Source: Myxococcota bacterium (GTDB lineage: Bacteria > Myxococcota_A > SURF-8). Taken from it: a stretch of DNA of 64,000 bases. The first letter of the stretch is position 1; the number at the start of each line of letters is the position of its first letter. The stretch covers positions 4,032,001-4,096,000 of the forward strand of contig OZ223209.1 in the NCBI GenBank assembly GCA_965140415.1. The letters run 5' to 3'. Below the pieces are notes generated by a model. The model did no database searches. It saw only the letters and a program-made list of their open reading frames with translations, and had not been told where the DNA came from. The position numbers and the translations under genes were made by a program. Positions 1 through 64,000 of the stretch are shown here, in pieces.

Positions 1-774
1 ATGATAATCATGCGGATCGATGGCTCCGGTTTCGCAGGTTTGCGAACACTTGCCATCTTTATCGCAGGCGTTCGTCACCTGTCGCCGGAAAAGCGACACA
101 CGCGCGGGAACGGCCAGTAGCGCCCCCAGGGGACAGAGATGGCGGCACCAGAAACGGTGCTGATAGCGCCCCAACCAAAGCAGGGTAATGAAAAACAGCA
201 ATGACAACAAACCCAGAAAACCGAATACCGGCTGCTCGAATTCGGCACGCGCCAGATTCATCCAGCCCAGCCATTCGAAAACCGGGCGAAGCAGATCCAG
301 CGAAAGGTTCAATAGCGACGACAACAGCGGCCAGACACCCAACGTCAGGATGCGCGTAATCCAACTGATCGGATCGGCCAGATAAGCCAGCGCCTGCCCG
401 AACAGGGCGGCGGCAAGAATGGCAAGCAGCAACCCGTACTTTAAAAAACGCAAGCGCCGGGCATGATTGGGCCATTTTCTGCGCTTGCCTCGCGTGAAGA
501 ACAGATCGTCGCCCACTTCCAGGCAGGTCCCCATGGGACAGATCCAGCCGCAGAAAAACCTTCCCAGCACTACTGTCAGCACCAGCATACCCACACCGTA
601 ACTCAGTGCGGGAAGCCAGCTTCTGGCGGCGATGCTTGCCTGTAACGACAGCAGCGGGTCGATTTTCAGAAACGCATCCTGCACTGCCACCGGAGAAGGC
701 GGCCAGCGCGTCAACGCAATCAAGGTCACGAATAGCGCCAAAAGCAGCAGTTGGATAATACGACGCAGGCTCAT
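1..774 (-). CDS. 4Fe-4S binding membrane protein (NapH/MauN-like polyferredoxin), 3' end outside the window
   Basis: Manual translation from the ATG at 774: MSLRRIIQLLLL...GRFFCGWICPMG...RFWCRHLCPLGA. ATGA overlap with the upstream DUF362 gene. Confidence 0.85.
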   Translation of the reverse strand, partial: MSLRRIIQLLLLALFVTLIALTRWPPSPVAVQDAFLKIDPLLSLQASIAARSWLPALSYGVGMLVLTVVLGRFFCGWICPMGTCLEVGDDLFFTRGKRRKWPNHARRLRFLKYGLLLAILAAALFGQALAYLADPISWITRILTLGVWPLLSSLLNLSLDLLRPVFEWLGWMNLARAEFEQPVFGFLGLLSLLFFITLLWLGRYQHRFWCRHLCPLGALLAVPARVSLFRRQVTNACDKDGKCSQTCETGAIDPHDYH

Positions 775-1738
775 GCCGTCATCTTATGTATGTTTAGTTT
801 TGCAAGATCGTAGCTGCCTATGCCACGAGAAGCAGCATCGACCAGATATTTGATATCCGCCGGCTTGTAGCCCTCGCCTCCGAAAGGCGCAAGCGTCAGG
901 CCATAGGCATCCAGTGCCACCGGATCGATACCCGCAACGATCGTGTTCAGCGCTTCCACTTTCCCAGGTCCACCGGGACCGCCGGTCACCAGCGCACGGG
1001 TAGCATCCAACAGCGTGAGCTTGGGACGAATAAAGGTGGATATATCGGCAATGGCGGTATTGAGATCGTGCCAGAAATGCCAGCTCTTGCGATCCTCGAC
1101 CACGCCCATCCAGTTTTTCATACCAAAGGACACCTTCGCCGAACCATGGGACTTGGCCACCGGTAAATTGATGATGCAGTCCGACTCCATGATATCGCGG
1201 GCAACCTTGATTTTCTTCAGCGTCTTGCCGCCGGGAATCGTGACCTCTTTAAAGAAGGTCTCTCGCTGAATGACGTATACGAAGGTATCGTCCACGCCCT
1301 TCATCATGTCCTTGACCCCGCAGATATCCAGCGCGATATCGGGTTTATGACAGGGATAGTCGTAGATCAGCACCCGCTTGGCCCCAGCAGAAAGCGCCTG
1401 TTCGGCCACAGCCCGAACCACGCGCGGATCGGTTGTCGTCGCCGCTTCGGGTTTGTTGGCAAATCCCATATTCGGCTTGATCGTGACCACATCGCCCTTG
1501 GAAACAAAACGACCGATACCGCCCATGGCGTCGATAGCCGCACGCACGTTCTTGGCAGGATCGGCACCGACGACGACAGCCAGATCGGGTTTACCTGCCG
1601 CCTTCAAGGCGGATTTCACCGCCGCCTGTTCCGCCGGTTTCAACGGAACATTTTCCGCCGCCTGCAACAATCCAGGGAACCCGGCAAGCAATCCGCCGCC
1701 GCCAACAACTTGATGGCTTCTCTTCGTGACAGTTTCAT
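771..1738 (-). CDS. DUF362 family Fe-S protein with Tat-like signal; apparent 1-bp frameshift near the 5' end
   Basis: Motifs VTIKPN, TDPRVV, INLPVAKSH, GMKNWMG and DPVALDA. The MKLSRREAIK start at 1738 is 47 nt upstream of the in-frame ORF start at 1691, so it is out of frame. Confidence 0.8.
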
Positions 1739-1932
1739 GATGACACCCTCTTTGCTGGTTTGATGGACTCTTTTAGGAACCGCTAAATGATTCAAACCCT
1801 ATTTCGAACTGAGTTCATTCGTATTGTAACGGATTCGCGTTTCCGGGAAAAGGGGTAAAATCATAGGGCAGGCATCACCTCCCTCTGCTATACTGGCTTT
1901 ATCAATTTCTGCATGATGGAAAGGAAAACGAG

Positions 1933-2325
1933 ATGCCCGAATCGATTCGTATTCTGGTGGAAGGGCAGAACATTCAAGCCGACCGAGGCATCATCATCGC
2001 CCCAGTGCAGGCGTTGGAAAACCAGGCGCTGGTCCGCTGTCTGACCGGTGGGGAAGCCTCTTCAGGCAAGCACATCGCCTACTCACTGGCTCAAATCGCC
2101 ATCGAGCGCCATATGGACGGCGAACTGCAAGCCCATCTCGTTGCACCCGAAACCCCGATCCGGATCATCGCCGATGGTGAATCGATTGCCTGCGAAGAAG
2201 GTCTGCTCATCGCCTGGACCGAGGAGGACATTCAGCTTTGGGCCCACGAAAAGTGCGACGTTCGCGACCTGTTAAAGGTCGTTCATCGCGCCTGCACGCG
2301 CTGGATTCGTCTGGATGTTCGCTAA
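1933..2325 (+). CDS. hypothetical protein
   Basis: 130-aa ORF with AAGGA RBS; no recognised motif. Confidence 0.6.
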   Translation: MPESIRILVEGQNIQADRGIIIAPVQALENQALVRCLTGGEASSGKHIAYSLAQIAIERHMDGELQAHLVAPETPIRIIADGESIACEEGLLIAWTEEDIQLWAHEKCDVRDLLKVVHRACTRWIRLDVR

Positions 2326-2492
2326 GTTGCAACTCGGCAACTCGTTCCCCAAATCAACAAACCACCGAAAAATCCCCAGCCGCACGGAAGACATTCCGAA
2401 TATTATTCGGTCCTGCTGCCATATTCCGACCTTAAGACCGTTTTTTAGACGGCTTTTTCATGATATTTTTTTCATTTATTCGGAATCTTTCC

Positions 2493-2521
2493 TTGACGCC
2501 GTAAATCAAATCCGCTAGCGT
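2493..2521 (+). promoter_or_regulatory. sigma70-type promoter of the met operon
   Basis: TTGACG-N17-TAGCGT. Confidence 0.5.
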
Positions 2522-2524
2522 AAG

Positions 2525-2645
2525 CCCTCATTTTGCAGGCGATCCGGCCAGAACTCGTAACAATATCCGGTGCCCCTGCATCGTAGCGTTCGACTTTCGC
2601 GATACAGAAGACGGAGGGGGATTCGCAGTTTCCACCTCGTTCACT
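2525..2645 (+). promoter_or_regulatory. structured 5' leader, candidate divergent SAM riboswitch
   Basis: ~150-nt leader upstream of metY. TGCAGG (2534-2539) can pair with CCTGCA (2575-2580), and CCCTC with GAGGG. Only loose resemblance to the S-box. Confidence 0.3.
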
Positions 2646-2676
2646 GCTTCGCATTGACCATCATGGAGAAAACAAC

Positions 2677-3924
2677 ATGTCCGACAAACATCCCCTTGGT
2701 TTTGCCACACGTGCACTGCACGCCGGATACGATCCCGCTCAGCACAATCAGTCGCGCCAGACGCCGCTTTATCAGACCACCGCTTATTGTTTCGAAGATG
2801 CCGACCACGCCGCCCAGTTGTTCAAGCTGCAACAATCCGGCTATATCTATTCGCGCATCAATAACCCCACCCTGGATGTACTCGAGCAACGCATTTCCGC
2901 ACTGGAAAACGGTTCGATGGCGGTTGCCTTTGCCAGCGGTATGGCGGCGGTTTCCTCCGCTATATTGACAATCCTGCACGCCGGAGATGAGATCGTCTCC
3001 AGCGCTTCGCTGTATGGCGGCACCTATAATCTGTTCGCCACCACCCTGCCCCGCTACGGCATCACGACCCATTTTGCCAAAGCCGCCGATACTGAAAGTT
3101 TCAGAGAGGCCATCACGCCGAAAACAAAAGCCCTGTATTGCGAAACCATCGGCAACCCAGCCATCGATATTCCCGATCTGGCCGCGCTGGCCGAACTGGC
3201 GCATGAGCATGAGATTCCGCTGTTCGTGGATAACACCACCGCAACTCCGTATTTATGCCGTCCCATCGAACACGGTGCAGACGTGGTGATCCATTCGGCC
3301 AGCAAGTTTATCGGTGGGCATGGCGGCTCGATGGGCGGACTTGTAACGGCGGGAGGAAATTTCAACTGGGTCAAGTCGTTCCCGTTTTTGGAAGACTACC
3401 AGGATTTCGAGTCGCCCTACATCATGGCATTACGCCTCGACATTCTCAGAGATTTAGGCGGAGCGATGGCGCCTTTCAACGCCTACCTGATGATCCAGGG
3501 CTTGGAAACGCTGGCGCTGCGCATGAAGCAGCATTGCCAAAATACAGAGATCGTCGCCCGTTGGCTGGCGGAGCGAGAAGAAGTGGACTACGTCAACTAT
3601 CCGATTTTCGAGGATCACCCTACCCGTAAAAACGCGAAACGCTACCTGCCCCAGGGCTGCTCTGCGCTACTCTCTTTTGGGCTGAAGGGTGGATACGATG
3701 CAGGCAAAAACCTGGTGAACCGAGTGAAGATGATTCATCACCTGGCCAATCTGGGCGACACCAAAAGTCTGATCCTGCATCCGGCCTCGACTTCACATGA
3801 GTTGTTGACGCCCGAGCAGCGACTGGCGGCGGGGGTACCGGATGAACTGATCCGCCTAAGCGTCGGCATCGAAGACGTACAAGACATCCTTAACGATCTG
3901 GAACAAGGGTTGCACCGTGACTGA
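2677..3924 (+). CDS. metY: O-acetylhomoserine aminocarboxypropyltransferase (sulfhydrylase)
   Basis: YSRINNPT; PLP lysine motif HSASKFIGGHG; HLANLGDTKSLILHPASTSH. Confidence 0.92.
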   Translation: MSDKHPLGFATRALHAGYDPAQHNQSRQTPLYQTTAYCFEDADHAAQLFKLQQSGYIYSRINNPTLDVLEQRISALENGSMAVAFASGMAAVSSAILTILHAGDEIVSSASLYGGTYNLFATTLPRYGITTHFAKAADTESFREAITPKTKALYCETIGNPAIDIPDLAALAELAHEHEIPLFVDNTTATPYLCRPIEHGADVVIHSASKFIGGHGGSMGGLVTAGGNFNWVKSFPFLEDYQDFESPYIMALRLDILRDLGGAMAPFNAYLMIQGLETLALRMKQHCQNTEIVARWLAEREEVDYVNYPIFEDHPTRKNAKRYLPQGCSALLSFGLKGGYDAGKNLVNRVKMIHHLANLGDTKSLILHPASTSHELLTPEQRLAAGVPDELIRLSVGIEDVQDILNDLEQGLHRD

Positions 3925-5065
3925 CAGACCGCTGATTCTTTATGCCGATAACCGCCCCGCGCCCAATCAGGCCGGGCGTTTGGCCACCAACCGCCTGCAC
4001 AAATGCAACCTCGGTCGTTATACGACCGAAGCAGGAGAGGAAATCGTCAATCTTCAGGTGGCCTACCGTGTATTCGGCACACCCTCGCCCACACGCGACA
4101 ACCTCGTGCTGGTCTTTCACGCCCTCACCGGTGACGCCAACTGCGCCGGTTACGACGACACGGACGGTCACAACCCAGGCTGGTGGGAGGGCGTTTTTTC
4201 ACCGGCAGCCGCGCTGGATCTGTCAACAACCTGCGTGATCTGTCCCAACCATCCCGGCAGTTGCTACGGTTCCAGCGGTCCGTTGGATCGCGCAGTGGGA
4301 AACACAAGACCCATCGGCCTGGATTTTCCGGAGTTGACCTCGCGCGATCTGGCATTAATCCACCGGGAATTGATTCGCTATCTTGGAATCGAACGTTTAA
4401 AAGCGGTGATCGGAGGTTCGCTTGGCGGCATGGCGGCCCTGGAATGGGCCATCGAATGTCCCGGGCTGGCGGAAAAGGTCGTCGTCATCGCCGCCCCAGC
4501 CAAAAGCAGCGCCCAGGCGCTGGCCTTCAATCATTTGCAAAAGAAATGCTTCGAGTTGGACCCCAGTTTCAAGCAGGGACGCTATCACGACGGTCCCCGG
4601 CCTACGCTGGCACTGGCACTGGCGCGGCAGATCGGCATGGTGACCTATCGCAACCCGGAAGAATTCGAAGGACGGTTCGGACGCACCCTGCACGAACAGC
4701 GAAAAGACGCGCGCACCTACGAAATCCAGAATTACCTGGATTATCAGGGCAGCAAGCTCGTGCAACGCTTCGATGCAAATAGTTACGTCAAGCTGCTTTC
4801 CGTGCTCGACGAGCATGACATCTCTCGCAATCGCGGTAGCCGCAAGCAAGCGCTACAACGTATCTCCGACAAGCTATTGTGCGTCGGTATCGACTCCGAC
4901 ATTCTGTATACGGCCAAGGAGGTCAAGGAGTTGTATGAACTAGCACGTCAATGCGGCGTGCAGGCGCACTACGGGGAGTTGATCTCCATTCACGGGCACG
5001 ACAGTTTTTTAATCGAATACGAGCAGCTAAACCAACTGCTGACGGAATTTCTAAAAAGCGATTGA
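3917..5065 (+). CDS. metX: homoserine O-acetyltransferase
   Basis: HALTGD, GWW, nucleophile GGSLGGM, RFDANSY, HGHDSFL. Confidence 0.92.
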   Translation: MTDRPLILYADNRPAPNQAGRLATNRLHKCNLGRYTTEAGEEIVNLQVAYRVFGTPSPTRDNLVLVFHALTGDANCAGYDDTDGHNPGWWEGVFSPAAALDLSTTCVICPNHPGSCYGSSGPLDRAVGNTRPIGLDFPELTSRDLALIHRELIRYLGIERLKAVIGGSLGGMAALEWAIECPGLAEKVVVIAAPAKSSAQALAFNHLQKKCFELDPSFKQGRYHDGPRPTLALALARQIGMVTYRNPEEFEGRFGRTLHEQRKDARTYEIQNYLDYQGSKLVQRFDANSYVKLLSVLDEHDISRNRGSRKQALQRISDKLLCVGIDSDILYTAKEVKELYELARQCGVQAHYGELISIHGHDSFLIEYEQLNQLLTEFLKSD

Positions 5066-5107
5066 AGCAACAATCAATAATCCACTGGAATCTAAACGAG
5101 GAAAATC

Positions 5108-6391
5108 ATGGCAAAGACGATCAAGCTGGGACTGTTCGGACTGGGCACCGTAGGCGCGGGGCTGGTGAATATCATCGAGCGCCGGAAGGCGGAGTTACTG
5201 GATCAGGCGGGCATCGACCTACAGATTTCGCGCGTTCTGGTACGCAATCCATCTCGCAAACGCGCCTGCCCTACCGATGGCCTGCGCTTGACCACCCGCC
5301 CCGAAGACCTGTTTCAGGATGACAGTATCGACCTGTTTGTGGAATTGATCGGCGGCACCGAAGACGCCCGGCGCATCGTGGAAACCGGGTTACAAAAAGG
5401 TAAAGCGGTCGTTACAGCCAATAAGGCGCTTATCGCTACCAGCGGCCCGGAGTTGATGTCGTTGGCGCGCTTAAAGAACGTGCCCTTCTTCGCCGAAGCC
5501 AGTGTCGGCGGCGGCATTCCAATCCTAAAAGCCCTGCGTGAAAGCCTGGTAGCCAATGAGATCATGGCAATTTCGGCAATCATCAACGGCACCACCAACT
5601 TCATCCTCACACAAATGGAAGAAGAAGGTCTGAGCTATTACGAAGCCCTGAAACTGGCTGGAGAAAAAGGATTCGCCGAAGCGGACCCGACGCTGGACGT
5701 CGAAGGCATCGACGCACAGCAGAAGCTTTTGATCATGGCGGCGCATATCTGCGGCGGCGTCTTTCCGCAGGGCAAGATTCTATGCGAAGGCATCACCCAG
5801 CTTTCCGACTCGGACTTCCGCTTCGCTCACAAGCACGGCATGACCATCAAGCTGCTGGCACTGGCGCGGCGGCGCGGCACGGACTTGGAGTTGCGCGTAC
5901 ATCCCACCTTGATTTCACAGAAACATCCCCTGGCCAGCGTGCGCAATGAATTCAATGCGGTACTGCTGCACGGCGACGCGGTGGGCGAAGTCATGCTGGC
6001 CGGGCGTGGTGCAGGCGGGATGCCAACCGCCAGCGCCGTCTATGCGGATATCGTGGATATCTGCACACGCACGACCATCCTGGGCCAACCGGAATCGGCC
6101 ATACAACCGCTACGGATTTTGGAGCCGGAAAAGATCGAAAGTGAGTATTACCTGTGCTTCACGGTAGAGGACAAGCCGGGCGTGATCGGCGATGTCACCG
6201 CCATTCTGGGCCGACACGACATTTCGGTGCGCTCGGTTGGCGCGGAACTGATTCCCAATGTACCGGAACTGGGTTTGCTGGAAATCATCCTGCACAAATC
6301 AAGCGAGGCACAGGTACGAAAAGCGGTAGACGAAATCAATCGCCTGCCGCGCATCATCGGAGACGGCAAGTTCATTCGAATCGAGAGGTAG
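5108..6391 (+). CDS. hom: homoserine dehydrogenase with C-terminal ACT domain
   Basis: GLGTVG, VVTANK, EASVGGGIP, GFAEADPTLDVEG, DKPGVIG. Confidence 0.95.
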   Translation: MAKTIKLGLFGLGTVGAGLVNIIERRKAELLDQAGIDLQISRVLVRNPSRKRACPTDGLRLTTRPEDLFQDDSIDLFVELIGGTEDARRIVETGLQKGKAVVTANKALIATSGPELMSLARLKNVPFFAEASVGGGIPILKALRESLVANEIMAISAIINGTTNFILTQMEEEGLSYYEALKLAGEKGFAEADPTLDVEGIDAQQKLLIMAAHICGGVFPQGKILCEGITQLSDSDFRFAHKHGMTIKLLALARRRGTDLELRVHPTLISQKHPLASVRNEFNAVLLHGDAVGEVMLAGRGAGGMPTASAVYADIVDICTRTTILGQPESAIQPLRILEPEKIESEYYLCFTVEDKPGVIGDVTAILGRHDISVRSVGAELIPNVPELGLLEIILHKSSEAQVRKAVDEINRLPRIIGDGKFIRIER

Positions 6392-6415
6392 CAAATAAGC
6401 ACTGCTAAAGCACAA

Positions 6416-6448
6416 AGGCCCGAAGGCAAAAACCTTCGGGCCTGTTTT
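6416..6448 (+). terminator. rho-independent terminator (possibly bidirectional)
   Basis: AGGCCCGAAGG...CCTTCGGGCCT followed by a T tract, between convergent genes. Confidence 0.75.
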
Positions 6449-6466
6449 ATTGTGCGAATACGATAA

Positions 6467-7744
6467 CTATTGGCGCTCGAAGAGCACGTCGAAATCGATC
6501 TGGCAATCACCACCTGCAATATCCTGCACGTTGGTCAGATACACATGGGCTTCGCCAACTCCCTGATCGCCGCTGAACGTCACAATCGCCGTCTCCGTGG
6601 AAACGACATCCATGGTCTGGATGTTGGTTTCGCAGGTGATTTCCGTGTTACCACGAAACACACCGAACAAGCTGTCATCTGCGTTCAGGTCGCATTCTCC
6701 CTGAATATATAGAGGTTCGGGACCGGTGATTTCCACATTATCGATAATGGCACGCGGGTCGAAATTGCCGATGATCGGATCGCAGGTCGTCGCGGTGGTC
6801 GTCAATGTCCGTTTCCACTGACCGGAGGTATCGAAGCTGACCGCTGCCGAATTGTCACAGGCGGGCAGGAAGCACTCGCCATCGCCCCACCAGGGGCTGC
6901 TGGGCGGCCATTCGTCGCCATCGCCGTCAGTCACATCACCATCTTGATCGCCGTCGGGAGCATCACCATCGGGTATATCGCCGTCCGGCACATCGCCGTC
7001 CGTCCCTTCACCCTCTTCGTCAAGATCGCCATCGGGACCGGTGTAGGGTTCGATGACGATATCGAAATCGATGTAGCAGTCTTGTCCTCCGACTTCGGGA
7101 ACGTTGACCAAAAAGACTTTTGCCGTTCCTTCCGCCCGATCGCCGTTCCAGGTGAACTGGGCCGTTTCCAGGCTGGTGACATCCATATCCTGCAAGTTGG
7201 TCTGGCAGGTGATTTCGTCGTTACCCAGCAGGATACCGATCACTTCGCCATCTTCGACCAGGCATTCGCCCTGGAATTCCATTTCCGCCGGGGGATATTT
7301 ATGAATGTGGCCAACGTTGGCCAGTTCGTTTACCTGGGCGATTATATCGCTGCAATCGGTGGCGGTTGTCTCGACAGTGCGCTGATAGCGACCGGTGAAC
7401 GTAACGCTCGGTGTCGTGTCGGTGTGACATTGCGGCAACACACAAACGCCGCAGGCTCGATCCCACCATTCCTCGGCGGGCGGGAAGTCGTTGGCATCGG
7501 CGTAATCGGTATTGGCGGGCTTGCATTGCACTTCGCCGTCGGTATCGCCGTCGGTCTCCAGATCTCCATCGGGAGTATCACCGTCGGGAGTATCTCCATC
7601 CGGTGCATCTTCATCACCTGCGAGATCACCGTCGGTGTCGGTATCGCCATCGGTATCGATGGGATCGTCATCGCCGCCGCAGGAACTGAGCGCAAAGGCG
7701 TTGGTCAGTACGAGTAGTAAAATTAGAAAAAGAAACTTCTTCAT
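6467..7744 (-). CDS. lipoprotein with DGD-rich linkers and a duplicated Cys-containing domain
   Basis: MKKFLFLILL...LSSC lipobox and GGAGG RBS. Two homologous ~145-aa domains (CxLPxC...TTATxC...EITC...IDFD). Confidence 0.8.
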   Translation of the reverse strand: MKKFLFLILLLVLTNAFALSSCGGDDDPIDTDGDTDTDGDLAGDEDAPDGDTPDGDTPDGDLETDGDTDGEVQCKPANTDYADANDFPPAEEWWDRACGVCVLPQCHTDTTPSVTFTGRYQRTVETTATDCSDIIAQVNELANVGHIHKYPPAEMEFQGECLVEDGEVIGILLGNDEITCQTNLQDMDVTSLETAQFTWNGDRAEGTAKVFLVNVPEVGGQDCYIDFDIVIEPYTGPDGDLDEEGEGTDGDVPDGDIPDGDAPDGDQDGDVTDGDGDEWPPSSPWWGDGECFLPACDNSAAVSFDTSGQWKRTLTTTATTCDPIIGNFDPRAIIDNVEITGPEPLYIQGECDLNADDSLFGVFRGNTEITCETNIQTMDVVSTETAIVTFSGDQGVGEAHVYLTNVQDIAGGDCQIDFDVLFERQ

Positions 7745-7976
7745 CTGCATCCTCCATAAACAACCGTTGTGATGGTTATCCCTTGTGGTGAGCCATTGTG
7801 TCCCAATACTCGAAAATCGCATGAATCCTAGCATGAAATGGAAAAATTGTCTATCGCAACTTGACGTAGTTCGAAGCGGTTTTTAATTCGGACCATATAC
7901 GAAAAAACCGGTGGCGATTCAAAGCCCGCGCACCGGCATCGTTACCCGAATGGGTAGCTACTTCATTCTCTACAGA

Positions 7977-8822
7977 TCAATACTCGTACCAGCCTTTTCC
8001 GGTTTTACGACCGAAATGTCCTGCGTCCACACGCTCGTTAAAAGCACCGGCCAGCTTGAAGCGGTCGCCGTAGGCTTCGGTCAAGGTGGCGTGTACATGC
8101 TGCAACAGATCCAGGCTGACATTGTCGCTCAAGCGCAAGGGACCGACCGGATGTCCCAGGCCCAGTTTGCAGGCGGTGTCAATGGCTTCGATATCGGCTA
8201 CACCTTCATCCACCAGGCGATAGGCTTCCGCCATCATCGCACACAGAATACGGTTGACGACAAAGCCTTCCACATTCTTGACCTTGATCGGGGTCTTGCC
8301 GATCATTTTGCAGAATTCGGTGCCAAGCTCTACACTCTGCTCGGTAGACAACAGACCGGGAATGACTTCCACAAGCTGCATAATCGAAGCCGGAGAGAAG
8401 AAGTGCAAACCGATAAAGTTTTCCGGACGCGCCGCTTTGCCCAGCTTGGTGATGGAAATCGAGGACGTATTCGAGGCGAATACGCATTCGGGCTTGCACA
8501 CGGTATCCAGTTCTTTGTAAGCCGCGTGTTTGATATCCAGGTTTTCCAGAATCGCTTCAACCACGATGTCCACATCGCTGAAGCTGTCGTAGCTGTCTAC
8601 CGGATGCACCAGCGCCAGGATTTCATCCTTTTTGGCGGCTTCCAGTTTGCCTTTTTCCACTTGCTTGCTCAGAATCTTATCGATGCGTTGCTTGCCTTTT
8701 TCGGCCAGCTCAAGGCTGATTTCTTTCATTTCCACTTCAAGTCCGACACGGGCGCAACAAAGCGAGATTTCCGCACCCATCATACCAGCTCCCAAAATAC
8801 CAACCTTTTTAATTTCCGCCAT
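7977..8822 (-). CDS. hbd: 3-hydroxyacyl-CoA (3-hydroxybutyryl-CoA) dehydrogenase
   Basis: GAGMMG, ASNTSS, GLHFFSPA, GFVVNR, GRKTGKGWY. Confidence 0.88.
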   Translation of the reverse strand: MAEIKKVGILGAGMMGAEISLCCARVGLEVEMKEISLELAEKGKQRIDKILSKQVEKGKLEAAKKDEILALVHPVDSYDSFSDVDIVVEAILENLDIKHAAYKELDTVCKPECVFASNTSSISITKLGKAARPENFIGLHFFSPASIMQLVEVIPGLLSTEQSVELGTEFCKMIGKTPIKVKNVEGFVVNRILCAMMAEAYRLVDEGVADIEAIDTACKLGLGHPVGPLRLSDNVSLDLLQHVHATLTEAYGDRFKLAGAFNERVDAGHFGRKTGKGWYEY

Positions 8823-9120
8823 AATCCAGTCCTTTCTGCGTGGAGTATAGAAATGCGGAGTTCCCCGCAATTCAAACATTCCCAAAGCGGCTCATCCGGC
8901 TGCACCGGGTATACCGTCTGTAGGATTCCCATTTTGTTGACTGCCGCCTGAAGGCAACTTGCCCGAGACGGTGTAAAAATGGTTTACCTTTCCTGCGGCG
9001 ACTTTGCAAGATTTAAATAAAGAGTTGCAAATCAAGCTTGAATAAACCGGATTTTTTGGGGTTCAACTCCCAATTCCGGCGAGCTTGCTCGGTTTGAATA
9101 AACAGTGGTGGTCGCTTCCT

Positions 9121-9291
9121 CTTCCCTTCCCCGACGGAGCCGCCTCGCATCATGAGGCTTGAATAACCGGGGTACTAGCGGGCGGCCGTCAAGGCCGGAG
9201 CAACGCGACGTTCATATAGCCTTGACGGCGGCTCGCGCCCCGGTACAAGCCACAGATGATGCGTGGCAGGTAACGGAAGGCGGAAGGGAAG
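9121..9291. repeat. ~170-nt rod-like imperfect inverted repeat (MITE-like element or ncRNA candidate)
   Basis: Nested pairings CTTCCCTTCC/GGAAGGGAAG, CGCATCAT/ATGATGCG, GGCTTG/CAAGCC, ACCGGGG/CCCCGGT and GCCGTCAAGGC/GCCTTGACGGC. Confidence 0.7.
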
Positions 9292-9360
9292 CCCTTCCTT
9301 GATGGTGGGCCCTGTGGATTTCTATCCGCCCGTTTCCCTCCCCGCTTTTGGGATCGGAAC

Positions 9361-10815
9361 TTAAGGGATATATTTCAAGGTGCGCGGTTTGATACAGTCT
9401 TCCTTGCCATCATAGGCAAAGGAAACACGGTTCATTTTCTCTTTGACTTCGAAGCGGTAGTTGTGCAGGAAAATCAACACGCCGGGATGAACTTCCCCAA
9501 TAACGTCCACATGGGCATTCTCACAAGCTTCCATATCGTGAGTTTCCAACCATTCCTCGATTTCTGTAATCATCTGGCGGAATTTCTTGGCTCTGGTCAA
9601 TAGCTTGGCCATTTCCTGCTTCATGCTGGGAGTCAAGTTGGCGCCCTTCTGTTGGGCTTCCAATAACGGTTTGGTCTGCTTGACGAGTTCAATCAACTCT
9701 AGTTTCAAGCGTTTACTTTCGCTTTCCAGAATATCCAGGCTCAATTGAACTTTGTTGCTGAATCCGGCGTAAATCAGCGTGCGTACGCCGCTGGAGGCCC
9801 CCAGGGTACGCGCCACCAATCCATATGAGGCGTAGGTCGCACCGCCCACAATCGGTCCCTGTTTGCACCACAGGCGACCATGACAGTTGGCGATGGCGTG
9901 GAACAATCCCTTGTCGATCTCGCAATCCTGCTCGCAGAAAATTTCCGTCTGATTGACGTATTTCGCTTTTATTTTGTCAACGGCTTCCACTTTAGCGTTT
10001 TCACCGATCAGACCTTCTTTGCAAATCACACGCTTTTTCGCTTTAAGATTGGCACCTTCCGTACTGCCTTGAACCAGGATATCTCCCCCGGCAGTGACAT
10101 CGAAATTCAGAATCACATTCTGCCCGATTTCAATCGATCCGATGAAGTCCAGGCTGTCGCCGGATAGATCGGCCAGGCTGTTGATTCGCAGTGTATCGAT
10201 AACACTCAAGGTCTTGTTGTGAATGGCAAGATAGCCAGCCGTGGTCGAATAGATCTCGCCGTTTTCCTTTTCCACTACCCCTTCGCCGAGTTTGTAAAAA
10301 ACGCCATCGCGAGTACGTTCAATCAACTCCCCGAAAATATCATATATTCGTAATTGGTTTTGGAAGTCATCAGGTGGGAGGCGAACGGCGACGAGTGTTT
10401 CCTTTTCAATATTGAGAATCGGTAACTTCGCTTTTTTCTTCGAACCGTGTTCCTCTTCTTCATACAACTCCTGACGAAATGTCCAAATCGCATCGTCATA
10501 TTGCTTGAACAGAACATCGTAAAGAGGAATCGTATTTTCAAAAGTGTCTATGATTTTTATTGGTTTTTGCTTATCGATTGTCTGGCGGATCAGGTCTTCA
10601 TCTTCCAGCAGTTCCCATTTCACCGCTCCTTTAATGCCGACTTCCTCAAAGAAGGGTTCAATGGCTTCACGAGTAACCGGTTGCTCAAGCAGCAGATAAC
10701 CCTTGATGGCTTCTTCATCGGTGAGCAACTGCGCACCCAGCTCCGCTGCGAGCATGTCGAATTTCTTAATGGAAACCAGACCGTATTTACTTTCTTCTGC
10801 CATGATGTTTGCCAA
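9361..10815 (-). CDS. FapA/DUF342 family protein
   Basis: Beta-helix-like GSIEIGQNV...AGGDILVQG, IVGGATYA, coiled coil, VHPGVLI C-terminus. Confidence 0.75.
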   Translation of the reverse strand: MANIMAEESKYGLVSIKKFDMLAAELGAQLLTDEEAIKGYLLLEQPVTREAIEPFFEEVGIKGAVKWELLEDEDLIRQTIDKQKPIKIIDTFENTIPLYDVLFKQYDDAIWTFRQELYEEEEHGSKKKAKLPILNIEKETLVAVRLPPDDFQNQLRIYDIFGELIERTRDGVFYKLGEGVVEKENGEIYSTTAGYLAIHNKTLSVIDTLRINSLADLSGDSLDFIGSIEIGQNVILNFDVTAGGDILVQGSTEGANLKAKKRVICKEGLIGENAKVEAVDKIKAKYVNQTEIFCEQDCEIDKGLFHAIANCHGRLWCKQGPIVGGATYASYGLVARTLGASSGVRTLIYAGFSNKVQLSLDILESESKRLKLELIELVKQTKPLLEAQQKGANLTPSMKQEMAKLLTRAKKFRQMITEIEEWLETHDMEACENAHVDVIGEVHPGVLIFLHNYRFEVKEKMNRVSFAYDGKEDCIKPRTLKYIP

Positions 10816-11046
10816 CCTGGTTATTGTACAATAAACTCATAATAGCACTAGAAATTCATAATAATTTTATAATATATTACTAAAATTGTCAAATATTACA
10901 TATCAATTTCGTAAATATCTACAGATCTGTTTCTGTCAGGAAACACTGGCACTGGCAAAGCGGAGCCAGAAGCCAATCTGTCAATTGGGAACTGACTGCA
11001 ATGGATAGAGAAGGATTCTGTAAAAACAGGAATGCAGCAGGAACGA

Positions 11047-11769
11047 CTACTCGTCGCGAAAACGCATTTTCAACACACCGAGCATGGCTTCGACAAAGAT
11101 TTTCTTGCTCATTTTGGATTGTCCGCGTACCCGGTCGGGAAAGACAATCGGTTTTTCAATCAGTTTTAGCCCGGCGTTATAGCAGCGATACTTGATTTCG
11201 ATCTGAAAACCGTAGCCGGAGGTTTCCAGGTTTTCCAATCCGATCGTCGCCAGGGCTTCCCTGCGGAACCCGTTGAAACCACCGGTTAAATCCTGAATGG
11301 GCGCTCCAAGTATCGTGCGGGCATAGAAACTGCCACCCCAGGAGAGGAAACGCCGGAAAGCCGACCAGTTCTCCACGCCACCACCACTCACGCGCCGCGA
11401 TCCGATGACGACGTCATATTCTTTCAAGGCTTCGACAAACTCAGGTAAATACTTGGGATTATGCGAGAAATCGGCGTCGAACTCGAAAATGTAACGGTAG
11501 TCGCGCGCCAAGGCCCATTCGAATCCGGCCAGATAAGCGCGTCCCAGTCCCTCCTTGGCGGTGCGATGCAACACCTTTACCCGCTGATCCTTTTCTGCAA
11601 GTGCATCGGCAAGTTGTCCGGTGCCGTCCGGGGAATTGTCATCGATGATCAGGATGTTTGCCAGAGCAACCTGCTCCAACACGGCTGGAACGATTTTTTC
11701 AATATTTTCTTTCTCGTTATAGGTCGGGATGCAAATCAGCGCGCCCGCCCCATTCTGCGCATTACTCAT
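11047..11769 (-). CDS. polyprenol monophosphomannose synthase (GT2)
   Basis: IPTYNEKEN, DDNSPDGTG, DADFSH, DLTGGF, GQSKMS. Confidence 0.88.
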   Translation of the reverse strand: MSNAQNGAGALICIPTYNEKENIEKIVPAVLEQVALANILIIDDNSPDGTGQLADALAEKDQRVKVLHRTAKEGLGRAYLAGFEWALARDYRYIFEFDADFSHNPKYLPEFVEALKEYDVVIGSRRVSGGGVENWSAFRRFLSWGGSFYARTILGAPIQDLTGGFNGFRREALATIGLENLETSGYGFQIEIKYRCYNAGLKLIEKPIVFPDRVRGQSKMSKKIFVEAMLGVLKMRFRDE

Positions 11770-12346
11770 GGCTTGCTTCCTCGGTTCGCTTTGTTTTCCA
11801 AGTCCAATGATAGTTTATCAAAAAGTTCCAGAAGGTGGCAACACCAATACCGATCAACTGGGAGCCGTATTTTAAAAGCCCTACATCGGGTGGCTGCAAG
11901 ATCGGATGAACGATCCATTTCTGCCAGAATCCCACTGCATTTCCGTGATATTGCATCTGACCGAAATCGTTGAAGATCAGGAAGAACCACAGCAGGTTCA
12001 GGCTAACGAAGACCGTCCACTGTCCCAGCGCGCCGATCAATGAGACCAGGTGAAAGCGAGCCCCGCGCGACAGCGTCGAAGAAGTTCCCTCGCGCCGATC
12101 CTTGAAGGTCCACCATTCATTGATGATGAAATTGCTGATAATGGAAATCTCGATCGCCAGTGCGCTGGCGAAATTGGTTTGAAGCTTCATCAAATCGGCA
12201 AACAGCGCCAGAAAGCCGAGATTGACCACCACACCGGAAAGTCCTACCGTACAGAACTTCAAGAAACGGGTCGAATAAAACGGGCGCAGATTTTTGATCA
12301 AACGGGCGACCACGCACGGTCCTTTCAAGTATGGATCACGAATCAT
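11762..12346 (-). CDS. GtrA family membrane protein
   Basis: FLKFCTVGLSGVVVN...NFIINEWWTF...WNFLINYHWTW. Confidence 0.85.
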   Translation of the reverse strand: MIRDPYLKGPCVVARLIKNLRPFYSTRFLKFCTVGLSGVVVNLGFLALFADLMKLQTNFASALAIEISIISNFIINEWWTFKDRREGTSSTLSRGARFHLVSLIGALGQWTVFVSLNLLWFFLIFNDFGQMQYHGNAVGFWQKWIVHPILQPPDVGLLKYGSQLIGIGVATFWNFLINYHWTWKTKRTEEASHE

Positions 12347-12406
12347 CTACACGAAAGAACGCCCACAGTACGAACCATGGAACGGATTGTCAAGATTTTC
12401 GGCGCA

Positions 12407-13273
12407 TTATTGGAGCACGGCTCCAATGTATCGATCCGGATTCACCGCTTTGCCCCGCTCGGTAATCTTGAAGTGCAGATGGGGTCCCGTGGCGCGACCG
12501 CTAGCCCCCATCAGGCCGATAGGCTGCCCGCGTTCGACGTATACGCCGCGCACCGTGAGAATTTCCTTTAAGTGGCAGTAAAAGCTTTTATAACCGTTTT
12601 CATGCACCAATACAACCAGTCGCCCTGCACGGCCTTTGTAGCCGGTGTAGATCACCCGTCCTCTCTCGGCGGCGTAGATCAACGTCCCGCTGGGACCGGC
12701 CAGATCGATTCCGTCGTGGAAAGACGGCATCCGGGTGAACGGGTCCAGCCGTCGCCCGAAAGGCGAGGTAATGGCAACATCGCTGACCGGCCAGATGAAC
12801 TGGAAAGGCCGTATCGTCGGCTTGTGTTCCTCGTCGTAAACGGGCACCTCGACGATCGAAACGACTTTAGGCTCCTGTACCTCCACAATGGCTTTATCGA
12901 TGCGATGGGTCAAGCGCCGCAGGTCGTATTCCAGATCCTTGGGAAAGGAACGATACAGGTGAAAGGCATCGGCGATCAGCGTATTCAAGCGCCGCTTCAA
13001 GCCGAAGAGTTGAGTAAGTGTGATGCCGCCCCAATCCAGTTCGTGGTCCAGGCGCTGCTCGATGCTCAACGTCATCGACACCCAGTGAGAGGCTTCCACG
13101 GCGCTCATCTCGCGCAGCAAGGCGTAATCCTGCCCCACGTCCACAACTTCTTCCATGATTTCAACGGTCTCTTCGTCGCTGTCCGGTTTGACGGAATGCG
13201 GCGCACAGCCGCCTTGTCCAAGCGACACAACCAGCGCACCCAAAACTGCCAACCACATCCATCGAACTGTCAT
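12407..13273 (-). CDS. M23 family peptidase (lipoprotein-like)
   Basis: ITSPFG, HDGIDL, YCHL, TGPHLHF. Confidence 0.88.
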   Translation of the reverse strand: MTVRWMWLAVLGALVVSLGQGGCAPHSVKPDSDEETVEIMEEVVDVGQDYALLREMSAVEASHWVSMTLSIEQRLDHELDWGGITLTQLFGLKRRLNTLIADAFHLYRSFPKDLEYDLRRLTHRIDKAIVEVQEPKVVSIVEVPVYDEEHKPTIRPFQFIWPVSDVAITSPFGRRLDPFTRMPSFHDGIDLAGPSGTLIYAAERGRVIYTGYKGRAGRLVVLVHENGYKSFYCHLKEILTVRGVYVERGQPIGLMGASGRATGPHLHFKITERGKAVNPDRYIGAVLQ

Positions 13274-13282
13274 GCGCGTAGT

Positions 13283-14530
13283 CTAACTTGAGAAATTGAT
13301 TTCCGCAATGCGTCGACGCGATTCGCTGAAAGCCTGGCTGGTTTCCCGCAATCGGGTAGACATGACCTGAACGAAACTCAGCAGAATTTTTACGGAAAGG
13401 TGAGCTTCCTGGTGAAGCAGATTGTAAAAGTCGTTGCGCTCGATCACGAGCAGGTCGCAGTCTTTTGCGGCGCGTACGGTGGCGGAACGCACGGAATTAT
13501 CGATCAGCGCCATTTCTCCGAAGTGCTTGCCCCGATCCAGGGTGGTCAGCAAAATGTTGTCCTTGATGACATCAGCCGAACCGCGCACGAGGATATACAT
13601 ACGGTCACCGGCTTCCTTTTCGCGGATGATGATGTCGCCTTTTTTGCGGTGTTCGATCTGAACGATGTTCAGGGTTTTGACCAGTTCGGAATAGTTCAGC
13701 CGTTCGAATAAGGGAATCTGACGCAAGGCTTCCAGTTTGCGATTGACCTGGATGTCGCCCTCCGAAAGCGGCAGATCCGGCACTTCCACCGTAACGGCGG
13801 TGATGTTGTCCTTGCCTCCGCGACTGTTGGCCAACTCGACCAGGCGGCGGGTGATATCCTGAAGACTCTGCTGGTCAAACATCGATTGGATCTCCTCATC
13901 GGGCAAATATTCGTACAGGCCATCCGAACAGAGCAGGAAACGGTCGGCGGGGGCGACTTCCACATGCATCGTATCCACCGACACGCTTTGCAATAGCCCC
14001 ACTCCGCGCGTGATCACGTGCTTGTATGGAAACGCCTTGATCTCTTCCGGGGTCAATAGACCCTTTTTGATCTGATCCTGCACCAGGGTGTGGTCTTCGG
14101 TGACGTGATGCAGTTGACCGTCGCGAATCAGGTAGATGCGGCTGTCGCCGACGTGCGCGATAAACGCGGATTTGTCGATCAATAACAGCAGGCTCAGCGT
14201 GGTTCCCATGCCCTGCTTGCCCGCTTCCGTTTCGCCCAGCTCATGGATCTTCTGGCTGGCTTTCTGCACGGCCTCTTCCAGCATCCACAGAATCTGGCGA
14301 CGCAGATCGGTCGTCGGACCGTGGCGGTAGGTTTCCAACAGTTTTTGGCGACGATACACCTCGGCGGAAACGACGTCCGTGGCCATGCGGCTGGCGACCT
14401 CACCGGCCTGATGTCCGCCCATGCCGTCGGCCACGACGAACAGGCCCAGCCTCTGGTTGTCTAGAAAGCTGTCTTCGTTGTGCGGGCGTACCTGACCGAC
14501 TTCGCTGAGTCCGTACGATTGTAATTTCAT
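13283..14530 (-). CDS. PP2C Ser/Thr phosphatase fused to a cNMP-binding domain
   Basis: NEDS, VADGMGG, GMGTT, HVGDSR, CSDGL, DNIT; C-terminal FGEMALI...RSATV. Confidence 0.9.
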   Translation of the reverse strand: MKLQSYGLSEVGQVRPHNEDSFLDNQRLGLFVVADGMGGHQAGEVASRMATDVVSAEVYRRQKLLETYRHGPTTDLRRQILWMLEEAVQKASQKIHELGETEAGKQGMGTTLSLLLLIDKSAFIAHVGDSRIYLIRDGQLHHVTEDHTLVQDQIKKGLLTPEEIKAFPYKHVITRGVGLLQSVSVDTMHVEVAPADRFLLCSDGLYEYLPDEEIQSMFDQQSLQDITRRLVELANSRGGKDNITAVTVEVPDLPLSEGDIQVNRKLEALRQIPLFERLNYSELVKTLNIVQIEHRKKGDIIIREKEAGDRMYILVRGSADVIKDNILLTTLDRGKHFGEMALIDNSVRSATVRAAKDCDLLVIERNDFYNLLHQEAHLSVKILLSFVQVMSTRLRETSQAFSESRRRIAEINFSS

Positions 14531-14636
14531 CCTGTAACCTTCGACTTTTAAAGTTACACTAAATATAGTATAATTAGTATATCACTATAAGGAAAAAGAA
14601 ACAAGAGTTTTGATGGCGGGAAATTCGGGGAAAACC

Positions 14637-14663
14637 GTAGGTCGGATTAAATTTTAATCCGAC
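14637..14663 (+). repeat. REP palindrome (GTAG family), left of RAYT
   Basis: GTAG-GTCGGATTAA-ATT-TTAATCCGAC. Confidence 0.9.
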
Positions 14664-14706
14664 ATTTCCATTGTATTTCCTCCGGCATTTGACGTAGTAT
14701 TAATAC

Positions 14707-15213
14707 ATGAAATCATTGAAGCGCTATTTTGTTAAGGGAGGGTTGTATTTTTTTACGGTCGTGTCACATAATCGCCAACCGAATTTTTGCGACACGACTT
14801 TTCGTGCTGCCCTGCGCTCATCAATCGAGCGTGTTCGAGTGCAGCATCCTTTCAATATTATAGCTTGGGTGCTGCTGCCAGATCACCTTCACTGTATCTG
14901 GACGCTTCCGCAGGACGATGCCAAGTATTCCATAAGATGGAGTTTGATAAAGAGGAGTGTTTCTTTTCAATTAAGAGATTCCGATTGGTTTCGAACAAGT
15001 GGACGATTGTGGCAAAATCGGTTTTGGGAGCACAGTATCCGTAATGAAGTGGATCTAGAAAAGCATTTCGATTACGTTCATTTCAATCCGGTTAAACATG
15101 GTCTGGCCGAAAAGCCATCCGATTGGGAATGGTCAACATATCATCGGTATGCGAAAATCGGGTATTACACGGATATCAAAGGACCGAAAGATGTGGATGT
15201 GGGGCGCGAATAA
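14707..15213 (+). CDS. REP-associated tyrosine transposase (RAYT, Y1 HUH)
   Basis: YFFTV, LPDHLH, LWQNRFWEH, YVHFNPVKHG; flanked by inverted REPs; AT-richer than neighbours. Confidence 0.93.
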   Translation: MKSLKRYFVKGGLYFFTVVSHNRQPNFCDTTFRAALRSSIERVRVQHPFNIIAWVLLPDHLHCIWTLPQDDAKYSIRWSLIKRSVSFQLRDSDWFRTSGRLWQNRFWEHSIRNEVDLEKHFDYVHFNPVKHGLAEKPSDWEWSTYHRYAKIGYYTDIKGPKDVDVGRE

Positions 15214-15220
15214 AGAAATT

Positions 15221-15247
15221 GTCGGATTAAAATTTAATCCGACCTAC
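15221..15247 (-). repeat. REP palindrome, right of RAYT
   Basis: Reverse complement of the left REP. Confidence 0.9.
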
Positions 15248-15340
15248 AAAGCTAAGATATTTGTTCTACCACCCCCCCCATAACCAAAACGACCCGATCT
15301 GTATAGACCGGGCCGCTGTGTTTGGATTCTTTTAAAAAGA

Positions 15341-16045
15341 TCAGAGCTGGCCGCGCTCGATGTACGCCCGGATGCGATTGCCGCCGCCCCGGCGTGCTTC
15401 TTCCATGGCGCTTTCCGCTTTGCGCACCATGCGGTCTACGTTGTCCGGTTCGTCCAGCGAGGCGACCCCGATAGACAGGCCCAGCTCGCCGCCGTAGTTG
15501 TTGAAAAAGCTTTCGCGAATACGCTCGCTGATGATGCGCCCCTGCATGCGATCCGTTTCCGGCAGGATTAACGCAAATTCATCGTTTCCGAAACGGAAGG
15601 CGGTGTCGTATTTACGGGTGGCCGAGCGGATCAGGTCGCCCAGGTAACGCAGTACGCGGTCGCCTTCGCGCAGGCCGTGATTCTGGTTGTAACGATGGAA
15701 GTAGTCGATATCCAGGTACAGAATCGAAAGGTTGTGCGAACGGCGCTTGGAGCGGTCGATTTCGGCTTCCAGCGTACGGAAAAAGTGCTGGGAGTTGAAC
15801 AGCAGGGAGAGCGAGTCGGTAATGGTCGCCTTGATGATTTCCTGTTTGTGCACCTTGCGGACCATTTTCCAGAACTGCAACAGCAGGGTGAAAAACAGCA
15901 CGATCAGTATGTACTCGATCCAGTTGCCGGTATTGACACTCAGCGTTTTGAAATCGATGTTGCTTAATACAAACAGCACGGCGAATACCGCCATCAATAA
16001 CAACAGCGTCCGGGTCAGTTTCTGTTGAGAGGTTTTTTCTCCCAT
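15341..16045 (-). CDS. membrane GGDEF-domain protein (GNDEF variant)
   Basis: Two TM segments, DIDYFHRYN, RKYD I-site, RFGNDEF, SIGVA. Confidence 0.85.
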   Translation of the reverse strand: MGEKTSQQKLTRTLLLLMAVFAVLFVLSNIDFKTLSVNTGNWIEYILIVLFFTLLLQFWKMVRKVHKQEIIKATITDSLSLLFNSQHFFRTLEAEIDRSKRRSHNLSILYLDIDYFHRYNQNHGLREGDRVLRYLGDLIRSATRKYDTAFRFGNDEFALILPETDRMQGRIISERIRESFFNNYGGELGLSIGVASLDEPDNVDRMVRKAESAMEEARRGGGNRIRAYIERGQL

Positions 16046-16067
16046 GCCTGTCTCCTTGCGTCTGTTT

Positions 16068-16994
16068 CTATCGCGTCGGAATCTCGAAATCGCTCCATTG
16101 CGTCTGTTCACCGAAGGCCCGAATGCGCTGTGACAATTGCTCTGCGGTCAGACCGGTGAGCCGGTCCACGGAAAAATCCTCGACCGTAAAGGAAGCCATC
16201 ACCGTGCCGGTGACGATCGCCTGCTTGATCTGCTCCCAGCCGATGGTTTCACAGCCGGAGAGATAGCCCATCATGCCTCCCGCGAAGCTGTCGCCCGCGC
16301 CGGTCGGATCGGAAACGTTCTGCACCGGGAAAGCGGGCAGCAGGAAGCTTTTGCCCTCGGCAAACAGCGCGCAGCCGAATTCGCCGCGCTTGACGATCAG
16401 ATATTTCGGCCCCATGGCCAGAATTTCGGGCGCAGCCTGGTGAATGTTGCGCTTGCCGGTCAGCAAAAAGGATTCTTCGTCGTTGATGACCAACAGGTCC
16501 ACCCGTTTCATCACCGCATCCAGATCCTCGCGGGCGGTGTTGATCCACAGGTTCATCGTATCGCAGGCCACGAAGCGCGTGTTTTCCATCTGGTCCAGCA
16601 CGTCGGTCTGTAATGCCGGCATGATATTGGCCAGAAACAGATCCGTGGTTTTGCGGTACTGCTCGTTCAACTGCGGCTGGAATTTCTCGAACACGTTCAA
16701 GTGGGTTTCCAGCGTCGTGCGCTCCACGAAATCGTCGGAATACACACCCGACCAGCGGAAGGTCTCCCCGCCTGCCACGCGCTGCAAACCGGTGGTGTCC
16801 GCGCCGTGTCGATTCAACAGGTCGATATGTTCCTGTTTGAAGTCCTCACCGACGACCGCCACGATGCGCACGCCCGACATCAACGAGGCTGCCAGGCTGA
16901 AATAGGTGGCCGAGCCGCCCAGAATGTCCACGCGGGATTCCGCAGCGGTTTTGATGGAATCGTAAGCAACCGATCCAACTACCAATACACTCAT
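16068..16994 (-). CDS. PfkB family kinase (adenosine/sugar kinase-like)
   Basis: GSVAYD, LGGSA, DTMNLWI, DPTGAGDSFAGG. Confidence 0.88.
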   Translation of the reverse strand: MSVLVVGSVAYDSIKTAAESRVDILGGSATYFSLAASLMSGVRIVAVVGEDFKQEHIDLLNRHGADTTGLQRVAGGETFRWSGVYSDDFVERTTLETHLNVFEKFQPQLNEQYRKTTDLFLANIMPALQTDVLDQMENTRFVACDTMNLWINTAREDLDAVMKRVDLLVINDEESFLLTGKRNIHQAAPEILAMGPKYLIVKRGEFGCALFAEGKSFLLPAFPVQNVSDPTGAGDSFAGGMMGYLSGCETIGWEQIKQAIVTGTVMASFTVEDFSVDRLTGLTAEQLSQRIRAFGEQTQWSDFEIPTR

Positions 16995-16997
16995 AGC

Positions 16998-17870
16998 TTA
17001 TCCCTTCCACAAGCGCCCGGCGATCACATCCAGGCGGTTCTTTTCCTCTTCGGAAACAAGGCTCATATCCGTGAGCACGGCGCCACTTAACGCCTGCGAA
17101 CAGGCACAGTTGCGCGTTTGTTCCATATCAATATTCTTAACGGCCAATTTCAGAATTTCTTGAGCGATTTTAACATTTTGAGCAAAAGTCGCCACAATTT
17201 TCTCCGCAGAAAAGGCTTCTTCGGACTCGTGCCAGCAATCGTAATCCGTAATCATGGCGATGGTCGCATAGCAGATTTCCGCTTCGCGAGCGAGCTTGGC
17301 CTCGGTCAGATTCGTCATGCCGATGACGTCCGCCTGCCAGTTGCGGTAAATGTGCGATTCGGCTTTCGTGGAAAGCTGCGGTCCTTCGATGCACACATAA
17401 CTTCCGCCTTTGTGAGCCTGTGCACCGGCCTGCACGGCGGCGTCGTAAAGAATGTCTGCCAGCTCACCGCAGATCGGCTCGGCAAAGAGGATGTGCCCCA
17501 CGATGGAGCCGTCGAAAAAGGTGTGCTTACGCTGCCGGGTGCGGTCGATAAACTGATCCACCACCACGATATGTCCCGGATGATACTGTTCTTTCAAGCT
17601 TCCCACCGCCGAAACGGAAAGAATCTGCTCGACGCCCAGTTGCTTCATGCCGTGGATATTGGCGCGATAGTTGACGTGCGGCGCGCTGATCACGTGCCCG
17701 CGACCGTGACGCGGTAAAAACACCACGGATTTGCCGAACATCTCACCCAGTACGTATTCGTCGGACGGATCGCCGAACGGGGTTTGCAGACGCCGCGTTT
17801 CCTGCGCCTGAAAGCCTTCCATCTGATATAATCCGCTGCCTCCGATTATTCCAATGCGGCCCTTGGCCAT
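16998..17870 (-). CDS. mtnP: S-methyl-5'-thioadenosine phosphorylase
   Basis: GIIGGSGLY, TPFGDPSD, RHGRGH, IEGPQ, GMTN..EAKLARE, TDYDCWH. Confidence 0.92.
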   Translation of the reverse strand: MAKGRIGIIGGSGLYQMEGFQAQETRRLQTPFGDPSDEYVLGEMFGKSVVFLPRHGRGHVISAPHVNYRANIHGMKQLGVEQILSVSAVGSLKEQYHPGHIVVVDQFIDRTRQRKHTFFDGSIVGHILFAEPICGELADILYDAAVQAGAQAHKGGSYVCIEGPQLSTKAESHIYRNWQADVIGMTNLTEAKLAREAEICYATIAMITDYDCWHESEEAFSAEKIVATFAQNVKIAQEILKLAVKNIDMEQTRNCACSQALSGAVLTDMSLVSEEEKNRLDVIAGRLWKG

Positions 17871-18199
17871 AAGCACCTCCAAAGCTTGTACATGAATGGA
17901 ACGAACTTGTCGCTGCTAGACTAGGTATTAATCATTTTTAGCCACAGATCCTGTGATTTTGTGCCATCGTCTTACGCGATCGAAGATCGTGGAAGGCTGT
18001 GTGTCTTCAATAAGTTACACACGGCCTCCCGGAATTTCCATTCCGTGAGACCATGGCACATCATGATTACTCGATGGACAGAAATGAGTAATAACTCCTC
18101 TAGAATGTCAACTGCTGTAATTTACCGCAGTTTACCAATCCATCCAAGAAATTTCACGGACGCCATACGCTCGCATCCGATCTCATGTTTTTCACTGAT

Positions 18200-21100
18200 T
18201 CACATTGCCCGCTCAAGCTTTTCGCCTGGATAGCAGACCCGCAAGTACGGGCAGCCCTCGCGCTGACAAAGCGCCTGTGGCTCCATCGGCCAAAGATCGA
18301 AGCTGGTTTGCGATTTCTCTTTAAGATCGAGCAGCAGGGTTTCAAGGTGTTTCAATTCGCTCCGTAAGGTTTCGGAAGCGACATCCACCCCACGCCAGGG
18401 ATTCTCATCGAGAATGTAGGCCACCGCCGCCCGACAGCGCTCCGGCTTCAGATTCGGAATCAACCCGTTGACGACCATGGCGTAAAGCTGAATCTGCAAG
18501 CGCGCCATTTCGTGACGCCGGGAGCTATAGGAAGCCAGTTTGTAGTCGATCAGCAGATAGCCCCCCTGCCCGTCCAGGCATAATGCATCGATGCGCCCTT
18601 TCAGCCGCAAGCGATAGCCTCCGGGAGTCTCCAACTGGGAGACAAAGGGTAATTCCGCTTGAATCTGCTTTTTATTGAACTTGGCATCGGAGGGAAAACG
18701 TCCGCAGCGTTGCAGATAGGTGAAAAGTTCCTTGGCCCAGGCGGATTGCGGGTCCAGGCCATAGTCAAGCAGCAACGCTTCCCATTGCTCCCATTTCGCC
18801 TGCTCCTCCGAAAATCGTTCGAAATAGCGATGTACAAGCAAACCGCGCTGCAATGCATCCGGTGGATCTTGCAGCGCCAGCAGTTCGTCGGGTTGGGGCT
18901 GTGACCACAACAAGGTGGAACGGTTGAGCAATTGCCGCAGATGAAAGCGCCGCTCGCAGGATTCCAGTTCCTTCAACAGCGAAACACTGAAGGTGCCCAG
19001 ACTCGCTCCCCTCCGTTCGACCGGCTGCATCGTTTGCGCCAGTCGTTGCAACTCGGACCAGTCATGAGAATGGATTTGAGTGCTTGAATCTGTTTCCGTT
19101 TCCATGTCCTGTGTCGGAAATTCCCGGGTTTGGGGAGTATCCAAGATCGTCAACGGGATATCCGGCTCCACCTGCTGAACGTGGGACATCACCCAATCGA
19201 ACCAGCTCATCTTCTCCAACTCTTTCTTGGCTGATTTTTTTGGATCGTAATAGCCTGTTAAAATCAGATGATCTTTGGCGCGCGTCATGGCGACGTAAAG
19301 CAGGCGTTGATATTCCGACAACTCCTCCTGCCGGTCTTTTGCTTTCAACTCCTGCGAATCGGCGGTATCGTAGGCGACCTGTTCGGAGGGATCGATCAGT
19401 TTCATTCCCACGCGCACCCCCTGACCGATGAAGATCTGCCCCTGCCGCCCCTGAAAGCGCTGATCCAGATCGGGCAGCGCCACCACGGGAAATTCCAAGC
19501 CTTTGGATTGATGAATGGTCATCAGCCGCACCGCGCCCAGATCCGAACAACTTACGCCTTCGCCTTCGCGCACGGCGATTCGAACCAGATCCTTTACGCG
19601 GGCCAGCAGGGCTTCCACATCGAAACCGGGTTGGGATCGCTCCCAGCCCCGCACCAATCTCAAAAACTTTTCGACATTCCCCGAGCGCCGGTTTCCTTCT
19701 TCTCCCTGCCCGGCTATGATCAGCAGATCCCCTTGATACAGGATTTCTTCGATCAGTTCCGATACCGGCAATAACGGCATGCGCCTGCGTAGCGTTTCAC
19801 AAAGCTCTACGAAGTTGCATAAGCGCTTTTGCTCCGCTTCGTCCTCTGTTTCCTGCTCGGCAATGACTTGCCACTGCGACAAAACGAAGTTCTGCGCCAA
19901 CCAGCGTTCATCGGGTAAGGCAAGCAATTTCGTCAAGGTGATGTCGGAAAGCAAGGCCGCCGGAGAACGCAGCACCGCGACGCGTGCCGAGGAATCGGCA
20001 GGTTGCAACAGAAAACGCAGCAGGTTGCAGAGATCGACGATTTCGGGACGCTGATACAAGCCCCCGCTTTGACTGATCACATAAGGCACGCCCGCTTCCC
20101 GTAAAGCCTGCTCATAGAGACCGGCATGGGTCATGCGGCGCAGCAGAATCGCCATATCGCCATAACCGGCATTGCGTTTCAAGCCACCGCTTTTCACGAT
20201 GCTCAAAGGCTCATCCAATGTAGCAATCGCCTTAAGACGAGCGGCAATCGTTCGCGCTTCGATACTGCGGCGTTCGTGCATCGAGTCGCCGTGCTGAATG
20301 CTGATCACTTCCACCGGTGCCGAGCTTGCCGCGCTTTCTCCCAGACCGGGTCTCAGGTTGTCGCCCTGGCCGTAATTGACGGCATACGGATCGTCATCGG
20401 AGCCGCTCATCATGCGTTCGAAAAAGCGATTGAAAAAGCCGAGCAGGCCACTTTGCGAGCGGAAGTTGTCGTCGAAAGTCAAACGCTGCGCGCCGGTTTC
20501 GGTTTTCTGCCAGTCGTTTTCCAGTTCCCGAAAAACGGCGACATCCGCCCCGCGAAACCGATAGATGGACTGTTTACGGTCACCCACGAACAGAAAACGG
20601 GTCGGCGGAAGGTTCATGGTTTTGCAGACCGCCTCATCGCGCCGAATCAGTTCCAGCAGACGTTTTTGAATCCGGTTGGTATCCTGAAATTCATCCACCA
20701 GGACCACATGAAAACGGGCCTGCAATTCCCTGCGAATGTCGGTCCGATCCTGTAACAGTCGAATCGCCAGCCGTTGCAGATCGTCGAAGTCCAGGCGATT
20801 GGCCTGGCGTTTGGCTCGTTCGAAACGAGTTGCAACGGCTGAAGCCAGTTTACGCAAAGCCGCCACATCCGGCAGCGCGGCATACTGGCAGTACAACGCC
20901 TTTGCACGTTCCATATGCGCGACCAAAGGAGCACGCATCGGTTGAACGGCTTTGGCCCAGTTTTTAAAGACCACGAACAGGCTTCGCCAGTCGTTGAAAA
21001 AGCGCAGCGCCTCCCCAATGGGAATTTTCGCCAGCGATACCTGCTGGAAATCATCCAGCTTCAAGCGATGCTCCAACAGGCTGTCGATTCCGGCGCGGGT

Positions 21101-21778
21101 TTTCTCCGTCAGCTTCGTTTGCTCGGCGCTCTGCTGTAAGCGCTCCAGCAGATTTCGATACGACTGCAACTCGGCATGCAGCAGTTCCGTCAATCGCTCG
21201 CGTTCGGAAGGCACATCCAATGGTTCGACCGGTGCGCCATGTGAGGAGCGGATGATCGCCCGTGTCGACTCACTCAATTGAACAAAGCCATAGTTGACCA
21301 GCAAGCGGCGCAGATCGGGCAGCGGGTCACTCAGATGGCGAGTGAGTTCCTCGTTTGCCGCGCGTTCTAAAAGCCGCTCGCGCTCCAATTCGTCCGCCAG
21401 GGCGAAGTCGGGAGAAACGCCCGCTTCGAAGGCGTAACTTCGCAGCAGACGACCGCAAAAGCCATGAAAGGTATGGATGTACGCATCGTACAGGTGCTCG
21501 TCTGCGTCGCCGCTTCCATCGGACTCCCGCGCGGCCAGTTCTTCGGAAACCTTTTCGCGCAACTGACGAGCCGCTTTATTCGTGAAGGTGATGGCCAGAA
21601 TGTTTCCAACCGTCACCGGCTTGGGATAGGACGTGCTGCCTTCCAATAGCCGCAGGAAAAGCTCAACCAGCGCGGTGGTTTTTCCCGTACCAGCCGAAGC
21701 CGATACTAAAATATCCGTTTCGAAACGGAAAAGTTCTTCTTTCTGCTCGGACCAGAGAAAAGCCATGACAATCCCCAA
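18200..21778 (-). CDS. AddA/RecB-like UvrD helicase with C-terminal PD-(D/E)xK nuclease
   Basis: ASAGTGKT, DEFQDTN, VGDRKQSIYRFRGA, TIHQSKGLEF, YVAMTRA, GRID...IDYK, C-terminal Cys cluster. Confidence 0.88.
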   Translation of the reverse strand: MGIVMAFLWSEQKEELFRFETDILVSASAGTGKTTALVELFLRLLEGSTSYPKPVTVGNILAITFTNKAARQLREKVSEELAARESDGSGDADEHLYDAYIHTFHGFCGRLLRSYAFEAGVSPDFALADELERERLLERAANEELTRHLSDPLPDLRRLLVNYGFVQLSESTRAIIRSSHGAPVEPLDVPSERERLTELLHAELQSYRNLLERLQQSAEQTKLTEKTRAGIDSLLEHRLKLDDFQQVSLAKIPIGEALRFFNDWRSLFVVFKNWAKAVQPMRAPLVAHMERAKALYCQYAALPDVAALRKLASAVATRFERAKRQANRLDFDDLQRLAIRLLQDRTDIRRELQARFHVVLVDEFQDTNRIQKRLLELIRRDEAVCKTMNLPPTRFLFVGDRKQSIYRFRGADVAVFRELENDWQKTETGAQRLTFDDNFRSQSGLLGFFNRFFERMMSGSDDDPYAVNYGQGDNLRPGLGESAASSAPVEVISIQHGDSMHERRSIEARTIAARLKAIATLDEPLSIVKSGGLKRNAGYGDMAILLRRMTHAGLYEQALREAGVPYVISQSGGLYQRPEIVDLCNLLRFLLQPADSSARVAVLRSPAALLSDITLTKLLALPDERWLAQNFVLSQWQVIAEQETEDEAEQKRLCNFVELCETLRRRMPLLPVSELIEEILYQGDLLIIAGQGEEGNRRSGNVEKFLRLVRGWERSQPGFDVEALLARVKDLVRIAVREGEGVSCSDLGAVRLMTIHQSKGLEFPVVALPDLDQRFQGRQGQIFIGQGVRVGMKLIDPSEQVAYDTADSQELKAKDRQEELSEYQRLLYVAMTRAKDHLILTGYYDPKKSAKKELEKMSWFDWVMSHVQQVEPDIPLTILDTPQTREFPTQDMETETDSSTQIHSHDWSELQRLAQTMQPVERRGASLGTFSVSLLKELESCERRFHLRQLLNRSTLLWSQPQPDELLALQDPPDALQRGLLVHRYFERFSEEQAKWEQWEALLLDYGLDPQSAWAKELFTYLQRCGRFPSDAKFNKKQIQAELPFVSQLETPGGYRLRLKGRIDALCLDGQGGYLLIDYKLASYSSRRHEMARLQIQLYAMVVNGLIPNLKPERCRAAVAYILDENPWRGVDVASETLRSELKHLETLLLDLKEKSQTSFDLWPMEPQALCQREGCPYLRVCYPGEKLERAM

Positions 21779-21824
21779 ACTGCAATGCCGACGAGAAGAA
21801 AAGGAACGGAAGACGCCTGGAAGT

Positions 21825-21854
21825 AAAAAGGCCCGGAAATCAGCTTCCGGGCCT
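21825..21854 (-). terminator. rho-independent terminator
   Basis: AGGCCCGGAA/TTCCGGGCCT stem with a T tract on the minus strand. Confidence 0.7.
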
Positions 21855-21874
21855 TGATCGTTATCGATGAAGCG

Positions 21875-23317
21875 CTATTTCCAGATCGGCGATGGCTTCA
21901 AGGTTACTTTGTTGTGTTCGATGCGAACATTGAAAACCACGCGTTTGCATCCATGCCTTGCGACCAGTTTCTGCTCGGTGCGCTCAAGCTTGGCGATCAG
22001 TTTGTCTTTGGTGATCATCGAGACATCCTCGCCCACCTGCTGCTTGGCCTGGACGAATTCCTTGAAGATGCGCTCGTAGTATTGATCCTCCGATTCGGCT
22101 CCCGAATCCGCCGCTTCGGATTGATCGCCTTCGTCCATGGTTTCGATAAGCATACTGCCCTTATCCGCCGCCTTGGGTTTGGCGCTGTCCAATACGCCGC
22201 GTACGGTCGCCCGCTCGGCTTCCTCTTCATCCTCTGGAATATACTTCCCGATCAGGATGGCAATCATCAGGTTAAGCGTCTGTCCAACCTGATTCAGGAA
22301 CAGGTCGTCGCTGGAGAACTGGTAATCCTTGTTTCCAACGATAATCTGATGCGCGCCTTCCAGCACGAAGTCGACGGTGTCGTAGGCCTTCTGAATGATG
22401 ACGAAACTGCCGGAGATCCCCAGCATGATCAACAGGATCGTGAAGATCAGCAGGAATTTGCGAGCGCCGAAGAATTCATCGAGCCAATGCGTTTCCGAGC
22501 GCAGCAACATGAATCCGACCAAACCCTGCCCCGGCACCGTGGCGATGGGCGACAGAATCACCAGGTAGTCTTCGTCTACCAGTTCCAGCTTTTCTTCGAA
22601 GTAGTCATTTTTCGACAACAACACCTGGGCGATTTTGCTGCCGTTCTGCTGCACGAATTTGTGCAGGGCAACATGCCGAGCGCTGCTTAGCGAACTGACG
22701 ATCACGCGATCCTTGCTGAAGAAAGCCAGTTCTCCCATCGCGATGGAACGTTCCTGCTTGATCAGGTCTTCATCGAATGAATTGGCAGAGATCATGGCGC
22801 CGATGACTTTGTCTTCCTTCACGACAGGAACGACATCGACCATCATGATTTTGTTTTCGAACATCCAGATATCTTCGCCCGGAGTTCCAGCCAACGCTGC
22901 CTTGACAACCGGAAAATCTCCGTAGCGGTTTTTACGCCATTTCGCAACCAGGGTGCGTCCCAGTTCCACGCCCTCGGCGTCCACCACCACGAATTGATCG
23001 GCAAAATATTTCAGCCGCGAGAGAACTTCCAGTTTCTCGAACAGCTTGAAATGCCTCTCTTCTGCCTGCTCGGGAGTTTCCGCGGGCATGGCAACCGTGT
23101 TGACGACTTCCGGCTCTTTGGCAAATTGCCGAACGATATCAAGCCGTTGTTCGCGAGTCGCTCGCTGGCCGTTCACGTAAGTGGTGTAACCGTGAATCAG
23201 GCTTTGTTCCAGTTTGTTCTGCGAATCGGCCTCTAGTGTGCCCACGATATAAAAGTGGGTCAACAGTGCAAAGACCAACAGGACTCCACAAATCAGCAAT
23301 CCAAGTTTCAAGCGCAT
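21875..23317 (-). CDS. MXAN_5187-like membrane protein (periplasmic Cache-like region, conserved C-terminal domain)
   Basis: TM-periplasmic-TM architecture; C-terminus YYERIFKEFVQAK...VVFNVRIEHNKVTLKP resembles the MXAN_5187 C-terminal domain. Confidence 0.6.
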   Translation of the reverse strand: MRLKLGLLICGVLLVFALLTHFYIVGTLEADSQNKLEQSLIHGYTTYVNGQRATREQRLDIVRQFAKEPEVVNTVAMPAETPEQAEERHFKLFEKLEVLSRLKYFADQFVVVDAEGVELGRTLVAKWRKNRYGDFPVVKAALAGTPGEDIWMFENKIMMVDVVPVVKEDKVIGAMISANSFDEDLIKQERSIAMGELAFFSKDRVIVSSLSSARHVALHKFVQQNGSKIAQVLLSKNDYFEEKLELVDEDYLVILSPIATVPGQGLVGFMLLRSETHWLDEFFGARKFLLIFTILLIMLGISGSFVIIQKAYDTVDFVLEGAHQIIVGNKDYQFSSDDLFLNQVGQTLNLMIAILIGKYIPEDEEEAERATVRGVLDSAKPKAADKGSMLIETMDEGDQSEAADSGAESEDQYYERIFKEFVQAKQQVGEDVSMITKDKLIAKLERTEQKLVARHGCKRVVFNVRIEHNKVTLKPSPIWK

Positions 23318-23445
23318 GGCCGCCCCTATTTGTCGTTAGGATTTCGTTTTTTTTTGCACCAAAGCGGTGGTCGGAACCCTCCGAACCGCCCTCCAAGAAA
23401 AACCGTTTGGAGGTATTGTACCCGTTTTCCCCAACTTTTCAAGCT

Positions 23446-24147
23446 TTATTCCGCCTGAACGTCATAGCCTTCATTTCGCAGGCGATTCAGCACCTGACGA
23501 CGAATCCTCTCATTTTTAAATGGTCCAATGACCACCCGGTAGATTTTTCCTGACGTTTCGATTTGAATGGTGCGAAAACGACCTTGAAGAAAACTGCGAA
23601 TGCGCTCCGCCTTCCATTGCGCATCGTACTCGCCGATCACCAGGCGACTACCCGCGTAGCAGGGCGTCTCGTGTTGCTCGGATTGAATCGTTTCGCCCCT
23701 CTCTCCATTGGATAGAATGACCGCCCGCACGCGCGCCGTGCCTTGCGACACATAACCCAGTTTCTTTGCCGCGCCATAGGACAAATCCAGAATTCTTCCT
23801 TTTACGAAGGGACCGCGATCGTTGACGCGCACGACTACCTGACGTTGATTGTCCAGGTTTGTGATTTGCAGCCGTGTGCCCAGGGGCAAACTGCGATGCG
23901 CAGCGCTTAATCCATACATATCGTATACTTCGCCGCTAGCCGTTTTTCGTCCGTGAAAGGGTTTGCCGTACCAGGAAGCAACGCCGGTAAAGGAGCGAGT
24001 GTCACTATTTTCAGGCCGCTGTTGAAAGGAATGATTGCCGCTTGCGCAACCGATTGTCAGCAACGCGGATAGCGAACATACAAGCATGGCCATTAATAGT
24101 CGAGTGGCGAAAATCATCGCGCGTCCTTTTCCGATAATTCTTGTCAT
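23446..24147 (-). CDS. rlpA: septal ring lytic transglycosylase RlpA family lipoprotein with SPOR domain
   Basis: GVASWYG, TASGE, AAHRSLPLG, VNDRGPF, LDLS; start codon uncertain. Confidence 0.88.
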   Translation of the reverse strand: MTRIIGKGRAMIFATRLLMAMLVCSLSALLTIGCASGNHSFQQRPENSDTRSFTGVASWYGKPFHGRKTASGEVYDMYGLSAAHRSLPLGTRLQITNLDNQRQVVVRVNDRGPFVKGRILDLSYGAAKKLGYVSQGTARVRAVILSNGERGETIQSEQHETPCYAGSRLVIGEYDAQWKAERIRSFLQGRFRTIQIETSGKIYRVVIGPFKNERIRRQVLNRLRNEGYDVQAE

Positions 24148-24391
24148 CTATCCGGCAGACAATTTTGAAAAGTGCCGCCACTTCGTGTAAAACCGGGGCG
24201 CAACAACGTGACAATCCCAGAAACTGGCACACGAAGGGACGCAAACCGCACTAAAGCTACACTAAATGACCGTAGATGACCACTTGGATTTTCACATCGC
24301 GTGTAAAAACCGGTCAAAGCACTGACCCACATTCCTATTTGCCCATTTGCTTGGCAAATCAGGCTTTTTTACTGTGTGTCACCGGTTCGTT

Positions 24392-24425
24392 GTGGTGGGT
24401 TGTGGTAGGTTGTGGGTTGTTGTGA
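24392..24425 (+). promoter_or_regulatory. GTGG-N6 direct repeats (MraZ-box-like)
   Basis: GTGG at 24392, 24402 and 24412, GTGA at 24422; exact 10-bp period. Confidence 0.45.
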
Positions 24426-24473
24426 ATAAGTATAGTAGGTCGGTCAGATTTTCTGACCGACAAAAACAAAAAA

Positions 24474-24554
24474 CTATTCTCCCGCAACATCATCATCTGC
24501 TGGCACTCTCTCTGTACCATAATATCCCATTCGCATGTACTTATGAAAGGTTGA
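24474..24554 (-). pseudogene. RAYT C-terminal remnant
   Basis: STFHKYMRMGYYGTERVPADDDVAGE* aligns with the intact RAYT end STYHRYAKIGYYTDIKGPKDVDVGRE*. Confidence 0.75.
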
Positions 24555-24555
24555 C

Positions 24556-24660
24556 GTTCACAACCAAACTCACACTGCCCAAATGATGGGTTATGAAGCG
24601 GTAGCTCGTTCCGTCTTTTACCATGTAATCGGGGACATGACCCTTGGTGCCGTAGACAAA
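24556..24660 (-). pseudogene. RHS/YD-repeat protein fragment
   Basis: FVYGTKGHVPDYMVKDGTSYRFITHHLGSVSLVVN matches the segment containing the DHLGS motif of RHS cores. Confidence 0.7.
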
Positions 24661-24753
24661 AATGTCGTGCAAGAAATTTGCACGACCTACTCAACTTAGA
24701 TCCTTCATATGAGGATTGTATCATTTGTGGCAATTGAACATCAAGAGCAAAAC

Positions 24754-24780
24754 GTCGGACAAAAAATTTGTCCGACCTAC
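24754..24780 (-). repeat. REP palindrome variant
   Basis: Reverse complement reads GTAG-GTCGGACAAA-TTT-TTTGTCCGAC. Confidence 0.8.
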
Positions 24781-24795
24781 CCGGCTGAACAAAGG

Positions 24796-24880
24796 GTGGC
24801 ACGTGGCCAAGCGGAGTGAAACGGAGCTTGCCCGTGTTCTTGTTTCCGCACATGGGCAAGCTACGCTTAGCCCATGCCAC
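24796..24880. repeat. REPIN-like inverted doublet of a second (GTGG-type) REP family
   Basis: GTGGCACGTGGCCAAGC...GCTTGCCCGTG / CATGGGCAAGC...GCCCATGCCAC. Confidence 0.55.
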
Positions 24881-24930
24881 ACATTCGTGTTTTCAACGTT
24901 CAGAGCTTGTCATTGCGCCATCGCCGCCTA

Positions 24931-26032
24931 TCATTTCGACAGCAGGTATTCGCGGATAAAGCGCTCCAGATCACCATCCAGCACGGCGTCGACGTTGCCG
25001 GTTTCGTAGTTGGTGCGATGGTCCTTGATCAAGCGATACGGAGCCAGCACGTAAGAGCGGATCTGGCTGCCGAAAGAGATGTCCTTCTTGTTCGCTTCGA
25101 CTTCGCGCTCTTCCTTGCGGCGTTTGTCCAGTTCGTATTCGTAAATTTTTGAACGCAGCAGCTTCATGGCGGTGTGACGATTTTTATGCTGGCTGCGCTC
25201 CGCCTGGCAAGCCACGACGATACCGGTAGGAAGGTGAGTCAGCCGCACCGCCGAATCGGTGGTATTGACGTGCTGACCGCCCGCTCCCGAGGAACGGTAG
25301 GTGTCGATGCGCAGATCCGTTTCGTTGATTTCGATATCGATGGATTCGTCGACTTCCGGGGTCACGAAAACCGAGGCAAAGGAAGTATGTCGACGTTTAT
25401 TGGCATCGAAGGGAGAAATGCGCACGAGCCGATGCACACCGGCCTCCGCCTTGAGATAGCCATAGGCAAAACGACCCGAAACGGTGAATACGGTGTTTTT
25501 GATACCGGCTTCTTCACCCGGCAGCAATTCCACGATTTCCGTTTGATACCCCTGTTTTTCCGCATATCGCAAATACATGCGCAGCAGCATGTCCGCCCAA
25601 TCCTGGCTTTCCGTACCGCCAGCCCCGGAATTGATGGAAACGATGGCGCCGTTCTCGTCGTTTTCACCGGAGAGCATGCGCTTCATTTCTTCTGCCGCCA
25701 GCATTTCCTCGAACTGCCCAACCTGTTCGGTCAGATCCGGAATCAGGCTATCTTCCTGTTCCTCCTCGATTAATTCGATCAGCGCCTGGATATCTTCCGC
25801 CTGTGTGAGCACGGTGGAGAAATCCTCGATTTCCAGTTCGAGGATCTTTTTTTCCTGCATCAACACTTTGCTCTTTTCCAAATCCGACCAGATCGCCTCA
25901 TCGGCCAGTTGCTTGTCGCATTCGGTCAGTTTCTGCTTTTTACCCTCTAAGTCAAAGATGGTCCTTCAACACATTCAACTTCTTACACAACTGTTGAAAG
26001 TGATATTTCTGCTCTGAAAGCTCCTTGGCCAT
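24931..26032 (-). CDS. prfB: peptide chain release factor 2 with programmed +1 frameshift
   Basis: GGQ, SPF and GSQIRSY motifs. A 26-codon upstream frame MAKELS...DHL ends at CTT TGA C (25951-25957). AGGAGG RBS. Confidence 0.95.
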
Positions 26033-26328
26033 CTTTTTTCCTCCTTACATAGTTCTTCTGACAGGCCGATTTGCCTGCCTTCGCTCCGGTCGGAATGGCA
26101 GCTCGATCACCAGGCAATCGAAACAGGACCATTTTGCCGTTGGCCGATGTGTAACATATTCTGGCCCGATCATTCAAATAAATTGACGAATACGTGCAAG
26201 ATGACTATAACTAATGGGGCGCAATAGTTCCAGCAGCATCAGGGATCGCGGCGCATTTTCTGATCTTTTCAACGTGGTTACGCGAGGCCGGTTCGTTCGG
26301 CTTTCCTAGGCGACAAGGGAACGGAAAT

Positions 26329-27399
26329 ATGGAAGAAAAAATTGCCGGCATTATGTTTGCGGATATCATGAACTCATCTGAGTACGCAAACGTGATGAGC
26401 ACTGCAAACTATCACAATTTCATTATTAAAAGCTTGCAGGCAATCTGTGCGGACGAGGCGGCCTACTTCCTCTCCACACACCCGCAATATCGGGGATTGC
26501 CGGAGTATTCCACCCGCGACCAGATGGCGGAAGAATACAATTGTCAGTTCCGCACGGTCGGCGACGAGATTCGCGTCTTTCTGCATTCCGGGGATGAATG
26601 GGCGGATACCAATCACCTGATGGAAATCGCCATTCGCCTGAAACTGCGCTGGCTGTTCTGTGAGTTCAATAAAACACGCATCAAACAAAACAAGCCCCCC
26701 GAGGAACTGGCCATCGGTATTCATACCGGCCCGGTGCTGATCGAAGAAAACAAGCCGGAAGGCTTTGCCATGAATGTGGGCAAGCGCATCGAAGGCGAAT
26801 GCCGCAACGGCGCGCTGTGCCGCATCCTGTTCCACGCCAACAGCGTCAACTACATTCAGTCCTATCAAAAGCGTCCGAACGCCGCCTTCTTCGTCGAACC
26901 TCATTTCAGCGACGTGTGGACCTTCACCGGTAAGGGCATCGCGCAGGAAATCCCGATTCGCGAACTGAAGTATTTCACCTTCCTGGGACAGTCGGAAGTG
27001 CTGCGCTTTTTGGATATCGATCCCAAGTACTTCATCAAGCATCTGTTTGCCGCATCGACACTGGCGCCATATCCCCATTTCATTTACAGTACGCTGCTTA
27101 GCGCTCTGCAAAAGCTGGGTATCGACGATTACACCTTCAATTATATCGAAGACCTTTGCACCAAGGTATACCAGTACCTGCGTTACGAAGACATTCTGGA
27201 TATGATCGTACAGGTGTACGAGTATCGCTACCGCAACAGTTTTAAAACCATGAGCACCAAGCAGAAAGTAGCGTTTTTGCAATCGTTCCATTCCTGGGCT
27301 GCCGAAAACGACTTCAAGTATCGCTACCTGGAAGAGGATATCCGTAAGGAACAGCACCGGCTCTCCACCTACTTCAAGCACCTGCCCACGAAAATCTAA
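26329..27399 (+). CDS. class III adenylate/guanylate cyclase domain protein
   Basis: MFADIMNSS, VGDE, IGIHTGPV, AMNVGKRIEG. Confidence 0.75.
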   Translation: MEEKIAGIMFADIMNSSEYANVMSTANYHNFIIKSLQAICADEAAYFLSTHPQYRGLPEYSTRDQMAEEYNCQFRTVGDEIRVFLHSGDEWADTNHLMEIAIRLKLRWLFCEFNKTRIKQNKPPEELAIGIHTGPVLIEENKPEGFAMNVGKRIEGECRNGALCRILFHANSVNYIQSYQKRPNAAFFVEPHFSDVWTFTGKGIAQEIPIRELKYFTFLGQSEVLRFLDIDPKYFIKHLFAASTLAPYPHFIYSTLLSALQKLGIDDYTFNYIEDLCTKVYQYLRYEDILDMIVQVYEYRYRNSFKTMSTKQKVAFLQSFHSWAAENDFKYRYLEEDIRKEQHRLSTYFKHLPTKI

Positions 27400-27435
27400 G
27401 TTCACCTGCGACCTTACAAGTCGCGCTCATAAAAT

Positions 27436-27466
27436 ACGGAAGGCCGGTTTCAAACCGGCCTTCCGT
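27436..27466. terminator. hairpin between convergent genes
   Basis: ACGGAAGGCCGGTTT-C-AAACCGGCCTTCCGT, a near-perfect palindrome. Confidence 0.65.
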
Positions 27467-27492
27467 CGTTTCAAGGGATCTGCTTCCAACGA

Positions 27493-28236
27493 TTATGCGC
27501 CTTCCGTTACACAACTTTGTACGACGCATTCCTGGTAGATTGGCAGGCAGTAGTCCATCGTCTGCTGTTGGTCGCAGTCTTTTTCCACGAAGCAATCGAG
27601 GTAGTCGTTGACACACTGAGTCGCGCAGTCGTCGACAGACAGGGATGCCTTCGTTTCTTCCAGAATCTGATTCAACTGTTCTTCATCACCGCAGCCACCA
27701 TATTCGATTTTCTCCTGGAAGTAGATGTACCATTCCTCATAGAAACCGGTCTGGCCCTGCGTGTCCTGCAAGGCAAACATTAAAATGACGCTGGACCCGG
27801 CGAGATCGTCGTCTTCGGAAAAATTACCCATTAACGTGGCCGTTCCGGCCTCCTGATCCAACTGGTGCTCTACGACGAAGTGTTTGTCCGCTTCCACCCG
27901 TTCTTCCATTTCGTCGTCGAAGTCGTACGCCGCCGCCGTGACAATAGTCGTGGGCACGGTGGCCGCAGGCGCTTCCGAGTCGATGTAGAGCGTCACCGTG
28001 AACTGCGGCGACTGATCCAGGTAGGCTTGCGGAAAATTGACGGCGCTGATCTGCGGACCGGACTGGCTGCCCGCCGGGGCGCTTTCGCTTTTCAATTCCG
28101 AATCGTCGAACTCCAGATCTTCCAACAGTCGATTGGACAACTCCTTGGCAGTGAGCGAGGCGTCGCTGTCACTGCAAGCCGTTATACCAAAGCACAGAAT
28201 CAACAACCCGACAATCCCCCATTGAAGTCCCTTCAT
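27493..28236 (-). CDS. acidic lipoprotein with Cys-rich C-terminus
   Basis: MKGLQWG...ITAC lipobox. Confidence 0.7.
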   Translation of the reverse strand: MKGLQWGIVGLLILCFGITACSDSDASLTAKELSNRLLEDLEFDDSELKSESAPAGSQSGPQISAVNFPQAYLDQSPQFTVTLYIDSEAPAATVPTTIVTAAAYDFDDEMEERVEADKHFVVEHQLDQEAGTATLMGNFSEDDDLAGSSVILMFALQDTQGQTGFYEEWYIYFQEKIEYGGCGDEEQLNQILEETKASLSVDDCATQCVNDYLDCFVEKDCDQQQTMDYCLPIYQECVVQSCVTEGA

Positions 28237-28543
28237 GGTCCGTTCCTTTCCTAGCGTGTTATGGTGTTCACCCACTGTAAGCATACGAAACCCCGGGAAG
28301 GACTGTCAATATAATTGCGAAATTGAGTTTGTTCGGCTTCCACCCTTTTCACAATAATCCCACTTTCTTATCTATTCTTCTCACGAAACAGGCCATGATG
28401 CGTATTTGATTTCCCATCTTTCTCCTAATCCCGTATAATACTTGCAGATATTGATTTTGTGGGACAGTCGACCGCAAGGTTGGGAATGGATTCCTTCGGC
28501 GGAGTTTATCGAACCGACCGAAGACAGCCGGAGAAGAGGCACG

Positions 28544-30571
28544 ATGGCCATTCAAGTGTACGAAACCAAAAACTCGCGCGACAGTGAAAACGTTTATCGT
28601 TTCCTCTACGAAATCTGGGCCGGCGATTCGGAACCCGATATCGAAGGCGTGGACCGCGAAAAACGCTGGATTCGAGATGAACTGGACGCCTGGGCGCGTC
28701 AATATGTCGCGGTGGATGAAACGGGCCGCATTGTGGGTTGTGTGCGCATCAATTTGATGGAAGAAGGCGAAGCCGGAGAAACGCTGAACGAGCGCATGAA
28801 GTTCAAGGAGTTGATCACCACTTTTGGGCGTCCACAGGTGAGCTATGTGTCGCGACTTGCGGTAACGCCCTCCCAGCGAGGCGGCACCGTGGCCTCGCTG
28901 CTGCTGGCGGCGGTGATCCGAACCCATCAGAAAAAGAATATTCCCGTCGGCACTTTCAGTTGTCCGATGAACCTGGTTCCCTTTTATTACCGCCTGGGGA
29001 TGCGTCCCTATACCGCCAACTATCACGCGGGATCGGGTGTGCGCGTACCGCTGATTCTATGCGCCACCGATGTCGGATACCTGCGCACCATCGAATCGCC
29101 GATGTTGAAAATCATCCCCAGAAATGTGGATGACGAGGGCATGACGGCGGACAAACTACGAGAAATCTTCCCCGATTTCCAGAATCCCGGTTTCGATCGC
29201 GCCTCCTCAAAGGGCGTTTGGGCCCGTTTGGCGTATGCCTCGCCGCAGGAAAGCGACAGCCCGGACATTCGCCTGTTTGCCGGCTTGTCGCAAAAGGAAC
29301 TGAGCACTACGATGCTTCATGTCTCCCGTATCGAATTCGACACGGGCGATCTGATTTTCAAGCGCGGCGAGCGGGAAGAAGGCATGGGGCTGGTGATCAG
29401 CGGAAGTTTGGGTGTCAGTTTGGAAGACAATCCGGACAGTTCGCACATCATCGCCGTGTTAAAACCGGGAGAAACCTTTGGCGAGATGCAGGCGTTTGGC
29501 GCGGGAGAACGCACGGCCAACGTGTTGGCGCTGGAAAAAAGCGAAGTGATGCTGCTGCCGCCGGATGTCCTGGACCGCGTGGTTCGCTCCAATGCCACCC
29601 TGGCGTTGAAACTTTCCAAGAATCTGTTGAAGATTCTGACGACCCGGCTGGCCTCCACCAATCATCTGGTTTCCAGTTTATCCGCCGGAAACGATCAGGG
29701 AATTAAAGTGCAGCGCCCTGCCCTGTATCGCCATCTCGACGAAGCCGATGTGCGCAGCCGCCTGGATAGCGATGCACTCTTGGCTGTTGAAGAAAATGAA
29801 CTGAACCTGGGAGAACTGGAGATCCAGGCCGCCATCGCCGAACAGATCGAGTTGGAAGCATTGAAAAGCATCGGATTGACGGATGGCATGACCGTGATGA
29901 CTTACGGCACAGGACAATCTCTGATTTCCCGACTGGTGGCGGAACAGATGACAGAAAGCCCGATCATCGGCGTGGAGCGCAACGCCCAGCACTTGGTGCA
30001 GGTAAACGACCTGATCTCCAGGCAAGGGCTGGACCGTTGCAGCTTTCTCGCCGGACAGGCGGATCATATTCCTTTAGACGATGAATCGGTCGACTTCGCC
30101 TATGGCCGTTTCTTCCGGCAATTGTTCCCCGAACATCAAAAAACCTTAAAAGAACTGCGCCGCCTGACGCGCCCCGGCGGCATCATCTGCGGCATGGATG
30201 TCGATGATGATTCACTGTTACTGACTCCGGGCAATGAGTGCGTGACGGAACTGAATCAGCGGGTGGCCGAAGTGCTTGCCAGCGCCGGGCGTACGTCTCA
30301 TACAGGCGGACGCTTATTGACCTTTTTCCGCGAGGTTGGATTGGAACTGGTGCGGGTTGAAGCTTTGCCGGTAACGACACAGGATCTTTCCGCCGAAGAG
30401 TTCTTCCAACTGGCCTTCGGCGTCAAGTGCGATATTCTAGAGCAGGCCGGTGTGATGGATGAGGAAAGCATCAAGTTGATCGAGCGCATCCGTCACAGTA
30501 TCGAGCGAGAGGACGCTTTTGGCGTATTGACGCTCTACCTTGCGCATGGTGCGGTTCTACCGCAGATTTAG
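28544..30571 (+). CDS. GNAT/N-acyl synthase-like + cNMP-binding + class I SAM methyltransferase fusion
   Basis: IVGCVRIN...SRLAV...RGG...FYYRLG (GNAT); FGEMQAF..RTANV (cNMP); IPLDDESVDF...RPGG (MTase). Confidence 0.75.
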   Translation: MAIQVYETKNSRDSENVYRFLYEIWAGDSEPDIEGVDREKRWIRDELDAWARQYVAVDETGRIVGCVRINLMEEGEAGETLNERMKFKELITTFGRPQVSYVSRLAVTPSQRGGTVASLLLAAVIRTHQKKNIPVGTFSCPMNLVPFYYRLGMRPYTANYHAGSGVRVPLILCATDVGYLRTIESPMLKIIPRNVDDEGMTADKLREIFPDFQNPGFDRASSKGVWARLAYASPQESDSPDIRLFAGLSQKELSTTMLHVSRIEFDTGDLIFKRGEREEGMGLVISGSLGVSLEDNPDSSHIIAVLKPGETFGEMQAFGAGERTANVLALEKSEVMLLPPDVLDRVVRSNATLALKLSKNLLKILTTRLASTNHLVSSLSAGNDQGIKVQRPALYRHLDEADVRSRLDSDALLAVEENELNLGELEIQAAIAEQIELEALKSIGLTDGMTVMTYGTGQSLISRLVAEQMTESPIIGVERNAQHLVQVNDLISRQGLDRCSFLAGQADHIPLDDESVDFAYGRFFRQLFPEHQKTLKELRRLTRPGGIICGMDVDDDSLLLTPGNECVTELNQRVAEVLASAGRTSHTGGRLLTFFREVGLELVRVEALPVTTQDLSAEEFFQLAFGVKCDILEQAGVMDEESIKLIERIRHSIEREDAFGVLTLYLAHGAVLPQI

Positions 30572-30925
30572 ATGATCTATTACGCTGTCAAACTTTGTAT
30601 GTCGAACAGGACAGGTCCAACCGGATAACCCTCATACTACCAGGAGAGACAGATGTCGAAACGGACCGCTATACGTTGTTTCGACCGCAATTTTGTTTGT
30701 TCTGACATCCAAACCACGTAAGTGAAAGCACAAACAGACCTTCTTACATTGGTGGATCAGAATCTTTTACCTTCCTTACCTTTTTAATGTGGAAATGCTT
30801 GCAAATATTTCTTGACTTTTTTCTCCCAGGGAATTAAATGGTAACGCCGATGCGGGCAGTACCAATTGACTGTTCGACCAGGTTTTGTCTATGTCGCTTA
30901 TTACGACATGTTTGACAATAGATGT

Positions 30926-31000
30926 TCCCCAGTAGCTCAATGGTAGAGCGGGTGGCTGTTAACCACTAGGTTGGCGGTTCAAGTCCGTCCTGGGGAGCCA
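30926..31000 (+). tRNA. tRNA-Asn (GTT)
   Basis: TCCCCAG acceptor stem, AGCTCAATGGTAGAGC D-arm, CTGTTAA anticodon loop, GTTCAAGTCC T-arm, encoded CCA. Confidence 0.97.
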
Positions 31001-32560
31001 GTAAGAACGCAAGCCGTCGATTTCACCATCGGCGGCTTGTTTTTGTTTAGCCCCTTCCGCAGCTTCCGCAATCATATCAAAGGGTTCGCGCCATGTGGGG
31101 TGCATGCTGCCTTCCTTGAAGGAGCAGTTGCAAAGTAGCAAATTGAGCAATCGGCGCTTTTCATGACTTGATTGGCTTTTAAACAGTGATACCGCATTGT
31201 TAGCCAAGTTTAAAAGTGTCACCCCCAAATCAAGGTAGCTGTCCTCGGCGTTTTGGTGCTTGGCAATGGCCCCCATGCACTCGTCTTGCTCCTTACGCAC
31301 GCCCTCGGCCATGCCCTTGAACATATCGTCCCCAATCAGGCCACTCAGCTTGTCCTCATACATGGCGTGCAGCTTCTTTTGCAGGTTGTCGTAACGGCGT
31401 TGCAGCCGCTTAACCGCATCAGCATGGAATTCCTTCTCCGTGGAATGGCTTTCTTTGAGCGCTTCCACCACCCACCCCAAGATTTCGTCGTCAAAGTGTA
31501 GTTTGGCCAGCAAGTCCACAAACAACTTGTCCAGCACCTTTTCCCTGACGTTCCTTTCCGGGCACTTGCCTTTGGATCGATACCCGGAGCAACGGTAGTA
31601 CACGTATTTGCCTTTGTGCAGGCTGCCGCTCATGGCACCGCCGCAATGGCCGCAAGTAACCAACTGCGCATAGGCAAACTTTTTGGGGCTTTGGCGGCGG
31701 TTCGTGGTTCTGCGGTTATCCAGCACCTTTTGCACTTCGTCGTATAGCTCCTTGGGCACGATGGCTTCGTAGTTGCCTTGGTAGTATTCGCCTTTCCACT
31801 CGAAATCGCCGGTGTAAACCAGTTGCCGCAACATCTTGTGGACTTGGCTTCTGACCAGCTTTCTGTAGGGCGGTTTGCGGTTGCGCAAGCCCATGTCCGT
31901 TGCCAAATCCACGGCTTGCGAAATGCAATATTGGCCGGTGGCGACCTCTTGGTACAGCCGCAACACCAATGGGGCAGTTTCGGGATCGGGTTCGATCACG
32001 TTCTTACCGTTGACGTTGGTGACATTGCGGTAGCCGATGGGCGAGTAGCTTGGCCACATACCTTCCTTGGCCTTTTGCAGCATGCCCTTGCTGGCCTCTT
32101 CACCCAAGTTCTCACAGTAGTTCTTGGCCATCAGCACCTTGATGCCGTGAAACAGCTTCTCGCTAGAACGGCTGTCAGGGCTGATGATGGTGTTCTCTTT
32201 TACCAAGCACACGGTAAGTTTTAGGTCATCCAGCGTAACCCAATCCTTCAAGTTGCGGTACAGGCGGTCGGTTTTCTCTACCAGCACCGTTTTGCAGAAA
32301 CCGGGGCCACCCTTTTTCAGTTCTTCCGCAAGAAACGCTGTCATTTTGCCAAATTCGCTGCGCCCTGCCTGCTTCGCTGTTTCCACGTCGATGTATTGGT
32401 GCAAAATCTCCATGCCTTCGCGCTCGGCGTACTTTTCCAGCAGTTCAATCTGTGCCGGTATGCTGTAACCTTCCTTCTCCTGATCCTTGGTTGACACGCG
32501 GGCATACAGCACCGCCTTTGTTTTGCCTGCCGCAATAGTGCTTGCTTGTTTGTGGGTCAT
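30959..32560 (-). CDS. large serine recombinase 1 (integrase); C-terminus reads antisense into tRNA-Asn
   Basis: YARVST catalytic motif, DRLYR, recombinase domain, CGHCG..C zinc ribbon, coiled coil; ends WLPRTDLNRQPSG*. Confidence 0.93.
   Translation of the reverse strand: MTHKQASTIAAGKTKAVLYARVSTKDQEKEGYSIPAQIELLEKYAEREGMEILHQYIDVETAKQAGRSEFGKMTAFLAEELKKGGPGFCKTVLVEKTDRLYRNLKDWVTLDDLKLTVCLVKENTIISPDSRSSEKLFHGIKVLMAKNYCENLGEEASKGMLQKAKEGMWPSYSPIGYRNVTNVNGKNVIEPDPETAPLVLRLYQEVATGQYCISQAVDLATDMGLRNRKPPYRKLVRSQVHKMLRQLVYTGDFEWKGEYYQGNYEAIVPKELYDEVQKVLDNRRTTNRRQSPKKFAYAQLVTCGHCGGAMSGSLHKGKYVYYRCSGYRSKGKCPERNVREKVLDKLFVDLLAKLHFDDEILGWVVEALKESHSTEKEFHADAVKRLQRRYDNLQKKLHAMYEDKLSGLIGDDMFKGMAEGVRKEQDECMGAIAKHQNAEDSYLDLGVTLLNLANNAVSLFKSQSSHEKRRLLNLLLCNCSFKEGSMHPTWREPFDMIAEAAEGAKQKQAADGEIDGLRSYWLPRTDLNRQPSG
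30995..31000 (+). other. att core GAGCCA (left junction of element 1)
   Basis: Same hexamer in the same codon phase (TGG CTC, Trp-Leu) at 54189-54194. Confidence 0.75.
31011..31048 (+). terminator. tRNA terminator embedded antisense in recombinase 1
   Basis: AAGCCGTCGAT-N6-ATCGGCGGCTT followed by GTTTTTGTTT. Confidence 0.75.
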
Positions 32561-32916
32561 CTTTCGTCCTTCCCGCCTGATCGGCTGCCTGTTGCCATGC
32601 CCTGTGCGACAATAAGCATACGGAGAATTGCCGCATGGAGCAACTCGAATGTGCTTGCAATGTGCAAGCAAGCCTTCGTAACCTCGACACTTTTTGGTTT
32701 ACAGGGGTGTCTTACCTGCCGCAAAGGGTGTTGCCTTTGCTTGATTGCCACCCAACCCTGTTTGCTTGGCCATTGCCGTGTGGGGTTGACCCTTGCTTGC
32801 CAGCCTTTGGCCCCTGCATGCTGCATGGCCACGGTCCTGCAACGGCGTTGCACCGCCTTAATAGGAAGGGGGTGACTTATAGGTACGTCTAAAAACGCTG
32901 AATCGTTTTTTAGGCG

Positions 32917-33792
32917 CTATTTTGCCTTGCCGAAAATGCGCAATATCTTCCGGTTGACGTTGTGTTGTTGGCAAGCATTAGTCCCATCTTCAATGTGCCA
33001 GTATATGTGGAATGCCGCCCGCCGCACTTTGACGCGAATCCCACCGGTGACATTTTTCAGCACGATACGTCTTGTAATATGGGCGGGCGGCACATATGAG
33101 TACGGCAGCAATACTCTGCCGTGCCCATTTCTAAGAAACCATATGGTTACACCCTCAAGAAAAGCAGCTTGATAGGCGGCGTTTTTCTCTTGTCTATTGA
33201 ACGGGCCGGGCACATCCACAACATGCTTTACCTTGCTTTGCCCTTTCGTGTGGGCGCTCACGGTTGCCCGGCATACCCCAGCCTGCTCCGCGATTGTTTC
33301 CCGAGTTCGTCCAAGGATGAGTTCAGGCAGTGGGTTTCTCAACCGCTGCCGCCAGTTTTGCGGCTTCTTCGGTTGCGGATAGGCCGCCAGTGCTTGTGTG
33401 TAAAATCTGTCCAGCTTTTTAAACCAACATGGCGACACCACCCACAGTTTGAAGGTAAACACGACAAAGCTATCGGTTGGGCGGCCATGCTCGGTCCGTC
33501 TGCTCATGTTGCGCTTTGCAAGTTCGGTCGTCACCCGTAGCCATCCGAAAATATCGGCATGCGTGCCTGCCATGTTGATGCGGGCAAAACCGCCGTTTTG
33601 AAGCAGCGTCCAAATGGTGTAGGCGTCCTTGCAATGGTTGTCCTTGAGCCAAGCCAGAAATTGCTTTTTGCCAATGCGCCCTGATCCGTTGTTCAACTCC
33701 TTGTGACAGGCCGTTGCTAGCACCCATGCCCACAATTGGCGTTTTGTACCGTGGTCCACATACGGGACCACGGGAAGGTGAATAAATGTCAT
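32917..33792 (-). CDS. basic HTH-containing protein, candidate replication initiator
   Basis: RETIAEQAGVCRATVSAH HTH; ATGA-coupled to the upstream small gene; position next to the integrase. Confidence 0.5.
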   Translation of the reverse strand: MTFIHLPVVPYVDHGTKRQLWAWVLATACHKELNNGSGRIGKKQFLAWLKDNHCKDAYTIWTLLQNGGFARINMAGTHADIFGWLRVTTELAKRNMSRRTEHGRPTDSFVVFTFKLWVVSPCWFKKLDRFYTQALAAYPQPKKPQNWRQRLRNPLPELILGRTRETIAEQAGVCRATVSAHTKGQSKVKHVVDVPGPFNRQEKNAAYQAAFLEGVTIWFLRNGHGRVLLPYSYVPPAHITRRIVLKNVTGGIRVKVRRAAFHIYWHIEDGTNACQQHNVNRKILRIFGKAK

Positions 33793-34001
33793 CGCTTGTC
33801 AGCCCTGCCCTTGGCCGTGTTACTGGCTTCGGCTTCGTTCTCTTCGGCCTCTTTCGACCACTGCATGAGCACGTCGAAAAAGCCTGCAAATCGTCTGGCG
33901 ATCACGCGGCATTGCTCGTCAGATAGTTTCTGCCCCAACCGGGGTTCCCAGACCTCTCTTGTGCGCCGCATGAAGTCTGGATTTGGTTTCGTCCGTTCCA
34001 T
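33789..34001 (-). CDS. small LSR-associated protein, candidate recombination directionality factor
   Basis: 70 aa; TREVWEPRLGQKLSDEQCRVIARRFAGFFDVLMQW resembles small proteins commonly seen beside serine recombinases. RDF role is inference. Confidence 0.55.
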   Translation of the reverse strand: MERTKPNPDFMRRTREVWEPRLGQKLSDEQCRVIARRFAGFFDVLMQWSKEAEENEAEASNTAKGRADKR

Positions 34002-34103
34002 GCGTAAAGCATAGCAACCGTGCGAAATGATCGCAACGCCTAACTGGTTGTTATTGTTCCAATATTTGGCTTTTTGGCACGTTGGCAAAAAGTGAAGCTG
34101 TTT

Positions 34104-35198
34104 TTACCAATCTTCGGTGGGGGGTGATTTGCGAATGCTTTCAAGCAAAAGGGGATCGTTGCGCTTGAGAAACTCTTCGGCAAGGCTGCGGTAATGTTTG
34201 CGGTGGAAATCGGTGTCTCGGTGCTTTGGGATATTTACGTCGATATAACCCAAATGCGCCACCAACAGGGCTAGATCGTATAAATCCATCCTCGGGTATT
34301 GGCGGGCAAACAGGCGGTACAGTTCCAGCGCCTCCCAGTGTTTGCACTCTTCATTGGTGTTGGGCAGTTTGCCTTGAAGGAATTTTAGGTGCAGGTCGTC
34401 TGCTGCAATGCGGGCTTCAAGAAAAGCCATAAGCTTCTCTTGTTCCTCTAGGGCACCCTGCTCATCGTCCAAATCCTCCAAAAAGATTTCCCCACCTTCG
34501 GTGGCTGCCGGTGGTGTCCGGTGACCAGCGCCCTCTTGGGTTTCTCGGTAAGCCTGCTCGGCCTCTTCGGCGGCTTTGCGGAAAGTGGCGATCACCTTTT
34601 CCACATCTGCATTGCGCAAGCTTTCGGCTTGTTTGATAACCTGCTTTACATCGCTTTCCAGCAAATCCCAATCCACAAAGTGCTTGTGCTCAAAATAATA
34701 CCGCACATCCTGATGCGTCATTGGCCAATAGCTAGAGTCAATTTCGGCCAATAAGCGTTTGACAAGCATGTCATCGCCCATGTCCCTAGCTTTTTCAATT
34801 TTGCCCTGCATGCGCTCGTACCAGCGCGCTTTATGACCGGATGTGGTCGTTGCATGGCAAATGTTGTGGATAAGGCGGGCATCCACTTGGGCGAGTTCAA
34901 CTGGCTCGAAGTCTTCGCGGGTAACCTTCGCCCACTGGCGTTTGGTGTAGCCTGCCTCGTCAAAGTTCATCGTAATGCAGGCGGGGTCGATCAAAATGCG
35001 CTTGTTTTCCGTGTCTGTCAGGTGGGCAAACAGCTTGTATGGCCAATGCTCTTCACCCAAGAAAGCTGCCTGCCATTTGCCGTCTTCATTCCACCGGTGA
35101 AAATATCTGCGGTTGACCTCTTCAAAGCGCCATTGCAGCACGTCATAGGCGATGGCCGGGATGTTTTTGTGTGGGTATGCGGTGCTTATAGTTGCCAT
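34104..35198 (-). CDS. SprT-like domain protein with degenerate HExxH (HNICH)
   Basis: FEEVNRRYF...LIHNICHA...GHKARW. Confidence 0.55.
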   Translation of the reverse strand: MATISTAYPHKNIPAIAYDVLQWRFEEVNRRYFHRWNEDGKWQAAFLGEEHWPYKLFAHLTDTENKRILIDPACITMNFDEAGYTKRQWAKVTREDFEPVELAQVDARLIHNICHATTTSGHKARWYERMQGKIEKARDMGDDMLVKRLLAEIDSSYWPMTHQDVRYYFEHKHFVDWDLLESDVKQVIKQAESLRNADVEKVIATFRKAAEEAEQAYRETQEGAGHRTPPAATEGGEIFLEDLDDEQGALEEQEKLMAFLEARIAADDLHLKFLQGKLPNTNEECKHWEALELYRLFARQYPRMDLYDLALLVAHLGYIDVNIPKHRDTDFHRKHYRSLAEEFLKRNDPLLLESIRKSPPTEDW

Positions 35199-35199
35199 G

Positions 35200-36246
35200 T
35201 CAGTGCCGAAAGGTTTCTATCTTCGCGCTTAGGGCCGCTTCCAATTCTCCAAGCTTCGCAAAGATGTTGCGCATTTGCTCTCGGCGGGCATCGAACATGC
35301 CTTGCCTCTGTACATCAAGGTCATCAAACAATTCACGCACTCGGGTAATCCATGCCTTGTCCCGATGGTCATCGTCTTGAAACACTTCGTTGAACTGCTT
35401 TTCAAAATCACGAAAGCCCATAACGTCAAACCTGCGGCCTTCGGACAACCTGCTGTCAGTTATGACCATATCGCCTAAAGCCGCCTGCCAATCCCTGTAC
35501 AGGTTGGCCTCTCGAATGCCAAGAACCTTACAAACCTCTTGTTTATGCTCTTGTGCAAGCTCAACAGGGAAATCGCCATGCAGCTTCTTGGCTAGGTACT
35601 CGCACACGTCTTTAACCAAACATGCTTGGCCATCAGCTTCTAGGTCGTTGGGTGTCGATACGCCTGCACCATGCAAATTGCTGCGCATTAGGTTTTCCAA
35701 ACCAATGGCAAGGTCTTTTTGTGCCTTTTCATCATCTGGCAAAGATACCCCTTTGCCCACCAATGCCGTGATTTCTTCAAGGCGTTGCAGCTCAATATGT
35801 GCGCCATCCGCTAAAGCTTTCTCAAGTGCTTCAATGTGGTCTGTAATTTTGTCATTATCAGGCTTTTGCGCGGGATCGAGCAGTGCCCGTTCTCTGCGAA
35901 AAGCTCTTATCCATCCAAGCACGGCAACCAAGCGGTAAACCGTGCCATGATACTTGTACACGTGGTATGGCGTATGAGGGGCCTGAGTGCTAAGGTAAAT
36001 CTGTCTTCCGGGTTCTTCGATAATTTCCTTTAAACGCCACCGAAGCGAGCCCACAGCAGAATGCAGGGGATCGGCATACAAGCGGAAAACATCTTTTCGG
36101 TGTTGCCGGGCCTTTTCTTCTCTTTGCTGGAAATTTTCCTCTGCGCTTTTACGGTGCAAATAGACCGCACTAAGAGCACCGACAAGTGCTCCACATGTCG
36201 CGCCACAAAAAGCAAAAAGCCCCGCCGCAAATTGAGAATCCATCAT
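35200..36246 (-). CDS. hypothetical protein with N-terminal TM helix
   Basis: Long ORF tightly packed in the minus-strand cluster. Confidence 0.7.
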   Translation of the reverse strand: MMDSQFAAGLFAFCGATCGALVGALSAVYLHRKSAEENFQQREEKARQHRKDVFRLYADPLHSAVGSLRWRLKEIIEEPGRQIYLSTQAPHTPYHVYKYHGTVYRLVAVLGWIRAFRRERALLDPAQKPDNDKITDHIEALEKALADGAHIELQRLEEITALVGKGVSLPDDEKAQKDLAIGLENLMRSNLHGAGVSTPNDLEADGQACLVKDVCEYLAKKLHGDFPVELAQEHKQEVCKVLGIREANLYRDWQAALGDMVITDSRLSEGRRFDVMGFRDFEKQFNEVFQDDDHRDKAWITRVRELFDDLDVQRQGMFDARREQMRNIFAKLGELEAALSAKIETFRH

Positions 36247-36268
36247 AAGCCCCTTATGCTGCCCATAC

Positions 36269-37441
36269 CTACAGTTCTTCCTCATCCCGCATGGTAGCAA
36301 AGAACGTGTCGTCCACCTCTTCAAGCTCTAGCTGGGTTTTCTTGACGCCAAGGCCGTACTTGATAAGCATGCGCACCAACTCGTCGCCGTTTATCAGCGT
36401 AATGGGTGCCGCATTCGGGAAAAGCGCCGCCTCTTGGCAGCCCTTGGTAAAATCGCTCAGCGTTATCAGCGTGCCGCGAATGGCATTGTGGTAGGGCAAG
36501 CAGCCCCGCAACTGGTCGAGGATCGGGCGGGCAACGTTGTTTCGCTGGCGTTTGACCTGCACCACTTCGGTTACGGTGGTGATACCGAACTGCACGCTGC
36601 CCACCACGTCAATGCCCTTGTCGCCGCTTACTTTGGTGACTTCGACATCTTGGTAATCCATCGCGTCCAAGAGCGCCCCGACAAGCTCTTCAAACTTTGC
36701 GGGCGGCATGTTGTGCAGGGTTTCCCTCAGTTGGTCGCGTTGTTCGGTGTTGAACGCCTGCACCATGCGGGTGATGTCCTGCTTGGGGTTTTCGCCCTGC
36801 GGTTTGGCCGCCCCAATGTATTCATTGCCCGCATCGGTAATGCTGTAGCTGTTGCCCTCGCGCATAACAAGCCCGCGTTCCACAAGGTTGAGCAAGCGCC
36901 GCCGCAAGGTGTCAATGGTTGTGCTGGTTTTGCCAAACTTGCTGTACTTGTGCAGGTAGTCGCCCCAATCGCCCAACAGGTCGCCACGCTTGGCGCTGGG
37001 TTTTGCCGCAAGCAGGGTAAGCAGGTGGAAAATGCCTTCCTGCTCGTCAAGTTCGCGGACAATGGTTTCGTCACCAACCAGAAACGCTTCGCCATTGTCG
37101 CTTAAACTATAGACACCCGAACCATTCGTTTCCAACAGTTCGTAAAGGTTGACAAGTAGATACCCGCCATAGGCGTGGCGCGGGTTTACCTGCTTCATAC
37201 TGTCCCACCACAGGTGATTGGCCAGTTCGGCACTTACACCTCGCAAACGCTCGTGTATCCAGTCATCAGGATCGGACCAATCCACCGGCTTTTGCGGTGT
37301 GCCGGTCTGCTCGTGGATGCATTTGATCATCTCACGGATGTTTTCCTTTGGTGTACCGTGCCAGATGCGAAGCAAGTGTCGCACGGTGGTGTAGTCGGGG
37401 AACAGGGGCGAACGCACACGGTATTGGCTGGGTTTGAGCAT
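36269..37441 (-). CDS. mrr: Mrr-family type IV restriction endonuclease
   Basis: FEELVGALLDAMDY, SGDKGIDV, VVQVKR, TLSDFT, LINGDEL. Confidence 0.88.
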   Translation of the reverse strand: MLKPSQYRVRSPLFPDYTTVRHLLRIWHGTPKENIREMIKCIHEQTGTPQKPVDWSDPDDWIHERLRGVSAELANHLWWDSMKQVNPRHAYGGYLLVNLYELLETNGSGVYSLSDNGEAFLVGDETIVRELDEQEGIFHLLTLLAAKPSAKRGDLLGDWGDYLHKYSKFGKTSTTIDTLRRRLLNLVERGLVMREGNSYSITDAGNEYIGAAKPQGENPKQDITRMVQAFNTEQRDQLRETLHNMPPAKFEELVGALLDAMDYQDVEVTKVSGDKGIDVVGSVQFGITTVTEVVQVKRQRNNVARPILDQLRGCLPYHNAIRGTLITLSDFTKGCQEAALFPNAAPITLINGDELVRMLIKYGLGVKKTQLELEEVDDTFFATMRDEEEL

Positions 37442-37445
37442 GGGG
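37383..37445. repeat. direct repeat A copy 1 (mrr 5' end); copy 2 at 38681-38743
   Basis: 63 bp with 6 mismatches, counted by eye. Confidence 0.9.
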
Positions 37446-37452
37446 CTTATTC

Positions 37453-38631
37453 CTATTTTGAAAGCTTTCCGAAATGAAGCAGTGCCATAAGCATTCTATA
37501 ACCCGAGGTTGGGTGCCATTCCCTTAGGAGTTCCTCTGGATTTTCCAAAAGTAACGCGCGCAATTCGGCACGGCTCATATACCGCCAAGTGCTGAATTCA
37601 TAATCGGTTCGGGGGCTGCCGTGAAGAATTGAATCTAGCTGTTGACGTGTCAGAGAAAGCTTGATAATCACACAAAGCGCAATGTTTAGGATGTCGCCCT
37701 CAAGAAAAAGCGAAAGCAACTTGCAGTTATCCAAACTAAAATGCCCGTCCTCCTCATAAAGGCTCATTTCCTCATCTAACAAACGAGCGGTCCATTTGCC
37801 CAATATTCCATGCTTGGCAGTTCCTTTTAGGTCGTCTATTTGAATTTGCTCTTCTAGAGACGCCGCCCACTTGCCCCCATGCCATGCCATGTCTTTATTA
37901 CGGCGAACTATCAAACACAATGGGTCAGTATCTGCCGTGAAGATGATCGAATGTAAACAAAGACTGTTTGCAAATGTAACCCTTCGATCCACATATAGCT
38001 GTTGAAGTGCGGCCTCTCGCATTTCTGGGTTTGTGGCGATGAATTCGTTCGAATATCTAACCACGCTGTATTTTGTGTTTACAACTCGAAGCGTTAGCTC
38101 TTTATCACCATCAGAATATACTTTGGGCAACAACGCCAAGCATAGTTTGTCGCCATCACGCTGGAATTCATCCGCCTTATCGTCTGCATAATTGCGATAG
38201 GACTGGCTGTGCTCTTCTGGAAGGGCAAATGCCTCATTTGTGTAAAGCAGCTTGACCATGCTCAAAGGCCAACCACTAGCAGCATGCTTAACACCATCAG
38301 GGTGAATCTCAATGCTTTTTGCATTGCCGTAAATGGGGGGTCCAGGGTTGATCTCCCTAAACAATGGGTCGGTATGTTTTTCTGCAATTTCGGCAAGGAT
38401 TTCCCATGCAGTTTTTTCTCTTTTATTTTCTCTCCATGCAAAATAGACATTCTTAAATATCCAATAAATGGCTGCCATTGCTAAAAGAACAATAGCGAAA
38501 TACATTGGCTCAATTATTGGTTTATCCGGTGGGTATACGACAAAAACGACGACGGCCCCAAAAACAGCAAGCCATAATGGTAATGCTATTTTTTCCAATC
38601 TCGACATCACATAACCTTCTTTTCGAAACAT
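37453..38631 (-). CDS. 2-TM protein with NUDIX-like C-terminal domain
   Basis: Two TM helices; LIVRRN...GKWAASLEEQI...RLLDEEM resembles a divergent Nudix box. Confidence 0.55.
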   Translation of the reverse strand: MFRKEGYVMSRLEKIALPLWLAVFGAVVVFVVYPPDKPIIEPMYFAIVLLAMAAIYWIFKNVYFAWRENKREKTAWEILAEIAEKHTDPLFREINPGPPIYGNAKSIEIHPDGVKHAASGWPLSMVKLLYTNEAFALPEEHSQSYRNYADDKADEFQRDGDKLCLALLPKVYSDGDKELTLRVVNTKYSVVRYSNEFIATNPEMREAALQQLYVDRRVTFANSLCLHSIIFTADTDPLCLIVRRNKDMAWHGGKWAASLEEQIQIDDLKGTAKHGILGKWTARLLDEEMSLYEEDGHFSLDNCKLLSLFLEGDILNIALCVIIKLSLTRQQLDSILHGSPRTDYEFSTWRYMSRAELRALLLENPEELLREWHPTSGYRMLMALLHFGKLSK

Positions 38632-38643
38632 ATCATTTCCCTT

Positions 38644-38739
38644 TCACCCTTCCTCCACCAACCGCACTTTATCCATCCTTACGGTGGCATAGTCGGGGAA
38701 CAGGGTCGAACGCACGCGGTATTGACTAGGTTTGAGCAT
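38644..38739 (-). pseudogene. 31-codon chimeric mini-ORF: mrr N-terminus fused to the type IIG RM C-terminus
   Basis: MLKPSQYRVRSTLFPDYATVR-MDK-VRLVEEG*. Confidence 0.8.
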
Positions 38740-38763
38740 GGGGTGCTGTCTCGTTATTTTAGG

Positions 38764-39483
38764 TTATAGTTTCTTAATCTCTGCAACAGTTTGTTTAAAC
38801 TCACTCATAGTCTGATGAATTACACCCCCCATTCCCACAATGTAAACAATGGCTATAATGGGAAAAGCCAACTTATCGGACACGGTCTGAGGTACAAGCC
38901 AGCAGCAAACAAAAAATATCATCAGCAGTATTGCTCCGCTTAAAGCGCTATCACGCCTATTGGCTTTTATACGTTTAAGGTGTGGTTTGATTACTCTGTC
39001 CCAAATGTTGACTTTCGGATCATTCTCAAAATCTTGCGTTTTTAGTAATTGTATTCTGTTGTGAACAAGGAATGATGCAGTGAAGCACATCATGCTCATT
39101 ACCAGCAACCACGCCATAGGTGCCACCTCCAAAGCTCCGGGAGTAAGCACTGCGAAACTTAAAAATTCCACCACAGCCATAATCATTGGTAGTACCAAAT
39201 CGTCGAAATTCATACGGTAGGTTACAAGTAATGTACCACTTTGGGTTGTTAGATGAGTTACGAGAAATGAAGAAAAACTAGCCAGCCAAAACAACAATAA
39301 CAGGATATTATTATCATTTGCCATGAGTATTAATGAAAGTGTGTAGGCCGCGTATGCCAGTGAAGTGCCTTTCATTATGCCATAGGAAAACGTGTACGAG
39401 GCCCGCGTATTGTCCTTCGCCCTGCATTTCAAATCATCTTTAGATATCTGCATGCTGCACATGGCTTCAGTTTTCTCTTCCAT
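38764..39483 (-). CDS. multi-pass membrane hypothetical protein
   Basis: About 6 hydrophobic segments; AT-richer than flanking genes. Confidence 0.7.
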   Translation of the reverse strand: MEEKTEAMCSMQISKDDLKCRAKDNTRASYTFSYGIMKGTSLAYAAYTLSLILMANDNNILLLLFWLASFSSFLVTHLTTQSGTLLVTYRMNFDDLVLPMIMAVVEFLSFAVLTPGALEVAPMAWLLVMSMMCFTASFLVHNRIQLLKTQDFENDPKVNIWDRVIKPHLKRIKANRRDSALSGAILLMIFFVCCWLVPQTVSDKLAFPIIAIVYIVGMGGVIHQTMSEFKQTVAEIKKL

Positions 39484-39484
39484 T

Positions 39485-39512
39485 TTTCACCCTTCCTCCA
39501 CCAAGCGCACTT
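39485..39512. repeat. direct repeat B (type IIG gene 3' end); second copy at 38642-38669
   Basis: 28 bp with 1 mismatch. Confidence 0.9.
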
Positions 39513-42500
39513 CGGTGTCGGTGAGGCCGTACAGCTTGTAGGTCAGGGCGTTCATATCGGCTTCGGCACAGGCGATTTGCTCGTCCAGCGCTTGGATGTC
39601 GGCGTCGATTTTCACCACCTGCTTGCAAATGGCGTCGTTGTCCGTTTTGCGCAGCTTCAGCAGCAAACCCAGCAGGCGTTTGGCGTCGAACTTCTCGGTT
39701 ACGTTCGTCTGCCGCGCCTTGTGCCGCCACTGTGCCGCAATGAAGCTGGCTTCGTCGTCGTCCACGAAAATGCCCTCGATCAGCGCCGCGCCGTTTGCCA
39801 ACACGCGCAATTCGCCCATGTCGTTTTCCACCGTCAGCCGCACACCCGGTTGCAGCATGGCGTTGATGCGGTCGAAGTAGGCGGTCAGCTTCAATTCGCG
39901 TTGCAGCTTGGCCCATTCTGTCAACGCTTTGCCTTTCAACTCCGATGGCGCGGTTTTCTTAAGCGTCGCCACGGTTTCGACATCATCCCACAGCCATTTT
40001 TCGTTGCGCATTTCGTCGCTGCATTGCGGGCTGTTCAGGCGCTTGTCGATTGCAAGCTGCAAGTCGCGCCGTTTGGTGTGCAGGTCTTGCAGGTGTTTGG
40101 CCTTTTCGGCCACCTTGGCTTTGTCGTCGTCGCTGGCTTTGGGTATGGGCAGGGGGGCGATAAACTGTTTGTTTGCTTCGTAATAGCCGCCCGCCTTCGG
40201 TTTGGCAATGCGCTTGAAAATGTAATCGCAAAGCGGGGCATTCAACACACCAAGCAGAAACCAGCCGGTTTCGATATCGGTAGGTATAATGCCGTTCACC
40301 CGCACGTTGTTGAAGTAAAACGCGCCTTCGCTGTCGTAGCACACCCGCATGCCGGGCACCGTTTGCCCCACACACAGCTTGGGGATTTCCTGCTTGTCGA
40401 TGTTTTGGTGGCGGCCAAAGCGATACCATTGGTCGTCGTCAAATTTGCCCTTCTCCCGTGCTCTTAGTTCTTTTTCGTAGCTCACAAGGTAAGCCCACGC
40501 TTTGGGATATTGTTTCGCCATTTCACTGGCAGTATAAAGGTGCACTTTTCCCTTTGTCACAAGGTACGGAAAAAGCAAATGCGTGTTTGTGTTTGGTACT
40601 TCAAAGCGCTTTGCATCCGGCCCTGAAACCAGCGGGTGCATGATGGCATCTTCAATTTCCACTTCCACCGGCTCTTTATTGCCCTGTGGTTTGTGCAAGT
40701 ATCGGTTTGGGGCTATGCGCTGCAAGTGGTATATGTAATCGGCACTTGTTTGAATGCCAACCATAATGCCTTTGCAAGATTTGTTCAAACGCTTGCAGCT
40801 TGCAATCAACTTTTCATGAAGCGCCCGCTCGGTGTTGGGCATAAGCACCCAACCGTCATCTTGCGGCAATTCGGCATAAAAGGCGCTGTCTTCCACTTCT
40901 CGCCAATCCACCGCCGCAATATCCTGCTTGCCATGCGGGGCAAAGACGCACCGGATGCGGTCGTGCGGGAAGCCGGTAAAGAATTGCAGGGCGGTATAGG
41001 TAATCGCCTCGTCAAACACCTGATAGCTTTTGAAATCAATCCAGCGATCCAGCCGCCGCGTGCGCCTGAGCTTTTGCCGCAAGCCCCTGCCGTATTCGTT
41101 GACCATCCACACGTTGGGCGCGATGTAGCCCATTTTGCCCTGCGGGTTCAAGAGTTCCACGCCACGCTCGATAAAGGGCAGATACAAATCGAAGTTGCCC
41201 GTTTGCGTGCTTTCATAAAGCGGCCCGCCGCCCTCGCGCTTGGCGTTCAACAAATAGCCCGCCACGTCTTCCTGTATCTTGCGGAAGTGTTGCAGCTTTA
41301 CATAAGGCGGGTTGCCGATGACGCAATCAAAACCGCCGTTTTCGCGGTTAAACACTTCGGGGAAGGTTTCCCGCCAATCAAAGGTGTTCACGCGCTCCTG
41401 CTCGTCTTCCGAGAACATATCCCGGCTTTGCTGCACTTGGGCGTAGAAATCATGGCCGATCAGCGAATTGCCGCAACGGATGTTTTCGTCCAGCGTGGTC
41501 AACGGGCGATCCGGCAGCGCCGTATGCAGCCACAAAGCCAACCGGGTGATCTCCACCGATTCGGCGTTGATGTCCACGCCATACAGGTTTTTGGAAAGCA
41601 CCGCACGCATGGCCGCGTGGGTGTCGAACAGGCCCATGCTGCCGGTCACGCGCTCAAGCTCTTTGGCGATCCACTGGCGTTGCTCGTACAGATATTTGAA
41701 CGCCTGAATCAGAAACGCGCCCGACCCGCAAGCCGGATCGACCACCTTCAGCTCGTCCATGCGGTCGCTGTATTTGTGCAGGGCGGCTTCGTATTCCGCA
41801 ACCACCTTGTCTTTGCGCTTGTCTTGGCGGTGGGTGCTGATTTGCTCGTCGGTGACATCGGTAAACTTGTCAAAGCCAAGCTCTTTGCGAATCTCGGCCA
41901 AGCGCGCCCCAACGGTTTCCTCCACGATGTAGTGCGTCACCCATTCGGGCGTGTAGTACACACCATCGCGCTTGCGCTTGGTAAGCTCTGTCAGCGATTC
42001 GCGTCCCTCGGCATGAGCTTCCATCACTTCCAGTTCGGTAATGCTCTGCTCGAAAATGCGCCCCATAGCCGTAAGCGTCAGGGTGCGCCCGTCGCCTTCA
42101 TCCGACGCGCCGAAGTTGTACTTGGCCGACAAATACAGCAGGGTGTCGGGGTATTTCATCAGACGCTTTTCGCTCTGCCCTTGGTTCTGCCTGCAAAACA
42201 CCGTGTTGGGCAACTTAAGCGCGTCCATCTCCTTGTCTTCGGCAAACAGCCCACCGTTAAAGCGGTTGATGCGTTCCTTGCCAAAGGGCGTGCCGTCGCG
42301 CATGGATACAAACAACTGCCGGATGCGGTTCCATGCGTTGGTGCCGTTTGGGTCGTAGTATTCGTCGTTGGACACGTAAATCAGCACATCCCTGAGCACG
42401 TTTGGCGGGAAGCTAAGCTCGCGCCCCATGTCCTCGCAGTACAGGATGAAAATGCAGCGATCCATAATGCGCTGGGTAAACTTGACCAAACGCCGCAAGC

Positions 42501-43329
42501 GGCCTTCCTGCTCGTATTGCGGGTTGTGCTTGCGCAGCGCCTTGTAAATGGCTTCTCGGTAGGCGTGGTATTCCTTGTAAAACTCGTTTTCCAACGCTTC
42601 TTCATGGGTGATCTGCGCATCCAACAGCTTTTCAAGCGGGCTTTTGCCGCTGGTCGCAAGCAGGCTGTCGCGGTGGAAGGTTTTATAGAACAGAAAACGG
42701 TGGAACGCCGCGTCGGTATCGTCGCCCAAAAGCGAATGAGCCAGGTCGCCCTCGGCTGGCTTGATGACAAAGCGCTGGTATTGCGCCTTGTTGCCGTACA
42801 GGTACAGCCGGAACTCGTTCATATCCGTAACCAAGCCCCATGTGGGCAGAATGGGCGAAATCAGCCCCGTGCGGGATTCCCGCAAATAGTCGAGGCATTG
42901 GTCAACGGGCGAGCGGTCGTTGGGGCGGTTCGATTGTGGCTTGTCCAGCCCGGAGCGGTCGTCTTTGAATTCGCCCAATACCTGCGGGATTTCTTCCATG
43001 TCCGCTTGGCCGAAAAAGCCCAAGGCCAAATCGGCTTCGCCGGTGCCGCCACGCTGCCCCGCGCCTTTGACCGGGTATTGCTGTTGCAGGGTGTAACCTT
43101 CGCCTTTTACCGCTTCGCCGCTGGCCACATAGCCCCACGTCTGCTTGAAAAACACGTCAATAAACGTGCCCTCGCTGGCGGTTTCCTTCTGCCAGTCTTT
43201 TGCAGCCCAATTCTGCAAGCGGGTCAAGAGGGCTTGGGCTTCGTCGCTATCGTTAAACGCCTCAAACTCTTTCGCCCAAATCGAGCGAAGGTAGGCGGTA
43301 TTGAACAAAGGCTGATGCTTCTCAGGCAT
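39487..43329 (-). CDS. type IIG (Eco57I/TaqI-like) fused restriction-modification enzyme, N6-adenine MTase
   Basis: N-terminal ADLAL...LGEFK nuclease; RKRDGVYYTP, DPACGSGAF, IGNPPY; C-terminal TRD. Confidence 0.9.
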   Translation of the reverse strand: MPEKHQPLFNTAYLRSIWAKEFEAFNDSDEAQALLTRLQNWAAKDWQKETASEGTFIDVFFKQTWGYVASGEAVKGEGYTLQQQYPVKGAGQRGGTGEADLALGFFGQADMEEIPQVLGEFKDDRSGLDKPQSNRPNDRSPVDQCLDYLRESRTGLISPILPTWGLVTDMNEFRLYLYGNKAQYQRFVIKPAEGDLAHSLLGDDTDAAFHRFLFYKTFHRDSLLATSGKSPLEKLLDAQITHEEALENEFYKEYHAYREAIYKALRKHNPQYEQEGRLRRLVKFTQRIMDRCIFILYCEDMGRELSFPPNVLRDVLIYVSNDEYYDPNGTNAWNRIRQLFVSMRDGTPFGKERINRFNGGLFAEDKEMDALKLPNTVFCRQNQGQSEKRLMKYPDTLLYLSAKYNFGASDEGDGRTLTLTAMGRIFEQSITELEVMEAHAEGRESLTELTKRKRDGVYYTPEWVTHYIVEETVGARLAEIRKELGFDKFTDVTDEQISTHRQDKRKDKVVAEYEAALHKYSDRMDELKVVDPACGSGAFLIQAFKYLYEQRQWIAKELERVTGSMGLFDTHAAMRAVLSKNLYGVDINAESVEITRLALWLHTALPDRPLTTLDENIRCGNSLIGHDFYAQVQQSRDMFSEDEQERVNTFDWRETFPEVFNRENGGFDCVIGNPPYVKLQHFRKIQEDVAGYLLNAKREGGGPLYESTQTGNFDLYLPFIERGVELLNPQGKMGYIAPNVWMVNEYGRGLRQKLRRTRRLDRWIDFKSYQVFDEAITYTALQFFTGFPHDRIRCVFAPHGKQDIAAVDWREVEDSAFYAELPQDDGWVLMPNTERALHEKLIASCKRLNKSCKGIMVGIQTSADYIYHLQRIAPNRYLHKPQGNKEPVEVEIEDAIMHPLVSGPDAKRFEVPNTNTHLLFPYLVTKGKVHLYTASEMAKQYPKAWAYLVSYEKELRAREKGKFDDDQWYRFGRHQNIDKQEIPKLCVGQTVPGMRVCYDSEGAFYFNNVRVNGIIPTDIETGWFLLGVLNAPLCDYIFKRIAKPKAGGYYEANKQFIAPLPIPKASDDDKAKVAEKAKHLQDLHTKRRDLQLAIDKRLNSPQCSDEMRNEKWLWDDVETVATLKKTAPSELKGKALTEWAKLQRELKLTAYFDRINAMLQPGVRLTVENDMGELRVLANGAALIEGIFVDDDEASFIAAQWRHKARQTNVTEKFDAKRLLGLLLKLRKTDNDAICKQVVKIDADIQALDEQIACAEADMNALTYKLYGLTDTEVRLVEEG

Positions 43330-43505
43330 TTACACTTCTCCAAAAAGCTGGTTGAAATCGGCAAGTTGATGTGCGCAAAAAATATCACGCAGGACTTGGA
43401 ATTGCCAGATAAAATAATGTGGTCATCCCGCTATTTGCATGTTTTGCAACGGCGTATGACATATTCTGTCACATGGTCTGCTCGATTTGCCCACAGCGCA
43501 GCAAA

Positions 43506-44006
43506 TCATTTATCCCATTCAATGTCGATGGTTTCGATATCGGCTTTCTTTAGCGCTGCAATGGCATTGCTTGAGCCGCCTCTAAAGACTAGCCACACGA
43601 CTGCCTCGACATAGCCAGCTTGTAAAAGCCACCGGTCTTTTTCGATTTGCGCCCTTGTGCTTTTGTTTAGGTAAACGTAGCCGGATTTTACTTCCACCGC
43701 CAACCGCAAGGAATCGTAATACAAGTCAATCCTGCGACGACCATGCGGAGTAATGAACGTCTTCTGCTTTTGCGGCTTGTCGTCCGGTCCTATCCGCAAG
43801 CGGTCACGCAGGTTGTTGACAGTAAGCACCTCTCCCATCAATTCAAACAATTGCCCCCTTGTACGGTTCTGCAAGTTGCACATCTCCCGATAAACTTTGG
43901 GGCGAATAATGGCCGGATCAACCCCGGCATCGCGTAACACTGTTTCCATGTTCTTCTTGAAATATTGGCGACGATTGGCGGCAAGTTCTTTTTTGTACGA
44001 ATTCAT
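43506..44006 (-). CDS. PD-(D/E)xK nuclease resembling REase-fold toxin domains
   Basis: GRRRIDLY...AVEVKSGY...QIEKD...VVW. Confidence 0.6.
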   Translation of the reverse strand: MNSYKKELAANRRQYFKKNMETVLRDAGVDPAIIRPKVYREMCNLQNRTRGQLFELMGEVLTVNNLRDRLRIGPDDKPQKQKTFITPHGRRRIDLYYDSLRLAVEVKSGYVYLNKSTRAQIEKDRWLLQAGYVEAVVWLVFRGGSSNAIAALKKADIETIDIEWDK

Positions 44007-44782
44007 GGCAATATCTCCGGATCGGCCTTTAACATTTCGTCCAACCAAAGCCTTTGTTTGGACAGATCGTAAGGCGCATCGAGATCAGAAAACTGGCAAA
44101 GCTCGCTCTCACCCCATATTTTTGTCGCCGATATAATGCAACCCATCGCGTCTTGCTTAAGCTGCGTAACAGCTAACATACGCAGTACACGACCCTCAAG
44201 AAAAGGTTTCAACAGGCGCAAAAACAATGGAGCGGTAGACGCAAGTTCAGCGCAATCTACAAGAGAAGCCCAGCACCATTGCCATGAAAGTTGCCTGCCC
44301 TTGGTTTTTGTCGCTTTCAAATACGAACGCACCGAACGCAGCTTTGCAAGGCTGGTACCTTTGGCCTCGCATAACAGGTATTCATCCGTTCGGCTATTGT
44401 ATGCAACTGCATCCACGCCGTGAATATCCCACGCCAGATCATTGGCGAATATGGTCTGCCAGTTGGATAAACTCTCCAGTGCGTAATACAAACCGGCCAC
44501 TCCGCCACTTTCTTTGCTTGGATAGGCGGTTGCTGTACCATCCACCACAGGAAAATCCTCTGTTGAAAATTCCGCCGACCATGGGGTGGCTGTGTCCCCT
44601 TGGCCGTTGGTGGCATCAGGCATCAATTCTGCCAAACGTTTTGCAATAATCGCCATTTCATGCAGCGGATTAACTGCATGCGCCATTGCCGCCTTGATTT
44701 CGCTTTCCATGGCCGTCGCTGTGCTCAATAGATTTCCTAAAGGCTGTTCAAATTTTTTTGTAGGTTGCACAAGCATACCCAT
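44003..44782 (-). CDS. PD-(D/E)xK nuclease-like protein
   Basis: HGVDAVAY...LLCEAKG...KGRQLSWQW; ATGA-coupled to the downstream nuclease; start uncertain. Confidence 0.55.
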   Translation of the reverse strand: MGMLVQPTKKFEQPLGNLLSTATAMESEIKAAMAHAVNPLHEMAIIAKRLAELMPDATNGQGDTATPWSAEFSTEDFPVVDGTATAYPSKESGGVAGLYYALESLSNWQTIFANDLAWDIHGVDAVAYNSRTDEYLLCEAKGTSLAKLRSVRSYLKATKTKGRQLSWQWCWASLVDCAELASTAPLFLRLLKPFLEGRVLRMLAVTQLKQDAMGCIISATKIWGESELCQFSDLDAPYDLSKQRLWLDEMLKADPEILP

Positions 44783-44925
44783 CGAATAATAGCACACACC
44801 ATCCCTTGTCGCGCCGACAATCGGCCTGTGACGGGCGTTCGGCACCGGGCGTAGGGTTGGGCTGGCTCGGCGGGCGGCCGGGGCGAGAAACGGCGAGTCA
44901 GGGGAATTGCAGGATGCAAGGGGGG

Positions 44926-47583
44926 CTATTTCTTTTTTTTCTTTTTACGCCGTTCCCAAATATCTGCTACCCAATTTTCGAGTGCGTCTATGTCCTGCTT
45001 TAGCTGGTCGGGGGTGGGCATATTAAAACCGCCCATCGCTGCTGCATCGTCGTGCCCTCTGTGGAAGGCAGAACATTTCCCCATGTTATCATCGATAACC
45101 TTGTAATCACTTTCCGAAATATCTAGTGCATTCTCAAGCCGTTGCGTTTCGACTGATGCCTTATACCGCATTACTGTTCGGTTAAGCAGCACTTCCTCGA
45201 TGCCTCTTTCCCACGCTTCACGAAGAAAACCGTACAGTTCCTTTGCTGCGGTTTCGTAATCTTTGCTGGTTTGGGTGCGGTGTATTTTTTCGGCGGCATG
45301 CCATTTATTTCTAAGCCAACCAATGCGCCTTTTGGTGGTCATGCCGGGCCACGGCAAACCCGGTTCGCATCGACCAACTCGGTCCCCCTGTCTTACAAGT
45401 TCAATGGCGGCGAAATCAGCTCTCATTTCTTTGGCGGATTCCTCCAAGGCCAGCAAGAAGATGATGTCATGTGTGAACACAACTACCTGTCTACCTCTTG
45501 CTTCTTCGGCCAATCGTCCAGCCACCCATCTCCTATATCGGTGGTCAAGTGAGCACACAGGGTCGTCAAACACAATGCCTGACTCTGTGGTTACATCAAG
45601 CTCCGCAAGAAAGGCTGCCAAAGCAATAACGCGGTGTTCGCCCTCGCTCAAAATGACATCAGGGTTGGGAGCCGTCGATGCCGTGTTTGCCAGCACAATA
45701 TGGTGGTATATAGCCCCCCTTTGGCCACCGGCGCTTTCCAACTTAGGCTGAATACCTACGACCCCAAGCTTCTTTAACTCGCTCTCAAATGCTTTACACA
45801 AACTGTCGGTAATTTCTTGCTCAGCAATTGCCTTGGTTGCCCGTGTTATATGTGATGTGTTGGTTGCGGCTTTTGCCTTGGTAAGCAACTCAATTCGCTT
45901 CAACGCATCCAGATAACGGAGCACCTGTTGTCGCTTTTGGCCAAGCATTTCTTTCGCTTCTTGCTCGCTTATCTGCTGTTGCACCTTTTCCTGCTCGGCG
46001 CTGTTGTCCTTGTTGCGCAGTTCGGCAGCCTTTGCTTGTTTATCATCAAGCAATTTCTTGAATTTGGGTAAGGCGTCGTCTGACATCTTGCCAATATCTG
46101 GCATTGTTGGCGATTCGCCACCTCTTACAACCAGCTCAAGCTCACCAATTGCCGCCTGTATTGCGGTTGCAGTGTCGAGGAATTCTCGCAGGGCTTTCGC
46201 TAAATCGGATGCATCAGCCTCTATCTCTTTGAGAACATTGTCGTCGCTGTCACCACGCACCCTAAGTTTTGCTTCTGCCATTGCCTTGCAAGCTGCAAGA
46301 ACCGCCTCTTGTGCTTTTTCCTCCTGCTGTTGCGTATCCGTGCGCACAAATTCTTCAAACCGTTGCAAACGATCTGTGGCGGCAACATCAAGGGGTTGAT
46401 GGCAAAGTACGCATTGCGCCTGATCTTCTGTAACCGGAAATTCCTGCTTTGAATAGGCGGCTTCGGTGGAGTATCTCCGAGCCGCATCCCAAAGAGTTTT
46501 CCACGGGCTTGTTCCCACACCGTTGAGAAGCGCATCATCATCGCTGAATGCCTGCTGTTGGGCGGCCTTGGAAGCCTGCTGTGCAGTGGTATATTCCGCA
46601 AGCTTGCTGGCCAATTGTGATATAGCATTCTCACCCAAACCAGCCTGAATCTTTACAAGGCGCTGGTATAGAGGGTTGCATTGGCTTACAAGCCTGTCGA
46701 TAGCTATTGCATCGTTTTGCGGGTTTGCTTTCTTAAGCCGTTCAAGCTCTTTTTTTAACTCTGCTAGCTTCTTTTTCTCTTCATCGCTCAAACCTGCAAG
46801 CTTTTTGACCTCTTCCGGGTCTGTGGATGCATCAAGGCTGCCAAACAGTTTGCTTACTGCGGTGTTTTGTGGAGGGTCGAAGGGCAACCCGTCATCTTTA
46901 ATGCGGTTACTTTGGTCAAACTCTGCGTTTAGCACCTCTTGCACCTGCCCGCATACTTTGGCTAGCTGCGATAAGAGATCCATGCCAGCCGGTTGATAGG
47001 CAGGGTCGGTTTTATCCGCAATGTACACTTGGGCTGAATTGTGGTCGAACACGCTGATCTGTGATAGTTCATCCGGCGCTGGCTTGTTGTTTTGCCAGTC
47101 GAAAGCAAGTTTCGTTTGCCTGTTAATGCTGAACTCAATTGTGGCTTTTGGTTCAGCGCGGTTACCGGTGTTGGCGTTCTTCTCAACTTTCTCTTTTTGG
47201 CCACGTGCACGGCAAGCCTGTTTTATTACTCTCGCATAGCTTGACTTACCGCTGCCATTGTCTCCGTAAAATACGCTTAGACCATTCTGGCTGAATGGTA
47301 GCGTTTGCTTATCTACTGTTGCACATACATTGAAATTCTCATGAAGCTTTTCAAGGCGAATCGATTGTATATTTGTGCTTTGGTTTGGAAGGTGGCTTGC
47401 CTCAATGGGCGTTGGTTCAAGCTCAATACCCTTCCAGCCCTGCTCCTTTTTGCAAAGCTTCGCAACTTCCTCAATATCCTGCTGCGATAATGGGCCATTG
47501 ATATGTACAATTCTACGCAGAGCGTCTTGCTGCCATTCGGGCCAATCTTGCGCACAACTTAAAACTTGTTGGTAAACGTTCAT
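44926..47583 (-). CDS. RloC-like SMC/ABC ATPase with zinc hook and possible HEPN-like C-terminus
   Basis: GDNGSGKS, CVLC hook within coiled coil, LSEGE, VFDDPVCSLD, FTHD; C-terminal helical domain with HRGHD. Confidence 0.7.
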   Translation of the reverse strand: MNVYQQVLSCAQDWPEWQQDALRRIVHINGPLSQQDIEEVAKLCKKEQGWKGIELEPTPIEASHLPNQSTNIQSIRLEKLHENFNVCATVDKQTLPFSQNGLSVFYGDNGSGKSSYARVIKQACRARGQKEKVEKNANTGNRAEPKATIEFSINRQTKLAFDWQNNKPAPDELSQISVFDHNSAQVYIADKTDPAYQPAGMDLLSQLAKVCGQVQEVLNAEFDQSNRIKDDGLPFDPPQNTAVSKLFGSLDASTDPEEVKKLAGLSDEEKKKLAELKKELERLKKANPQNDAIAIDRLVSQCNPLYQRLVKIQAGLGENAISQLASKLAEYTTAQQASKAAQQQAFSDDDALLNGVGTSPWKTLWDAARRYSTEAAYSKQEFPVTEDQAQCVLCHQPLDVAATDRLQRFEEFVRTDTQQQEEKAQEAVLAACKAMAEAKLRVRGDSDDNVLKEIEADASDLAKALREFLDTATAIQAAIGELELVVRGGESPTMPDIGKMSDDALPKFKKLLDDKQAKAAELRNKDNSAEQEKVQQQISEQEAKEMLGQKRQQVLRYLDALKRIELLTKAKAATNTSHITRATKAIAEQEITDSLCKAFESELKKLGVVGIQPKLESAGGQRGAIYHHIVLANTASTAPNPDVILSEGEHRVIALAAFLAELDVTTESGIVFDDPVCSLDHRYRRWVAGRLAEEARGRQVVVFTHDIIFLLALEESAKEMRADFAAIELVRQGDRVGRCEPGLPWPGMTTKRRIGWLRNKWHAAEKIHRTQTSKDYETAAKELYGFLREAWERGIEEVLLNRTVMRYKASVETQRLENALDISESDYKVIDDNMGKCSAFHRGHDDAAAMGGFNMPTPDQLKQDIDALENWVADIWERRKKKKKK

Positions 47584-47882
47584 CCCCACCTCCAAAACAC
47601 CGCAAAAAACTACCGAAACGATGTGGCAACTATAAGGCATTTCAGGCAGACTGAAAAGAATAATATGCAAAGGTAATACTTTAAGTGTGCCAGAATATGT
47701 CATACCTTGCATGGTGCTGCTTTGTGGCAACAGCGCGTGAAGGGCGACACAGCCTGATTGCAGCTTGCAACTTGCAATTGCAGGCTGCAAGTTGCGGGTC
47801 GCGGGGTCTTCGCATTTTCTCGCAAGGAATGAGTTGCTCCGGGGCGCGAGGCTCCGTTAACATGGCTGCAATAGGAGGCGCG

Positions 47883-48272
47883 ATGCAATTTGATTTTGAA
47901 AAGTACACCGTTTGCCACGTTGCAGGGCCAAAGGACAGTTATTACGACTTGGCGTTACACCCCGGTTACCAGCCGGGCTTTGAAGGCAGGCCGGGCTATG
48001 AACCGCTAGTAGGTTTCTGGACACTCAGTGAAGGCGCGGGGCGGCGCATACTGGAAGTGCAGGCGGTATTGGAAGACCACCCCAAACGCTTTGTGTTTAC
48101 AGACACGCAAGGCCGCACGTTCAAGTTGCGGCCATTAACTCCCGAGCTTTACCGCAGGCATATCCGCAAAACCCTAAGCCGACCGTTTGAGCTACCCACC
48201 TACAAAGCCATCAAGAATTTCTTCCACCACGGTTTACTGCCAGACGGCACGCAACTACCCGGTTGGGATTGA
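47883..48272 (+). CDS. hypothetical protein (only plus-strand gene in element 1)
   Basis: AGGAGG RBS before MQFDFEK. Confidence 0.65.
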   Translation: MQFDFEKYTVCHVAGPKDSYYDLALHPGYQPGFEGRPGYEPLVGFWTLSEGAGRRILEVQAVLEDHPKRFVFTDTQGRTFKLRPLTPELYRRHIRKTLSRPFELPTYKAIKNFFHHGLLPDGTQLPGWD

Positions 48273-48680
48273 GTCAGCACACCCGCAAAACGGCGGTTTT
48301 CAAGGGTGCAAGCGGTTGCGGCGCTCACCGCCTGCCAGCACGCCAACGTTTTGCAACTGAAAAGTCGCGTTTTAAGCCCTTCGGAATGACCGATCCATAC
48401 CAACCCATATCCCGTGCCAACAAAATGCAACAGCGGACCATTCTCGCGGCGAGAGTGATATGTCTGTGCTGGGTCTGTGCTAGGTCTTTGCCCCATAATC
48501 GCTCACACCCGCTCCATTACTGGCTGTAAGCGTCGAAAACCGCCGTTTTGGTGCGACTATGCGCGGGCTTTTTAGGCAGCGAAAGTTGATTGCCGCAAAC
48601 GGGTAGGTTGGCGTGCCGGTAAACCGTCTGCAAAACCATGCGGCAGGTGCAGCCTGCCATTAGCCCGTTAGGGCTTTTCA

Positions 48681-48736
48681 GTTATCCGTTCTCTGTTCTC
48701 CGTTATCCGTTATCCGTTATCCGTTATCCGTTCTCA
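48681..48736. repeat. 8 x 7-bp tandem repeat (GTTATCC/GTTCTCC)
   Basis: Read directly from the sequence. Confidence 0.9.
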
Positions 48737-49031
48737 GGGTTTACAACCGTCGGGTTTTTTCAAAGTGGCATCCAGTGCCACATTTGCAGGTTTCGCCAGT
48801 TATGTCTTGCGGTTAAGCCATGCTTGCAATTTGCAAATCTACGGGTACGTCTTTTTCCGGGTGCGATATTGCGCTTGCAATCGCCAAAATCGGCCCAAAA
48901 CCACCCCTCAAGCCACCCGGTTTATGCCAAACCGGTTTGACCGGTTCGTCACGCTGCTTTAACTTGGCTGCAAACGATAATCGTGTGCAATGACGGCATG
49001 TTAAGCTGTGTTGCCAGTAATAACAGCCCTC

Positions 49032-49481
49032 TCAAAACCTCCCAAACCGGTTTAACTGGTTTTGAAAACCGCCCGGTTTGTCATTCGAACGCAAAATTAG
49101 ATTCGATCGGGAATTTCGGTGTCCACACGCTAGCACGGTTTTGCGCTTTGTCTGCTTGGTTTTGTGCTTGGCTTTTTGTTGCGGTTTCGCCTTGGGTTTG
49201 GCTTTGCCGCCCAACTGCCAATCGCGCTTGGGGTCGAATAGCCGCAGGTGACGGGAGTGGTTGACCGGCTTTCGCTGTGGGTGGGCTTGGGATGTGTTGG
49301 CTTTCGCTTTTCGCTGGTAGCGTCGAATGCGCACCACGGATGCTTGCCCGGCAGGCTGCACCAACTGGCAGTACCCGGCCTGATTGCAAGCTGCAATCAT
49401 CACCGCGTTTGCAAGCTGCCACACGTCCGGGGTAAGCCCGCCCCCACCATTTAACAAAAACAGTAAAAGCCAGAGTTTCAT
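49032..49481 (-). CDS. possible small basic secreted protein
   Basis: Starts 8 nt after the upstream stop; hydrophobic N-terminus, K/P-rich middle; may be spurious. Confidence 0.35.
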   Translation of the reverse strand: MKLWLLLFLLNGGGGLTPDVWQLANAVMIAACNQAGYCQLVQPAGQASVVRIRRYQRKAKANTSQAHPQRKPVNHSRHLRLFDPKRDWQLGGKAKPKAKPQQKAKHKTKQTKRKTVLACGHRNSRSNLILRSNDKPGGFQNQLNRFGRF

Positions 49482-49488
49482 GGTGCGG

Positions 49489-50370
49489 CTATTTCACCGG
49501 CCACTTTTCGCGTTCGCCCTCGGCTACGATATCGACCAACTGTTCGGGGCTTAGCTTGTGCTCGGTGGCCAGCGCTTTGCGATACTTCTTAATTTTTGCC
49601 GCCAACGCCTTTTCGTAGGCAGCCGCTTTGTTGGCGTCCAACAGGTCTTGGCCGAACAGCGCCGTGGATTTGATATGGCCATCGCGTGCATAGCCAAGCT
49701 GCTTAAGTGATTTCAGGCTGTCCACCGCATCCAATGCCGCCTGCACTTGGTAGAAGTTGCCACCGCCAGCGCCCGGCACCTTTTTAACGATCTTCACAAA
49801 TACGCCCGGCTCCAGCGTTGGCCCAATGCTCAGACTGGTAACGGAACCAAGCAGTAGGGGCGTTTTGCGCGTCAGGCGAAACTCAAAGCCCGGTTTCAGG
49901 TCGTTGGGGTCCATAGCAAAGTATTTGAATTTCAATTCCACTAAAGCCCGGTTATCCGCTGCTTTGGCTGCCGCAAATACCTTTTGGCGTTCTGCCTTGG
50001 TAAGCCCATGTTTCTTTTCTTCCGGTGGTGCGGGCTTGGGGACTGGTTTGGCGGCTTGTACCGGTTCTGCCGGTTTGGCAGGCTGTGCAACCGGTGCAGG
50101 CTTAGTCGTTGCGTTTTCGCCCTCTGTCGCCTTTTCCTTGGTCGGAGTGGTAGCTACAGCCACAATCATGCAAACGGCCACGACAACGGCCTTTACAGCC
50201 GGTTTAAGGGGCATCTTCGCCTTGTCCTCCAATAGCTTGCCCACGGGCGGCAACAGTAGCAGGCCCGCCACGGCAACCAACCCCCACGCGCCTTGGGCAA
50301 TGTTCACCAATCCTGCCAGAATCAGAAAGACACCAGCCACCCATGCCAAAATCATCTTCGCCATTTGCAT
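49489..50370 (-). CDS. membrane-anchored hypothetical protein with Pro/Ala linker
   Basis: Three N-terminal TM segments; GAGGGAG RBS. Confidence 0.7.
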   Translation of the reverse strand: MQMAKMILAWVAGVFLILAGLVNIAQGAWGLVAVAGLLLLPPVGKLLEDKAKMPLKPAVKAVVVAVCMIVAVATTPTKEKATEGENATTKPAPVAQPAKPAEPVQAAKPVPKPAPPEEKKHGLTKAERQKVFAAAKAADNRALVELKFKYFAMDPNDLKPGFEFRLTRKTPLLLGSVTSLSIGPTLEPGVFVKIVKKVPGAGGGNFYQVQAALDAVDSLKSLKQLGYARDGHIKSTALFGQDLLDANKAAAYEKALAAKIKKYRKALATEHKLSPEQLVDIVAEGEREKWPVK

Positions 50371-50487
50371 ACACTCCCTCCTGTTCTGTTAATGCTTATT
50401 GCGCTGTGCGAACACAGCGGACAAGAAACCACAACAGCCGTTGATGGCAATCAATGCGGCAAATGCACGCGGGGAAAAACAGAGCAA

Positions 50488-52212
50488 TTATTTCGCAATA
50501 CAAGCTCCATCTCTGCACCCGTTTTCGCCACACTCTTCTTTTTTGTCTGATTGTATAGAATTGCAGGTAATCCAGTAGACATCCCTGTCATGGCAAACGG
50601 TGTCATAGTGCTCGATGTTTCTGCATGAATCCACTTCGCATGGACAATGTCCACACGACTCTTTTAGCTGCCCTAATTGGCCGTGGCAGTCATACCAGTA
50701 CACATTCCCATCTTGGCAGGCGTAGGAATCCCGATTGTCGGTGTAACAAACACCCGCTGAGCAATGGCATGTTCCACAGTCTTCTTGTTTTTCTCTTCTA
50801 TTGTCTTTGCAATCGTACCAATAAACATCATTGTTCCAACAGCTCAAATAGTGCTCGGGATCAATATCGCAGGCATCGCCAGTACAGGTGCATGATTTAC
50901 AATCCTCTTTCTTTTGCGCCAAAGCGCCTTGACAATCGTACCAATAAACATCGCCTTCGAAGCAAGCAAAGCTATACTCTTTGTCAATAACACATGCACT
51001 TTGTTCTTCCGAACATTCACACGCACCTCCACAAACAATTCTACTTTCTACCAAGCCGCATCCATCATCCAAACAGCACAGATTGTCCGGTTCGCAGCGC
51101 CGGGCATTGATTTCCTCGTAAATGGCCTGCAAAGCCGTAGCGAAGCTTTCGCCATCCGTTACCAACCGGCTTTGGCCTGTGCCGCCAGCAAATGCGACTT
51201 CGTCCAAAAAGACGCGGTTGGCCGTGGTCGTTACCGCCACCACATGCACGAAAATGCCCTTCATGAAGAGTTCCCGCGCCGCCGCAATTGCGTTGGTGTC
51301 ATCTTCGCAGGTTTCCTCGCCATCGGTTATCAGCACCACCGCTTGCCGGGGGTTGGGATCACCGAAGTTGTCCTCCAAATCTTGCAGGCTGGCTGCAATA
51401 GGGGTGCTGCTGTCTACAGCCGGGTCGGTTATGGCGTTGGCTATGGTTTCGGCGTTGTCCAAGCTCATGGGCAGGGTTTCGCCTGCACCGCAAGCCTCGG
51501 ATGGAAACTGGCGAAAGCCGATGTTATTGACGTGATCGCGCTCATCAATGGCCGCAAGAAAAGTTTCCTTTACCCACTGCCACGTATCGGCGGCAAGCAT
51601 GCTTGAACTGCGGTCGAGTACGAAAAACAACTCAGCAGGCTGGCAGCCCTCTTGGGCGCAAATGCCATCCGTGCAGGCTTGGCTTGGATCGCAGGGCACG
51701 CGCTGCCCCAACTCGCCCAAGCCGTTATCATCATCGCCGCAAGGGTGAAACCCGTATCTGTCTTCGCTGCACACCGTCAGTCCCGCCACACATTCACTTT
51801 GTGGCTCGTCGCCGTCAGTTGGCGATTCTTCATCATCGCCATCAACCTGCGGATCGTCACCGTCTGCGGGCGAATCGCCATCGGGCAACGTGTCGCCGTC
51901 CGGTATTTCGCCATCGCCGTCAACGGGTGGGTTGTTTTCGTTATCGCCATCCGCAGGAGGCGAGTCGTCCGTATCGCCGTCACCGTCATTGCTGCTTGCA
52001 AGGCACAGATTGTCTTGGCAGGCAAGCCCCTCGTTGCAGGTTCCGTTGCCGTAGCACGGGCAATGCAGGGTGCCGGTTGGGCAATCCTCGCCGTCGCCAT
52101 CTATAGCCGGGTTATCGCCGTCCGGGTTGTCGTTGGGATTTGCGGTATCCGTACCGCCGCAGGCCAATAATACAAAACAAAGGGCAAACGCCAACACACT
52201 GCTTTTCAACAT
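50488..52212 (-). CDS. lipoprotein adhesin-like: DGD linker, VWA domain, four Cys-rich DVYWYDC repeats
   Basis: LLAC lipobox; DRSSSM and ITDGEE MIDAS motifs; four ~41-aa repeats. Confidence 0.8.
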   Translation of the reverse strand: MLKSSVLAFALCFVLLACGGTDTANPNDNPDGDNPAIDGDGEDCPTGTLHCPCYGNGTCNEGLACQDNLCLASSNDGDGDTDDSPPADGDNENNPPVDGDGEIPDGDTLPDGDSPADGDDPQVDGDDEESPTDGDEPQSECVAGLTVCSEDRYGFHPCGDDDNGLGELGQRVPCDPSQACTDGICAQEGCQPAELFFVLDRSSSMLAADTWQWVKETFLAAIDERDHVNNIGFRQFPSEACGAGETLPMSLDNAETIANAITDPAVDSSTPIAASLQDLEDNFGDPNPRQAVVLITDGEETCEDDTNAIAAARELFMKGIFVHVVAVTTTANRVFLDEVAFAGGTGQSRLVTDGESFATALQAIYEEINARRCEPDNLCCLDDGCGLVESRIVCGGACECSEEQSACVIDKEYSFACFEGDVYWYDCQGALAQKKEDCKSCTCTGDACDIDPEHYLSCWNNDVYWYDCKDNRREKQEDCGTCHCSAGVCYTDNRDSYACQDGNVYWYDCHGQLGQLKESCGHCPCEVDSCRNIEHYDTVCHDRDVYWITCNSIQSDKKEECGENGCRDGACIAK

Positions 52213-52549
52213 ACAGGCCACCTCACACCGTCTTTCGTCAATAAAGACGCCCCATAAAATAATAACGGGGCAACACGCGGCGTGGCCTGCACCTCCATCG
52301 TGCGCCCCGCCCTAGAGGCACACGTGTGGTTAGCACATGCGCATATGGGTAGCGCTGTGCAGGCCACATTGTCTTGTCTCGCACTTGCGGCAGCTTTCGG
52401 TCACTGGTAACCAGCCAGTCAGCCCTTTTCAGGGCAGAAACCTGCTGCAAGATTGAGCACCTATAGTCTAGCGGAATGAATTCTTTTTGCCAAGGTCATT
52501 CCGCAAAACGCCGGTTTTCGTTGTTATGGCAAATGCAGGTGGTAGTGGG

Positions 52550-53287
52550 TTATTGGCCGTAAGGGTTGGGCTGCTGGCTTTCGCTCAACCATGCAGGCCG
52601 TTGGCCGGTTTCCGCAAAGGTAAGCAATTCGTCGGGCGTCCAGCCTTCAAACTCTGCAACGGTGTCGCGGCTGGGTTGCGACTTCGGGCCGCCGTAAATA
52701 TAGCTTTCAGCCAGCATGATCTTGGAGGCCATTTCAATCACCGCTTTTGGGTTGCGCTTGAGGCTGGCGTACACTTTGGGGTCGTTGACGGCTTCCGAAA
52801 TGGCCTTGCTTATAAACAACCGCAGGGCAGCAAGCGGGGCTTTCCATTTTTCCATAGCATCAGCCCAAGCTTGGCGCTCATCCCCCCACGCACTCTGCAA
52901 AATTCTTTGGCGGCGCATGGCCAGAGCTTCCATGTACCGGTGTGGATCGCCATGCTCAATGTATTTCTTGGCGGTGCGCCGGTTTACCGTGCACGTGTTC
53001 GCCACATATTGCACACTTTGCACTTCCATGTAGGCTTGGAACATTCGGTTGTATTTCTCAATGCTTATACCTTGCGCATTGTGCCTGCCGTCCGATTGGT
53101 GTTGGACGCCCTTTGGAACGGGGTTGACGGTGGTGCCTTTTGGGGTTTTTGGAGGGTGTGGTTGCGTGCGTGTCGGGCCTGCAACTGGGGCACCGCCTTT
53201 GCTGCCCTTTTTGTCAACGGTGAAAGGTGGCAGTGTTACCGCTGCTTGATCTTGCGTGCTGGTTTTCGCCGGTTGCTTTCGTGCCAT
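52550..53287 (-). CDS. HTH protein, terminase small subunit-like
   Basis: VQYVANTCTVNRRTAKKY HTH, helical middle, C-terminal EGWTPDELL; TerS-like architecture is inference. Confidence 0.45.
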   Translation of the reverse strand: MARKQPAKTSTQDQAAVTLPPFTVDKKGSKGGAPVAGPTRTQPHPPKTPKGTTVNPVPKGVQHQSDGRHNAQGISIEKYNRMFQAYMEVQSVQYVANTCTVNRRTAKKYIEHGDPHRYMEALAMRRQRILQSAWGDERQAWADAMEKWKAPLAALRLFISKAISEAVNDPKVYASLKRNPKAVIEMASKIMLAESYIYGGPKSQPSRDTVAEFEGWTPDELLTFAETGQRPAWLSESQQPNPYGQ

Positions 53288-53294
53288 TCTGCCG

Positions 53295-53930
53295 TTACCA
53301 GTCCTTGTACGGCACAAACCCTTGGTCGTTGCCAGTGGTTTTCATGTGCAGCCGCAAAGTGCCGTCATGCAGTTCTTTCTCAAGCGTGCTGCTTTTGCCA
53401 TGTTTTTCGTACTTATGCGGCAGGCCAACGAAAAGCCAATTGTCTGCTTCGGGGTTGGGAAACAGCCTGTTGTCTAAGACTTGTGCAAACGCTTTTTCCA
53501 AATCATCGCCATCGTGGCAGCCATACACCATGACTTTGTATTGCGCCTGTACGTCTACCAGTTTGCAGAAGTCGTCCATAACAAGGCGAAAGTTGCGGGA
53601 TGAACTGTAGTAGCTGCCCATTTCCGATTCTGCCGCAACCACAATGCCGAAACGCTTGTTATCGTTAACCCAGCCTTGCACCGCTGGAAAATTGCCAAAT
53701 TCCCCCGGCCACGCGGAGAGGGTAAAGTCCAGCATGTATTCGCCACCGTGGGTTTTGTGCCAAACGTGCAAATGCTTTTGGCTTTCAAATAGCTTTTTGC
53801 AGTTGGTTAACCCCTTCATGATAGCGGTTGTCCACGTTTTTGTGGGGTTGGCTTGCCATACTTCTTTTTTAGGCTCTATGGCTTTGCGAATGTGCCCCCA
53901 AATCCCTTTCAGTTTTTCGCGTTCGTCCAT
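53295..53930 (-). CDS. hypothetical protein, possible PD-(D/E)xK fold
   Basis: LDFT...VAAESE...DDFCKL; GGAGG RBS. Confidence 0.55.
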   Translation of the reverse strand: MDEREKLKGIWGHIRKAIEPKKEVWQANPTKTWTTAIMKGLTNCKKLFESQKHLHVWHKTHGGEYMLDFTLSAWPGEFGNFPAVQGWVNDNKRFGIVVAAESEMGSYYSSSRNFRLVMDDFCKLVDVQAQYKVMVYGCHDGDDLEKAFAQVLDNRLFPNPEADNWLFVGLPHKYEKHGKSSTLEKELHDGTLRLHMKTTGNDQGFVPYKDW

Positions 53931-54089
53931 GTTCAGTTTTTCCCTCCATGCAAAACGGCGGTTTTGCCATTTAGCAGTGTTATGCTGCAATAATACCACA
54001 ATGTGCGTTGCATTTGAAGGGCAATTTTTTGTGGGTGCAATGTTCCGACGGGCGCTTCATAGCAGGCTTTGTCGCTTTGTAACCTGTCG

Positions 54090-55838
54090 TTATGCCATAG
54101 CTTTTACAAACAACGGTGCTTCGATAGCAAGGTAATCTCGCCCCTGTTGTGGCGTCATCAAAAAGGCTGCAAAGGCATTTGTAAACGCGAGCCAATCTTT
54201 ACAGTCCGACGCACCATCGTTAACCAGTGCGTCGGGCTTTTTCGTTTTATGCTCTGATTCCACAGGGTTGGCGTGTTCGTACAAATGGACACGCATTGTG
54301 CCCTTGTTCTTGTCCTTCTTGTCCCAACGCCACTCGATGAACTCGATGTACTGCTGGAGGATGGCCCGGAGGCGCTTCCACTTGCCCTGTTTGACCAGTC
54401 CATCGACGATATCCGGGACGTTTTTGTAGGACTCTGTGATGACTTCCGCTGAGAGAAGTTTCTCCTCTGTGGCCGCTTTCTTCTCCTGCAACTTCTCCAA
54501 ATCAGCCTTTTGCCCTTTTTCATCGTCGGATAATTCGCGAAGACGCTTCCTGAGTGGGCCTACATCAGCGCCATCCTCAATGGCCTGTACGATGGTCGCG
54601 ATCTTGGCTTTCACGTCCTGTAGGGCCTTCTTGGTGCGGCTGATGTCCCTGTCCAGGGTCTTCAGGGTCTTACTGCGAAGCTCGTTTGCCTTCTTGACCA
54701 CACGCTGCATCTCTTCTTCGTCCAGCACCGCCTGCTTCAGGAGATCGATGACGAACTCTTCAGCGGCTATGGCGGGAACATACCGGGCATCGCAGTCGTA
54801 CCCGGCGGAGACGTTCTGTTTGGTGCAGTTGTAGTAATGATGGAGGCCGTTACGACCGGTGCTGGACCGCGGGGTCATCATCGACCCGCATTGTCCGCAA
54901 CGGATCAGCCCCTGCAGAAGATATTCGTGCTTCCGCTCTTCCGGCGCGATGGGCGGTCGTAGACGGTTCTTGCCGAGGATGTCCTGAACCTGGTCGAAAA
55001 GCTCCTGTGGGATGATTGGGTCGTGGACACCGTCGTACGTCTTGCCATGATGGGAAACCTTGCCGACATAGACCGGATTGGTCAGCATGTTGATAACCGC
55101 CGGTTTGCAGTATGGTGTGCCACCGTGGGCTTTTCCCCGCCTGCTGACAGTCTTGGGCGAAACGATCCCTTTCTCCCGTAAATGCTTGTGAACCTTCCCC
55201 GCACTTCCCAGTTCCACGCACTTCTCGTACACGTCATGAAGAAGGAGGTCGGCCTCATCTTCGTTGATGACGAGATGCCCCTTACGATTGGGGTCGACAT
55301 TGTAGCCGAATGGCACATGCCCGCCGTTGAATAGACCCTCACGGGCGCGGTGAGCCATAGTGTCGGCAGTTCTTTCAGCGGTCAGTTCCCTTTCGTACTG
55401 TGCGAAAACCATGTGTACACCCATAAAGGCTCGACCCGATGCACTGCTCGTGTCAAATTGTTCTTTCACGGATATGCAGTCCGTCCCCAATTCGTTAAGA
55501 CGTTCCAGCAGTCGATAGAAGTCAAGAATGCCTGCACGGCTAAGACGATCGAACTTGGCAGCTACAACGGTATTGATCCGACCGGCCTCCACGTCCCTCA
55601 TCATTCGCTGGAATTCAGGTCGATTGAAGTCCTTGCCGGACTTCCCTTCATCCCTGTATCGGTCCACGATGACCCATTCAACATCAGGATTGGCGTCCTG
55701 ATTGAGTTTGATCTGGCGCTCCATCAAGTCGAACTGGGTATCAAGTCCACCATGGTCCACGCGAGCCTGTCTATCTGTACTCACACGTCCGTAAAGCGCG
55801 CAGAGCTTTCGTTTCTTTATCTTTTTCTTCTTGGCCAT
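54090..55838 (-). CDS. large serine recombinase 2 (integrase of element 2); last 32 aa encoded by element 1 DNA
   Basis: YGRVST, DRLSR, FAQYERE, CGQCG..C zinc ribbon; AGGAGG RBS. Confidence 0.93.
   Translation of the reverse strand: MAKKKKIKKRKLCALYGRVSTDRQARVDHGGLDTQFDLMERQIKLNQDANPDVEWVIVDRYRDEGKSGKDFNRPEFQRMMRDVEAGRINTVVAAKFDRLSRAGILDFYRLLERLNELGTDCISVKEQFDTSSASGRAFMGVHMVFAQYERELTAERTADTMAHRAREGLFNGGHVPFGYNVDPNRKGHLVINEDEADLLLHDVYEKCVELGSAGKVHKHLREKGIVSPKTVSRRGKAHGGTPYCKPAVINMLTNPVYVGKVSHHGKTYDGVHDPIIPQELFDQVQDILGKNRLRPPIAPEERKHEYLLQGLIRCGQCGSMMTPRSSTGRNGLHHYYNCTKQNVSAGYDCDARYVPAIAAEEFVIDLLKQAVLDEEEMQRVVKKANELRSKTLKTLDRDISRTKKALQDVKAKIATIVQAIEDGADVGPLRKRLRELSDDEKGQKADLEKLQEKKAATEEKLLSAEVITESYKNVPDIVDGLVKQGKWKRLRAILQQYIEFIEWRWDKKDKNKGTMRVHLYEHANPVESEHKTKKPDALVNDGASDCKDWLAFTNAFAAFLMTPQQGRDYLAIEAPLFVKAMA
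54189..54194 (+). other. att core GAGCCA (element 1 / element 2 junction)
   Basis: Identical to the tRNA-Asn 3' hexamer and followed by a terminator, as at the tRNA. Confidence 0.75.
54203..54248 (+). terminator. orphaned tRNA-type terminator embedded antisense in recombinase 2
   Basis: AGTCCGACGCAC-N12-GTGCGTCGGGCT followed by TTTTCGTTTT. Confidence 0.7.
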
Positions 55839-55895
55839 CTTACATCCTCCTACGATGCGTATTGTTAGTATTGGTATCCCATGCTATCCATTGTG

Positions 55896-56081
55896 TCAAT
55901 CCTTTTCCGCCTCTTCGGGTTCCTGTTCCTCAGGATCAACACCAACCAGTTCCGCCAACCCACCGGCCAGCGCGTCAATAAAGTTCTGGCGAAAGTTGTT
56001 CGAGCTTTGCTTTTTCTTTTTGGTCTGGGAGCTTTCAGATTTTACTATCTCACCCTTTATTTTGAGCTTTGATTTGGGCAT
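55896..56081 (-). CDS. small protein upstream of recombinase 2 (RDF candidate)
   Basis: 61 aa, AGGAGG RBS, basic N-terminus and acidic C-terminus. Confidence 0.55.
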   Translation of the reverse strand: MPKSKLKIKGEIVKSESSQTKKKKQSSNNFRQNFIDALAGGLAELVGVDPEEQEPEEAEKD

Positions 56082-56186
56082 GACTGCCTCCTAACCTGTT
56101 GAACACAGGCAGGATTTCAGCAAGGTGGGTGAGAATTGAGAGTCAATCTTCTGGGAAGGAACTGGGAAGGAAGGAATGCTTTAATT

Positions 56187-57725
56187 TCAATATGTTAGGT
56201 AGAATCCCGCATCTATTATCAGACAGTAAGTGGCATCCGAATCCGGGATAAAAGAGACTTCATGATGTCGAGTCACTTCTATGTATGGATTTGCCTTTTT
56301 GAAGAGACGAAAATCGGATGCTGCATCGAGTTTTCTGCGAAGATTAAAGAAGTGCTTTCTTCTGGAGTCTGGCGTTGTTGTATGTCTCAATCCTAAAAGC
56401 CGCGATGGCATAATTGGCGATTCATGTTTAACGAAACGTTGGAGATATGCAATCAGCACTTCTAATTCAGCTGAAGTAATATTTTCCTCGGGTCTTCGGC
56501 GACCGCTCTTTTTACTGATTCGTGAATATTCTTTATAGCATACCAGGAAATGTTCAAACTCCCGTTCCCGCTCGATCATTTCCTGAACTTCATCTTCGGT
56601 CATTAGATAGTGGGGAGAACGGCCCGTTTCATGGGTAAAGCAGACGGCCTTAGGCTCTCCTAAGAGAAATGGAGTCGTCTCTTGAGCGAAGTGATGTTCT
56701 TCGGTGAGATGGCTTTTTGCCTCGTCAACAAACTCCTCTGCAATCTTAAATTGTACAATATCCGAATCTTCAGGACCGAACCGTGCACGAGTAATTTCCG
56801 GCTTAATGATGGTCAACTCAGATGGGTGCCAACCAGTGACGTTGATTCCGTCTAAGCCACAATAGGTAAAAAAGCTTTTCTCAATGGTCAGTTCTTGGAA
56901 ATCGGCTCCGATGAAGTCGCATGATTTGAACCTTGCAAGAGTAATATTGCTCTCGACAAAGCTGCATTCATTGAACATACATTCCTGAACTATGCTTCCT
57001 TGCCATCGGCTGCGCCAGAAACCTATGTTTTCCGCAGCGACCTCGTGGAGTGTGGCGTGCGAGAAATCGGCCTGATCAAGCGTTCCTTCAAAATCCGCAT
57101 CTTGTTCATAGTGGGATATTGAGCCCGCCTTCCAACCGAAAACTCCAATCCGGCATAGATTGCCATGTTGCCATCCGGTCGAATCCAAGGAGCAACTGTC
57201 GAACATGCAGTCTTCCAGATCCGTTCCAGGAAATTTCGCTTGCGATAAATCGGTATTGATGAACTTGCAGTCCCGAAACGTCGATTTCGTGAAATCCGCA
57301 AAAGAAAAGTGAGCAGAAGAAAAGGAACAGTCATAGAAGCTATTTTCTACGGAAAACAGGGTATTGCCTGTGTTTCTGACGGTAACACAATCAAAGTTTA
57401 CTCTCTGCAGAACGGATTCATCTCTAAAACTCACATCATTCAGGTTGGCATCGGTGAAATTTACATCGACCAGACGACAGTTGGAAAAGGTAACCCCGGA
57501 AAGATGCAAGCGGTTCCTTTTCATTGGTTGCTCAGGTTTCGTTTTCGTTTTTCCAGAACTCTCTCGGGTGGGTATTGTAAACAGAGCACCATCAAGTTTG
57601 CATCCCGAGAAATCAACATCAATTATTCGGACTTCGGATTGTTTGTAGATCCACTCGTTCCATTCCTGCACTCGGCCTTCATGGAGTAGATAGACAGGTG
57701 GTTTTTCATTACTTCTTCCCGCCAT
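56187..57725 (-). CDS. pentapeptide-repeat protein with C-terminal winged-helix-like domain
   Basis: Many A(D/N)F/L-type pentapeptides; C-terminal ITSAELEVL...FFNLRRKLD. Confidence 0.75.
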   Translation of the reverse strand: MAGRSNEKPPVYLLHEGRVQEWNEWIYKQSEVRIIDVDFSGCKLDGALFTIPTRESSGKTKTKPEQPMKRNRLHLSGVTFSNCRLVDVNFTDANLNDVSFRDESVLQRVNFDCVTVRNTGNTLFSVENSFYDCSFSSAHFSFADFTKSTFRDCKFINTDLSQAKFPGTDLEDCMFDSCSLDSTGWQHGNLCRIGVFGWKAGSISHYEQDADFEGTLDQADFSHATLHEVAAENIGFWRSRWQGSIVQECMFNECSFVESNITLARFKSCDFIGADFQELTIEKSFFTYCGLDGINVTGWHPSELTIIKPEITRARFGPEDSDIVQFKIAEEFVDEAKSHLTEEHHFAQETTPFLLGEPKAVCFTHETGRSPHYLMTEDEVQEMIEREREFEHFLVCYKEYSRISKKSGRRRPEENITSAELEVLIAYLQRFVKHESPIMPSRLLGLRHTTTPDSRRKHFFNLRRKLDAASDFRLFKKANPYIEVTRHHEVSFIPDSDATYCLIIDAGFYLTY

Positions 57726-57862
57726 GTAATTTTCCCGGGTCAGCAATCCATTTCAAAATTGGTTAATAATCCCTGAGGGAACGAGTCATTACTTATAGCA
57801 TTAATGCTGAATCAGCTCAAAATTCCAGGCCCAATCGCTAGCGTCTTCCATTGATCCACCCC

Positions 57863-58651
57863 TCACATCACCCCCAGCACCCAGCCTTCAATCGTTTCCG
57901 CAATACGGCGTTCCTCGTCGGTCAGGTGCGGGTGGAAGTATGTTTCCAGACGGTCGGTACGGTCCATCTCGGACATCCAGCGCGCCACGGAATAGGCGTC
58001 GTGTTCCTGTGGGGACCGGCGTTCTTTCGGATAGCTGCGGCTGAACATGAACGGCGACACCTCGGCGATGACCGACTTCCCTTCCGGCGGTGACCATCCG
58101 TCGAAAGGCCAGAAATGGACCCGGTCGCCCACCTTCTCCCGGATATGCGCAAGCCAGGGGATGCCCGCCCAGCTGATCTGGCCCATTGCGCCATGGCCGA
58201 CAAAGCGGAAGATGCCTTTCGCGCCCGGCATTCGTGTCTCCGTGATGCGCAGTTGGTCCGGCGTACCTCCCGGCGGCACGGAATCTTCACGATCCAATGT
58301 GAAACAGACGTACATGTTCGGTTTGTGCGTCGGCCACCAGAGCGGGAAATGGCGCAGCATCTCGCTCCAGTCCGGCAGGGTTTGCAGGTCGAACCAGGTC
58401 TTGGGCAGCGAAAAGCAGTGGCCGAGGCCGACGATGACCGGCTCGGCGGTCGTCTGCTCGATCACCCACTCGGCGATCCCCTTACGAGACCAGTTCTGCG
58501 GACCGAAGGGGTAGGCGTCCGGTGTGATTACTTTCTCCGGTTCGCCGGAACCGTCGGCGCGATAGACCGCCAGCGATTTCAAACGGCTGGACGATGTTTC
58601 CGCTCCGGCGTAGTGGATGCCGATGTAGGAGTCAAACATGGTTTCACCCAA
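57863..58651 (-). CDS. DUF429-like / RNase H-fold hypothetical protein
   Basis: YIGIHYAGAE, FWPFDGW, IAEVSP, HDAY, EGWVLG; the expected GID Asp appears to be replaced by His. Confidence 0.55.
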   Translation of the reverse strand: MGETMFDSYIGIHYAGAETSSSRLKSLAVYRADGSGEPEKVITPDAYPFGPQNWSRKGIAEWVIEQTTAEPVIVGLGHCFSLPKTWFDLQTLPDWSEMLRHFPLWWPTHKPNMYVCFTLDREDSVPPGGTPDQLRITETRMPGAKGIFRFVGHGAMGQISWAGIPWLAHIREKVGDRVHFWPFDGWSPPEGKSVIAEVSPFMFSRSYPKERRSPQEHDAYSVARWMSEMDRTDRLETYFHPHLTDEERRIAETIEGWVLGVM

Positions 58652-58702
58652 ATTCGAGGCGTCCGTTTGTACAAAGCAAAGGAACTAATTTTGACAAGGC
58701 TA

Positions 58703-61700
58703 TTACTCAAGAGTTCGTCTTTTCACTGCGTATACAATATCCTCAATCCAAATGGAGGCATCTTTAAGTTCTGAGATCTCTGGATCAGTCAGCACTTCTA
58801 GGTGACTCCTTTGGGCAACAGAGATCATCACATCACGAAAGACTCTCCAGCATCCTTTGTAGATTCCCATGGCGATCCATTGTGAGGCTAATTTGACGAT
58901 ATGGTCACGTGATATACCTTGGTCAAGTGCATCTTCAGTATGACGGTGGATGCTAATTCTCCATCTACCTCGAGCGATATTTTCAAGTTTATCGATGAAT
59001 GTATCAGAATCAAAGAAATGATGGCGATACTTCTTATCTATCAACGGGAAAACGTGTGAGTTTGCCCAATCACGCAGCTCAAGTTTATTCGCTCTTTCCC
59101 ATATCTCGAGCAAGGCAAGGTCACCAAGGAATTGCAAATATGGCTCTAGCGCGATTAGCTGTCCCTTTTTTATCGGAGATCGACCTTTTTCTTTAAAGCC
59201 AAAGTTCATCGACAAGTGTTTGAACAAAGGACGTGGATCTGCTTGTTCAGCAATTATTTTTTCCACCAATGGTAGTGTGCTAGGGGTTGCTAGAAATAGA
59301 GCTAGTTGGAAAAACCGGTCGATGTCTTTCAGTTTTGGCCAGTGTCGAAGTAAGAGTTCTTCTGCATGATCATAGGGGATGAGAAAAAGAACCTTTGAAA
59401 GATGGTATCCTAAGTCATTATTCTTATCACCTTGATCAGCAGCATAGCTATCAAAGATAGAAGTGAAAATCTCTTTGAATTCCAGATTCCAGCAAGGTGG
59501 GAAAAACTGAAGCCAATAGCCAGCATCTCTTACATTATGGAGAAGTGTCGGTAGGTCGGAAAGTGTCGATCTATCGCCTAATAGCATCCTTCGCCCAAGA
59601 GCGGCACGATAAAATGGGCTAGTTTGGGGGATTTTTCGAAGACAATCCGGTGAACCACGATAACTTGAAGACCACAGGTAAAATGCTTGCTGTCTTACGT
59701 ATTTTGGCTCAGCCTCATTATCCCAAAGAGACAGGAGGCGCTCCATCGATTCTACGCTTAATGATTTCCCATGTGTCCAGTCCGGATTCCAATGTCGATG
59801 AGATGACATAAGCCATGGAGAATACTTTTCGGATTCATCACATTGTTCTTGAATCTTCGCATTTTGTCTAACAATACACTCTACAGCATCTGGATGGTCT
59901 ATTTCTGACAAAATTAGCATAATAGGCCACTTGAGGTCGTCATCAATCTGATGGATTAAAAACAGAATTGCGTTTTGCGGAAGACCTCGTGTAAATGCCA
60001 TCCTCAGTTCAGGCTCTGCGATGGAATTACGCGGTGACATTCCATATTCGTTATGCTCATTTGAAAGCGTTCGCCAGTGGTTCATCATTTCTATAATTGC
60101 AGTTTTGTCGTCAGAGCAGCAATTAAGAGCTGCCCACAACGCATCTGCAAGAATCTTGGTTTTGTCGGGTGAATTATGCCAGCATTCGGCAATAGCTGGT
60201 GCTAAGTTCTCTGAAGACATATGTCCGGCGAGTCTCAAAGTTCCTTTTCTTCCGTAATTCGTTAGATTTGTTTTTCTTAGATATTCCTTTAAGGCTTCAA
60301 TCAAGTTATGGCCATGCTCGTTCATGGCGTCGTTGATTGCAGTGTCTCGCCATTGTGAGCCAAGTGAAGGTTCAAAGTGGATACACAGTTTTATACCGCT
60401 GAGAAGATCTCCGTTTCGCAGTCTCGCTACTAGAATAGGCATGCTTTGACTATTCAGTTTTTCTGTAATCGAGAGGACTTGTGATCCTTTCGAAAGAGAA
60501 AGTTTATTTTCGATTGCCCATCTGAGAGAACTCAATATTTTAGGATTGTTGTCCAACCATGCCAGACAGGCATCCGCAATGGTTTGCTTATCATTTTCCT
60601 GATCGGTTCCTACGAGTCGCAAAGCCTCAAAACCAGCTAAAGGATTGTCCGCCATCACTGCAGGCAAATGCGAAGTCATATCCGATGTTAGCAACAAGGA
60701 TTGTCCTATTATTTCAGCGTAGTAGGGTTCTTCAAGAATATCTTTGCTTAGATCTCCCAAATTTAGATGATTGGCGATACATTTTGCTAGGACATGGTCT
60801 CGGAGTCTGTCGTGTTTGAAACGAAAGGTCTCAACATCACCATTCGCTTCCAATCCACACAAAGATGTCTCCAAGGCCAAGCATCTAAGAGCTGCAGGTG
60901 TTCCAGAATCTTCCGAGAAGGATGCGAGAATATCTGACCAGCGTGGTACCATTACGTTATTTGTGAGCATCCAGCTTGCCAGCTTCTCCAAAGCATTCCA
61001 ACAGTCAGTTGCTGCCAGCCTAATTGATTGAGAGCCTTTTTTAATTTCATCATTTATGTAATCGTAAACAAGCGAAGAACATTCTATAGATCGGCTTGCT
61101 TGGGTTTTCCAACGGCTGATCCACATTGCAAGTAGAAGTGGATCCCCACCAAGTGAGCGGGCAATATCGGATGCTTCCAAATGAGTTAATTGATGTTCTC
61201 CAGCAGTATTTCTAATGAGATATTCAACGCTAGTTTTTGCACGGAAACGACCGATATTAAAAGCACGTTTTAAGACACCTGTGCGAAAGCTAGTGGAAAG
61301 AGCATCTAAAATTCGAGGCCAGATCGGACAAATAATAATCACTTTGGTCGATTTATATTTAACATTCGACCAGGCGAATAGTTTCTCTAACAATCGGGAA
61401 GGAGACTGACTACGATTAAGATCGTCTATCCCAATTAAGAGGCCCTGTTTCTGACTGGAAAGTCGCATTGCGCTTTGTCCTGCTTCATCCTCCAGCCCAG
61501 GACTCAGCGTTGTTAACCAATCACTAAGGGCAGACTCTAGAGTTGGGTTCCTATCCACAATTTCATCTGGTAACCATAAGCCAAAACCAATATCTGACCA
61601 GCTTTTAAGTATTTTCTGCGTAGCGACGCTTTTGCCGAATCCTGAATCCCCTAGCAGAAGAGTCAGCCCATTATCTGTTTTTTTTAAATGTTTTATCAGG

Positions 61701-62353
61701 AATTGATCAATTGGTCTCGCAACATCCGTTTCTAAATCGTAGTCGAATAAAGTCGTTGTATGCCTTTCCACAGATTTGCAGCATAGTTCACCAAACTGGT
61801 CAAGAGACAAGCGCTCCTGGGTAATTCCTAAGTATTTCCTTCTAATCCATTGTCCATCTGCTTTAATATCAAGAAATTCCGATAAGCGAGCTGCATCCCA
61901 TATATCCAGCTCAATGCTAACGCTAGAGCATGCATCTACAACTGAATCGTAGGTTTTTGAGTTCACGCGCTGATTGCAGGTTAAAATTAAAGTGATGTTA
62001 GCATCGGGATGCTTTCTTCTGACATCAGTAGCCCACTTCGTTGCTTTATGAACATCTCCTAAAACAGTTCTAGGGCCTCTATTCGCCGGGATATTCAGCC
62101 ATTTCTTGTCGAGATCAGATTCGGTGGTTTGCTCCACTAAAATGTATTCTGGGGGCACAGAGTCAGTACGAGCGAATACGCCATCGAGAGGATCCTTTAC
62201 TGTCTGTCCGGCTGTATTGACCCCTGTGTGAACCATTCCTTCGTAATTTGGCTTTGAATAACGGAGAACAGCCATTGCAAGGCGTTCAAACAAGGCAAAA
62301 TCAGTCATTGTTGCTATTTGTTGGAGTGTTTGGCTGTCCTGCGATTGGGCCAT
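58703..62353 (-). CDS. STAND/NACHT-like NTPase with N-terminal REase-like domain (AVAST-like)
   Basis: FERLAMAVL...DPLDG N-terminus; GDSGFGKS Walker A; IGIDD Walker B; GDPLL; FKHDRLRD; long helical C-terminus. Confidence 0.7.
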   Translation of the reverse strand: MAQSQDSQTLQQIATMTDFALFERLAMAVLRYSKPNYEGMVHTGVNTAGQTVKDPLDGVFARTDSVPPEYILVEQTTESDLDKKWLNIPANRGPRTVLGDVHKATKWATDVRRKHPDANITLILTCNQRVNSKTYDSVVDACSSVSIELDIWDAARLSEFLDIKADGQWIRRKYLGITQERLSLDQFGELCCKSVERHTTTLFDYDLETDVARPIDQFLIKHLKKTDNGLTLLLGDSGFGKSVATQKILKSWSDIGFGLWLPDEIVDRNPTLESALSDWLTTLSPGLEDEAGQSAMRLSSQKQGLLIGIDDLNRSQSPSRLLEKLFAWSNVKYKSTKVIIICPIWPRILDALSTSFRTGVLKRAFNIGRFRAKTSVEYLIRNTAGEHQLTHLEASDIARSLGGDPLLLAMWISRWKTQASRSIECSSLVYDYINDEIKKGSQSIRLAATDCWNALEKLASWMLTNNVMVPRWSDILASFSEDSGTPAALRCLALETSLCGLEANGDVETFRFKHDRLRDHVLAKCIANHLNLGDLSKDILEEPYYAEIIGQSLLLTSDMTSHLPAVMADNPLAGFEALRLVGTDQENDKQTIADACLAWLDNNPKILSSLRWAIENKLSLSKGSQVLSITEKLNSQSMPILVARLRNGDLLSGIKLCIHFEPSLGSQWRDTAINDAMNEHGHNLIEALKEYLRKTNLTNYGRKGTLRLAGHMSSENLAPAIAECWHNSPDKTKILADALWAALNCCSDDKTAIIEMMNHWRTLSNEHNEYGMSPRNSIAEPELRMAFTRGLPQNAILFLIHQIDDDLKWPIMLILSEIDHPDAVECIVRQNAKIQEQCDESEKYSPWLMSSHRHWNPDWTHGKSLSVESMERLLSLWDNEAEPKYVRQQAFYLWSSSYRGSPDCLRKIPQTSPFYRAALGRRMLLGDRSTLSDLPTLLHNVRDAGYWLQFFPPCWNLEFKEIFTSIFDSYAADQGDKNNDLGYHLSKVLFLIPYDHAEELLLRHWPKLKDIDRFFQLALFLATPSTLPLVEKIIAEQADPRPLFKHLSMNFGFKEKGRSPIKKGQLIALEPYLQFLGDLALLEIWERANKLELRDWANSHVFPLIDKKYRHHFFDSDTFIDKLENIARGRWRISIHRHTEDALDQGISRDHIVKLASQWIAMGIYKGCWRVFRDVMISVAQRSHLEVLTDPEISELKDASIWIEDIVYAVKRRTLE

Positions 62354-62398
62354 AGGGGGTCCTCTTACACCGGTATAGTCAAAAAAGATGTCGAACGA

Positions 62399-64000
62399 CT
62401 AAAGGGACACATCAAGAATAAAAGAATCGACTACTAACGGCGTCTTCGAAAGCTGGCTACTTGATTCTTTTAATTCCTTAAGCGTGTCAGCAATATTTTG
62501 AGTATGCCGATGTTTTCCTTTCTTTTTCTCGTTCTTCGGGCAGTTTGGATCCCACTGATCGCAGTGATACCAGCCAACAAGGTAGATTCCGTGTCGACAC
62601 GCAGCACTATTGAGGTAGCGATCAACAAGCTGATTCTTCATGGCTGAATCGAGATCACTGTTCCAACACCCCTTGCATTCGATGATAACGGTCAGCTTGT
62701 CATTATTTTCTCTAGAAACGGCATCGATACGGATATCCGTTTGATCCCCAATATTGATCCTTGTTTCGCGATTGATGATTATTCCGAGGGAATCCAGATC
62801 TCGTTGCAATTCATCGACCACTACTCGAGAGAAAGCTGGCTCGTCTTTAGGCCGATAGACGACTTTCTGCCCATTCTTGTTTTCATTCCAGAAATTCAGT
62901 TTTGCCATTCTTGCGTTGTCTTGAATCCGAGATTGCAGCCTTTCCAACGATTCCAAGACAACAGATAAGAGGTCACCCTCGCTATTAACAATACGTTTTC
63001 CGTTATCGGAGAAAAGCGCGTAGACTTCTGAAACTTTTGGTGGATTCCAGTTGTGTTCAAGCATCAGTTGCTGCGCTTCTGGTATGCTCCATCGAATCCA
63101 TTCCAATTCTGGAAACTTACCAGCAATAGTCGTTAATGCATCAATCCCTGCCGAAGTTTTTCTGTACTTGATTACTCTGAATACATTGCTCTTAACTTCT
63201 GTAATTTGTTGCCTTGCAGAAACAAATCCTTGTGGAGGAGGTGGATCGTCGCTGTATGGGAACAGATCAACGAGAAGAATGAACAGCTCGGCAAGATCAT
63301 TCTCACTGGCGTGGTTATAAAATCGATTGAAATATTCCTCAGAACTGTTTCCCATGGATAGAAACAGTTCGTTGCCGAAATCATTGCATCGCAATGCGGC
63401 TTCGCGGATCAGCGACCACGATTCGATGGGCCGATAGCGGAATAACGCTTTTCCAGCATAGACCGCCAATTTGAAAAATGGATCGCTCTTTTTCGAGATG
63501 AGTGAAACGACCTCCCCCGCATAATCGAGCGCTTCATTACCTTCACCATGTTTGAGAATGCTTTCCAGAATGTCGCCGAAACATTCAGGCCTTAAGCTGA
63601 TGTCATATAGCTTTTGAGTTAATGCAATTTCAATATTTTCATCCCACAGCAACTCGACACGTCTCGGAACAAATAGGATTGAATTTTCAGCATCGCTATT
63701 TTGACCGTCGATCATTTCTATTAAGCTATGTATCATGTCAGATTTTGCATCTTTATATGCAGCAAGGAGCAGAGGTTTCAGTTCTGCATCTTCATCATCA
63801 TTATTTGAAATGGGATAACGCCAGAATATCGCATTCCATTTTTTCCAAGTGGCGGTCTCGAATTTCGCTAAAATCGAAGGGGACGCCTTTTCCAATAAAT
63901 GCCATGCCGCATATCCACAAATCATTTCGGTGGGTAAGTGATTCGTTCTAATCCATCTACTCGTTAATGGATCAATTTCCAGAATGTACCTTTTTGCAAT
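62399..64000 (-). CDS. large helical protein with C-terminal PD-(D/E)xK nuclease (5' end outside the window)
   Basis: Frame is open to base 64000; RETRI..QTDI...IIECKG...QLVDRYL...GIYLVGW. Confidence 0.7.
   Translation of the reverse strand: MAKRYILEIDPLTSRWIRTNHLPTEMICGYAAWHLLEKASPSILAKFETATWKKWNAIFWRYPISNNDDEDAELKPLLLAAYKDAKSDMIHSLIEMIDGQNSDAENSILFVPRRVELLWDENIEIALTQKLYDISLRPECFGDILESILKHGEGNEALDYAGEVVSLISKKSDPFFKLAVYAGKALFRYRPIESWSLIREAALRCNDFGNELFLSMGNSSEEYFNRFYNHASENDLAELFILLVDLFPYSDDPPPPQGFVSARQQITEVKSNVFRVIKYRKTSAGIDALTTIAGKFPELEWIRWSIPEAQQLMLEHNWNPPKVSEVYALFSDNGKRIVNSEGDLLSVVLESLERLQSRIQDNARMAKLNFWNENKNGQKVVYRPKDEPAFSRVVVDELQRDLDSLGIIINRETRINIGDQTDIRIDAVSRENNDKLTVIIECKGCWNSDLDSAMKNQLVDRYLNSAACRHGIYLVGWYHCDQWDPNCPKNEKKKGKHRHTQNIADTLKELKESSSQLSKTPLVVDSFILDVSL

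Follow-up and report, generated by a model that had tools for sequence, protein, structure and literature searches.

Two unrelated large serine recombinase (LSR) islands have very probably accreted head-to-tail at the tip of a tRNA-Asn gene, element 2 first, with the recombination core placed inside integrase codons. Positions given here and in Table 1 are those of the window, that is, the whole stretch of 64,000 nucleotides that was analysed, unless a genome position is named.

Table 1. Features of the tRNA-Asn locus and of the two islands inserted there
Feature	Position	Strand	Basis and remarks
tRNA-Asn(GTT)	30926..31000	+	ARAGORN; integration target
LSR1, element 1 large serine recombinase	30959..32560	-	533 aa from ATG 32560; translation, Pfam
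Core copy 1, GAGCCA	30995..31000	+	Minus-strand reading is Trp-Leu of LSR1
Element 1	31001..54194 (equivalently 30995-54188)	.	23,194 bp; blastn of window against G001
Hairpin, 13 bp, then T-run	31009..31049	+	Terminator scan; fold -22.1 kcal/mol, z -4.6
Mrr-like nuclease, element 1 cargo	36269..37441	-	Pfam Mrr_cat 2.6e-26; PADLOC PDC-S02 1.1e-167
Type IIG restriction-modification enzyme, 1280 aa, element 1	39487..43329	-	Pfam Eco57I 4.1e-43; PADLOC REase_MTase_IIG E=0
AAA_13/SMC-like ATPase, element 1 cargo	44926..47790	-	Pfam; PADLOC PDC-S06 2.8e-220
Element 1 right-end 32 codons and stop	54090..54188	-	Present LSR2 C-terminal tail; circle would give LSR1 tail
LSR2, element 2 large serine recombinase	54090..55838	-	582 aa; translation, Pfam
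Core copy 2, GAGCCA	54189..54194	+	Trp-Leu in LSR2; exact G001 homology break
Element 2, left part	54195..64000	.	Runs off window; homology with G001 element, Pfam
Hairpin, 12 bp, 12-nt loop, then U-run	54203..54251	+	Fold -20.9 kcal/mol, z -4.4

Anatomy of the tRNA-Asn locus

The target is the only tRNA-Asn gene among the 47 tRNAs of the genome, all of which end in CCA (whole-genome ARAGORN). The 3' strand of its acceptor and T-arm forms the left att half-site, and core copy 1 covers acceptor-stem positions 71-72, discriminator 73 and the CCA. Both copies of GAGCCA described in the initial annotation were located, and translation of the two LSR frames gave Trp-Leu at each. The LSR1 frame is open over 30959-32671 on the minus strand, with a likely start at ATG 32560 that is backed by alignment with 20 homologues. 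Its product ends in ...SYWLPRTDLNRQPSG* and is encoded past Trp-Leu by antisense tRNA, the final 11 codons and the stop being antisense tRNA-Asn; the translation agrees with the tail first reported for all residues past Trp-Leu. LSR2 ends in ...DCKDWL followed by AFTNAFAAFLMTPQQGRDYLAIEAPLFVKAMA*. Residues 1-550 are its own and residues 551-582 come from element 1 DNA, an origin on which the translation and the homology break at 54189 described below agree with the earlier claim.

Resolvase, Recombinase and Zn_ribbon_recom domains were found in both proteins by Pfam (PF00239 Resolvase with 8.1e-22 in LSR1 and 4.8e-30 in LSR2; PF07508 and PF13408 in both), and their serine-motif regions read YARVST in LSR1 and YGRVST in LSR2. 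Both have the catalytic, recombinase and zinc ribbon domains of large serine recombinases, with an identity to each other of only 25% (104/420). The hallmark of this group is recombination of attP with attB through a 2-bp staggered crossover. The same domain set (resolvase catalytic, recombinase, zinc ribbon) is found in phiC31, Bxb1 and A118/LI, which keep attP outside the int frame and target protein-coding genes.

The defence cargo of element 1 (Table 1) is typical of mobile islands. Element 2 includes a pentapeptide-repeat protein, a NACHT-like 1216-aa protein, a second type IIG enzyme, ThiF and DUF2958 (Pfam). Furthermore, each element would supply its own terminator-like hairpin for tRNA-Asn. 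The first lies directly 3' of the tRNA, antisense within the LSR1 3' coding region; the second is antisense in the LSR2 3' coding region and would come next after the tRNA in a locus lacking element 1. The terminator scanner, with a loop limit of 8, did not call this second hairpin, whose loop is of 12 nt.

Insertion point of element 1

The insertion point was located by comparison with a genome of the same family (G001). Its tRNA-Asn corresponds to window 30925-31002 at 96% (blastn), and the DNA past it continues directly as window 54189-56202 at 86.7%. Homology between the window and G001 stops at 54189 and is taken up again at 31002, exact to the base; the right boundary of element 1 lies, as the initial annotation had placed it, at the second GAGCCA. 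Since tRNA-Asn and the LSR2 orthologue are contiguous in G001, where element 1 is missing from between them, element 1 is an insertion that separates the tRNA from LSR2. An element-2-like island stands there alone at tRNA-Asn. With their own integrases, a shared junction and one of them solitary elsewhere, the two islands qualify as tandem accreted elements.

The G001 orthologue (P0003) is the closest homologue of LSR2, at 95% identity, and its gene abuts tRNA-Asn. Its C-terminus, ...DCKDWLPRTDSNRRPSG, is the tRNA-antisense tail (final residues WLPRTDSNRRPSG), and its 561 aa are the length predicted for LSR2 without element 1. The comparison of the LSR2 gene with this orthologue gave a dN/dS of 0.04 across 550 codons, which points to strong purifying selection on LSR2 in the past. 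The AFTNAF...AMA tail of LSR2 is not native to its close homologues, as shown by the tRNA-antisense end of P0003 and by a search with LSR2 residues 541-582, which found no relative of the 32-aa tail in proteins of 320-1019 aa. Because the tail has no relatives, it is recombination logic that suggests it as a working part of LSR1. The gene beside it (53295-53999) occurs in 3 of 301 genomes, the own genome counted, and its one real match (G002, 45% identity) is on a short contig with no informative junction.

It is important to consider that the GAGCCA match, taken alone, has no significance. The window holds 22 copies, with 33.3 +/- 5.7 in shuffles and no excess over chance, and by rough arithmetic a 32-codon open run has a chance of ~0.2 in random sequence of the same composition. 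These figures would suit a coincidental match of hexamer and frame, with element 1 not being a discrete insertion bounded at 54189-54194, but the base-exact break in homology and the closest homologue, whose tail and length came out as predicted, leave this reading scarcely credible. The block common to both junctions is 6 bp only, and the crossover would fall within it. The tRNA end was absent from the 20 largest direct-repeat families listed in a repeat search of the window, and comparison by eye of the reconstructed sites gave no clear inverted symmetry of the att half-sites.

Outside the own genome, the tRNA was the sole match in a DNA search of 41 genomes, and a reading-frame comparison gave no collinear matches around the tRNA-Asn of G004, G008 and G037. 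Flanks of the own genome (G000) and of G001 matched neither each other nor the loci of 8 relatives. No empty site was obtainable because the flanks are non-syntenic in every relative examined.

The extent of element 2 was taken from the modules common with the G001 element, compared by tblastn on a 400-kb stretch, and from the end of homology. A sharp fall in homology between the two elements occurs at genome position 4,108,655, following ...CCA-T in each; since a weak similarity, above shuffles, goes on for ~100 bp past this point, the far end is bracketed at ~4,108,655-4,108,735 (window-equivalent 76,655-76,735). A third in-frame tail, which the initial annotation had advised looking for at this end, has a candidate, 15 aa after Trp, at a boundary that is itself a bracket. 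In G001 the corresponding frame runs into the next gene; provided that the candidate junction is right, LSR2 thus lacks a conserved free-form tail.

Reading across the core in both integrase families

Tails of homologues were assigned by our own regular expressions to three classes: T-arm-antisense signature, stop just after the core, and other. The best 120 LSR1 homologues, from a family with >4000 matches in the search, divided into 82, 14 and 24, respectively. The 55 closest to LSR2 gave 25, 23 and 7, and its 65 more distant matches 13, 1 and 51. On viral contigs, the LSR1-family frame ends inside a tRNA or tmRNA gene at 7 of the 32 scanned loci (tRNA-Gln three times, tRNA-Leu, tRNA-Asp, and tmRNA twice), and a third LSR of this genome ends inside tRNA-Glu. 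Reading across the att core into a tRNA is thus a trait of both LSR families. An assignment of all 'PSG*' tails to tRNA-Asn was dropped, as close relatives abut tRNA-Gln, tRNA-Leu, tRNA-Asp and tmRNA.

These tails could be more than a consequence of position. The C-terminus may act as a Mx8-like switch that depends on state, in which full activity, or activity in the right direction, requires the free-form tail, the tRNA-antisense tail marks the integrated state, and the graft from element 1 would alter LSR2 activity. Nearly all homologues among the matches listed have a frame open up to the core, as such a switch would have it. A distant phage subfamily of LSR1 (~35% identity) has a conserved tail of ~33 aa, LExxxFIxxL...LKxxxAA, in contigs without an adjacent tRNA, and near-identical integrases beside a tRNA or tmRNA swap it at the same point (L056 vs L048, L045 vs L044). 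Integration of Mx8 is described as giving int a new 3' end and changing how its product recombines (PMC6070905), and the same idea was raised for dsiB by McMurdie 2011 (PMC3146451). However, the 32-aa tail of element 1, itself lacking relatives, is only 12-24% identical to the phage free-form tails, with no clear similarity; the stretch immediately preceding the core varies across the LSR1 family, and the candidate free-form tail of LSR2 differs from that of G001, if the junction is right. We consider a switch of this kind unlikely here. Tail exchange is, we think, mainly a structural by-product of an attP that overlaps the int 3' end, and the tail may possibly have a regulatory effect.

Proposed history of the locus

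In the history that we favour, each LSR would drive its own island, and both islands would lie at the 3' tip of the sole tRNA-Asn. The crossover would fall inside the last integrase codons (Trp-Leu, antisense to GAGCCA), so that the downstream codons and the stop would come from the DNA across the junction. Element 2 was most likely the sole island at the tRNA to begin with, its LSR2 closing with tRNA-antisense codons as in G001, and the attP of element 1 would then have recombined with the junction between tRNA and element 2. LSR1 would have taken over the tRNA-antisense tail, element 1 would have given LSR2 the 32 codons of its far end, and tRNA-Asn would have been left intact throughout. 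With an insertion point inside the last codons of an integrase, a newer island would consequently replace the integrase end of the older one. The initial proposal that an incoming element rewrites the resident integrase stands as regards the anatomy and the G001 insertion point; the order of arrival contained in it is what we infer.

An identical final arrangement would result if element 1 had come first, to a naive tRNA-Asn, and element 2 later, to the right junction of element 1, and LSR2 would then never have had a tRNA tail in this genome. Tandem arrays of tyrosine-integrase elements do grow at either junction. On the contrary, LSR2-type elements use the tRNA side, and the G001 orthologue is directly at tRNA-Asn. 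As the right arm of element 1 does not resemble the tRNA arm, this order needs LSR2 to have accepted a site without the half-site conserved in its family, and we regard it as rather improbable.

Excision of element 1 would leave LSR1 on the circle with the 32-aa tail, as was first suggested. When the two element 1 ends are joined in silico, this product results, of 554 aa, with the stop codon ending at 54090. Integrated and free forms would differ in their C-terminus, the crossover being within the int frame. In assembled contigs, which drop rare forms, from two public runs of one study, neither an excised circle nor an element-1-free junction was found. One run has a 42-kb contig identical across the junction, which may be the window's own source, and the other a 686-nt contig that bridges 54189-54194; none of the contig ends listed was loose at the junction.

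Relation to known systems

The integrase forms of Mx8 are named IntP and IntX, and the target is a tRNA locus. The precedent drawn from this phage, an attP inside int, agrees with the account in a review (PMC6070905), whose passages on Mx8 contain no case of tails exchanged between tandem elements. Mx8 Int belongs to the tyrosine recombinases, with another fold and chemistry, whereas LSR1 and LSR2 are serine recombinases; they are Mx8-like in having attP within the frame and are not members of the Mx8 Int family. SSV-type archaeal integrases are likewise described with a recombination site inside the integrase frame and a gene changed by integration (PMC7253208). These are tyrosine recombinases whose gene is split into two halves and inactivated, whereas here a short tail only is affected.

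Cross-element tails in LSRs had been thought undescribed, which is wrong, as McMurdie 2011 (PMC3146451) reports a case for dsiB of Dehalococcoides. The ssrA islands described there are in tandem downstream of the single-copy tmRNA gene, and DsiB is a serine recombinase of ~540 aa, encoded on the reverse strand beside attL. In the words of that paper dsiB 'always' overlaps attL; its stop codon is outside the island, in ssrA or an adjacent island, and its authors suggest that DsiB may be whole only in the circular form or when it lies downstream of another island next to it (PMC3146451). By layout, the present loci are like the DsiB module: an LSR beside attL, a frame across it and a stop in the target or the neighbour island. 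The Dehalococcoides case, as reported, differs in using the tmRNA T-loop with a 20-bp direct repeat, in contrast to the discriminator/CCA tip of tRNA-Asn and 6 bp here, and its arrays belong to one integrase family, whereas two LSRs only 25% identical share one site here. Its six-gene integration module has a second small recombinase, DsiA (PMC3146451); no resolvase domain was found in the neighbour of LSR1 (32917-33792) or of LSR2 (56187-57746).

Tandem arrays are described from Islander data as several islands with their own integrases at one tRNA gene that stays functional (PMC4383910). Our islands are similarly stacked at one tRNA, which is kept. In the arrays as described, however, each junction keeps a tRNA fragment as a direct repeat, and the integrase gene stays unaltered (PMC4383910).

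Implications

Serine integrases are major genome-engineering tools whose choice of direction is still under study, and their att sites are usually treated apart from the gene. The present locus offers a base-exact natural case of an att core inside the gene and of a C-terminus set by neighbour DNA, even that of another element, and it supplies constructs, in which either integrase can be paired with any of the tails, to test for tail effects on activity or direction. The same layout is present in two large LSR families, and tRNA tips are a common serine-integrase target, against a statement of 2014 as worded in PMC4383910. Automated annotations of such integrases routinely count tRNA-antisense codons as protein.

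That the segment after the crossover works as an integration-state sensor in tRNA-tip serine integrases, a very large superfamily, we hold to be very unlikely. If it did, the integrase already in place in a tandem array would obtain a stand-in for its 'free-form' tail from the far end of an incoming island. One island, by arriving, would then switch how its neighbour excises or re-integrates, and conflict or cooperation between mobile elements would be encoded within the integrase gene. At this locus, defence islands stack at one tRNA gene with no damage to the tRNA, each with a terminator-like hairpin.

Element 1 at the tRNA-Asn end

The crossover region consists of the end of the acceptor stem, the discriminator and the CCA of tRNA-Asn, and it lies inside the frames of both large serine recombinases, LSR1 of element 1 and LSR2 of element 2, with element 1 located between the tRNA and LSR2. 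The 5.98-Mb genome has 47 tRNA genes, all with CCA encoded (47/47), and just one of them is for tRNA-Asn. Both integrases have the Resolvase, Recombinase and Zn_ribbon_recom domains and share only 25% identity. By alignment with 20 homologues, the LSR1 start codon is taken to be the ATG at 32560, and the resulting 533-aa protein ends in ...SYWLPRTDLNRQPSG*; its residues past Trp-Leu are the reverse complement of the tRNA acceptor and T arm, and its stop codon is located in the anticodon loop. LSR2 ends in ...DCKDWL, followed by 32 residues, AFTNAF...VKAMA*. Positions and translations agree with the initial annotation, which had read the core hexamer GAGCCA as an in-frame Trp-Leu in both integrases and had described the tails encoded beyond it.

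Coordinates of the features at the tRNA-Asn locus and of related loci (window positions unless a genome or locus is named; G000 is the genome of the window and G001 the comparison genome)
Feature	Position	Strand	Remark
tRNA-Asn(GTT)	30926-31000	+	sole tRNA gene in the window
Core copies GAGCCA	30995-31000 and 54189-54194		Trp-Leu in LSR1 and LSR2 frames
LSR1 frame	30959-32671	-	large serine recombinase
LSR2	54090-55838	-	recombinase, 582 aa
Hairpin 1	31009-31040, then T-run to 31049	+	z -4.6; antisense in last LSR1 codons
Hairpin 2	54203-54238, then U-run to 54251	+	z -4.4; antisense in last LSR2 codons
Match to G001, tRNA side	30925-31002		G001 895126-895204, 96%
Match to G001, LSR2 side	54189-56202		G001 895197-897213, 86.7%
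Element 1 direct repeat, 63 nt	37383-37445 / 38681-38743		90%
Element 1 direct repeat, 28 nt	38642-38669 / 39485-39512		96%
Element 1 heptamer array	48665-48734		CCGTTAT/CCGTTCT-like, intergenic
Element 2 module shared with G001	57842-58649		82%
Element 2 module shared with G001	window-equivalent 66835-76263		94%
Identical protein pair of element 2	L031:6736-8293 = G000 4,102,736-4,104,293		G001 911095-912661
Third LSR of G000, locus L015	G000:C1:4487901-4491830		frame end at locus 3003; tRNA-Glu at 2963-3037 (-)

Taken alone, the match of hexamer and frame is no more than chance would give. The window has 22 copies of GAGCCA, fewer than the ~33 expected, two frames agree by chance in one case out of three, and a 32-codon open run has, by our own arithmetic, a chance of about one in five at the window composition. 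The tRNA end is also absent from the 20 largest direct-repeat families listed for the window.

Among 5.8 billion protein clusters, the nearest homologue of LSR2 is P0003 (95% identical, 561 aa), encoded on a 2.69-Mb contig (locus L018) of G001, a genome of the same family as that of the window and of a different genus. The P0003 gene directly adjoins tRNA-Asn, and its product, ending in ...DCKDWLPRTDSNRRPSG, is made up of 550 residues and an 11-residue tRNA-antisense tail. Since the G001 matches to the tRNA side and to the LSR2 side overlap in the core only, the window has an insertion relative to G001. By this comparison, element 1 is a 23,194-bp insertion whose limits are exactly the two GAGCCA copies. 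The right boundary had been proposed at the second copy, where the G001 match indeed resumes, and the form predicted for LSR2 free of element 1, with a tRNA-derived tail, is exactly that of P0003, which has this tail in place of AFTNAF...AMA. The initial annotation had named two observations that would speak against its proposal, a right boundary elsewhere or this tail being native to LSR2 homologues; both were looked for, and neither was obtained.

LSR2 and its orthologue are separated by 156 synonymous and 32 non-synonymous differences (dN/dS 0.04 over 550 codons), which indicates that, over most of its history, LSR2 was functional. Scripted joining of the element 1 ends in silico gave a 554-aa LSR1 with the same 32-aa tail and a stop codon ending at 54090, as anticipated for the circle. 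In contigs assembled from two sequencing runs of a single study, only the integrated junction was present, which bears neither for nor against excision. In one of these public runs (X2), contig word depth over window 50000-58000 was ~30-54 on the element 1 side versus ~9-26 on the LSR2 side; contig depth is not copy number, and this gap is only a hint of a strain mixture or copy difference.

Regarding the order of events, element 2 would have been first at tRNA-Asn, as in G001, and LSR1 would then have recombined attP1 with the tRNA/element 2 junction. The reverse order, with element 1 first and element 2 later, yields an identical final structure; we consider it unlikely because LSR2 would have had to accept a site devoid of the tRNA half-site used throughout its family.

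Both elements have, directly 3' of the core on the tRNA strand, a strong hairpin and then a U-run. With these terminator-like hairpins, each element would supplant the tRNA terminator on insertion. Constraint on the hairpin at the DNA level may account for part of the conservation near the integrase C-terminus, such as the VNxGASxC of the LSR2 family.

Reading across the core in the integrase families

The LSR1 family includes at least 4071 proteins at E <= 0.001 among 8000 candidates scored, with source names from several phyla, and its best match to LSR1 is only 53% identical. Tails were classed with simple regular expressions of our own (e.g., WLPGxDSNxRPSG for the T-arm-antisense signature). 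This signature was carried by 82 of the 120 best LSR1 hits out of at least 4071, with 14 stopping just after the core and 24 others; the corresponding counts were 25, 23 and 7 for the 55 closest LSR2 relatives and 13, 1 and 51 for the 65 more distant ones. [quoted passage not shown] Judged from these sequences, read-through of the core is a family trait and no local oddity.

In a distant phage subfamily of the LSR1 family (~35% identity), contigs without an adjacent tRNA have a conserved ~33-residue tail, LExxxFIxxL...LKxxxAA, within the last ~35 integrase codons (viral contigs L043, L046, L061, L056, L050, L053, L041, L040 and L064). In near-identical integrases beside a tRNA or tmRNA (L048, L044 and L054), antisense t(m)RNA substitutes the tail at the same point, with L056 versus L048 and L045 versus L044 as paired examples. 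Given this conservation, free-form tails seem to be genuine protein sequence for at least some of the superfamily. Alignment gave no clear similarity between the element 1 tail and these phage tails, and a search with LSR2 residues 541-582 found no relatives of the 32-aa tail.

Cargo and extent of the elements

Element 1 is a defence island, carrying an Mrr-like nuclease (PDC-S02), a type IIG restriction-modification enzyme of 1280 aa, a PDC-S06 ATPase and a VWA protein. Its direct repeats are at the starts of neighbouring genes and point to duplication of gene heads or to paralogous cassettes; a short tandem heptamer array is also present.

Element 2 extends beyond the window edge, and its cargo includes a second type IIG enzyme, ThiF and DUF2958. 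Two adjacent predicted proteins (322 and 206 aa, weakly matching ATP-grasp and DUF4870) show 100% identity to those of G001; with the integrases at 95%, this identity across genera suggests that the module was recently exchanged between them. At genome position 4,108,655, homology to the G001 element falls off abruptly; ...CCA-T precedes this point in both genomes, and CheB/CheR-PAS and PAS-histidine-kinase genes follow it in the window's own genome. Weak similarity continues for ~100 bp, so the right end of element 2 is only bracketed, at about window-equivalent 76,655-76,735. If this CCA were the core, free-form LSR2 would carry 15 residues past Trp in the window's own genome, and the G001 candidate would read in frame into the DUF2958 gene. 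Since the candidate differs between the two genomes and is unconserved, we do not claim a third tail.

Relation to known systems

The precedent cited in the initial annotation is Mx8, whose tyrosine integrase has attP inside int; integration makes a new 3' end (PMC6070905). A nearer one is found in Dehalococcoides, with tandem islands at the tmRNA gene (McMurdie et al. 2011, PMC3146451). In that account, dsiB invariably overlaps attL and has its stop codon beyond the island, in ssrA or the next island, and full function of dsiB is speculated to require perhaps the circular form or a neighbouring island upstream; therefore, the core idea is already in print, and the suggestion that tail grafting between LSRs of different elements was undescribed gives way to this closer case. 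The target here is the tRNA tip, and the shared core is 6 bp long, whereas the Dehalococcoides islands have a 20-bp repeat and a T-loop crossover. A DsiA-like partner is part of that system but is absent here by domain search of the genes next to LSR1 and LSR2. Further differences from those islands are that one site is common to two integrases of distant families and that a terminator-like hairpin is embedded in each element. In 2014, the Islander paper described serine-family integrases as not known to target tRNA genes (PMC4383910), and no later paper on LSR families targeting the tRNA tip was found in open-access text. The structural layout is moderately novel, its kind being in the literature once already.

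In another genome of the same family (locus L002, G002:C40:1-1772), tRNA-Asn is followed first by a short open frame that overlaps the tRNA antisense, in another frame (...GLEPPT), and next by a reverse transcriptase of the group II intron type.

The locus is a real and cleanly demonstrated case of tandem accretion with integrase tail exchange, and the structural reading is supported. Across the family to which the genome of the window belongs, tRNA-Asn seems to act as a hotspot.

Follow-up and report, generated by a model that had tools for sequence, protein, structure and literature searches.

A probable recombination scar between two cargo genes at a type IIG–mrr defence locus of a Myxococcota bacterium

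How does a defence operon gain a second cargo gene beside a first one? Extra defence genes embedded in restriction-modification (RM) and BREX operons are described in the available text of Payne et al. (bioRxiv 10.1101/2024.01.29.577857), and joints revealing how defence islands gain genes rarely survive. At the locus analysed here, one such joint is preserved to the base. In the window (the whole stretch of 64,000 nt that was analysed), two cargo genes, X and Y, lie between a type IIG RM gene (IIG) and an mrr gene, and they are separated by a chimera made from the ends of those same two flanking genes. A sequence-only reading had proposed that two alleles of a variable slot were stacked here and that the repeats allow excision, exchange or amplification of cassettes. 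We consider it probable (roughly 65%) that the chimera is a recombination scar, left by one additive event at a hot spot of gene replacement within a defence operon.

RESULTS

Locus layout and operon setting

The block is transcribed from the minus strand in the order IIG, X, chimera, Y, mrr, and contains the following features.

39487–43329, minus: type IIG RM gene, 1280 aa, with an NPPY methyltransferase motif
40200–41400 (approximate), minus: IIG target-recognition segment, 46–70% identical to the orthologous locus L001, with flanks at 89–98%
39485–39512, minus: IIG 3′ end, outer 28-nt copy (last 8 codons, TGA and 2 nt)
38764–39483, minus: cargo gene X, an ORF of 239 aa
102 nt between X and Y, minus: chimera joining an mrr 5′ end (63 nt), a filler (11 nt) and an IIG 3′ end (28 nt)
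38681–38743, minus: mrr 5′ stub (4 nt upstream and the first 59 nt of an mrr allele)
38670–38680, minus: filler at the putative illegitimate joint, 11 nt, single copy in the window
38642–38669, minus: IIG 3′ stub, inner 28-nt copy, with a G variant also present in L001
38644–38739, minus: chimeric ORF, 31 codons
37453–38631, minus: cargo gene Y, an ORF
37383–37445, minus: resident mrr start, outer 63-nt copy, located by repeat search and alignment
37050–37441 (approximate), minus: mrr N-terminal domain segment, 73–76% identical to L001, with the remaining mrr at 94–98%
36269–37441, minus: mrr, an Mrr-family type IV restriction gene, 390 aa, PADLOC candidate PDC-S02

The locus belongs to a co-directional operon within a defence genomic island, and the operon runs from a PDC-S06 ATPase through two unknown genes, the type IIG RM gene, the cargo and Mrr/PDC-S02 to further variable genes. 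X and Y are co-oriented and nested between IIG and PDC-S02, which are strictly two defence systems and not one. The GC content is 0.41 for X, 0.44 for Y and 0.48 for Z (the cargo of L001), compared to 0.56 in IIG and mrr. Across positions 33500–48500, neither promoter-like sites (11 vs. 12.6 expected from shuffles) nor terminator-like sites (17 vs. 22.7) were in excess, and the intergenic gaps of the IIG–mrr slot contain no site of either kind.

The only recombinases found are two large serine recombinases, encoded at 30959–32671 and 54090–55838, ~3.6 kb and 10.8 kb from the IIG–mrr block. Among the ORFs scanned there is no tyrosine recombinase, and none adjoins the array; none of the 23 inverted-repeat pairs in 33000–42000 brackets X or Y in the manner of attC-like borders. 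An att repeat of the tRNA-Asn gene marking the island limits was not seen in the window, where no 14-mer from 30900–31080 recurs.

Flanking nuclease genes

IIG is predicted to be a full-length, single-polypeptide type IIG enzyme, with an N-terminal nuclease part, an Eco57I/MmeI-type N6-adenine methyltransferase domain and a C-terminal specificity domain. Its translation contains NPPY and matches the Pfam families Eco57I (4.1e-43, 147.9 bits; cut-off 25.3) and MmeI_Mtase (6.6e-16, 58.7 bits), while TaqI_C alone falls slightly below the Pfam cut-off (24.5 vs. 26.5). The PADLOC model REase_MTase_IIG covers residues 97–1278 at 1125.7 bits (model positions 2–1179 of 1182). The product of mrr matches the PD-(D/E)xK nuclease domain Mrr_cat of Pfam (2.6e-26, 92.5 bits; cut-off 21) and PADLOC PDC-S02 (555.9 bits; residues 6–386 on model positions 3–384 of 390). 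We found 890 relatives of Mrr, and the catalytic-domain residues D274, D278, E292, Q295 and K297 are invariant across 33 sequences. The first 20 Mrr residues and the motif at the C-terminus of IIG, the two ends that reappear in the chimera, rank among the best-conserved parts of their families.

Repeats and chimeric joint

Two direct repeats define the chimera. The first is 63 nt long (37383–37445 vs. 38681–38743; 90% identity, 6 mismatches) and the second 28 nt (38642–38669 vs. 39485–39512; 96% identity, 1 mismatch); the longest perfect run is 16 nt in the first, mrr-derived repeat and 20 nt in the second, IIG-derived one. When ≤3 mismatches were allowed, exactly 2 copies of each were present in the 64-kb window, while 100 dinucleotide-preserving shuffles had a mean of 0.00 and 0 reached 2 copies. 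Besides three 16-nt families, the runner-up repeat families in the 9-kb region are ≤37 nt long and ≤83% identical. The repeat search confirmed the gene order and the composite junction that had been read from the sequence, and repeats and alignments together place each cargo gene between an IIG-end and an mrr-start sequence.

Between the mrr stub and the resident mrr, 6 of 63 nt are different, 4 of them synonymously, and the stub is 88.5% identical to the mrr of L001 across 61 nt. The divergence between stub and resident is at the level found between lineages, and the 6 differences in 63 nt suggest a diverged donor mrr allele. The notion of two stacked alleles fits these differences and the lack of similarity between X and Y. 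A single nucleotide, the G common to the inner IIG stub and L001, is the sole hint as to which cargo is resident and which the newcomer. The filler has no second copy in the window, and we rejected the idea that it is a variant IIG tail, as 0 of 43 IIG relatives have a matching C-terminus.

The 31-codon in-frame ORF noted earlier is present in the ORF list. It consists of mrr residues 1–20 (with P12T and T18A), RMDK, and VRLVEEG, the last seven residues of IIG, and it ends at the IIG stop codon, 12 nt ahead of the first Y ATG. The gene model of Y in the database begins at the second ATG, 38607. An in-frame junction has one-in-three odds by chance. Translational coupling through the chimeric ORF would be possible. 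P12 is invariant in 33 of 33 Mrr family members and the stub has a threonine there, so the stub seems to be a decaying fragment. The outer 28-nt IIG copy includes GGAGGA ahead of the X start, and because the inner IIG stub keeps its stop codon and ribosome-binding context before Y, both cargo genes are probably still expressible from the operon.

Variable cargo and mosaic flanks

Among 80 Mrr loci, L001, from a Myxococcota metagenome-assembled genome, is the sole orthologous IIG–mrr locus (83% protein identity for IIG and 89% for Mrr). Its gap holds a single gene, Z, encoding a 333-aa membrane protein; X, Y and Z show no relationship to one another (E > 2). DNA homology between the window and L001 ends 4 nt past the IIG stop and restarts 11 nt before the mrr ATG. 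The IIG–mrr position is variable, as observed at this one orthologous locus (n = 1) and at looser analogues, which supports the variable slot of the sequence-only reading. All five variable genes adjoining mrr in the window and L001 (X, Y, Z, D1 and a 231-aa gene of L001) have hydrophobic segments.

More widely, in 23 of the 80 Mrr loci (52 loci scanned) the closest or next-closest upstream ORF in the same direction is an RM or BREX gene. L001, L007, L009, L047 and L080 have an additional gene between the RM or BREX gene and Mrr, while across the family Mrr mostly comes directly after an RM gene, with no cargo. The stub is absent from L001, and a second mrr 5′ copy was found in 0 of the 76 other Mrr loci tested. 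Neither single-cargo allele, IIG–X–mrr or IIG–Y–mrr, was found, L001 being the only orthologous locus. The best plasmid IIG, from Methylocystis, is 46% identical and is followed by a ParB-like gene, with no adjacent mrr. L026 and L027 were rejected as further IIG–mrr loci; they hold IS-flanked, frameshifted mrr remnants.

Both flanks are mosaic when compared to L001. Sliding identity is 89–94% in the C-terminal part of IIG and 98–100% in the upstream island, and it drops across the target-recognition segment, where 40979–40467 gives no blastn alignment. The mrr N-terminal segment, the first ~400 nt of the gene and set apart from its remainder in the same way, appears from its identity profile to be a recombination tract travelling with the cargo. 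The N-terminal mosaic pattern of mrr recurs in the L026 and L027 remnants.

Cargo genes

X encodes a putative ORFan membrane protein, polytopic with 5–6 hydrophobic segments. A word-based search of 5.8 billion proteins returned X alone, no family in Pfam, PADLOC or NCBIfam exceeded its cut-off, and tblastn against plasmids and phages gave 0 matches. Its neighbours in the atlas are unnamed clusters only, with recognition below a useful level, and its single-sequence AF2 model (pLDDT 46.5) is too low for a fold search.

Y combines two N-terminal transmembrane (TM) helices, seen as hydrophobic segments, with a NUDT22-like two-domain NUDIX fold. Its AF2 model has a pLDDT of 90.3, and Foldseek returned 110 PDB matches at E ≤ 0.001, led by human NUDT22 (E 1.4e-15; target TM-score 0.67–0.72). 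The best 50 of these 110 matches all belong to the NUDIX superfamily, IPP isomerases among them. The two-domain fold is shared with human NUDT22 (PDB 5lou, 5lf9 and 5lor) over 290–309 aligned columns (E 1.4e-15 to 1e-13), whereas sequence identity is 15–17% and the two N-terminal TM helices are a feature of Y. The modelled fold of Y is the alpha/beta/alpha fold of the NUDIX superfamily.

The family of Y has 317 representatives at E ≤ 1e-3, the best relative being 37–39% identical to Y. R275, E279 and E280 are invariant within the consensus stretch R-x-L-x-E-E-L-G-L. The Nudix box motif is GX5EX7REUXEEXGU. At this stretch Y reads RLLDEEMSL, and the spacing from the upstream part of the box to the arginine exceeds the canonical one. 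Y has no significant match to Pfam NUDIX, and within its family 3 of 50 members reach 7.8e-4 at best. Taken together, the helices, the invariant R/EE residues, the model and the NUDT22 match substantiate the proposed TM-NUDIX identity. A search with the Y-family HMM across 5,843 ORFs (81 loci and the window) recovered Y itself and no other member, and no relatives matched in plasmids or phages.

No PADLOC model matches X or Y, and our literature search yielded nothing relevant that connects NUDT22-like or TM-NUDIX proteins to phage defence. Their context and position suggest that X and Y, the latter a putative membrane-anchored NUDIX hydrolase, most likely represent independent candidates for embedded defence or abortive infection. 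Both are candidates to assay for phage defence, X as an ORFan membrane protein and Y as a member of a ~300-member family of membrane-anchored NUDT22-like NUDIX proteins.

DISCUSSION

Origin of the two-cargo state

The gap between the IIG stop and the mrr start would, in our preferred reading, hold different foreign, AT-richer membrane-protein genes in each lineage. Because the flanks are mosaic, we infer that the usual mode is an allele swap by homologous crossovers within the conserved flanking genes. Here the exchange would have been additive. DNA from a relative ~10% diverged would have entered by a homologous crossover on one side, and by an illegitimate join on the other, linking codon 20 of an mrr allele through the 11-nt filler to an IIG allele 25 nt before its stop. 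Linear DNA may have recombined by the homology-facilitated illegitimate route, or a circle that had closed illegitimately may have integrated in the Campbell manner; both routes are equally possible and would yield an identical product. Since the joint has an 11-nt filler and not microhomology, end-joining seems a better fit than classical homology-facilitated illegitimate recombination, which uses a few bases of microhomology. The product would be IIG–X–stub–Y–mrr, with the second allele added and not substituted. The direct repeats could rarely remove X or Y, but a dedicated repeat-driven mechanism is not supported, as nothing points to one.

Such a mechanism is the core of another explanation, in which the locus is a dedicated, recombinase-independent cassette slot, recurrent and selected, with the IIG end and mrr start travelling as homology arms and the stub ORF coupling translation. 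The same two sequences do bracket X and Y, the contents differ between the window and L001, and the well-conserved Mrr N-terminus (20 residues) and IIG C-terminal motif would be natural anchors. The junction is also in frame and stops at the IIG stop, close to the first Y ATG, but chance gives an in-frame join one time in three, and the filler is the sign of an imprecise event. Perfect runs of 16–20 nt are short for RecA-dependent exchange, and repeats of 63 nt at 90% and 28 nt at 96% identity offer no longer ones. With the invariant proline lost from the stub, no stub in L001 and no second mrr 5′ copy elsewhere in the survey, we regard this explanation as unlikely, and the sequence-only reading's working system for excision, exchange or amplification is not supported on the same evidence. 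Its fullest version is similarly doubtful: portable arms would form a stackable, resolvable, recombinase-free slot that swaps membrane effectors, such as the NUDT22-like Y, as back-up modules under two nucleases, with the in-frame stub ORF keeping translation into the downstream cargo. If that were true, the two-cargo state would be a bet-hedging intermediate, able to revert to either single-cargo allele.

The selected unit could instead be the whole block, with IIG, X, Y and Mrr forming one system in which the nucleases control membrane effectors, the two-cargo state is selected and the stub is a by-product. A precedent is PrrC in EcoprrI, as presented in the available text of two sources (bioRxiv 10.1101/2024.01.29.577857; PMC12707154). 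The shared strand, minimal spacing, lack of internal terminators and hydrophobic segments in all five variable genes agree with this, but the cargo genes are unrelated to one another, Mrr usually follows the RM gene directly and the Methylocystis plasmid IIG has no adjacent mrr, making one system quite unlikely. An in situ tandem duplication running from the end of IIG to the start of mrr, followed by replacement of one cargo copy, predicts the same topology, in which a unit end is joined to a unit start. It is very unlikely, as X and Y share no similarity, the mrr-start copies differ, mostly synonymously, like alleles of different lineages, and copy replacement would need crossovers within the 28–63 nt of inner homology. 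Related records are metagenome-assembled genomes, which raises the prospect of an assembly artefact fusing strain variants IIG–X–mrr and IIG–Y–mrr. However, the joint of truncated mrr, 11 unique nt and truncated IIG belongs to neither putative parent and would not be made by allele collapse, and the gene sits on a 5,975,757-nt contig in the protein collection; we consider an artefact highly improbable.

Relation to known systems

A single additive recombination event, our preferred reading, places the locus beside several known arrangements. Like the genes embedded in RM, BREX, DISARM and Hma operons in the available text of Payne et al., X and Y are variable, co-oriented genes nested among modification-based defence genes, and the PADLOC PDC candidates (here PDC-S02 = Mrr and PDC-S06 = the upstream ATPase) stem from the embedding approach. 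In that text the genes lie inside one multi-gene system, whereas X and Y are flanked by two separate single-gene defences, type IIG and Mrr. The preprint's main text never uses the terms ‘type IIG’, ‘Mrr’ or ‘recombination’ and thus appears to give no insertion mechanism, while the present locus keeps its junction scar. As a concrete case that can be tested, the locus illustrates one way in which embedding may come about.

A parallel in form comes from T6SS effector–immunity, Rhs and CDI orphan-module arrays. In the available text of PMC5361080, additive displacement leaving stubs at T6SS and Rhs loci is ascribed to homology-facilitated illegitimate recombination: a module is added at a conserved upstream gene, the old one is pushed downstream and a stub is left, as would be the case here. 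Stubs of the flanking genes with donor-level divergence are indeed present (mrr stub 90% and IIG stub 96% vs. resident). Those arrays follow a toxin–immunity logic and grow long, whereas ours is a defence operon with, apparently, a single event (0 of 76 related loci); microhomology is reported at their joints in that text, and here an 11-nt filler has no source. Integron cassettes are likewise promoterless single genes in one orientation, expressed from upstream, but they depend on an integrase and attC; neither is found at this array, where the repeats derive from the ends of the flanking coding sequences.

One instance is an instructive case and not a new system class. It suggests that a diverged allele can be added through one imprecise join, with the ends of flanking genes as anchors, and that the IIG target-recognition part and the Mrr N-terminal domain have been exchanged in the same neighbourhood. 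The enteric immigration control region (yjiA–yjiN) and P2/P4 hot spots similarly have variable defence content and conserved flanks, with exchange by flank recombination. There the anchors are genes, whereas here the last codons of IIG and the first of mrr take that role, and what varies is a single gene. The available text of PMC12707154 names the cobW/yjiA-side boundary of the immigration control region, and in our survey, 7 enterobacterial Mrr-family loci have a cobW/yjiA-type gene upstream.

A chimeric junction separates two cargo genes

The window carries two cargo genes, X and Y, between a type IIG restriction-modification (RM) gene and mrr, separated by a 102-nt chimeric stub. All of the relevant genes lie on the minus strand.

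Genes and repeats of the IIG-mrr locus (window coordinates; direct repeats from a repeat search)
39487-43329, minus: type IIG RM gene, 1280 aa
38764-39483, minus: gene X, 239 aa
38644-38739, minus: chimeric stub ORF, 31 codons
37453-38631, minus: gene Y, 392 aa (the second ATG, 38607, is the start in database gene model P0122)
36269-37441, minus: mrr, 390 aa
37383-37445 and 38681-38743: 63-nt direct repeat, 90% identity
38642-38669 and 39485-39512: 28-nt direct repeat, 96% identity
38670-38680: filler between the inner repeat copies, 11 nt

According to the sequence and alignments, the stub opens with 4 nt of upstream sequence and 59 nt from the start of an mrr gene; after the filler it continues with 25 nt from the end of an IIG gene, TGA included, plus 2 more nt. 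Its ORF is translated into mrr residues 1-20 (with P12T and T18A), RMDK and VRLVEEG. The junction described in the sequence-only reading (an mrr 5′ copy, 11 nt, an IIG 3′ copy and a 31-codon ORF) is correct to the base. With up to 3 mismatches allowed, the 63- and 28-nt repeats each have exactly two copies in the 64-kb window, a number reached by either repeat in 0 of 100 shuffled sequences; the longest perfect runs are 16 nt (mrr repeat) and 20 nt (IIG repeat).

The gap holds different cargo in an orthologous locus

We scanned genome contigs with a 33-sequence Mrr alignment and searched the best 80 of 207 loci with the window's proteins (tblastn). An orthologous IIG gene was found in 1 of these 80, L001, from a Myxococcota MAG whose IIG and Mrr proteins are 83% and 89% identical to those of the window. 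The L001 gap contains a single 333-aa gene, Z (L001 7994-8995), which has hydrophobic segments and no family match in profile searches. Z is unrelated to X and Y, which are also unrelated to each other. DNA homology between the window and L001 stops 4 nt past the IIG stop codon (window 39483) and restarts 11 nt ahead of the mrr ATG (window 37452), while the GC contents of X, Y and Z are 0.41, 0.44 and 0.48, versus 0.56 in IIG and mrr. Because the cargo differs, the homology limits are abrupt and the cargo GC is lower, this one orthologous comparison of sequences indicates that foreign genes enter the gap, a site with sharp boundaries. The variable cargo anticipated at homologous loci was thus encountered in the one ortholog at hand.

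A second position, directly 3′ of mrr, also differs (window 35200-36324 versus L001 10173-10868) and also holds membrane proteins, of 348-374 aa with one TM segment in the window and of 231 aa with about four hydrophobic segments in L001. The gene that follows (window 34104-35198) is conserved, with 43% protein identity to L001.

Identity in the flanking genes is mosaic

A sliding identity profile of the window against L001 is strongly mosaic.

DNA identity of the window to L001
46000-43200, upstream island (PDC-S06 ATPase and two unknown genes): 98-100%
IIG N-terminal and methyltransferase parts: 93-98%
41400-40200, about 1.2 kb of IIG around the target-recognition domain: 46-70%
IIG C-terminal 0.7 kb: 89-94%
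Cargo region: no similarity
37050-37441, first ~400 nt of mrr: 73-76%
Remainder of mrr: 94-98%

Because identity shifts inside both IIG and mrr, recombination tracts appear to end within the flanking genes, a pattern that would be expected of ordinary allelic replacement by homologous crossovers and not of site-specific insertion. The low-identity IIG segment resembles an exchange of specificity domains between enzymes that are nearly identical elsewhere. Two mrr remnants (L026 and L027, 9001-9279) are split in the same way, with 72% protein identity over residues 95-187 and 93% over residues 186-389; the variable N-terminal part of Mrr is presumed to recognize DNA, and the conserved remainder is the catalytic part. 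Upstream, a 954-aa ABC/SMC-like ATPase (44926-47790; PADLOC candidate PDC-S06, 732 bits) and the two genes downstream of it (280 and 180 aa, of unknown family) are 98-100% identical to L001 at the DNA level, so this island would have been shared very recently with L001.

Origin of the scar

The reading best supported by the data, to which we assign a probability of about 0.65, is that one additive recombination event occurred in a defence operon, at a position that is variable and has sharp limits. DNA from a related lineage would have brought, or met, a different cargo, and the order IIG-X-[mrr′ 5′/filler/IIG′ 3′]-Y-mrr would result from one homologous crossover and one illegitimate join. Either a linear fragment could have entered by homology-facilitated illegitimate recombination, or an illegitimately closed circle could have integrated through homology at the IIG end or the mrr start; the two routes give an indistinguishable product. 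The filler has no further copy in the window and matches the C-terminus of none of 43 IIG relatives, which without exception (43/43) terminate with the usual L-Y-x-L-T...V-E motif. This lack of a source in the window or in IIG tails points to an imprecise joint, resembling end joining rather than microhomology. The inner IIG stub has the G variant found in L001 and the intact IIG end has C, a one-base hint, and no more, that Y may have been resident first, with X arriving later.

An in-situ duplication would also place an mrr start between X and Y. Aligned with the resident mrr start, the stub has 6 mismatches in 63 nt (4 synonymous), and it is comparably diverged from L001 mrr (88.5% identity over 61 nt). 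Since it is similarly distant from both, it is a third allele, diverged from the resident mrr and not recently copied from it, which argues against duplication in place and in favour of DNA acquired from a related lineage. An assembly artefact is unlikely given the structure of the joint.

The sequence-only reading had further proposed an expandable slot whose repeats allow cassettes to be excised, exchanged or amplified. We consider such a repeat-driven system improbable, as the comparisons at hand lend it no support: a second copy of the locus's own mrr 5′ end was found in 0 of 76 other Mrr loci, with only a 16-nt chance match, by a test that recovers the stub in the window (positive control); the stub is absent from L001; and perfect runs do not exceed 20 nt. 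An in-frame joint arises one time in three by chance, and the loss of P12, replaced by T in the stub and invariant in 33/33 aligned family members, suggests that the stub ORF is under relaxed constraint. X and Y are flanked by neither an integrase nor attC-like inverted repeats. The closest recombinases, both of the large serine type, lie at 30959-32671, abutting a tRNA-Asn (30926-31000), and at 54090-55838; they probably mobilize whole islands. The tRNA-Asn end is not repeated elsewhere in the window, and island limits are not delimited by such a repeat.

Expression of the cargo genes

Promoter-like and terminator-like sites were no more numerous than expected from shuffled sequence, and the slot's intergenic gaps contain none, which is compatible with a single operon. 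Before Y, the stub's IIG-derived end puts the same stop codon and purine-rich context that the intact IIG puts before X. Because this context is restored, it is plausible that Y is still expressed, with some translational coupling.

Identities of the genes

The IIG protein matches Pfam Eco57I (4.1e-43), as well as MmeI_Mtase and N6_Mtase, and matches PADLOC REase_MTase_IIG nearly end to end (1125.7 bits); its translation contains NPPY. A 992-aa open frame antisense to it (40636-43614, plus strand) is most likely no gene but a by-product of the codon bias of the GC-rich IIG gene. Mrr matches Pfam Mrr_cat (2.6e-26) and, over its full length, PADLOC candidate PDC-S02 (555.9 bits), and has at least 890 relatives.

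X has 5-6 hydrophobic segments and matches no Pfam, PADLOC or NCBIfam family. We found no relative other than itself among 5.8 billion proteins and no tblastn match in plasmids or phages, and its single-sequence structure model is unusable (pLDDT 46.5).

Y has two N-terminal hydrophobic helices and a family of 317 representatives (E ≤ 0.001), the best non-self members being 37-39% identical. Pfam NUDIX matches weakly in 3/50 members. The AlphaFold model of Y is confident (pLDDT 90.3, pTM 0.85), and Foldseek places it beside human NUDT22 (E 1.4e-15, target TM-score 0.67-0.72, 290-309 aligned columns), with many further NUDIX proteins ranking lower. The earlier label of TM-NUDIX therefore holds at the level of the fold; catalytic competence is plausible. 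The family consensus is R-x-L-x-E-E-L-G-L, with R275, E279 and E280 invariant in a 50-sequence alignment. Three of the 50 members (alignment rows 23, 31 and 45) carry a Pfam HTH domain (HTH_31/HTH_3), so the family has alternative architectures besides the TM-anchored form of Y.

Relation to known systems

The locus belongs with known kinds, namely embedded defence genes and displacement scars. Additional defence genes nested within RM and BREX operons are described in the bioRxiv article cited next. PrrC within EcoprrI is described as the classic functional case of the former (bioRxiv 10.1101/2024.01.29.577857; PMC12707154); the main text of the bioRxiv article has 0 occurrences of "type IIG", "Mrr" or "recombination". 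In Vibrio T6SS clusters and Rhs loci, additive displacement leaves stubs and orphan modules and is ascribed to homology-facilitated illegitimate recombination (PMC5361080). The enteric immigration control region, described as bounded by yjiA and yjiN (PMC12707154), is broadly comparable to the IIG-mrr slot as a hot spot. Among the Mrr loci, a cobW/yjiA-like gene precedes a 390-aa-type Mrr relative in seven enterobacterial genomes (L035, L036, L039, L043, L048, L050 and L057). A keyword search of the open-access literature found no report of junction scars within defence operons, nor of NUDT22-like TM-NUDIX proteins in defence. At base resolution, the scar records the mechanism of recombination; the locus also nominates X, together with the Y family, as candidates for a role in defence.

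Neighbourhoods of the Mrr family

We scanned 66 upstream ORFs from 50 loci, plus L001 and L047 (52 of the 80 loci). In at least 23 of the 80, the closest or second-closest upstream ORF running in the same direction is an RM or BREX gene.

Genes upstream of mrr, by locus
HsdR-type: L003, L021, L022, L032, L059, L061, L062, L065, L073, L079
HsdS: L013
HsdM: L078
Type ISP: L008, L042
MmeI-like IIG: L051
BrxL: L006, L014
Type III Res-like: L038
RM gene and mrr separated by one extra gene: L001, L007, L009, L047, L080

Members of this Mrr family thus often lie directly 3′ of DNA-modification systems, and sometimes a further gene occupies the junction that precedes them. In L007, an Eco57I-type IIG gene is accompanied by a defence-type ABC/AAA ATPase as the extra gene; in L047 (Mrr at 71% identity), the end of another RM gene (Type_ISP_C) and a 328-aa unknown gene lie upstream. 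No mrr adjoins a 46% identical IIG gene on a Methylocystis plasmid.

The mrr remnants of L026 and L027 are frameshifted and IS-flanked. Both contigs come from a single Myxococcota MAG and give identical match statistics; at 8300-11500 each holds the same 5′-truncated remnant with transposase-like ORFs on its flanks, as if it were carried on a repeated, IS-bounded segment. Just upstream of other Mrr relatives, we observed further genes of defence type, namely a TIR-domain protein followed by HsdM (L078 6397-8925) and a HEPN(Swt1)-SNF2-TumE fusion (L031 670-2439).
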